Part shown: piece after piece, positions 1 to 20,000 of the stretch | Layout of the letters: every line of letters begins with the position of its first letter | Numbering within the stretch: the first letter of the stretch is position 1 | Origin: an uncultured virus (IMG/VR IMGVR_UViG_3300031992_003405) | Lineage: Duplodnaviria; Heunggongvirae; Uroviricota; Caudoviricetes | IMG/VR virus record: IMGVR_UViG_3300031992_003405 | DNA: 20,000 nucleotides | Direction: 5' to 3' (one strand) | Translations under genes and position numbers: made by a program | The notes under the pieces: model-generated | Database searches by the model: none | What the model was told of the DNA's origin: nothing | What the model saw: the letters and a program-made list of their open reading frames with translations, nothing else

Positions 1-3000
1 ATACAAAATTAAAGTATACAAGATTGAAATAAATTTCTATATAAGATTAGAATAAAATTGTTGAAATCACTTGTAAAGGCATATCCAGGTATGCCAGGAA
101 TAGAAACATTAGCCGAAGGATCTTGTACGATACAAAAAATATTATTTCTATATCGTGAAAATTTATCTATCTTTAACAGAAATCGTTATCGCTAATAAAT
201 ATTTATATTTATAAAGATACAATTAAATTTAATAAATAAATTATATTTAATGATTTTTAATATATTTAAAAAACAAAAAATTTATTTAAGAATTTGGAAC
301 AAAACCGACAGTCTCTGCACTAGCTTTGTAGAACCAGCCATCGTGTCCATAATCTCCAATATTAGTATATACACAGGTAAATTGTTCGCTAAGTCTCAAT
401 CCATTTAAAGGCTCTAAGTAACCTATATTCCAGTTCCTATATAGAGATTTTTTCTCATAATGAACAAAATGCAATAAAATTGAATTATAATAAAATTTAA
501 GTATACAATATTGGAACAAAACCGACAGAACCGGCTGCAACATAATTCTCAGATTGTATAGGAAATAAAGAAGGAAATGTGTTTCTCGTTCCTAGAAAAG
601 TAAAACAAATTGTTGCATACTCATAGTTAATTGTCAGAAATCTTTTCTACCAATAAATATTTATAAAGATATAATTAGATTTAATAAATAAATTATATTT
701 AATCATTTTTAATAATATTTATTATTTTACAAAATTTGGAACAAAACCGAGAGAATGATGACACCACGAACATGCACGATTACCGAAACGATCACTAGCG
801 AATGATATTAATTCAAATCTATTTGCTGTCTCTAGACTCGGAGATCTTTCCCATTAATAAATGAAATATATTTAAATACAATAAAATTGAATTCTAATAA
901 AATTTAAATATACAAAATTAAATATACAAGATTGACGTATACAAGATTGGAACAAAACTGTGATTATGATAAGTCCAAGCATTACCACAACTACCGAGCG
1001 GGTTACCATCACCCCCACCGCATACGTAAATATACCTCTCTTTGGCCCAGCCGCTGGTTGCAGATTTTCCCGGAAATCTTTCTTATTAATAGATTGAGTA
1101 GATTTAAATATAATGATACAAAATTAAAATATACAAGATTAAAATATACAAGATCGGAACAAAACCGAAACTAGCAGACATTGCCATTATTGATGACACT
1201 CGATCTGCATTGAACATGATTCCCTCAAAGTCGACATTATAGCTCATCTTATATCCTAAATTCGCATTGTACATCGACTGGCTCTTGCTCGGAGATTTTT
1301 CCTACCAATGAATTAAAATATATTTAAATGTAATGATAAAATTGAGTGCTAAGTTTTTTTAGAATAAAATCGTGAGAATAAGACGCCTCATAAGAATCCC
1401 AGGGAGAATCTTCTGCATCAGCAGCAGCCTTGCCTCTACGTCCTAGGCAAATACCTTGAGTACGTTTCTCTACTTCCAGAGATCTTTCCCACCAATGAAT
1501 TAGATATATTTTAATATAATAATAAAATTTAATTATATAAGATTAAAGTATACACGATTGAAGTAAACTTCTAATAGAATTTAAATATACAAAATTGAAA
1601 TAGAACCGTCACTAAAATAAAAATGCTCAGTACTCGCAGTAGTATCATAATCATATGACGGATCGTATGTCCATCTCGGACCAGCATCGCCCACACTAGT
1701 ACATTGGTCTATAGTCCGTGCATTTAGAGATCTTTCTTGTCAATAAATTAGATATATTTAAATACAATAAAATTAAATTTTAATAAAATTTAAATATACA
1801 AGATTGGAACAACAAAACCACTACTGCAATGGGGATGAAAACTTCCATATTCCCAAGATTCTGTCATACTAGTTATATAGATAAAAAAATGCTTAAAATT
1901 ATTATAAATACCATTAATTGGATCACGTATAACCAGAAATCTTTTCTATTAAAAGATTAAGTGACTTTAAATATAATGATACAAAATTTAAATATACAAG
2001 ATTGAAGTAAACTTCTAATAAAATTTGGAAAAAAATGGTATTATCATCATTATCACAATGGCCTGAGTTGCCTGACCAAGGAGGTAAACCAATAACTTGC
2101 AGCCTTTTAGGTAGTCGTACATTCACATTAACGTATGGGCTTGGAGATCTTTTTGACTAATATTAATATAAAATTAAAAAGTTTTAATAAAATATAAATA
2201 TATAAAATTTAAGTATACAAGATTGAAATAAATTACTATATAAAATTAAATATACAAAATTTGGAACAAAACCGCAACAATAATGTGCCCTCACACACCC
2301 AGGTAAACAAAATGGATATTCAAAGGAAGGTGCTTGTCGCGTCATTACACACCAGTCTTCATAACTGCTGTAGCCCTGATCATATCTTATTGGAACACGC
2401 GGAGATCTTTCCCACCAATGAACTAGATATATTTAAATATAATATAATGAAATTAAATTCTAAAAAAATTTAAATATACAAAATTGAAGTAAACTCCTAT
2501 ATAAAATATAAATATATAAAATTGGAACAAAACCGACATCTCTCCATACATCACACAAATGTCCCCATGTATCTTTTGGCCATTTCGTGCTACCATAATC
2601 CAAGATACCATCTTCTAACACAAACATAATTGTAGTGTCGTACTTAGGAGTCGGAGATCTTTCCCACTAATGAACTAAATATAATTAAATAACAATAAAA
2701 TTGAATTATATAAGATTAAATATATAAAATTTAAGTATACAAAATTGTGAACAAAATTGAGACTAATATATGCATAATTCATGTGCGAAGCGACGGGAAA
2801 TTTAGAAGGCCATACGCCAACTTCTCCTAGCATTAAAAACGTAATATCTCCCGAGCTAAATGTAGGGCATGGAGATCTTTTTCATTAATAAACTAAATAT
2901 ATTTAAACATAATAATAGAATTCAATTCTAAAAAAAATTGAAACAAAATCGAAAGAAAAAATTGCGAAATCACCACAACTTGACTCAGCGAAAACCTCAT

Positions 3001-6000
3001 ACCTGTGCGCCTCACACAAATAATTTTTATACTGATCACCGCTATTAACTCCCCGATTTCCATCATATCTTGTCGGAAATCTTTTTTTACCAATAAATTA
3101 GATATATTAAAATGTAATAATAAAATTCAATTCTAATATAATCGAAATATACAAAATTAGAATATATAGAATTGAAGTAAATTTCTATATAAGATTAAGT
3201 ATACGAGATTGAAGTAAACTTCTAATAAAATTTGGAACAAAACCGAGACTATGCAATTTATGATCTATGTGATAGATCCACTTGACTTCGCCAGAAAATT
3301 CTTGATTACCAGTCAAGCCAAATTGTCCAATGTTAGAATCAGAGTGCGTGTGATTCGGAGATCTTTCCTAATAATGAACTAAATATAACTAAAGATAATA
3401 AAATTAAATTTTATTAAAATTTAAATATACAAGATTTAAGTATATAAGATAGGAACAAAACCATGGACCATCGAACACCAGTTCCCTCCTTCCATAAAAT
3501 TTACCTGAAAATCGACATAGCTCGCATTCGGAGGTATTGAATACCCGGAAAGCTTATACGAAAATCTTTCCTACTAATAAATTAAATATAACTAAATGTA
3601 ATAAAATTTGGAATAAAACTGTGAATTTTATGACAACGCCAGTTACTATGTTCGTCTCCAGGAAAGCGGTTCTCAATATACGTACCAACGACGTATAAAT
3701 ACTGCATCGGAAACGACGCATCTAATTCTCCAGCTATTAGAAATCTTTTTTATTAATAAATCTAGCATATTTAAATACAATTTTATTATTATATTTAAAA
3801 TCTTTTTTAGAACAAAAACGATAGCAACAAAAGTATGTATACAGTCGCGCAGCCCAGGCTTATTGCTTTTACCTTGTGTAATGGCATATTAACCTTCGTA
3901 AAGCGAGGAGATTTGCAAAAATTTTTCCTACTAATATTAATATATATTAAGATAAAATTAACAAATATTTAATAAAATATAAATATACAAAATTTGGAAT
4001 AAAACCGCTTGGCCTATCAGCATACAATGAGCTTGCGTTAGTCCAACCGCCGTACTCCCACGGGTGCAAAAAACATGGTTTATTATGTGACTGACTCTCT
4101 TTACTCGGAGATCTTTCTCATCAATGAACTAAATATAACTAAAGATAATAAAATTTAAATATATAAAATTTGGAACAAAACCATAAACATCGATGGTATC
4201 AATTGCAGTCGCAAAATAACGCCCTGTAGTACCACGATTACTTGAGTAAGTAAAACGCTTATAAGGTTGCATATCTAAAGAGTCATTTGCGACATCTGGA
4301 TATACGCCCAGAGATCTTTCCTTCATCAATAAATTAAATATAACTAAATATAACGAAATACAATGAAATTGAATTTTAAAAATTTAAATATACAATATTG
4401 AAATAAACTTCTATACAAGATTAAATATACTAGATTGCAATATGCAAGATTGGAACAAAACCGCTTTTCCAACCCGCAGGGCCATACGGATAACTACAAT
4501 ACAGGTTCACGGCAACGTCAATCTTTCCATCGTTCCTCGTCGCACCTACAACGAAATCAAAACCTATGTCACTCGCCCCGAATTCAGCGACCCAAGCCTT
4601 CGTCGGCGATTTTTTTCATCAATGAATTAAATATATTTAAATGAATTTTAATAAAATTTAGACTATAACCCTCAACACAAGATGCATAAATGTTAATAGC
4701 CCTAGCGAAATCGTTGTAAGAACTGTATCCTACTTCGCAAAATCTTAGACTTGTATCAGCTTTAGATACGTCGACTAATGTTTTCGGAGATCTTTTTTTA
4801 CCAATAAAATATAATTAAATACAATAAAATTCAATTTTAAAAATTTAAATATACAAGATTGAAATAAAACCGTGACATTGATAGCATGCGCCCCCAACGC
4901 TAATTCCACGCTCATAATTCGAACTTAAGCCTCCACCACCGTAATAATACACAAGCAACCACCACATATCTTGCCCGGAACTACCAAGTTCCGGAGAGCT
5001 TTTTCACCAATAAACTAGATATAACTAAAGATAATAAAATTTAGAATAAAACTGAGAATATGACTACATACCTTATACTGTCCGGGACGATAATCTCCTT
5101 CCCACGCATTGCCACTATTTGCGATTGGGATATACATGGTGCCTCGAATATTGTCACCATAATTACAGTCCGGAAATTTTTTACATCAATAAAATATAAT
5201 TAAATACAATAAAATTAAATTTTAAAAAATTTTAATATACAAAATTAGAACAAAATCGACGCCATTATCGGTCCAATTACTCACGGCGTCGAAGATGTCA
5301 CATGCTGAATCTTAACATATAAGACCACTGACTTCATAATGGGTAACGTGTTGTAATTTACTCGGAAATCTTTTCCTATTAATATGAATATATATTAATA
5401 TAAAATTAAAAAATTTTAATAAAATATAAATATACAAAATTAAAGTAAACTTCTATATAAAATTAGAATAAAACCGATATTATTCCACGCATTATCAGCA
5501 TTATCAACCCAGTTTAATAACGATACATTAGGAAAATTTGGCGCTGCATTAAACACCCGACTTCTCACTACAGTACTATTACCAGACCATTGATTCGAAG
5601 ATCTTTCTCATCAATAAATTAAATATAATTAAATTGAATTCTACAAAATTTAAGTATACAAGATTAAAGTAAACTTTTATATAAATTGTAAGTATACAAG
5701 ATTATAACAAAACTGTGAATATTATTTACATAATAACAATCAGGCAAATAATAGTAGTTCTTTAAAGGCGTTTTTATTCCATACTTTTCTAACATACAAA
5801 AAGCATATTCCCAACTACCTACATTTAGAGATATTTCCCGTCAATAAATTAGATATATTATGTAATAATTAAATTAAATTCTAATAGAATTTAAATATAT
5901 AAGATTACAGTATGCAAGATTAAAGTAAATTTCTAATAAAATTTGGAACAAAACCGTTAACACGCTGAATTCCCTCGTAATTAGTGTTTGTCCACCCATA

Positions 6001-9000
6001 CCCATAGGCATGGCCGTACCATGTCAGTAAGCAAAATCCCCAACTGGGGGAAGGGTGATTCGGAGATCTTTCCTGCTAATATATATTAAGATAAAATTAA
6101 AAAATTTTAATAAAATATAAATATACAAAATTTAAAGTATACAAGATTAAAATATATAAGATTGAAGTAAACGTAAACTTCTAATAAAATTTGGAACAAA
6201 ACCGATGTATACATTCGCGTAATAAGAGCCACGCAGACCTGGCTCATTGGTCTTCCCTTGTGGCCCGCAATATTGCCCGACATAGAGTCCGTTTTCCCTC
6301 GGAGATCTTTACCACCAATAAATTAAATATATTAAAATGTAATAATAAAATTCAATTCTAAAAATTTAAATATACAAGATTAAAATAAAACCGTGAATAT
6401 AAATTGCCCTGTGATGTTGACTGGTTACCGGGAAGGTAGAAGGAAAATGGTTTGCTTCACCTAGAACACAATAGCGATTGTATTCTGCGAGCTCGTATCT
6501 TGCCGGAGATCTTTCCCACTAATAAATTAGATGTATTTAAATACAATAAAATTTAATTTTACAAAATTTAAATATACAAAATTGAAGTATACAAGATTAA
6601 AGTAAGCTCCTATATAAAATTAAATATATAAGATTGGAACGAACTCGGCGTTATGTGATGGGATGGTAGTCCATCAATCACTATATATGCCGAATCCTTG
6701 ATTAAATTCTACCGGCACGCACGAAAATCTTTCCTACCAATAAATCTAGTATATTTAAATACAATGATAAAATTTTATTTTACAAAGTTTGGAATAAAAC
6801 AGACATCTTCATCTGCATATATACGATAGGACATACACCTGCCATCTACACATAAAGTACCATAATCCCAAGCATCGATCTCTGGCGCATAACTAGATTC
6901 ATAATATTTTTGTGTTGGAGATCTTTCCCACCAATGAACTAAATATAATAAAAATAAATTATGATAAAATTAAAGTATACAAGATTAAAGTATATAAAAT
7001 TAAAACAAAATCAAGACTATCAATACCGTTTTCTCCATATCCACTTCTTGGGCCATCGCTTGCATACCAAATAGATGTGAAATTACTTAGACCATAATTA
7101 CCATAACTATCTTTATACTTTACCAGAGATCTTTTCTGCTAATAAATTAAATATATTTAAATACAATAATAAAATTGAATTTAAATATATTTAAATATAT
7201 AAGATTAAAGTATATAAAATGAAAGTATACAAGATTGAAATAAACTTCTATATAAAATTAGAACAAAACCAAGATCACAAAAGCTGTCTTCACTATGATC
7301 GCCTGCCACACCAGATTTATGTGTCATGATAGTAGACATTTGTGCATAATATCCCTTGCCTGGATATGACCCACTCACTTTAGTCGGAGATCTTTTCTAT
7401 TAATAAATTAAATATAATTAAATACAATAAAAATTGAATTTTAGCAAAATTTAAGTATACAAGATTGAAGTAAAACTTTTATATAAAATTAAATATACAA
7501 GATTGGAATAAAACCGCGAGTTGTAGTGTGTTGATCGTGAAGATGATCATCAATCGATAGGTTCGATGTACCTACACTATGTAGCTCTGCGCCCCACACT
7601 TGCAGATGGCAATAATGACTCATTGACGAATTGTTAGCCGGAGATCTTTCCCACTAATATTAATATATATTAAGATAAAATTAAAAAATTTTAATAAAAT
7701 ATAAATATACAAGATTGGAATAAACTTCTATATAAAATTAGAACAAAACCGTAAGATAGAAATACTCGGTAATTCGCGTACGCGTATCCTGCCGACACTT
7801 CACTATTATACGCATCAGTACCATATACTTTACAAAACTGTATGGTATAGTTAGCGTTCCGAACTGTCATCGGAGATTTTTCCCACTAATGGACGGAGTA
7901 TAACTAAATGTAATAAAATTCAATTCTAATAGAATTTAAATATACAAGATTAAAACGAGCTTCTAATAAAATTTGGAACAAAACCGTTACTAGCCCACAC
8001 AAAACTAGTCTTGGCAATAACATCGCTAACACTGCCGTACGATACCAGCTGGTAATTAAAGTATCCCACAGATGTAAAACATGGGTTGTTATCCTGAACC
8101 CACGGATTGAGTGACGGAGATCTTTCTCACCAATAAGCTAAATATAACTAAAGATAATAAAATTAAATTATACAAAATTTGGAACAAAACCGGCACAAAG
8201 GACGTCCATCGTATATGACGGTTTCTCAAAGCCAAGTCCAAGGACGTCACCCCTACGATGTAACCAGCACCAGTTACCGTACTTCTGCAACCCCTCGTCC
8301 CAAGTCACTGGCACATGCGGAGATCTTTCCTACCAATAAACTGAGTATAACTAAATACAATAAAATTGAATTTTAACAAAATTTAAATATACAAGATAAA
8401 AGTATATAAAATGAAAATATACAAGATTGAAGTAAATTTCTATATAAAATTAAATATACAAAATCAAAGTATACAAGATTGGAACAAAACCGTAACTACT
8501 ATTTACTACAGCATTACCACTACTGCCGAGCGGATTATTGTCACTACCATCGCTTACGTATTCATCTCTCTCTAAGGGCCATCCTACGTATGCATTATAT
8601 TTACCCGGAAATCTTTCTTATTAATAGATTGAATAGATTTAAATATAATAATACAAAATTAAAATATACAAAATTGAACCAAAGCCGTATGAATCTGTAG
8701 TTCTCCAGATGCCGTTGTCCGTGAGATCAATATCATAATTTTGTATGCCAATAAATTCAATCTAAGTCTTGTATCCCAATGCCGGGCGAATTAGTGCCAT
8801 TCGGGCCCTTATGCAGAGATCTTTCCCACTTATAAACTAAATATATTTAAATGTAATAATAAAATTTAATTCTATAAAATTTATAACAAAACTGAAGCTA
8901 TTGTATGAAAACTGTATCTCATTTTCATATCGACTAAAACCTTGCCTGCCAGTATCAGAAGTAACGGATGCATATCCGTTAATTTCGCATCGCTCACACC

Positions 9001-11131
9001 CAGCGAAAAGTAACCTGAATCTGTCTTCGACGGAGATATTTCCTACTAATAAAATATAACTAGCTAAATACAATAAAATTAAATTTTACAAAATTTAAAT
9101 ATATAAAATTAGAGTATATAAAATTGAAGCAAACTTTTATACAAGATTAGAGTAAACTTCTATATAAAATATAAATATACAAAATTTGGATATATAAAAT
9201 TGGAACAAAACCGTTAGATGTAAAATTGTATTTCCAGTTACCTAAATTGTCTATACCATGACTAATAAGAGCACCACCGTTTCCCGCAATCATTATCACC
9301 ACCCACTGCTCATCATGGTTGTTTTGTACTACAGTCAAAGATCTTTTCCACTAATGTTAATATAGAATTAAAAAATTCTAATAAAATTTAAATATATAAA
9401 ATTAAATATACAAGATCGGAACAAAACTGCCAGACTTATGTACGTTCCATTCATTACTCGTATAGACACCATGTAAGTCGGAAATGCGCAACCCGCCATC
9501 ATCAAGGAGTCTATCCAGAGATTTTTTTCACCAATAAATTAAATATATAAGATTGAAGTAAACTTCTAATAAATTTAGAAAAAAACCGTTACTTCTAAAA
9601 TTGAAAAAATGACTAGCTCCATCATATGTGTTATTCCCATATCCACCTAGTTTACACGTATCTGAATCAGAATCAGCTTCATATTTACTCGAATATCTTT
9701 CCTACCAATAAACTAAGTATAATTAAATGTAATGAAATTGAATTCTACAAAATTTAAATATACAAGATTAGAATAAAACCGTGAGAATAATAATGCTGTT
9801 CATAAGCCGCAGATCCTGAATCTCTAGCACTCGGCCAAGCCCAACTTAAATAAAACCCAGGTACACAGCACCAATTTACATAATTATTCATCTCGGGAGC
9901 CAAAGATCTTTTATAATAATATAGAAATAAAATCGATAGTATCATTAATAAACCAATAGCCAGGATCGCTAAGATGTCGTGCACTGGGCCACGCAGCACT
10001 TATTGTAAAAGCTACACTAATACCAAACCATTGATCACCACCAACTTGAAACGGAAATCTTTTATAGAATTAGATATAATAATTATTCAATTGTTTATTT
10101 TAATATCATATTTATAAATCAATGAATAATAATTATAAAATAATATAATTTAAATTAAATCTTGTTTTATTAAATACATTATTTATTAAAAAATTTTTAA
10201 ATATATAATGTTTTTTAATCAAACCACACGTTCGGTATACATGTAATCCATTACATATTCCCAAACCATTTTCTAATATGAAGTGTGGAGAAATGTCATA
10301 CATATTATTATAATTACTGCCAGAATCCTCCACGTTTTGAATAGAAATCTTTATAATAATTTAAATTATTATATTATTATTTGAAAATAAAACCGTCTAC
10401 AAAAAATACCCAATCATAGTCACTTGCTAAAGCTTGTACTGGTCCTGGCCATAAGTGACTAAGAGTTTTATACAAAACTAGAGCAAAACTCTTGTCACTA
10501 CTATCTCTAGCTAGAAATCTTTATAATATAAATATATAATTAAAAAAATTAATTACTTTTTAATTATATAGTATAATTTTAAAAATTGTTTTAGAACAAA
10601 GCCAAAATTTATTATGCCTGCTGCAAAATCTGACCCATCAAAATAGTATCCATAGCCATATCCTATCCGTTTTAATATACAAAAGTCAACTTGGTAAGTT
10701 TTGTCTAGATGCAGAAATCTTTTCTGTCAATGAATATATATTTTTAATCAATTATTATTATAAAAATTAAAATAAAATCTGAAATAAAATTTAAAATAAA
10801 ACCGTGATCATAAGGCGCCTGATCATGATTGGCAAACGATCCACCGCCACCATTCCATTGTATACCAACTAACCTTACTAACATAAATGTCGTACCTACA
10901 TGTTCTGACATTCTCGGAGATCTTTTTTATTAGTACTATTTATTATATAAAATTATTTTTATAAAATTTAAATATACAAGATTGGAACAAAACTAACATT
11001 GCGCCATACTTCGGTTAAGTGTCCCCAAGTATCTTGCGGCCATTTTCTTGAACCAAAATCATGCAAACCATCAGATAGGGTAAAAAGGCCTTCATTGCGT
11101 GTGTTGCTCAGTTTCGAAATGCTTCTATATA
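1..11131 (-). repeat. Array 1: about 51 silent variable-region cassettes (WERSP-[variable]-GFVP) separated by AT-rich linkers
   Basis: On the + strand each unit has a left anchor resembling ttggaacaaaaccg (e.g. 293, 510, 736, 2261, 2522, 3232, 5943, 6191, 7973, 8179, 8479, 9200, 10982). This is followed by a unique, more GC-rich core of ~75-140 bp and a right anchor resembling cggagatctttcccaccaatgaa (e.g. 839, 1477, 2400, 2652, 4106, 6300, 6504, 8318). Read on the minus strand the anchors encode HWWERSP and GFVPN, the residues flanking the C-terminal segment of the gene at 13013-13165. Period ~150-300 bp. The count is by eye, and the array probably continues past the left edge. Confidence 0.95.
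6186..6319 (-). repeat. Cassette identical to the currently expressed variable region
   Basis: 6186-6310 equals 13031-13155 base for base (125 bp), then one mismatch (a6311 vs c13156), then ccaccaat matches again. Encodes ERSPRENGLYVGQYCGPQGKTNEPGLRGSYYANVYIGFVPNF except for the first base of the E codon. Confidence 0.98.
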
Positions 11132-11167
11132 AAATTAATATATTAATTAGAATTTTTATATAAATTC

Positions 11168-11283
11168 ATAATAAACGCATTTATAATAAACGCATTTATA
11201 ATAAAAATATTTGTTATATCTTCTCATTTGTAATCATTTTCATCTTGTGATTATTTTCATCTCGTAATTATTTTCGCCTCGTG
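11168..11283. repeat. Short tandem repeats at the gene-proximal end of array 1
   Basis: ataataaacgcattt occurs twice plus a partial copy (11168-11205). A ~17-bp unit occurs three times: ttgtaatcattttcatc / ttgtgattattttcatc / tcgtaattattttcgcc (11227-11283). Confidence 0.7.
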
Positions 11284-12427
11284 GCGAAGTATCTAAATTT
11301 GTTCCATATATCTCTAATAATGTCTATATTATTCTCTCATTATTATAACTTAGTCATTTAGAAAATTTATTATATAAAATAATTCTATCATTAATATTAA
11401 AAATTTTTTTCATAGTGCGAAATTACGATATTTTTTATTTTTCATATTATTTCCATTAAAATTTTTGGCGGCGTGGAGTCAAATATTTTTTTTTCTTTTA
11501 TCGATTTTTTTTCTATTAGTATTAATTATTTTTTATTAATATTGATTATTTTTTATTTTATACTATTTTATACTATTCTGCCCCTGTAATTTCATAAAAA
11601 TCTGGGCAAATCTTTTATAAATATCTTTAAATTATATATAAATTTATCTTGTTTATTAAAATTTATAATATTATATCTTTTTTATTCATATATTAAGCTA
11701 AAATGAATGAAATTTACTATTATAAACATTTATATATATATTATAGTTTATATAAACTATTAGGCATATATAAATATATTAATATTTTATTAAATATTTT
11801 TGATTAATTAAATATATTACTTAAAGTAGAAGTACGACAACGTTCGACTTGTATATTAATTTTTTATTTTGCCTTTTATAGTATATAAACTATTTATATT
11901 CATTAATATAGTTAATATATCAATTATATGACAACATCGTTTGTCTAACGACTCAACGAAACTATAAAAACCGTCTTCATACCCATAAATAATTGTCCCT
12001 GCATTAAGTATTTTTTTAATTAGCCAGTTATATTCAAGGATACTTATAATATTAAAAAGTATATTCCATTTTAATGGATAATATTTTAATTAATATATTA
12101 TCCTCTATTATAAACCTTAATTGATACGACGTAGTTCGTAAATATATAAGTTGTCCAGTATATTCCTTTTAGCCATATTTTTAATTAATAAGTGTTTATA
12201 TTATTAATTAATGTATATAATTTCATTTTAGTTGTGCCCTCATAGTTTCACCCCAAACTTGTCTTTATTCCCTCACCCCAATTTGTGTCTTCATAATATA
12301 AAAACTATACGTTCCTACAATACTTTAGAAAATTATACATCATACAAGAGTACTTTATACTTTATACATTATTTTTTCATACTTTATGCTAATAAAAATA
12401 TATTAGACTATTTATATAAATTAAAAT

Positions 12428-12463
12428 AAAAGAGAATATATCAATTAAGATATATTCTCTTTT
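12428..12463. terminator. Perfect inverted repeat, possible bidirectional intrinsic terminator
   Basis: aaaagagaatatatc-aattaa-gatatattctctttt forms a 15-bp perfect stem with A/T tracts at both ends. It lies between the target gene 3' end and array 1. Confidence 0.6.
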
Positions 12464-12570
12464 TTATCTATATTAATTATTTTTATTATTATTGTTATTT
12501 TTTATCAATATATATTTATTATAATTTACTGGCTATTTCTAAGCAGATAAATTATAGGCTATTATAAATA

Positions 12571-12633
12571 TATAAATTTGTTCATTAACGTATAAACTTA
12601 TGTTCATTGACGTATGAATTTACATTCATTGAT
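12571..12633. repeat. Three degenerate ~21-bp direct repeats
   Basis: tataaatttgttcattaacg / tataaacttatgttcattgacg / tatgaatttacattcattgatg. Confidence 0.6.
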
Positions 12634-12651
12634 GGTATTAATTACTTTTAG

Positions 12652-12826
12652 TGTGTTCCAAATCTAGAAGCGGATTAATTTTTATAGCATCTTTCTCTTT
12701 TATAAGAGACTTATGCTCTTATATATTTATTATTAGCGCAATAGCCTAACGCTGTTTAGTTCATAACGTTTTTCAGTATATGAACCTATAATTTTAAAAA
12801 CTATAAGCCTTAATCCGCCGAACATA
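12652..12826. ncRNA. Putative multi-stem structured element of unknown family
   Basis: Nested complementary segments: tgtgttc(12652)/gaacata(12820), gcggattaa(12670)/ttaatccgc(12810), agcat..tctctt(12686-12699)/aagaga..atgct(12704-12717), agcg(12735)/cgct(12750), gttcata(12759)/tatgaac(12779). Confidence 0.4.
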
Positions 12827-12946
12827 TTTTACCAGTTTAACCAGTAAAATAATAGTTCCTTTTTACAACTAATCTAATGATTAATTGCTTGTAAAGTGTC
12901 TAAAATTAGGTTGTATAGATTTGTCCTAATATATGTTATTCTATGA

Positions 12947-12969
12947 TATATTAGCCTAACGCTAATATA
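12947..12969. other. 9-bp hairpin just downstream of the target gene stop codon
   Basis: tatattagc-ctaac-gctaatata, ~45 nt beyond the stop at 13013. The core tagcctaacgct is repeated at 12742-12753. Confidence 0.55.
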
Positions 12970-13012
12970 AATAGTTTATAAGTATACAAGAGTACAAATA
13001 TACTTAATACCT

Positions 13013-13423
13013 TTAATCAGCCACCATTACAAAATTTGGAACAAAACCGATGTATACATTCGCGTAATAAGAGCCACGCAGACCTGGCTCATTGGTCTTC
13101 CCTTGTGGCCCGCAATATTGCCCGACATAGAGTCCGTTTTCCCTCGGAGATCTTTCCCACCAATGAACGGCAGCGCCGAGATTAACTCCAGTAGCACCAG
13201 AAACAGGTGTATTTTTAGCATCAGCACCGCGAATGCGGTATGAAGCTGCGCTATTAGTAGTATAATAAGCATAACGAGCTTGCTTATTCTTTTCATAGCT
13301 ATTTGCATAGCTACGTTCACCGAAAATCTCAAACTCTGCCATTAAGAAAATATAATCGCTAGTATCATTAACATTACTCTCAGTGTCGGTAGCACCGCCC
13401 ACATTATCCGTATATTTTTTGAC
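13013..13423 (-). CDS. 3' part (exon 2, 136 aa) of a DUF6273/C-type-lectin-fold-like variable protein; contains the expressed variable region
   Basis: The frame of the 129-aa ORF extends upstream as VKKYTDNVGGATD.... The motifs KKYTDN..G, DYIFLMAEFEIFG, YANSYE...Q..YAYY, WWERSP and GFVPNF match my recollection of DUF6273-type phage/DGR target proteins. Joins exon 1 in frame as ...SYIKP|VKKYTDN.... Confidence 0.85.
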   Translation of the reverse strand, partial: VKKYTDNVGGATDTESNVNDTSDYIFLMAEFEIFGERSYANSYEKNKQARYAYYTTNSAASYRIRGADAKNTPVSGATGVNLGAAVHWWERSPRENGLYVGQYCGPQGKTNEPGLRGSYYANVYIGFVPNFVMVAD

Positions 13424-13825
13424 CTGATACTATATAAAATTTTCTTTATTTTTTATATTAATAATAATTTTATTTTACAAAATTTATTTAAAATTAATAA
13501 AAAAATATATTAATTTTAGTAAAATTGTTTAGATTAATAAAAACTTTAAATTAATAAAAATATTAGATTAATTCACTGTCCGTATACTTCATAAAATGCT
13601 TATTATTCTTGCATTTTAGCAATATTTATTATATATTATTTATTATATTTTTTTTATAATATTATATTTAATTATTTAATTTTAATACTTATAATAAATT
13701 CCCTTTTCACTATTATTATAATTATTAGTATTTATACTAATTATTTATATTCATCAATATTTAAAAGCTACTATTAAATTTTCACTTTACTATTATTATT
13801 ACTAATATTGCTACTAATACTTATA

Positions 13826-15259
13826 TTAACTAATAATATATTTTCCACGTTTTTGCAATAATTTTATATATTTATATCTACGTTCCAATTTTTTATTATT
13901 ATTTAATTGTTTTAATTGAAAACAGCCATTAGACCGTAAACTATTTATATAATATACTTGTCCTTTATGTTTTACTAAATCATATCTTCTAAAATTATAT
14001 GTTATATAAGGACATTGATTCTTCCGCTTTTTATTATTTTTATATATTTTATCCTTATATATCTTTCTATTATGATTTCTTACTTTTTTCATTAAATATA
14101 CTTTAGTATCGTTATTACTTCTTCGTAAACATTGATTAGCTATTATTCTTGCATCTATATGATGATCTTTTTCTAAATTATTCCTTTCTCGAATTAATTT
14201 AGTTTCATAGCCATATGTCTTTTCTATTTTCAGTTTTACTGATACACCTTTGGCGTCCGAGCATGCTCGGAAACCTACTTCATATCCTAATTTTATTAGT
14301 TCTTTATATATTCTATCCTTAAGCATATTTAATCTCGTATTTTCTTTATATTCTTTTATTTTAAATTTTATTTTTTTATTATTTTTTAGATATTCATGTA
14401 CTTGTTTATGACAATGTTCACATAAAGTAATTAAGTTTTCTGGTACATTAGTGCCGCCTTGAGACTTAGGTTTTATATGATGTACGTGTAATTTTATATT
14501 ATCTTTTTTTAAAATATCTAAAGATTTCTTACATTTTTGACAAGTATAATTATCTCTTTTTCTTACATAAGATTTAATATTTTCTTCATGATATAATAAT
14601 CCTTTTTTATAAGATTTAACCTTATCTATTTGCATATTAAATTGTATTAATTCACTTTTTAAGGATAAATTAGATAGATTATTATTATCAATAATATTAT
14701 TAGTATTAATAATATTATTATTACTTATATTATTACTTATATTATTACTTATATTATTATTCTTTAATTTACAAATATTAAAATTATTATATTCATATCT
14801 TATTTTATCTATATGTACATATTTATTAAAGAATTTAATAATATTAATATAAGTTAATAAGCTAGCTTGCATAGATGGTGGAATCCATCCATCTTTTTGT
14901 TTTCTATATATCTTTTTTCTATTATTCCACCTAGGAGGTCTATATCTTAATCTATTCCTTCTATTACGTCTAGCATTTCTTCTGGCTTCTAGTAATTTAG
15001 GTATATCTGTTCTTTGTTCTAACTGTGCCTCAAAGAGGACACGTTGTTTAGTAGTAATAGAAATACCAATTGTTTTGCCAGGATCAATGCCTATAGTAAC
15101 ATCTTGAAGTTTAGGATCATCGATTTGATAATTGAGTTTAATAGTGAAAGGAAAAAATTTAACGACTTTAGCTAATTTCTTTTTTAATAATATTCTAGCT
15201 TTAGCAGGATGACAAGGCATAAGCCTTGTACCATCTTTATTAAAAACAAAAACTATAAT
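13826..15259 (-). CDS. iscB: IscB RNA-guided endonuclease (IS200/IS605 OMEGA; RRXRR/PLMP, split RuvC and HNH)
   Basis: N-terminus IIVFVFNKDGTRLMPCHPAKARILLKK (PLMP-like); RuvC-I IGIDPG; Arg-rich bridge helix RRNARRNRRNRLRYRPPRWNNR; RuvC-II IRYE; HNH RDNYTCQKC..LHVHHIKPKSQGGTNVPENLITLCEHCH; TYGYETK; RuvC-III HHIDARII. The frame is open upstream of the ATG at 15220. AAGGAG (15272-15267) lies 7 nt before ATT 15259, suggesting a non-ATG start. Confidence 0.92.
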   Translation of the reverse strand: MIVFVFNKDGTRLMPCHPAKARILLKKKLAKVVKFFPFTIKLNYQIDDPKLQDVTIGIDPGKTIGISITTKQRVLFEAQLEQRTDIPKLLEARRNARRNRRNRLRYRPPRWNNRKKIYRKQKDGWIPPSMQASLLTYINIIKFFNKYVHIDKIRYEYNNFNICKLKNNNISNNISNNISNNNIINTNNIIDNNNLSNLSLKSELIQFNMQIDKVKSYKKGLLYHEENIKSYVRKRDNYTCQKCKKSLDILKKDNIKLHVHHIKPKSQGGTNVPENLITLCEHCHKQVHEYLKNNKKIKFKIKEYKENTRLNMLKDRIYKELIKLGYEVGFRACSDAKGVSVKLKIEKTYGYETKLIRERNNLEKDHHIDARIIANQCLRRSNNDTKVYLMKKVRNHNRKIYKDKIYKNNKKRKNQCPYITYNFRRYDLVKHKGQVYYINSLRSNGCFQLKQLNNNKKLERRYKYIKLLQKRGKYIIS

Positions 15260-15369
15260 AATTGCTCTCCTTTATTAAGGATTAAGTTATTATAAATAAT
15301 ATATAAAATGGGATATAACCCAAATTTATAATCAATTACTTATATATATTTTTTATGAATATATATAGT

Positions 15370-15610
15370 TATATAATCTCCCACGCTAAAATTATTCTGA
15401 GTTTAATAATTATATCACTGTTAACCTATAAACTGTTTAAATATAATCCGCAGATTTCTAACTAATAGCTAGGCGCTTTTTTAGCGCATCATTTTAAATA
15501 TAATTTAAAATGAAAATAAAGCTTCAAGCTGGAAGAACACTTAAAGATGCCTATATATTTCAGAATAATGTAGTCTATATTAGTATAGACTAAAGCTGAT
15601 GAATCAATCT
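15370..15610 (-). ncRNA. omegaRNA / HEARO-like RNA scaffold upstream of iscB
   Basis: Minus strand reads cagctttagtctata-ctaa-tatagactacattattctgaaatatataggcatctttaagtgttcttccagcttgaagcttt...ttaaacagtttataggttaacagtg...aaactcagaataattttagcgtgggagatt. This follows the HEARO/omegaRNA motif order as I recall it (AGACTACRTT, ATAGGCA, CCAG..AGCT, TTAAACAG, ACAGTG, GCG.GGGAGA). Long-range pairing ttattctga/tcagaataa (15560-15568 with 15392-15400). Position directly 5' of iscB is as expected. Boundaries approximate. Confidence 0.75.
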
Positions 15611-15657
15611 AAAAATTCTATTGATCTAAAAATTCTATTAATCTAAAAATTTTATTA
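15606..15657. repeat. Three ~17-bp tandem repeats at the 5' edge of the omegaRNA-like scaffold
   Basis: aatctaaaaattctatt / gatctaaaaattctatt / aatctaaaaattttatt. Confidence 0.7.
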
Positions 15658-15871
15658 GTTTAAAAAATTATTTTATTAACTTTTAAATTAATTATTAATA
15701 TTATTGAAAAATAGTTTTATAAAATATTGAAAATTTTATATTAATTAAGCTTTATTATTGAAAAATTATAAAAATAATTATTAAATTTATAATAAAGCAT
15801 AGATTATGTCATTATTATAATTAATAAAATATATTAATTATATTAAATTTTCCATTAATAAATTAATGTAC

Positions 15872-15934
15872 ATTTATTAATCGTTAAATATATATTAATA
15901 AAAAAACATTTTATATTAATATATATTATTGATA
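15872..15934. promoter_or_regulatory. Copy 1 of a ~62-bp direct repeat with an internal inverted repeat
   Basis: atttattaatcgttaaatatatattaata-N14-attaatatatattattgata; near-identical to 16908-16969. Confidence 0.55.
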
Positions 15935-15993
15935 AATTTTATAGAATATATCAATAATTATTATACTTATTAATAAACCCTAATATAAAATTA

Positions 15994-16818
15994 AGGTTTA
16001 ATATAAGACTTCCATGCTGGATCAATAGCGCTATGAAATTGCTTACAAATAAATGTACGCATATATGACATCTTCCAGCCACCAGAGTTACTATTAGTAA
16101 GATTCATACGGAAGCCAGCATCACTACCGGTTAGATATAATCTGTTATCAACAAATGCAATATCACCAGCAACATGTGCATCTGCGTTATCTCTTGTGAC
16201 GCGACGGCTAAGACTGAAATGAATAGAATTCTTACCATTAGTTTCTACAGTCGCATTATGATCAAAGCCGAGAATATATGCGCAGAAATTAGAATTATTT
16301 GAAAAAGTCTTATATCCAACTGTACCATTAAGCTTAATAGCTGCAGTATTACTACCTACACCGCCAGCATAATTAGAATTTTCAGGACCCCAATAGTTCT
16401 TATGTAATCCAGCATTAAGAATTGCTTGAATCTGTGCGGGTGAACATTGAGAAAGAACATGAGGAATGTTAGAAACGCTACCGGTATAAGTGTTAGGACC
16501 AATTGTAACTGTACGAGTCATAGCAGCATAACCATTAGTGGCATCTGCACCTACAGTAATAGTTAATGTTGCTGTAGTTGATGCTTCACTATAGCCGGAA
16601 GTTGTAGAAGTACGTTTAACAACGACTTCCTGATCATTAATAACTTCACAAGTATAATACGTGTTGGGAGTAACACTAGCACTAAGAGTGCCTTTACTTT
16701 CTGTTGAAACCCAGACAAAAACTTCATCATCAAAGTTATTAATATACGAAGGAATTACTGCAATTGAAGGATTCCAGGAAGCACCTGCATCCAAGCCGAT
16801 TACTTTTCCTAAAGCCAT
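15994..16818 (-). CDS. 5' part (exon 1, 275 aa) of the variable protein; T/S/V-rich, probably beta-sandwich N-terminus plus the start of the DUF6273-like domain (putative tail fibre, adhesin or receptor-binding protein)
   Basis: 275-aa ORF with higher GC than its surroundings. Motifs YILGFDHN, IHFSL, FRMNLTNSNSGGWKMSYMRTFIC and AWKSYIKP resemble the N-terminal half of DUF6273-like domains. The stop at 15991-15993 is the first codon of the insertion. Confidence 0.85.
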
Positions 16819-16907
16819 ATTATTTTCTATAATATGTTAATCTTTTTATTTATAAAAAGTATAAAGACTATCTAATTTATTTCATTTTTATTAAAAATAA
16901 TTACTTT

Positions 16908-16969
16908 ATTTATTAGTCGTTAAATATATATTAATATAAAAAAATTTTAATTAATATATATTATTGATA
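16908..16969. promoter_or_regulatory. Copy 2 of the ~62-bp direct repeat, ~90 bp upstream of the target gene start
   Basis: atttattagtcgttaaatatatattaata-N12-attaatatatattattgata; contains the 13-bp inverted repeat aatatatattaat/attaatatatatt. Confidence 0.55.
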
Positions 16970-17516
16970 TATTATTTAATTAATTTTTATAATTATACCA
17001 ATAAATTTTATATTAATGAGGTACTTAATATGAATTTAATAATATTTTTATGATAATATTTTTGTAATAATACCTCTTTTTTATTAATTTACTAGTTAAT
17101 TAGTTAATTAATTAACTAGTATAACAAATTTTATATAAAAATTAGTTTTTATATAGAAACATATTTCTAGTAAATATGTTTATTTTTTCCATTTATTTTA
17201 ATAGTAAATATTTTTAGTATTTTATTATTAAAACATAATAGAACAATAAACGATATTTACATTTTAATAATATATTTAATTTATCATTTTATTTAAAAAG
17301 AATTTTTTCTATAAAAAATGAAAAATTTCAGGGGTTGTTAAAGTAAACGCCAAGTTTTATTAATAAACACCAAACTTTTTTAATAAATTATGAAGTTTTT
17401 TAATCAATATTAAATTATTTATTATGATATAAATATTAATTATTTGTCGCGAAAAGAATTTTAAATATTATATTAAAATGAACAAATATTAATAAAATAT
17501 TTACTAAAATGAACAA

Positions 17517-17969
17517 TTATATTTTTAATTTTTTAATAGTGGTTATATTTATAGATTGAATTGTTGTAATGGCATTAGAAGTATCTTTAATAATTTTTAA
17601 TAATTTATCAAATATTTTACTAGATTCTTCTACGGATTTAAAAACAGTATTACCTTCATTAAGCATTTCGAAAAGAAAGATTACTTCAATTTTGAGATTG
17701 AATAATAATTGATTAGCTTTAGTTAATAGATTTTGTTTTTCTTTGAATTGTTCCATGGATAAGTCTTTAGATAATTTAATATATTCCGATTGAAGGCAAT
17801 AATTAGTAATTTTTTGCATTATATCTAATATATTATTAGTAATAACATATCTATAAGATTTAGGCATATGTCTAATAGTTTTATTAATCATTTTTCTTAA
17901 TTTAAAAGATAATTTAATATAGTCTTTGTCTAGCTGATAAGTTTTTAAGAATAAATCAATTACTTTCAT
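17517..17969 (-). CDS. avd: Avd-like (DGR accessory variability determinant) four-helix-bundle protein, ~150 aa
   Basis: Basic, apparently all-helical protein with the pattern L...I...I..MPKSYRYVI...I.......I......I.......Q...KQ..L.KAN..L..L...V....E, resembling the Avd/four-helix-bundle (F/M)PK..RY.L..I signature. Start placed at ATG 17969 after GAAAGGA; the ORF track starts at 17987. It is adjacent to a gene with a DGR-target-like C-terminus. Confidence 0.62.
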   Translation of the reverse strand: MKVIDLFLKTYQLDKDYIKLSFKLRKMINKTIRHMPKSYRYVITNNILDIMQKITNYCLQSEYIKLSKDLSMEQFKEKQNLLTKANQLLFNLKIEVIFLFEMLNEGNTVFKSVEESSKIFDKLLKIIKDTSNAITTIQSINITTIKKLKI

Positions 17970-18016
17970 TAATATTAATCCTTTCATTTACGTTTTTAAA
18001 TAATTAATAAAAAAAT

Positions 18017-18042
18017 AAAGCATATATATCGATATATGCTTT
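18017..18042. other. 11-bp inverted repeat between the avd-like start and array 2 (terminator or operator)
   Basis: aaagcatatat-atcg-atatatgcttt flanked by A and T tracts. Confidence 0.5.
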
Positions 18043-18079
18043 TTATATTAGAAGAATTTTTCTAGTTAGAATATATATT

Positions 18080-20000
18080 TAAGATCTCAGCAAACTACAG
18101 GTGATGCATTTTATCCGATTCAATGGTGTCGTTTAGCTTATGAAGTTGAAGGTCATTATCATGAGATAGAAGCAGGTGGTGCGTACAATGACTGGAGAAT
18201 ATGCGCTAGTTTCGGTTTTATTCTTTATAAAATTTACAAATTTATTAATAATAATGATCTTCAAATAGATGTGCAAATACGATGAGTCAAAATCATATGT
18301 TATGGTTACATTATGGTTATAAATATGGAGTAACCCAATATAGTGACAATGCATATTGGGTTAACAATTTTATTGTAAATTTTATATTAATTATAATAAT
18401 TTATTAATAAAAATTATCTCCGACGAAGAAAGCTTACTATCTTAAGGGTTATTGTACGATGGGTGATGCTGGTCCGCATCAAACATATGATCCATCTTAT
18501 GATTATGATACATCGGCAATGCTTGACTGGAGTATTGTTGATTACGGTTTTGTTCCAAATTTTATTAATAATTATTTTAAAGGCTTTTTATTAAATTTTT
18601 ATAATTCTAATTAATATTAATTTTTATAAAGATTTCCGTGGAAAGATCTGAGATTTGGAACTGAACCCGTGCAGGCATTTTTAGAACCGCAAGGACATGG
18701 TAATGACGACGTTCCGTTCGTTATCTGGATGTTTGCTTCTATCCACAATTCTGGTTTTGTTCCAAATATATTTTTTTATATTATAAATATATAATTAAAA
18801 AGATCTTTGGATGTATGTTATATATCGGCACATGCACAATGGCATGGTTTTGGTATTGGTTATGGACAAACTAATTTTTATACTCCTGTAAATGATGATT
18901 ATTCTGGTGGAACGAGAGGCGGTTCTTCGATTATTAATTTTGGTTTTATTTTTAATTTTATTAATAACTATTTAAAAACTTTTTATTAAATTTTTATAAT
19001 TCTAATTAATATTAATTTTTATAAAGATCTTTAGCAACATACCCTAATCCAAGTCAATATCCTGCGATAGAGATTGGAGATATAGGCGTACATGCTAGTT
19101 ATGAGCCGAAAAATGACTATGATACAACTAGTATTTTTGAATACAGTATACACAGTAATGATTTTGTTCCAATCTTGTATATTCAATTTTATATACTTCA
19201 ATTTTGTATAAATCTATTAAAAATTAAATTAATATAATACAAATGTTATAAATAATATAAAATCTATTTATTAATAATAAAAGATCTCTGAGAAAAGATG
19301 ATGGTAATATAGAAACTCGATCTACGTCTGGAACTTTAACTCCTAACACTGGTATTAATCATCATGATTATACGATGTATCAAGATAACGATTTCTTTTA
19401 TCACGATTTTATTTTTAATGGATTAAAAAAATATTTTTAATTTTGTATAAAGATTATATTAATTCAATAAATAAGATCTTCGTGTAATTCGCAATATGCT
19501 TACAGTGCTACACGATACTGGTGCAGGCAGTCACATGATATAGCTGATAACTTTGCGATAGCTCGCAAGGGAATTGACGAATATGAGACATCATCTAACG
19601 GTTTTATTCTAATATGTAAATAATAAAACAAATTTTAATTAATACTGAAATTTATTTTAATTCTATAATTAATCTCCGAATCATAACAGCATGGATCTTA
19701 ATATATTTATACCTCCCGTTTCAGCATTAGGTATAGAAGGGCATGATGATACTAGTGCATATGATTGGAAATATTTTCATTATAATGAGTTTCGGTTTTA
19801 TTTATGATAAAATCTAAATATTTTCAAAATATATAGTAAATATTCGTGACAATGATAAAAACATATTATAAAGATCTCTGACTTGGTTGACAAACTGGAT
19901 TGGAATTGCTTTTGGTACGATTGGAGATGCAGGACAGTTTTATAGTTATGATTCATCGCATGATTATGACGTTTCTGCCGTATTTGAGAGTGCTGTATGG
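18080..20000 (+). repeat. Array 2: about 10 variable-region cassettes in inverted orientation, truncated by the window edge
   Basis: Units start with aagatct-like anchors (18081, 18255, 18415, 18628, 18799, 19023, 19281, 19473, 19671, 19871). They end with cggttttgttccaa-like anchors (18213, 18358, 18545, 18752, 18941, 19159, 19404, 19599, 19793). Example translations: SPTKKAYYLKGYCTMGDAGPHQTYDPSYDYDTSAMLDWSIVDYGFVPN and RFPWKDLRFGTEPVQAFLEPQGHGNDDVPFVIWMFASIHNSGFVP. Confidence 0.92.

Follow-up and report, generated by a model that had tools for sequence, protein, structure and literature searches.

The stretch of viral DNA analysed here (20,000 nt; the window) raises the question of why one gene is accompanied by so many start-less copies of its own 3′ segment, each with a different sequence between the same short motifs. 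The analysis covered 44 kb: the window itself and 24 kb from a metagenome contig that overlaps it. The locus probably serves to diversify the ligand-binding tip of a DUF6273 protein from silent cassettes, most likely by non-reciprocal replacement of everything between two anchors. This reading is carried by the library itself, the coding integrity of the stored segments, one exact anchor-bounded copy, and the unrelated cores found in close relatives. The features of the window are listed in Table 1.

Organization of the locus

Two divergent arrays flank one gene and contain, over window and contig, about 100–117 promoterless units. In each unit, a core of 75–141 nt, which codes for 25–47 residues, lies between a left anchor (AAAGATCTCCG; ERSP in translation) and a right one (GGTTTTGTTCC(AAATTTT); GFVPNF in translation). 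Units of array 1 are arranged head to tail in the orientation of the gene and downstream of it; this array is still running at base 1 and is therefore truncated at the edge of the window. Array 2 lies upstream of the gene in the opposite orientation, contributes seven in-frame cores inside the window when relaxed anchors are used, and reaches ~34300 in window-plus-contig coordinates. The initial annotation had counted about 60 startless cassettes in two arrays. The window holds about 50–59 silent units, and the second array continues for ~14 kb beyond it.

The anchors occur far above chance. With at most one mismatch, the right anchor GGTTTTGTTCC is found 27 times (0.17 expected) and the anchor sequence AAAGATCTCC 36 times (1.02 expected), and a profile search of window and contig returned 99 left-anchor and 119 right-anchor matches (43 and 52 of them in array 1). 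The conserved cores within the anchors, AAAGATCT and GGTTTTGTTCC, are only ~8–13 nt long; the best-kept anchor core, AAARATCT, is 97–100% conserved at six of eight positions. The earlier statement that every cassette has the same two anchors applies to these motifs, but not to the WW codons, which are conserved in only ~50% of the silent units and are often stops.

The spacers are modular and 61–191 nt long, with length variation through indels. The metagenomic source, together with a metagenome contig that starts inside a variable core, at the 125-nt repeat described below, could suggest that population variants of one variable region were misassembled into a tandem array. Such an assembly artefact is very improbable: the spacers differ in sequence and length from unit to unit, the cores are unrelated rather than variants of each other, a second assembly is 100% identical over 6944 nt that include the first array-2 units, and L077, another contig, has the same gene-tail-flank layout. 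The window assembly and the metagenome contig are not independent, since they may share one source sample.

Table 1. Positions of the features in the 20,000-nt window.
Feature	Position	Strand	Description
Array 1	1..11125	-	End coordinate approximate
Donor silent cassette	6186..6317	-	Core 6204-6299 identical to expressed core 13049-13144
Structured non-coding stretch	12660..13015	-	Directly 3′ of the gene's stop codon
Target gene, second coding piece	13013..13423	-	VKKYTDNVGG...HWWERSP-core-GFVPNFVMVAD, stop; C-terminal half of DUF6273
Expression-site variable segment	13031..13165	-	Right anchor 13031-13048, core 13049-13144, left anchor 13145-13165
Insertion	13424..15993	-	2570 nt, after ...SYIKP; absent from L077
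IscB-type RNA-guided nuclease gene	13826..15220	-	464 aa; Pfam RRXRR 5.9e-46, HNH 1.8e-11
HEARO/omega-RNA-like element	15371..15604	-	Upstream of IscB; Rfam RF02033 full length
Target gene, first coding piece	15994..16818	-	275 aa; N-terminal part of uncertain fold and first half of DUF6273
AT-rich insertion	16828..17070	-	~243 nt, between ribosome-binding site and ATG; absent from L077
Avd-like four-helix-bundle gene	17517..17969	-	150 aa from second Met; directly upstream of target gene
Array 2, start	18080..20000	+	Start coordinate approximate

Coding integrity and diversity of the silent cores

Core length is divisible by three in 72 of the 79 paired silent units. In the anchor frame 74 of the 79 cores are free of stops. 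The corresponding counts are 11 and 1 for the remaining sense frames, 15, 6 and 16 for the frames of the opposite strand, and a mean of 5.3 (maximum 13) after shuffling. Both properties are combined in 69 units, leaving 10 that are out of frame or contain stops. In base composition, and in their preference for T at third positions, the cores agree with the constant part of the gene. The cores are kept translatable even though the intervening spacers vary in length through indels.

The cores are nearly all mutually unrelated: 80 units gave 12 related pairs at E <1e-3. Apart from the exact match described in the next section, related cassettes share no more than 72% identity. The arrays show no enrichment of promoter-like sites (16 against 19.4 expected) and the WW codons are often stops, so the silent units are not expressible in place. 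No conserved RNA structure was found in 28 spacers (0 pairs). GATC was rejected as a special nicking site, because 35 of its 145 occurrences lie inside cores and it is thus not confined to the anchors.

The expression site, its donor and its relatives

The expressed core is 96 nt long (RENGLYVGQYCGPQGKTNEPGLRGSYYANVYI). As previously reported, one silent cassette in array 1 is identical to it (100% over 32 residues by BLASTP). The identical run, 125 nt in length, extends from AAAGATCTCCG through the 96-nt core to GGTTTTGTTCCAAATTTT and stops inside both anchors; the donor cassette has TGGTGGTAA where the gene has TGGTGGGAA, so that a stop replaces Glu. This copy represents one instance of non-reciprocal transfer, with the donor kept and an exact copy at the expression site, and is the only donor-to-site copy seen in the locus.

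Comparison with relatives shows the same segment to be variable. HWWERSP and GF[VI]PNF are kept in six of six clade members, around unrelated cores of 32–45 residues. In L077 the gene is intact and has another core, of 38 residues, while the tail and downstream flank match those here at 98.5% identity. The constant parts of two further relatives, P0123 and P0124, differ over ~130 aligned residues by one substitution and a two-residue indel, yet their cores (39 and 45 residues) are unrelated. None of the relatives' cores has a real donor in this library (best match 50% over 18 residues, E 8e-4), so their donors are unseen. Searches of species genomes with the anchors, the spacer motif and the proteins found nothing related, and those of IMG/VR gave distant (L001) or chance matches only. 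L120 and L121 were rejected as relatives because they are chance matches at 48–53% GC, and P0221 (8 matched stretches) because it is an unrelated repeat protein.

The opposite orientation of the two arrays that flank the constant region could also be explained by site-specific rearrangement at the left anchor only, of the shufflon or Mycoplasma vsa type, in which an inversion or a deletion would connect the promoter and constant part to whichever cassette they recombine with. This would account for two arrays diverging from the gene; the short length of the most conserved anchor core, AAARATCT, is in keeping with it, and the tail of the relative P0121, FFTLEFYYYI, reads like a translated array spacer rather than VMVAD. 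It is nevertheless improbable. An exact donor/site duplicate is unexpected from conservative recombination, no tyrosine or serine recombinase is encoded in the 44 kb, and both anchors were used, since the window and L077 differ in core yet match in tail and downstream flank.

The target protein

The gene had been described as full-length, which is incorrect: a 2570-nt insertion with an IscB gene splits it into two coding pieces. The first piece is 33–41% identical to DUF6273 proteins of Faecalibacterium phages (tblastn) and aligns to residues 1–283 of L077, whose intact product scores 30.6 bits against the Pfam DUF6273 profile (cut-off 23.5). The second piece matches DUF6273 with an E-value of 6.6e-5, the junction having been placed by alignment with L077.

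A model of the target aligns with VIA-align to 9qa6 (Z 11.9) and more weakly to TvpA (4.4), TaqVP (3.7) and Mtd (3.4), and a Foldseek search of the whole model against the PDB gave nothing at E ≤0.001. The variable region corresponds to a low-confidence loop (residues 377–404) ahead of the last strand. The predicted fold is of the C-type-lectin type, with the variable region C-terminal. The target is probably a receptor-binding protein of a large AT-rich phage of the ruminant (sheep) gut.

The non-coding stretch that follows the stop codon has a fold z-score of -6.22, with none of 100 shuffles as good, and belongs to no Rfam family. It is 98.5% identical to the equivalent region of L077 (BLASTN), compared with only ~74% for the gene body.

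Insertions in the gene

The large insertion encodes an IscB-type nuclease preceded by a HEARO-like element, which matches RF02033 with 25.6 bits where the gathering score is 83 (E between 0.0033 and 0.092 for searches of different size). Ahead of this element, a 17-nt unit is repeated 3.6 times (15606–15666). An IscB guide aimed at the anchors was considered and rejected: for the 16-nt unit ahead of the HEARO-like RNA, the arrays contain 9 loose matches (4.4 expected) and no good one.

Both halves of the target gene are intact and the ends of the insertion are intron-like. The exon ahead of the insertion ends in T, the insertion ends in TCAG, and a 10-bp hairpin (15999–15990 with 15984–15975) puts a U·G pair at the junction. 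IStrons are group I introns fused to an IS200/IS605 element. Three Rfam searches for a group I intron (Intron_gpI) in the insertion found none at E up to 10, although an ORF-split or very AT-rich core could escape them. According to the available part of a review, the 5′ exon of group A IStrons ends in U, paired with G in P1, and the 3′ end is TCAG (PMC13565253); the insertion has both the U·G pair at the junction and the TCAG end. The exon T in a U·G hairpin, the TCAG end, an OMEGA-type nuclease and the lack of TnpA are thus shared with IStrons as they are described in that part of the review (PMC13565253). The insertion differs in that it has IscB, accompanied by a HEARO-like RNA, instead of TnpB, that Rfam recognises no group I ribozyme core, and that the 5′ pentanucleotide is AACCT instead of TTGAT, ATTAT or TTTAT.

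The second, AT-rich insertion has a ~90-nt palindrome-bearing element in common with 15850–15990. Because the gene is split by 2.57 kb and its ribosome-binding site is separated from the ATG, it may be inactive in this genome. The whole locus might then be a relic, with arrays that are leftover duplications or captured alleles, switching that has ended and a target that is a pseudogene here. The disruption of gene and translation start by two insertions agrees with this, as do the ten units already out of frame or with stops and the degenerate anchors in the units closest to the gene. A relic is quite unlikely, however, given that saturating divergence of the cores has left 69 of 79 units in frame and free of stops, that the 125-nt exact copy is recent, and that the intact gene halves are separated by an insertion with intron-like ends, at a junction where the ORF stops in four lineages with intact first halves.

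The Avd-like neighbour and the proposed mechanism of transfer

The gene directly upstream of the target had been called Avd-like. The fold and a weak sequence signal agree with that name, but the match to NF033474 is far below the cut-off (E 0.02–0.04, 14–15 bits against 80, in three of three family members) and Pfam gives no match to the ORF. Its atlas feature score to the 'Avd-like' cluster is 0.92. The model (pLDDT 87.7) aligns with VIA-align to 2gsc (Z 16.1), 2rld (Z 14.1) and bAvd (4dwl, Z 13.2), where designed helical bundles reach 13.5. The protein has no match in GenBank phages (tblastn), and hhalign detected no similarity between the family and the accessory ORF of the DGR locus L122 (probability 0.7%). 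Of 13 Avd-like relatives, two lie on contigs (4482, 5651) sized as those carrying target-gene relatives. The Avd-like gene stays linked to the target gene in relatives, and its predicted product is the only candidate factor in view for transfer.

The neighbour is central to another explanation, in which the locus descends from a DGR. The cassettes would be alternative template repeats, an RNA copy of which would be reverse-transcribed by an enzyme encoded elsewhere with the help of the Avd-like protein, and the cDNA would replace the segment without adenine mutagenesis. An Avd-type fold with a weak Avd signal does adjoin the target and is syntenic in relatives. In addition, the anchors coincide with the VR/TR ends of canonical DGR relatives, and short anchors would fit cDNA integration better than homologous recombination. 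Seven of nine canonical DGR loci in IMG/VR have a 124–125-nt VR and a single TR, the other two being cut by the contig end, and one canonical relative, L122, has RVT_1. Such a descent is nonetheless rather unlikely: the ORFs of the 44 kb include no RVT_1, donor and site do not differ at any adenine, and A is involved in 313 of 535 mismatches among related cassettes, near the hand-computed composition expectation of ~56%. Asn codons account for only 7% of core residues, the 28 spacers show no conserved RNA pairs, and promoters are not enriched. A fuller version, a DGR-descended phage repertoire in which mutagenic copying of a single template would have been replaced by faithful Avd-assisted copying from >100 pre-validated unrelated templates, is a minority prospect. 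If true, it would amount to a stored host-range library in which ~10-nt anchors suffice, and so to a new templated-replacement mechanism.

In the preferred silent-cassette reading, at least ~100 startless, promoterless alternative tips would be stored in the two divergent arrays for the one expression site between them. A stored segment would be copied non-reciprocally into the gene, with the donor retained, and would replace everything between the left anchor AAAGATCTCCG and the right anchor GGTTTTGTTCC(AAATTTT), so that each copy would give the protein a wholly different binding surface. We infer that transfer is ongoing and adaptive. Since anchor cores of ~8–13 nt are short for RecA-type recombination, a dedicated factor is likely. 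Pfam and PHROG scans found no recombinase or reverse transcriptase among the ORFs of the 44 kb, which likewise yielded no nuclease directed at the anchors.

The view that the arrays store cassettes for the variable segment at the C-terminus is strengthened by the DUF6273 score of L077, the translatable cores and the coincidence of the segment ends with VR/TR ends. Of the profiles that the initial annotation had named, DUF6273 was recovered, Avd only weakly, and RVT_1 and tyrosine/serine recombinases not at all in the 44 kb. With no reverse transcriptase or recombinase in the 44 kb and no adenine-specific signature, its further proposal, that a DGR and gene conversion are combined, stays an inference.

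Comparison with known systems

Literature searches found no such stored-cassette system for DUF6273 or lectin-fold proteins. An integron was rejected, as there is no consensus structure in 28 spacers and no integrase in the 44 kb, and the cassettes are gene fragments rather than genes. The locus would show that phages or their hosts can vary a receptor-binding surface from a large stored set of complete loops, where the known routes to compare are point hypermutation by DGRs and a handful of invertible segments. The library would also be a natural set of ~100 loop designs tolerated by one scaffold, and it raises the mechanistic question of how a ~100-nt segment is replaced via ~10-nt anchors.

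Multiple-inversion systems, such as the R64 shufflon (PilV), the tail-fibre G/C segments of phages Mu and P1, and Mycoplasma pulmonis vsa, are conservative, recombinase-driven and have few alternatives. They resemble the locus in having alternative C-termini beside a constant head, short recombination sites within coding sequence, and both orientations. They differ in that here the donor is duplicated, both anchors are used, no recombinase is found in 44 kb, and the alternatives are more numerous by two orders of magnitude.

The locus also resembles silent-cassette conversion in bacterial antigenic variation, as in Borrelia vlsE/vls, Neisseria pilE/pilS, the Treponema tprK donor sites, Anaplasma msp2 and Mycoplasma synoviae vlhA. 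Common features are a single expression site, many promoterless partial copies, short repeats that bound the exchange, and a donor that is kept. In vls, the silent array is likewise adjacent and partly inverted, according to the available parts of two accounts (PMC2632889, PMC11499132), in the second of which the cassettes are given as ~90% identical to the expression site (PMC11499132). The cassettes here are, in contrast, mutually unrelated, rather than homologous variants that yield mosaics; the whole segment, of variable length (75–141 nt), is replaced instead of mosaic pieces; the anchors are very short; and the cassette number is high, at ~100 or more. The product, too, is of another kind: instead of a surface antigen of a bacterium, it is a lectin-fold binding protein of what is probably a phage.

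DGRs that act on DUF6273 or C-type-lectin-fold phage proteins (the BPP-1 Mtd type and the tentaclins of gut phages) share with the locus the domain family, an Avd-type neighbour and a C-terminal variable segment between WWxRS and GFxPxF. In canonical relatives a single template, with 85–90% identity to the VR, is accompanied by a reverse transcriptase, whereas here ~100 unrelated templates and a variable segment of changing length are found, the 44 kb encode no reverse transcriptase, and there is no adenine signature. The locus joins two fields, that of antigenic-variation cassettes and that of lectin-fold DGR targets.

Organization of the arrays

The window is AT-rich (16–35% GC per kb) and contains two arrays built from four-part units, which are listed with the other features in the table below. 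Both anchors occur far above chance, with 27 occurrences of the right anchor against 0.17 expected and 36 of the left anchor against 1.02 expected. A right-anchor scan of metagenome contigs retrieved the 48.6-kb contig Ga0247610_10000618, whose first 6944 bases match positions 13057–20000 at 100% and on which array 2 extends ~14 kb further. Profile searches of the resulting 44.3 kb gave 99 left-anchor and 119 right-anchor hits, of which just three and two, respectively, lie outside both arrays and the gene. Silent units number roughly 100–117, about 50–59 of them within the window, close to the ~60 cassettes of the initial annotation.

The motif AAARATCT is a nearly invariant part of the anchor (97–100% at six of eight positions). 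The anchor's two tryptophan codons are only ~50% conserved in silent units and often read TAG or TAA; the units are therefore untranslatable in place, and promoter-like sites are not enriched in the arrays either.

Features of the locus, numbered by window position unless stated (window-plus-contig, the window joined to Ga0247610_10000618; L073, that contig)
Feature	Position	Strand	Description
Array 1	1 to ~11125	minus	units head to tail
Array 2	from ~18080	plus	further units
Unit, part 1			AT-rich spacer, 61–191 nt
Unit, part 2			left anchor, consensus ATTGGTGGGAAAGATCTCCG
Unit, part 3			variable core
Unit, part 4			right anchor, GGTTTTGTTCC then AAATTTT or AATCTTGTATA
Matching silent core	6204–6299
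Expressed core	13049–13144
Gap tandem repeats	11164–11275, 12571–12632		in 1.9-kb non-coding gap, gene to array 1
Non-coding stretch	12660–13015	minus	356 nt, right after target gene's stop
Target gene, two pieces	15994–16818, 13013–13423	minus	DUF6273 protein
IscB element	13424–15993		2570 nt, IscB and HEARO-like RNA
Short repeat in IscB element	15606–15666		17-nt unit, 3.6 times
Palindrome-bearing piece	15850–15990		90 nt, at insertion's 5' end
AT-rich element	16828–17070		~243 nt, between ribosome-binding site and ATG
Avd-like ORF	17517–17969
Tail-retaining silent unit	21574–21681 (window-plus-contig)
Same unit, longer interval	21574–21740 (window-plus-contig); L023 8518–8690		gene's own tail, IMTAD then stop
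Second IscB	L073 15539–16801		broken into 161- and 180-aa ORFs
Helix-turn-helix proteins	L073 17929–19451		two, adjacent

The cores are open coding sequence

The variable cores are coding sequence kept open. Among 79 paired silent units, core length (75–141 nt) is divisible by three in 72, the frame set by the anchors is stop-free in 74, and 69 pass both tests. By comparison, 11 and 1 units are open in the two remaining sense frames and 15, 6 and 16 on the opposite strand; shuffled cores gave a mean of 5.3 open units and a maximum of 13. At 40% GC and with T-rich third positions, the cores match the target gene's constant part in composition and differ from the IscB gene (23% GC). The spacers between cores are rich in indels, so neutral decay at the spacer rate would have broken the cores. 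Nearly all cores are unrelated to each other, with only 12 pairs related at E below 1e-3.

The target protein

The initial annotation described one full-length gene; the window copy is in fact split by the IscB element after ...SYIKP. An uninterrupted 422-aa homologue is encoded on L077, a 1775-bp contig from another metagenome, and scores above the Pfam threshold for DUF6273 (30.6 bits), bearing out that family assignment. A structure model was built for the L077 protein and is confident at residues 120–375. Among solved structures it comes closest to the N-terminal, DUF6273-bearing region of an IgA peptidase (Z 11.9), with weak matches to DGR variable proteins and C-type lectins (Z 3–4.4). 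The variable segment forms a low-confidence loop preceding the last strand. In a preprint (10.1101/2024.10.15.618418), DUF6273 is described as resembling a C-type lectin, with C-terminal DGR variable regions.

Evidence of cassette transfer to the expression site

As the initial annotation stated, one cassette is identical to the expressed segment: the identity spans 125 nt and ends inside both anchors, and the silent copy, 12 nt before its core, retains a stop codon of its own. L077 carries a different, 38-aa core flanked by the same anchors; the tail is the same as in the window and the downstream flank 98.5% identical, although the gene bodies are only ~74% identical, which indicates that both anchors bounded an exchange. 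Five database relatives all display HWWERSP, a core of 32–45 aa and GF[VI]PNF, with unrelated cores. Over ~130 aligned residues of constant sequence, two of these, P0123 and P0124, are separated by a single substitution and an indel of two residues, whereas their cores (39 and 45 aa) are wholly different. None of the relatives' cores is present among the units of this library, and each lineage presumably has a library of its own. The C-terminal tail of another relative, P0121, reads like translated spacer, and some exchanges may involve only the left anchor.

One silent unit retains the gene tail, the stop codon and ~35 nt of downstream sequence, which suggests that units arise by copying of the expression site. 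Additionally, the common spacer resembles the gene's downstream flank minus ~27–50 nt before a CTTGTATAC motif, which, together with this unit, hints at how units join the array.

Search for the transfer machinery

Neither a reverse transcriptase nor a recombinase, nor any other enzyme for cassette transfer, was found among the ORFs of the 44 kb. No adenine-specific signature is present: donor and expression site are identical, and between related cassettes A takes part in 313 of 535 mismatches, roughly the share expected from composition. No conserved RNA structure was found in the spacers. An IscB guide aimed at the arrays was considered and rejected: the 16-nt repeat unit that directly precedes the HEARO-like RNA, presumably the guide position, has no good match there.

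The Avd-like ORF is a candidate accessory factor for transfer. A protein-language-model search grouped it with 'Avd-like' clusters (score 0.92), and the NCBIfam Avd model matches three of three family members weakly (14–15 bits, cut-off 80). In superposition, its structure model (pLDDT 87.7) gives Z 16.1 with 2gsc, 14.1 with an S23-family protein and 13.0–13.4 with Bordetella-phage Avd, whether free or within the DGR ribonucleoprotein; designed helical bundles reach a similar level (13.5), and the fold match alone is thus not decisive. Two of its 13 relatives are encoded on contigs whose lengths equal those of contigs with target-gene relatives; the linkage is thus conserved.

The IscB element and non-coding features

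First-half ORFs of three further relatives (47–64% identical to L077) end at the same residue as the interrupted gene. The 5' exon ends in T and forms a U.G pair within a 10-bp junction hairpin; the element's 3' end is TCAG. Such termini are given for group A IStrons in passages of a review (PMC13565253) that make no mention of a combination with IscB. Rfam shows no group I ribozyme in the insertion. From its termini, the element could be an IscB-carrying intron-transposon. Should it splice, the target gene works in spite of the insertion; otherwise this copy is dead. The short repeat within it lies at the expected position of the IscB omega-RNA guide. The second IscB (~86% DNA identity) indicates that the element is multi-copy in the genome.

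The non-coding stretch behind the stop codon of the target gene folds much better than its shuffled versions (z -6.2), and a relative whose gene body is ~74% identical conserves it at 98.5%. It matches no Rfam family and may represent either a non-coding RNA or a cis element that belongs to the expression site. The AT-rich element before the ATG is absent from L077; the palindrome-bearing piece is related to it (84% identity), and a 21-nt part recurs in one array-spacer class. The gap repeats, 22-nt TTCATTGACGTATGAATTTACA (~2.4 times) and 15-nt and 17-nt units (~3 times), look like iterons or operators.

Genomic context

Array 2 is followed by several genes: one like those of homing endonucleases, with relatives both in 125-kb phages of Lactococcus and in phages of Prevotella and Dickeya; two ImmA-like genes; the broken IscB; and those of the helix-turn-helix proteins. 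The latter consist of repeated ~55-aa excisionase/MerR-type modules (consensus TITVNFNGKDITHTYNEW...), and their target might be a repeated DNA motif, for instance the 15-nt AATCTTGTATAYTTA units of the array spacers. The target protein has hits in a PHROG family and among proteins of Faecalibacterium phages; the locus is most likely carried by a large phage. The ten sequencing runs that contain the region come from gut metagenomes of sheep and goats; eight of them contain no more than a fifth of its sampled words.

Comparison with known systems

Outside subscription journals, full-text literature searches turned up no account of a cassette library that serves a lectin-fold or DUF6273 protein. 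Canonical IMG/VR relatives confirm the DUF6273 C-terminus as a DGR variable region: seven of nine loci have a 124–125-nt variable region and exactly one template copy, ~830 nt downstream at 85–90% identity, and the other two are truncated at the contig end. One canonical locus, L122, has a reverse transcriptase. The ends of the variable region/template repeat fall at the positions of the anchors here. Transfer would be a non-reciprocal replacement of the whole segment between anchors, a pattern like that of silent-cassette gene conversion; unlike in that process, the cassettes here are unrelated and the anchors very short.

Follow-up and report, generated by a model that had tools for sequence, protein, structure and literature searches.

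The locus described here raises the question of why a genome should carry scores of short coding fragments beside the one gene that they resemble, and what these fragments are for. The window (the whole 20,000-nt stretch that was analysed, from a very AT-rich, phage-like rumen genome) was considered together with an independent contig, L002, giving 26.8 kb, of which ~ 70% is taken up by such fragments. A single DUF6273 (C-type-lectin-like) gene (13013–16818) matched them at its variable region (VR; WWERSP...GFVPNF), and this lone expression site was accompanied by 80 anchor-defined, non-expressed donors of the same segment. Fifty of these form a left array (48–11131, minus strand) in the orientation of the expressed gene, each unit consisting of an ERSP anchor, a core, a GFVP anchor and an AT-rich linker with 15-nt repeats; this array probably runs on past the start of the window. 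A right array (18079–20000, plus strand), inverted relative to the gene, extends for 6.8 kb in L002 (positions 1–6818) and, L002 included, holds 30 anchor-defined cassettes. The finding recorded in the first-pass annotation had left out both this inverted array and the split of the expressed gene that is discussed below.

A cassette was called wherever GAAAGATCTCCG (ERSP) and GGTTTTGTTCCAA (GFVP) each matched at a Hamming distance of ≤ 4, with 60–240 nt between the two anchors; reading frame was not used. The rule overlooks some units (e.g. 10981–11131, and some in gaps of the plus-strand array), and a few of the 80 cassettes it returned may be false pairs (e.g. 18798–18869 and 188–48). When core length modulo three and stop frequency were compared with shuffled controls, as had been proposed from the sequence alone, 74 of the 80 cassettes in the window and L002 were in frame (binomial p = 1e-28 against an expectation of 1/3), and 70 of these 74 were stop-free, compared to 6.9 ± 2.5 in 500 dinucleotide shuffles, the highest of which reached 17. 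Stops within cores numbered 4 in frame 0, 132 in frame + 1 and 351 in frame + 2. Between positions 286 and 11131, where roughly 25 cassettes had been reported with all but one open and in frame, the frame-blind scan found 49, of which 45 were in frame and 42 both in frame and stop-free. The earlier count was too low, and its generalisation held for the large majority of units, with seven exceptions instead of one: three cores bearing a stop (TGA in 6733–6635, TAA in 5374–5246 and in 3927–3808) and four cassettes out of frame (10353–10214, 9042–8882, 8825–8675 and 2153–2026). The one exception originally named, a TGA within 6634–6744, is real and lies in the first of these cores, and the three cassettes quoted as examples (850–737, 2411–2262 and 6072–5944, minus strand) translate as given. 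An ATG in frame ahead of the nearest upstream stop was present in only 3 of 74 cassettes, and in 55 of 74 a stop lay within one codon of ERSP; the cassettes are therefore not genes in their own right.

Base composition separated the cores from their surroundings. Anchor changes were nearly all transitions at G/C, and the drift of anchors towards A/T, stops included, was borne out at the site originally cited (CAT TAG TGG at about 2665–2673). A pair of Trp codons immediately precedes each cassette; these were intact in 17/74 and 15/74 cases and had become stops in 41/74 and 34/74, i.e. 75 of 148 flanking TGG codons, compared to 85 intact TGG and 4 stops among 2,808 codons of the cores. G/C retention was 0.20–0.53 across the four codons that precede ERSP and 0.61–0.84 within the anchors, save for the first G of GAA (0.46). 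Linker GC content was 0.125, and core GC at the three codon positions was 0.466, 0.430 and 0.317. Frame retention, stop avoidance confined to frame 0, the codon-position profile and the TGG control together strongly support constraint on the cores at the protein level, in agreement with the first-pass annotation; the dN/dS values of 0.27–0.78 are biased because the pairs compared were picked by protein similarity. Core residues were enriched in Y (8.5% versus 5.6% in the constant part of the protein) as well as in W, D, H and C, which upholds most of the composition claimed earlier; G was barely enriched and S, also claimed, was not. The proposal that the cores are binding loops fits homology, as relatives use the corresponding segment as the variable region of a diversity-generating retroelement (DGR).

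These figures also bear on whether the arrays are simply debris, tandem duplicates of the 3′ end of the gene that are decaying and have no present function. Decay of anchors and linkers to A/T would be expected of debris, core GC does fall with anchor decay (from 0.424 to 0.366; rho = − 0.32, p = 0.005), and the expressed gene is itself interrupted. However, G/C loss 12 nt upstream was 0.62 per site, and had the cores decayed at that rate only some 9 of 70 would have stayed open, whereas 70 of 74 were observed to be so; core GC3 (0.317) was not below that of the two expressed halves (0.21 and 0.29); and only 14 related pairs occurred among the 74 cores, whose lengths span 16–47 aa. As most of them resemble one another neither in sequence nor in length, they are not simple recent duplicates. 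We already disfavour this reading and regard it as extremely improbable. No gradient of anchor decay with distance from the gene was seen.

The expressed gene is split. Its N-terminal half (15991–16818, minus strand, 275 aa) comprises an Ig-like domain and the first half of a DUF6273 domain, while the C-terminal half (13013–13429, minus strand) reads VKKYTDNVGG...WWERSP-VR-GFVPNFVMVAD up to the stop codon and contains the variable region with both anchors (13031–13155, minus strand). The C-terminal ORF as listed begins at a GTG (13402), and the upstream codons for VKKYTDN are in frame behind a TAG. This half matched DUF6273 (PF19789) with an E-value of 6.6e-5 and 23.3 bits, just under the 23.5-bit cut-off, and both halves matched phrog_37900 in collinear profile ranges. 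PF19789 is also the precomputed annotation of P0002, a homologue that is not split. Its AF2 model (pLDDT 81.3) aligned over residues 121–422 with residues 32–285 of 9qa6_A (Z = 13.3, rmsd 2.7, 178 aligned), a region called DUF6273 in the available text of PMC12402451. The predicted fold thus resembles that of a DUF6273 domain of known structure, and the VR forms the C-terminal end of the domain; published work, in the excerpts available, describes this VR as exposed at the surface of DUF6273, a C-lec-like domain. A PDB sequence search with P0002 returned nothing, Foldseek matches were dominated by the Ig-like domain, and neither Mtd nor TvpA was matched directly. The product of the split gene is a putative phage-type receptor-binding or adhesin protein.

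The halves are separated, between ...SYIKP and VKKYTDN..., by an AT-rich intervening sequence of 2.6 kb (13430–15990, minus strand), ~ 90% A+U. It contains an imperfect palindrome of roughly 2 × 140 bp (13432–13569 and 15606–15741), and part of the region upstream of the gene recurs in it as a 129-bp copy at 80% (15835–15961 versus 16873–16996). An intron was rejected as the cause of the split: Rfam searches of the whole window returned neither group I nor group II introns (E ≤ 10 at the junctions, ≤ 1 overall), the splice-like U|...G| borders of the insert are expected by chance in 1 of 16 cases, and the ‘IscB’ matches in an IStron survey proved to be the names ISCbt4 and ISCbo6. Nested at the palindrome centre is an IscB element (13576–15599, minus strand), whose ORF (13826–15220, minus strand) scored 241.9 bits against NF040563 (cut-off 175) and carried RRXRR (E = 5.9e-46) and HNH (E = 1.8e-11) domains. 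An omega/HEARO-like RNA (15371–15604, minus strand) covered positions 1–211 of the RF02033 model with 25.6 bits (gathering 83; E = 0.092) and a fold z-score of − 3.66, and 17-nt tandem repeats (15605–15666, minus strand) occupied the expected guide position.

A bona fide IscB with an omega-like RNA inside the locus, 0.4 kb from the VR, invites the idea that this nuclease cuts the expression site and that a cassette repairs the break, in the manner of HO at MAT. We consider this highly improbable. The candidate guide matched only its own tandem copies in the window (≤ 3 mismatches), the HEARO match lies well under gathering, the element sits in the palindrome as an ordinary insertion would, and IscB homologues of 55–68% identity were present on many other contigs, none of them equal in length to a contig that bears a homologue of the split gene. 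No TnpA was found in the window. Most likely, the IscB element is an unrelated selfish insertion.

The expressed VR (13031–13155) was identical at 125/125 bp to a cassette of the left array (6186–6310, minus strand) that is still present there; because the donor stays in the array beside an identical expressed VR, a transfer would have been a copy and not an exchange. The mismatches at which identity ended were G/T, 5′ of AAAGATCT, and G/A, 3′ of CCAAATTTT. The best cassettes have ~ 23 nt on the 5′ side and ~ 21 nt on the 3′ side in common with the expression site, and the cassette-bounding stretches that match the expression site measure about 11–20 nt. L002 ends within the VR, as a contig would at a site that is repeated or variable. 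Of 12 sequencing runs from 7 studies, 4 were RNA, with shares of 0.54, 0.43, 0.28 and 0.07; these shares carry no information on expression, splicing or switching.

We consider it probable that the locus is a library of silent cassettes and that these are copied whole into a single expression site through non-reciprocal recombination guided by the anchors. Each cassette would be a promoterless, start-less copy of the WWERSP–GFVPNF segment, and the entire core would be copied from donor to expression site, as in pilE/pilS, vlsE, msp2 and chicken pseudo-V conversion, presumably by a break-and-copy mechanism and enzymes suited to it. The single identical pair would be the product of one such duplicative transfer, the direction and the event itself being inferred. 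The recipient's own anchors would prime copying, so that donor anchor mutations would be left behind; selection of the cores while anchors, WW codons and linkers drift to A/T would follow from core-only transfer. That only the cores enter the protein, as the first-pass annotation proposed, remains an interpretation that the data fit: WWERSP and GF[VI]P were unchanged in all eight aligned expressed homologues, yet donor anchors had lost Pro in 35/74, Glu in 40/74 and Gly in 25/74 cassettes.

Several observations count against this silent-cassette reading. No recombinase, nuclease or RT able to drive the process was found in the 26.8 kb, anchors of 11–20 nt are short for RecA-type recombination, and the split falls mid-domain, which leaves a working protein putative. 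In addition, open cores persisted in 23 of 29 cassettes with 5–8 anchor mismatches, and so many mismatched anchors around open cores are poorly explained by simple homology-dependent conversion. The last point would suit a site-specific cassette exchange, in which a recombinase encoded elsewhere swaps or inverts segments at two short sites in shufflon or Gin/Cin/Min style. The locus does offer two short conserved sites, AAAGATCTCC (which contains the palindrome AGATCT) and GGTTTTGTTCC, with sharp decay in the DNA just beyond them, and two arrays in opposite orientation. Such an exchange is nonetheless clearly unlikely, given that no recombinase gene was found in the 26.8 kb, that recombination within the directly oriented left array would delete rather than invert, and that retention of the donor beside its identical expressed copy points to a duplicative, non-reciprocal process. 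Known shufflons also differ from this arrangement, as each unit here has two different sites.

In 26 of 74 related metagenome loci a VR/TR pair was present at the matching segment, and in 23 of the 74 at least 80% of the VR/TR mismatches fell at template adenines; an RT-motif ORF was present in 19/74. In these relatives the TR/VR pair has the same borders as the cassettes. In one relative, the proteins P0009 and P0010 had near-identical constant parts and unrelated VRs of unequal length between WWERSP and GFVPNF; these could be diverged strains instead of switch variants.

A shared protein family and shared borders are what would be expected if the cassettes were a bank of template repeats for an RT acting in trans, by DGR-like or non-mutagenic retrohoming with many templates. 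A helical ORF of 156 aa directly upstream of the gene (17517–17987, minus strand) provides a further lead of this kind and no more than a lead, with a language-model feature score of 0.92 to an ‘Avd-like’, four-helix-bundle cluster. Set against it, the same ORF gave a BLASTP E-value of 13 and an hhalign probability of 0.1 against the relatives' Avd and had no Pfam bAvd match, and neither RT nor Avd was matched by tblastn in the window and L002 (a relative's RT at E ≤ 10). Neither a template repeat nor adenine mutagenesis was found in the 26.8 kb: the donor and the expressed VR, in spite of many adenines, are identical and show no A-specific differences. Cores vary from 16 to 47 aa, whereas a DGR holds length constant. 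We judge the template bank very unlikely.

Searches for similar arrays were negative. VRs of homologues gave no convincing match to the cassettes (best E = 7.6e-4 over 18 aa). The two-anchor pattern had 0 matches in viral contigs and 5 lone matches, with no array, in genome contigs from unrelated MAGs, while the 3′-anchor pattern gave 64 single, seemingly random matches and again no array. Protein-profile scans of genome and viral contigs returned nothing, 1 GC-rich distant match or 9 GC-rich distant loci, depending on the scan. As these searches turned up no further array with such anchors, comparative support for the mechanism is absent.

A bolder version of the silent-cassette reading would be an antibody-like ‘pseudo-V’ system in a virus, with programmed breaks at both borders of the tip, core-only copying from 80 to at least 100 donors, possible write-back that renews the archive, replacement of a DGR in the same protein, and the palindrome with its IscB insert serving perhaps as initiator or on/off switch. 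We regard it as speculative and rather unlikely. In the plainer reading that we prefer, the archive would fill, in this lineage, the role held by mutagenic retrohoming in the protein's relatives. If the cassettes are used, they would represent a second, independent solution to the problem that DGRs solve, within a DGR-targeted protein family, with many tested binding tips kept in store rather than a single tip mutated, and would be, to our knowledge, among the largest donor archives for a single gene. An archive of this kind in a virus-type genome would allow archiving and mutagenesis to be compared, in a natural setting, as strategies for changing host range. It also indicates the extent to which second-order selection keeps silent DNA open where AT bias is extreme, and the cassettes constitute a ready panel of natural loop grafts, more than 70 in number, for a single lectin-like scaffold. 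Our literature searches did not turn up any account of such an array for a DGR-type protein.

Set beside known systems, the insert resembles the IscB/OMEGA elements of the IS200/IS605 family, as far as the available part of PMC10055086 describes them, in having an IscB ORF above the NCBIfam cut-off and, upstream, a candidate structured RNA that spans the whole HEARO model. It differs in that the window holds no TnpA, the RNA falls below gathering, and the element sits mid-palindrome inside a split structural gene. Tail-fibre inversion systems (Mu Gin, P1 Cin, p15B Min, R64 Rci, and Bifidobacterium prophage Rin in the accessible portion of PMC6109161) also keep silent receptor-binding ends beside an expressed gene, some of them inverted. 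Those systems and shufflons swap C-terminal ends reciprocally at one type of site with a linked recombinase, whereas here the segment is internal, its two borders are unlike, the donor is kept and no recombinase was found.

DGRs with DUF6273/C-lec targets (BPP-1 Mtd and the gut-phage tentaclins, as covered by the excerpt of PMC10743442) share both protein family and variable segment with this locus, the segment running from WWERSP to G-x-[AV]-P-x-F in both. In contrast to DGRs, diversity here is stored as discrete, length-variable cassettes and not made by mutation, with no RT, template repeat or adenine mutagenesis within the 26.8 kb searched.

Chicken Ig pseudo-V conversion and lamprey VLR assembly are somatic processes of animals, driven by deaminases of the AID/CDA type. 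They share with the present locus a lone functional gene, banks of incomplete donors in both orientations and, if our reading is right, short-homology copying that diversifies a binding surface; no deaminase was seen here, and changes would be heritable. Silent-cassette conversion in bacteria is known from Neisseria pilE/pilS, Borrelia vlsE/vls and the Anaplasma msp2 pseudogenes, and in Borrelia the vls donor array adjoins the expression site in inverted orientation. The likeness lies in one expression site with many promoterless, start-less, open donors, in short conserved flanks around a hypervariable core and, on our reading, in copying that would be duplicative. Unlike those systems, the carrier here is of phage type and the target would be a receptor-binding tip; at least 80 mostly unrelated, length-variable donors are held in 26.8 kb; the whole core, rather than segments of it, would be replaced; and the arrays flank the gene on both sides.

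The window is extremely AT-rich (16–35% GC per kb) and carries two arrays of silent copies, or cassettes, of a variable tip segment. The left array (48 to ~11131, minus strand) consists of head-to-tail units spaced 151–305 nt apart. On the coding strand, each unit comprises an AT-rich leader with a decayed ...CAT TGG TGG at its end, a 5′ anchor GAA AGA TCT CCG (ERSP), a core of 16–47 codons, a 3′ anchor GGT TTT GTT CCA (GFVP) and a linker of 12.5% GC containing a 15-nt repeat in one to five copies. Units of the same build form the right array (plus strand), which runs from 18079 to the window end and continues in L002, a second metagenome contig that is 100% identical to window positions 13057–20000 and extends 6.8 kb beyond the window, giving this array a length of at least 8.7 kb. 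Only three coding features lie between the arrays, all on the minus strand: a helical 156-aa ORF (17517–17987), an adjoining structural gene in two halves (N-half of 275 aa, 15991–16818; C-half, 13013–13429) and, between these halves, an IscB gene (13826–15220). The 156-aa ORF had a language-model feature score of 0.92 to viral clusters labelled ‘Avd-like’ and ‘four helix bundle’; BLASTP, hhalign and Pfam found no similarity to Avd accessory proteins of relatives bearing diversity-generating retroelements (DGRs).

Cassettes were called, irrespective of reading frame, by Hamming distance to the two anchors (≤ 4 mismatches each, 60–240 nt spacing, best pair retained). The first-pass annotation had translated or read about 25 cassettes between 286 and 11131 and reported a single exception to open, in-frame cores. 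Its three example translations and its CAT TAG TGG stop were correct; its tally was too low, as the frame-blind scan recovered 49 cassettes in this interval, 45 of them in frame and 42 both in frame and stop-free, leaving seven exceptions. Across the window and the L002 extension, 80 cassettes were called, a few of them doubtful pairs, and 74 were in frame (binomial p = 1e-28 against one third); the anchor rule overlooks some units, for instance at 10981–11131 and in several large gaps of the plus-strand array. After exclusion of the six out-of-frame units, 70 of 74 cassettes were stop-free, compared with 6.9 ± 2.5 (maximum 17) in 500 dinucleotide shuffles of the same cores, and the outcome that would have refuted the annotation, frame retention and stop frequency no better than chance, did not occur. 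In the cores, the anchor frame held four stops, the remaining forward frames 132 and 351, and the reverse frames 110–192; core GC by codon position was 0.466, 0.430 and 0.317. All 26 cassettes with two or fewer anchor mismatches were intact, as were 23 of 29 (in frame and open) with five to eight. An in-frame ATG before the nearest upstream stop was present in only 3/74 cassettes and a stop lay within one codon of ERSP in 55/74; the cassettes are not genes.

The flanks presented a very different picture from the cores. The Trp codon pair immediately 5′ of ERSP was preserved only rarely: the codons were intact in 17/74 and 15/74 cassettes, and had become TAG, TGA or TAA in 41/74 and 34/74. Retention at six G/C sites in the four codons 5′ of ERSP was 0.20–0.53, with 218 transitions against 56 other changes, and retention at anchor G/C sites was 0.46–0.84. 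In contrast, cores held 85 intact TGG codons and only four stops in 2,808 codons. When G/C loss was simulated in the 70 clean cores at 0.62 per site, the rate seen in the flanks, approximately nine stayed open (at most 15 across 300 trials); at 0.2–0.3 per site the number was just 24–34. Therefore, neutral sites within a few bases of the cores are close to saturation while the cores themselves are shielded; the constraint depends on frame, i.e. is exerted at the protein level, in agreement with the first-pass annotation. Ten related cassette pairs had dN/dS of 0.27–0.78, which is weak evidence, the pairs having been picked by protein similarity. Core GC dropped slightly with anchor mismatches across all cassettes (0.424 at 0–2 mismatches, 0.366 at 7–8; rho = −0.32, p = 0.005), and in both arrays anchor decay was unrelated to how far a cassette lies from the gene. 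Dead debris would accord with the decayed anchors and linkers, but with cores spared in this way we find it scarcely credible.

The two halves of the structural gene match collinear parts of phrog_37900, and the C-half scored 23.3 bits against PF19789 (DUF6273; cut-off 23.5). P0002, a homologue without the split (422 aa, 64% identical), has the DUF6273 domain (PF19789). Its AlphaFold2 model (43 aligned sequences, pLDDT 81.3) comprises an Ig-like domain (~ residues 20–110) and one large domain (121–422) that aligned to residues 32–285 of 9qa6_A (Z = 13.3, rmsd 2.7, 178 residues); the variable segment was modelled with low confidence (pLDDT 38–69). The 9qa6_A region is named DUF6273 in PMC12402451, and two further reports describe DUF6273 as a C-type-lectin-like target of gut-phage DGRs with its variable region at the surface (PMC10743442; bioRxiv 10.1101/2024.10.15.618418). 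A C-half profile search of 1.84 billion representative proteins returned 1,038 family hits, of which only five (P0010, P0002, P0008, P0007 and P0011) covered the whole profile; the GFVPNF clade is therefore small. Given the phrog match, the DGR-phage relatives and the mostly viral Atlas neighbours, the carrier is likely a phage.

The gene (13013–16818, minus strand) is broken exactly between ...SYIKP and VKKYTDNVGG... by an insert at 13430–15990; the break point corresponds in the P0002 model to residues 281/282, at the start of a confident β-strand in the middle of DUF6273 (pLDDT 91–94). The 2.56-kb insert has a nested structure: an IscB element (13576–15599, minus strand; protein 241.9 bits on NF040563, cut-off 175) with a full-length but sub-threshold HEARO match (15371–15604, minus strand; E = 0.092) lies at the centre of an imperfect palindrome of ~ 2 × 140 bp (13432–13569 and 15606–15741) made partly of 17-nt repeats. 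The IscB ORF itself contains an Asn/Ile-rich low-complexity insert at 14678–14808 (NNISNNISNNIS...), specified by 3-nt and 27-nt tandem repeats. The rest of the insert is ~ 540 bp of ~ 90% A+T, and a 129-bp stretch within it (15835–15961) is 80% identical (93% over 42 nt) to 16873–16996, ~ 55–180 nt upstream of the gene's start codon; this copy may have arisen by duplication of a promoter or regulatory element. A candidate guide sits in 17-nt tandem repeats, three and a half copies of which lie directly 5′ of the omega-like RNA. Because it has no other match in the window at ≤ 3 mismatches, we take IscB to be an ordinary selfish insertion; that IscB starts switching, as its place inside the expressed gene might invite one to think, is very unlikely on the same grounds.

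The split, which is older than the IscB insertion, recurs in homologues: N-halves P0003, P0004 and P0005 (47–63% identity) stop at the same residue and the C-half P0007 begins at the same Val/Met, while P0006, P0008 and P0009 suggest a second break point ~ 45 residues upstream (...FVDSQLY / TGS.A.FRMNLSN...). P0006 and P0008, both with a longest contig of 15,233, may be two pieces of one gene. Seven codons (VKKYTDN) ahead of the GTG remain in frame, and no start codon precedes them, an arrangement that speaks for the insert being removed from RNA or DNA rather than for two separate polypeptides; no Rfam intron model matched in the window or at either junction, and a working product of the split site is putative.

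The C-terminal ORF reads ...AAVHWWERSP-RENGLYVGQYCGPQGKTNEPGLRGSYYANVYI-GFVPNFVMVAD to its stop codon. The expressed variable segment with both anchors (13031–13155) is identical to cassette 6186–6310 over 125/125 bp. The matching stretch is bounded by mismatches, G/T immediately 5′ of AAAGATCT and G/A immediately 3′ of CCAAATTTT. As the donor remains in the array, the event was probably a copy rather than a swap. L002, an independent 48.6-kb contig of the same DNA, terminates inside the variable region (L002 13762 = window 13057); assemblers break contigs where a sequence is repeated or polymorphic. A single copy of the linker repeat core (CTCTTGTATACTT, coding strand) lies at 12980–12993, ~ 40–50 nt 3′ of the expressed gene's stop codon, which suggests that units arose as expression-site copies including the 3′ flank. 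Unlike the usual ...GFVPNFVMVAD terminus, P0007 has a cassette-linker-like end (...GFIPNFFTLEFYYYI, then stop) that would result from one crossover with a cassette in direct orientation or from an assembly join. Within the GFVPNF clade, the constant parts of P0009 and P0010 are one substitution and one two-residue insertion apart, with unrelated segments of 39 and 45 aa between WWERSP and GFVPNF; whole-cassette replacement would be expected to yield this pattern, and two strains could also account for it.

Among 74 related metagenome loci (L003–L076), 26 had a second WWxRS... segment copy within 3 kb, and in 23 of these at least 80% of differences fell at adenines of the downstream copy, the DGR signature. 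An ORF with reverse transcriptase (RT) motifs was found in 19/74, and one locus, L017, has the full order of target, avd, template repeat and RT. The variable region of the DGR relatives spans WWERSP to G-x-A-P-x-F, exactly the cassette borders seen here. The family is thus one of DGR targets, yet the window and L002 do not show the makeup of a DGR: tblastn with the L017 RT and Avd found neither there, no adenine-specific differences separate 13031–13155 from 6186–6310, and core length varies (16–47 aa). An RT supplied in trans and using a template bank would suit the shared borders, though on these observations we consider it improbable. Cassette-like units never exceeded one per locus in these 74; the nearest two, L003 and L004, whose variable regions are of the GFVP type, are just 1.7–1.8 kb long.

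The locus has a single expression site, flanked on either side by silent donors under selection, at least 80 in number and lying in either orientation. Short borders are shared, and one donor is retained in its array while an identical copy occupies the expression site. We consider it probable that the cassettes form a library from which whole cores are copied non-reciprocally into the one expression site, by recombination that would be primed from the borders. WWERSP and GF[VI]P are invariant in 8/8 aligned expressed homologues, whereas among the 74 cassettes anchor losses affect Pro in 35, Glu in 40 and Gly in 25, their cores still being protected; this fits retention of the recipient's anchors and new synthesis of the core alone. 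One possible route would be break-induced synthesis-dependent annealing, the breaks falling at or close to the two borders; mutated donor anchors would reduce its efficiency and never reach the protein. A site-specific recombinase could instead act on two sites, AAAGATCTCC, with its internal palindrome AGATCT, and GGTTTTGTTCC; we regard this alternative as unlikely. Apart from IscB, the 26.8 kb of the window plus L002 revealed no nuclease, and neither a recombinase nor an RT.

Full-text literature searches returned no account of an archive of cassettes serving a DGR-type or DUF6273 protein, nor of silent cassettes for a phage receptor-binding protein. Gene conversion from silent cassettes is an established process in bacteria, in protozoa and at vertebrate immune loci, and phage tail-fibre inversion systems and DGRs are likewise known kinds.

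Follow-up and report, generated by a model that had tools for sequence, protein, structure and literature searches.

The 20,000-nucleotide stretch of DNA analysed here (the window), which comes from an uncultured virus of the Caudoviricetes, raises the question of how a phage gene split by an insert of more than two kilobases could still be expressed as a single protein, and what part the RNA-guided nuclease gene carried by that insert plays. The gene lies on the minus strand and appears to be of the phage tail-fibre type, with a DUF6273 part. We refer to the insert that probably splits it as an intron as intron (b), and to a smaller insertion just upstream of the gene as intron (a).

Exon 1, 16818..15994, minus strand: 275 aa, ending in SYIKP (open reading frame, homologues and PHROG 37900)
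Intron (b), whole insert, 15993..13424, minus strand: 2570 nt, beginning with UAA and ending in ..GUAUCAG
Exon 2, 13423..13013, minus strand: 136 aa, the DUF6273 part (Pfam), starting VKKYTDNVGG
Silent cassette, 6186..6310, minus strand: 125 nt identical to exon 2 positions 13031-13155 (family D20)

The insert interrupts the reading frame exactly, between IKP and VKK, as the initial annotation of this DNA had proposed. Agreement on this point comes from a homologue (P0002, on contig L003) that reads straight across the junction (..SYIKPVKKWTDNVGG..), from the BLAST alignment of L003, which breaks at 1000|1001, equivalent to 15994|13423, and from a public protein of 411 aa, P0276, whose sequence equals that of the two exons joined. 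The TAA directly 3' of exon 1 is formed by the opening three bases of the insert. Three of the five non-self close homologues end at the junction column (P0004 and P0005 at a stop codon or contig end), as does the P0003 group (3 variants, 8 contigs), and four diverged lineages that end at this column keep exon 1 open. Exon 2 is intact, and its stand-alone open reading frames start at the GTG of NVGG. A gene in pieces, with a start of its own for exon 2, was rejected on the basis of five stand-alone relatives that have neither an ATG nor an N-terminus of their own; a spliceosomal GT-AG intron was likewise rejected, because intron (b) is of the form UA..AG and its boundaries cannot be shifted. 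Megablast of positions 13000-17000 against phages and plasmids gave no match, and relatives of the host gene in IMG/VR amounted to one distant locus, with none found by a profile search of that collection.

Exon 2 carries the variable tip, which is bounded by WWERSP and GFVPNF, and its positions 13031-13155 are duplicated exactly in the silent cassette, the host gene being the expression site for an array of ~33 such copies. Recoded genes were considered for positions 1-13000 and discarded, as neither table 4 nor TAG=Q opens any frames and the stretch consists of the cassette array. Exon 2 can be joined to exon 1 in no other way than by removal of the insert, which bears out the earlier proposal that the variable C-terminus depends on it.

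A joined product exists: P0276 is encoded on one 1776-nt Logan contig, and the two exons share no 31-mer able to mis-join them. Logan contigs are built with k = 31, and a DNA contig of the phage should break in the 125-nt cassette repeat; the exact 125-nt copy in exon 2 thus makes an RNA origin of the P0276 contig more likely. In three long DNA contigs with the host gene, the halves are present as separate open reading frames or the insert is directly visible. As hints only, the shares of the region's sampled words are 0.66, 0.51 and 0.33 in RNA runs and 0.31, about the exon-only share, in run X6, which is guessed to be DNA; a DNA allele that lacks the intron may thus be present.

Group I-like core of intron (b), 15749..15999, minus strand: P1 to P9, within the insert's 5' ~245 nt
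P1, 15999-15990/15984-15975, minus strand: 10 bp with U15994.G15980 at the junction, checked base by base
P4, 15954-15949/15934-15929, minus strand: checked base by base
P6, 15926-15915/15899-15888, minus strand: checked base by base
P7, 15882-15878/15806-15802, minus strand: checked base by base
P8, about 15846-15812, minus strand: taken from the predicted fold
P9, 15798-15789/15758-15749, minus strand: checked base by base
R-like motif UAACGAUUA, 15878..15886, minus strand: J6/7 and the 5' strand of P7, aligning with AACGACUA
S-like motif GACAUAAUCU, 15801..15810, minus strand: J8/7 and the 3' strand of P7, aligned by MAFFT under GAUAUAGUCU
P9.1 left arm, 15606..15741, minus strand: inverted repeat I6, its last part made of three 17-nt units
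P9.1 right arm, 13432..13569, minus strand: from the inverted repeat and the fold
3' tail AGUAUCAG with the terminal G, 13424..13431, minus strand: read from the sequence

The derivation of intron (b) from a group I intron is supported by a P1 with its U.G pair, R and S motifs that form P7, hairpins in the expected order and a terminal G. The P1-like helix at the 5' junction, picked out when the letters were first read, has 10 bp including U15994.G15980, and when the first 80 nt were shuffled 20000 times, one like it arose at a frequency of 0.0004; under a looser definition, 673 of the 7465 T positions of the minus strand qualify as background. The S-like motif base-pairs with the R-like motif. 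AACGACUA is invariant in T4 and Twort introns, and all eight of the T4 and Twort introns compared contain AACGACTA (R) and ATAGTCT (S). The last base of the insert, in ..GTATCAG, is G13424. On its own, a terminal G is a weak group I criterion. The two arms of P9.1 match at 75% over 144 nt. The core is 91% A+U (~9% G+C), and its helices other than P1, P7 and P9 are built from A-U pairs only; P3 is ambiguous, with two candidate helices, and P7.1/P7.2, elements of IA2 introns, are missing.

The earlier assignment to a probable group I intron stands in part: the P1, R/S/P7, hairpin order and terminal G speak for it, whereas both the Rfam and the custom covariance models speak against. RF00028 had no match at E <= 10 in 3.4 kb or in 300-nt pieces, while as positive controls three T4 introns scored 105.3, 40.3 and 35.7 bits and Twort gave nine matches, three of them over the cut-off (63.6-100.9 bits); the RF00028 gathering score also misses td and nrdB. 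A custom IA2 3'-core model based on T4 and Twort introns yielded 6.8 bits (E 3.9) at intron (a) and nothing at (b). No match was obtained to other ribozyme families, including group II and hammerhead, in the Rfam search, or to the R block in a word search of IMG/VR.

A comparison within the window is provided by the second insertion.

Sister intron (a), 16827..17070, minus strand: 244 nt between the ribosome-binding site AAGAGGUA and the host-gene ATG, with P1 (8 bp, U17070.G17024), R UAACGACUA, S GAUAGUCU and terminal G16827

Intron (a), which is absent from L003, has R and S unchanged. The window contains a single instance of R with S at most 150 nt downstream, inside (a), and the co-occurrence is found in 3 of 1000 dinucleotide shuffles (p about 0.003); an earlier, looser R/S pattern, which was post hoc and weak, had at least two matches in 24 of 300 shuffles. 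The two introns share a 129-nt block of 80% identity, and the canonical order P4, P6, P8, P9 can be drawn in both. P7 differs by a compensatory change (GACUA/UAGUC in (a), GAUUA/UAAUC in (b)), and the internal guides share no base at any position, each fitting its own 5' flank (flank/guide pairs GAGGUAU/GUACCUC in (a) versus AAACCU/GGGUUU in (b)). These compensatory changes in P1 and P7 imply selection on pairing. Joining of the flanks of (a) would give GAGGTA(T)|AAAATAAT as a possible junction; a distant blastn of (a) against phages found no match. L003 is 1775 nt long and the P0276 contig 1776 nt, and 4580 - 2570 - 244 = 1766. The near-equal lengths had suggested shared transcript ends with both introns lost; no terminator was found at the end of L003, and the agreement is therefore given little weight.

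The apex of the P9.1 hairpin of intron (b) is occupied by an IscB-omegaRNA unit of ~2 kb.

iscB reading frame, 13826..15256, minus strand: ATA replaces ATG at 15256-15254, first ATG at 15220, TAA at 13828-13826
omegaRNA scaffold (HEARO-like), 15371..15604, minus strand: from Rfam RF02033 and homology to L077 and L078
Predicted omegaRNA guide AGAAUUUUUAGAUUGA, 15604..15619, minus strand: from the scaffold start and the rule published in PMC10055086

The protein matches the Pfam families RRXRR (5.9e-46) and HNH (1.8e-11) and aligns to solved IscB structures in the PDB (E 1e-32 to 1e-27), and the IGIDPG, VHHI and DHHIDA columns are invariant among 22 aligned relatives, the window's IscB included. 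The iscB gene described in the initial annotation thus retains its catalytic motifs, but its canonical ATG is an ATA; the listed open reading frame begins at the M of the PLMP motif. The omegaRNA-like scaffold noted upstream of it is corroborated by a HEARO match of 25.6 bits (E 0.016), under the Rfam gathering score of 83, and by a long-range helix of ten pairs, six of which have both partners substituted when set against three related copies. The HEARO score does exceed the working cut-off of 15 bits used by Meers et al. (PMC10055086). The first hairpin of HEARO is missing from the window's scaffold, which lies directly upstream of iscB on the same strand, 390 nt inside the insert and away from its edge. 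The insert holds no other credible open reading frame of at least 35 aa, including any for TnpA or TnpB, and the window has no TnpA, in keeping with the reported lack of tnpA.

In two large phage contigs the IscB unit forms a separable element of ~1.74 kb, and in other phages it occupies intergenic palindromes. On the two related phage contigs, RF00028 gives only end fragments of 11-17 bits. Among 185,579 prokaryotic species, each represented by a single genome, no locus related to this IscB was found, and the exact IscB protein had no match in a collection of 15 billion proteins. In IMG/VR, matches to an omegaRNA 20-mer were confined to the two known contigs, and an omegaRNA 15-mer matched 117 stretches, none of which held iscB outside the known contigs.

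The position of the guide suggests what the nuclease would recognize. The guide of an omegaRNA is the sequence immediately 5' of the scaffold (PMC10055086), and the position predicted on this rule falls in intron-internal sequence, for which the facing arm of P9.1 is the one structured counterpart. Searched with up to two mismatches, none of the 16-mers of 15660..15600 matches exon 2, its variable region included. In the cassette array, the guide region matches at two mismatches only through A+T-only 16-mers in upstream units (5176-5195, 6357-6372), and the scaffold-adjacent guide has one two-mismatch match, at 17688-17703, inside an unrelated 156-aa open reading frame. An 80-mer of the empty site shares with the insert one two-mismatch 16-mer stretch only, within the iscB coding sequence. 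Because the guide is drawn from the intron and fits neither the cassettes nor the host-gene site in its empty form, IscB is, as far as its predicted guide indicates, a nested passenger and not the homing nuclease of the intron. No copy of intron (b) without the IscB unit was found, and the empty hairpin is for this reason reconstructed only from the two arms of P9.1.

These results do not sustain the two roles first proposed for IscB, as an RNA-guided homing nuclease that carries the intron to alleles lacking it or as an enzyme that cuts cassette anchors for exchange. Such roles would be in line with an IscB and omegaRNA that look intact, start codon aside, with the recurrence of the intron at a single site across diverged homologues, and with the way in which TnpB-only IStrons are thought to home (PMC13565253). 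However, the 16 nt 5' of the scaffold belong to the intron, exon 2 shows no match at up to two mismatches, the empty site resembles only a stretch of the iscB coding sequence, and the same IscB unit resides in intergenic palindromes of other phages; we regard this reading as very unlikely. The least probable of the readings dispenses with an intron altogether and supposes that an A+T-rich carrier of the IS200/IS605-like or MITE-like kind, together with IscB, inserted seamlessly into the DNA and leaves it again by precise excision, and that the resemblance to R and S is due to chance. It draws on the 3' TCAG, a terminus of group A IStrons and IS605-type elements (PMC4227781), on the scarless excision of IS200/IS605 elements (PMC10055086) and on the lack of any matching group I model. 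Yet it would leave the R/S co-occurrence, inside an insertion and on the sense strand, to a chance of about 0.003, and it is opposed by the covariation of P7 and P1, the absence of TnpA from the window and the location of the omegaRNA scaffold well inside the insert.

A more serious competitor, although still unlikely in our view, is a group I intron that has decayed and no longer splices, leaving the gene broken or in two pieces; the joined form would then stem from a DNA allele without the intron in the same phage population, one that had either escaped invasion or been restored through recombination. The failure of the covariance models, the low G+C content of the core and the word share of X6 all favour decay, as do the loss of the iscB ATG and the second insertion, which parts the ribosome-binding site from the ATG. 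Against it stand the selection on pairing implied by the compensatory changes between (a) and (b), the open exon 1 in four diverged lineages, an intact exon 2 with no plausible start of its own and the expected break of a DNA contig in the 125-nt repeat.

The reading that we favour, and hold to be probable, is that the insert is a phage IA-type group I intron that has drifted to ~9% G+C and contains a nested IscB-omegaRNA unit. It would comprise, in order, a catalytic core of ~245 nt that may still be active, P9.1 with the IscB element at its apex, eight bases and the terminal G, the element being a compact insertion element of ~2 kb that lacks TnpA. A pre-mRNA made from the promoter of the host gene would undergo guanosine-initiated splicing at U15994|U15993 and G13424|G13423, so that the exons would be joined at the RNA level, IKP to VKK, and the last ~45 residues of the 411-aa protein would form the cassette-diversified tip. 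The same pre-mRNA would supply the omegaRNA and the iscB message. IscB, if active, would cut the same hairpin in intron copies without the IscB unit, in line with the way in which IscB elements usually achieve retention or homing, and intron-less alleles of the host gene would escape cutting.

The closest parallels to a group I intron with a nested IscB unit are IStrons, which combine a group I intron with IS605 or IS607, such as CdISt1 of group A (Tourasse et al. 2014, PMC4227781; reviewed in PMC13565253). As in IStrons, a 5' ribozyme core is followed, within the intron, by an IS-derived RNA-guided nuclease gene with its guide RNA, and the 3' splice site comes at the opposite end. Also shared are a TCAG 3' terminus, a U as the last base of the 5' exon and the absence of TnpA, which many IStron copies lack as well. 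In contrast, IStrons are defined by a TnpB-encoding IS200/IS605 or IS607 element with a 3' omegaRNA, and the nuclease here is IscB with a 5' omegaRNA. The guide here lies in a peripheral hairpin and does not span the intron-exon junction, which indicates that the IS is nested and not an end-to-end fusion. Here the 5' flank reads AACCT, against TTGAT, ATTAT or TTTAT in group A (PMC4227781); P7.1 and P7.2 are absent here, and RF00028 is silent, whereas the survey in PMC4227781 called IStron introns at a score of at least 20.

With the T4 introns in td (I-TevI) and nrdB (I-TevIII) and those of Twort, intron (b) shares the R (AACGACUA) and S (AUAGUCU) motifs in related form, P1 with U.G, the terminal G and the location in a phage gene; in both cases a stop codon follows closely on the 5' splice site, and the nuclease gene is looped out of a peripheral helix. 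With RF00028 the T4 and Twort introns reach 35-105 bits, where (b) has no score, and their nucleases read DNA through protein contacts and cut the intron-less allele, whereas the passenger of (b) would be RNA-guided, with a guide pointing at the intron itself. The unit resembles GstIscB and OgeuIscB in its PLMP/RuvC/HNH protein and, more generally, IscB-omegaRNA (OMEGA) systems of the IS200/IS605 (ISC) type in its upstream HEARO scaffold of the same orientation, in the guide just 5' of it and in the need for transcription to enter from outside the element (PMC10055086). It differs from them in being phage-borne, with no relative found in the single genomes that represented 185,579 prokaryotic species, in lacking the first HEARO hairpin, in its palindromic sites, with the guide region inversely repeated beyond the gene, and in having an intron hairpin as insertion site.

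A group I-kind intron with a nested IscB RNA-guided nuclease element thus appears to be an undescribed combination: composites of a self-splicing intron and an RNA-guided nuclease have so far been described only for TnpB, in IStrons, and no IscB counterpart was found in the literature searched. If true, IscB in an intron hairpin would represent a second independent union of a ribozyme and an OMEGA nuclease, with a different geometry in which the guide is aimed at the intron and not at the exon junction. If cores of 9% G+C do splice, a class of phage introns is being missed by standard covariance models, and interrupted genes of A+T-rich phages may be mis-called as pseudogenes. Because the silent cassettes are expressed through the host gene, splicing would be required for the diversified receptor-binding tip. 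A bolder version, possible but on balance doubtful, is that a working ribozyme family of ~9% G+C, invisible to Rfam, gates a host-range gene twice, through a P1 in (a) that would sequester the ribosome-binding site and through (b), placed just before the cassette-diversified exon. Intron (b) would then be the first IStron-like element built with IscB, its excised form would serve as the omegaRNA and iscB transcript, and repair after IscB cuts IscB-less intron copies in co-infecting relatives would co-convert the adjacent variable exon. Were this so, a selfish nuclease would be linked to the spread of receptor-binding variants.

Comparison of the expressed DUF6273 gene, a gene of tail-fibre type, with its homologues upheld the initial observation that an IscB and its omegaRNA lie in an insert that interrupts a diversified gene. 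The interrupted gene, its insert (b) and a sister element (a) are laid out as follows.

16818..13013, minus strand: the sole expressed gene copy
16818..15994, minus strand: exon 1, 275 aa, ends SYIKP, then TAA
15993..13424, minus strand: insert (b), 2570 nt, delimited by the L003 alignment and P0002 read-through
13423..13013, minus strand: exon 2, begins VKKYTDNVGG, with the DUF6273 match
17070..16827, minus strand: element (a), 244 nt absent from L003, inserted in the host gene after its ribosome-binding site and before its ATG

The homologous protein P0002 (422 aa, 64% identical; one of five non-self homologues found with exon 1) is uninterrupted at the junction (..SYIKPVKKWTDNVGG..), and its DNA, L003, aligns with the window in two blocks that break between 15994 and 13423. 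The boundary of (b) is fixed exactly, with no shift possible, since its two terminal bases are unlike the adjoining exon bases. A further protein retrieved by cluster look-up, P0276 (411 aa, from one 1776-nt Logan contig), has exons 1 and 2 joined at IKP/VKK and is 100% identical to them, variable tip included. Thus, the in-frame interruption proposed at IKP/VKKYTDN is indeed precise. Among the other homologues, P0004 and P0005 (47-52% identical) terminate at ..IKP, which may be a stop codon or a contig end; the P0003 group terminates at the same column as ..IGS, in three variants on 3+3+2 contigs; and P0006 terminates earlier than the IKP column. P0006 and P0282 lie on the same 15,233-nt contig, where the gene is split elsewhere (..DSQLYYCL, then MNLSNTNSGGW..) by what may be a frameshift or another interruption; the IKP/VKK site is uninterrupted in this relative (..AMKPVIKYTDN..). 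Across 75 metagenome loci with more distant relatives, iscB occurs only in L002, which is the DNA of the window, and the two halves of the gene adjoin in the others.

The insert encodes a 464-aa IscB, identified by Pfam (RRXRR, 5.9e-46; HNH, 1.8e-11) and by matches to solved IscB structures (E 1e-32 to 1e-27), and when it is aligned with 21 relatives the columns of its RuvC and HNH motifs show no variation. No other credible ORF was found in the insert, which therefore has no TnpA. At the canonical start codon position of iscB (15256-15254) the window has ATA where relatives have ATG; the homologous N-terminus (IVFVFNKDGTRLMP) aligns to solved IscBs from residues 2-3 on, and the first ATG encodes the M of the PLMP motif. 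An N-rich low-complexity insertion at 14650-14790 (NNNISNNISNNISNNNIINTNN..) is missing from relatives, and a G+C-richer patch at about 14290-14240 (GFRACSDAKGVSVKLKI) is missing from their consensus. Upstream of iscB, the Rfam omegaRNA model HEARO matches end to end (15604..15371; 25.6 bits, E 0.016), but below its gathering score of 83. Relative to three related copies, 10 of the 66 predicted omegaRNA pairs are retained through changes on both sides. A single long-range helix accounts for 6 of them; it reads AUUAUUCUGA/UCAGAAUAAU in the window and GUUAUCUCAU/AUGAGAUAAC in its relatives. These paired changes indicate that the scaffold is under structural constraint. The nuclease with its catalytic motifs, the omegaRNA-like scaffold upstream of it and the absence of tnpA all stand as initially described.

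The probable group I identity assigned to the insert draws support from motifs, pairing and a joined product, but not from covariance models. Rfam group I searches (RF00028) gave no match in the insert at the gathering score, nor any at E <= 10 on 3.4 kb or on 300-nt pieces. In control searches, RF00028 at its gathering score also misses the T4 td and nrdB introns; in E-value mode it scores td at 40.3, nrdB at 35.7 and nrdD at 105.3 bits, and three Twort matches above the cut-off score 63.6-100.9 bits. A+T-rich phage introns are thus within reach of the model, and the insert is far from them. A custom model trained on 3' cores, five in all, of T4 and Twort introns scored one site at only 6.8 bits and did not match the other.

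The motif evidence comes from (a) as well as (b). L003 reads ..aaaaagaggta/aaaataatATG at the site of (a), without the 244 nt. Element (a) has 9% G+C, is group I-like and adjoins the ribosome-binding site AAGAGGUA. A 129-nt block is common to (a) and (b) at 80% identity; its R word is found at only two places in the window, one in each element, and has no occurrence in IMG/VR. Element (a) carries UAACGACUA and, 47 nt further, GAUAGUCU, the group I R and S elements. AACGACTA and ATAGTCT were found in all eight T4 and Twort introns examined, and R is invariant across T4 and Twort introns when these are aligned. The window, searched on both strands for R with S at most 150 nt after it, yields a single hit, which lies in (a) on the sense strand; the pattern arises in 3 of 1000 dinucleotide-preserving shuffles, and an earlier, looser R/S pattern, fitted to both sites, is weak (two hits in 24 of 300 shuffles). 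The counterparts in (b) are UAACGAUUA and GACAUAAUCU, so that P7 differs between (a), GACUA/UAGUC, and (b), GAUUA/UAAUC, by a compensatory change from C:G to U:A with the outer G:C retained.

The 5' flank of each element is also paired to a stretch inside that element, and a U.G wobble falls at or beside the junction (marked here by a slash): P1 of (b) joins AAACCU/UAAU to AUUAGGGUUU over 10 bp, P1 of (a) joins GAGGUAU/U to AGUACCUC over 8 bp, and the two internal guides have no position in common. When the first 80 nt are shuffled, a helix like P1 of (b) arises at a frequency of 0.0004, and the terminal base is G in both elements; the helix and the terminal G of (b) had both been noted initially. 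P4, P6 (12 bp), P8 and P9 can be drawn in canonical order in (a) and (b), every helix having been checked base by base except P8 of (b), which was taken from the fold; P3 can be drawn with 5 bp in (a) and is ambiguous in (b). P7.1/P7.2 are missing from both, so the two are not typical IA2 introns. We conclude from these sequence features that (a) and (b) probably descend from phage IA-type group I introns, and we argue, because of the compensatory changes between them, that their pairing is likely to have been retained by selection. Because the ribosome-binding site would be sequestered by P1 of (a), the host gene may depend on removal of (a) for its translation.

G+C content is 16-35% across the 20-kb window, and translation of 1-11000 by table 11, by table 4 or with TAG=Q opens no long ORF. 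This region consists of an array of silent cassettes on the minus strand, about 33 of them, each with a WWERSP-coding anchor at one end and a GFVPNF-coding anchor at the other; between the anchors lie about 100-150 nt of variable sequence, and the A+T-rich spacers carry 15-nt repeats. A few inverted cassettes lie at 18500-19600, on the other side of the gene from the array. The variable tip in exon 2 (13031-13155) is an exact copy, over 125 nt, of the silent cassette at 6186-6310. About 550 nt downstream of the host-gene stop, a perfect 15-bp hairpin (12428-12463) with T-runs on both strands resembles a bidirectional terminator.

P0276 means that a precisely joined molecule exists in public data, and it is not a mis-assembly, because the exon ends have no 31-mer in common. 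Logan contigs are assembled with k = 31, and at that word length a DNA contig of this phage should break at the 125-nt cassette repeat, where the JGI contig behind L002 does break; a contig from RNA need not break there, the cassettes being silent in RNA. All long DNA contigs with the gene (48.6, 74.5 and 92.3 kb) have the interrupted form. RNA runs contain 0.66, 0.51 and 0.33 of the sampled words, with 0.33 expected from exons only. One run guessed to be DNA contains 0.31, so an intron-less DNA allele may exist. A solution with the gene in pieces is argued against by the stand-alone exon 2 proteins in the database, whose first codon is the GTG/ATG of NVGG unless they are fragments of uninterrupted genes; among those found, no protein has an N-terminus of its own. 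On balance, we lean towards (b) being a group I intron that still splices and in which an IscB element is nested.

Two IMG/VR phage contigs, L077 and L078 (167 and 159 kb; about one-third complete by CheckV), carry the closest relatives of iscB, and no relative came up in two scans that covered each prokaryotic species by one genome. Because these relatives are on large phage contigs and the window stretch is present in public runs from sheep-gut samples, we take the window to belong to a large rumen phage rich in A+T. In L077 and L078 the IscB-omegaRNA unit is about 1.74 kb, runs from about 25 nt before the scaffold to about 15 nt beyond the stop codon, and is intergenic; one location is ahead of a topoisomerase II large-subunit gene.

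L077 1595-3279: IscB-omegaRNA unit, one of two tandem copies
L077 3618-5333: IscB-omegaRNA unit, the other tandem copy
L078 3566-5315: IscB-omegaRNA unit

These units are bounded by 13-nt terminal inverted repeats. The tandem units of L077 are 86% identical and both lie ahead of the topoisomerase gene on that one large phage contig. The guide-position sequence is identical in all three copies, and their upstream flanks differ. This sequence (..TTAATACTCAATT..) recurs inverted just beyond the gene (AATTGAGTATTAA), and the window unit has the same arrangement in a different sequence: its left hairpin arm finishes in three 17-nt units (..AGAATTTTTAGATTGATTCA, 15653-15604), its right arm is 13575-13522, and the full arms are about 140 nt and 75% complementary (15741-15606 versus 13432-13569). 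Thus, a long hairpin carries the IscB unit at its apex; about 385 nt on the 5' side and 150-385 nt on the 3' side of the insert, at 9-11% G+C, are foreign to the IscB element. Just before the right arm, 13576-13595 carries UUUAUGAAGUAUACGGACAG, similar to the 3' end of the putative intron, UUUAUAUAGUAUCAG (13424-13438), and UAUACGGA of this segment recurs in exon 2 (13412-13405).

In IStrons, as described in two papers (PMC4227781, PMC13565253), a 5'-terminal group I core is followed downstream by an IS605/IS607 element with its TnpB, the group A 3' end is TCAG, and the omegaRNA spans the 3' junction. The window element has the same layout and TCAG 3' end, whereas its nuclease is IscB rather than TnpB, and guide location, 5' flank and core subtype also differ. 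In the literature searched by full text, no report of an IscB inside an intron was found.

The initial annotation suggested that IscB might act as the RNA-guided homing nuclease of the intron, a role that the guide position does not support. According to Meers et al. (PMC10055086), an IscB omegaRNA consists of a constant scaffold joined on its 5' side to an adjacent guide, which is encoded beyond the element, and relies on outside transcription that reads into it. With the scaffold beginning at about 15603 (UUCAU paired with GUGGG), this rule places the guide at about 15619-15604, in intron sequence. No 16-mer of 15660..15600 matches exon 2 or the variable region with up to two mismatches, the few other hits being A+T-only words and the opposite hairpin arm, and nothing in the insert meaningfully matches the 80-nt empty gene site. 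Homing of the intron into genes that lack it is therefore unlikely to be the work of IscB. If this nuclease is active, its substrate would be the hairpin in copies of the intron that have no IscB, and its transcript would come from the promoter of the host gene and the intron. Its seat at the intron hairpin would then amount to ordinary OMEGA retention or homing one level down, with IscB as a parasite of the intron.
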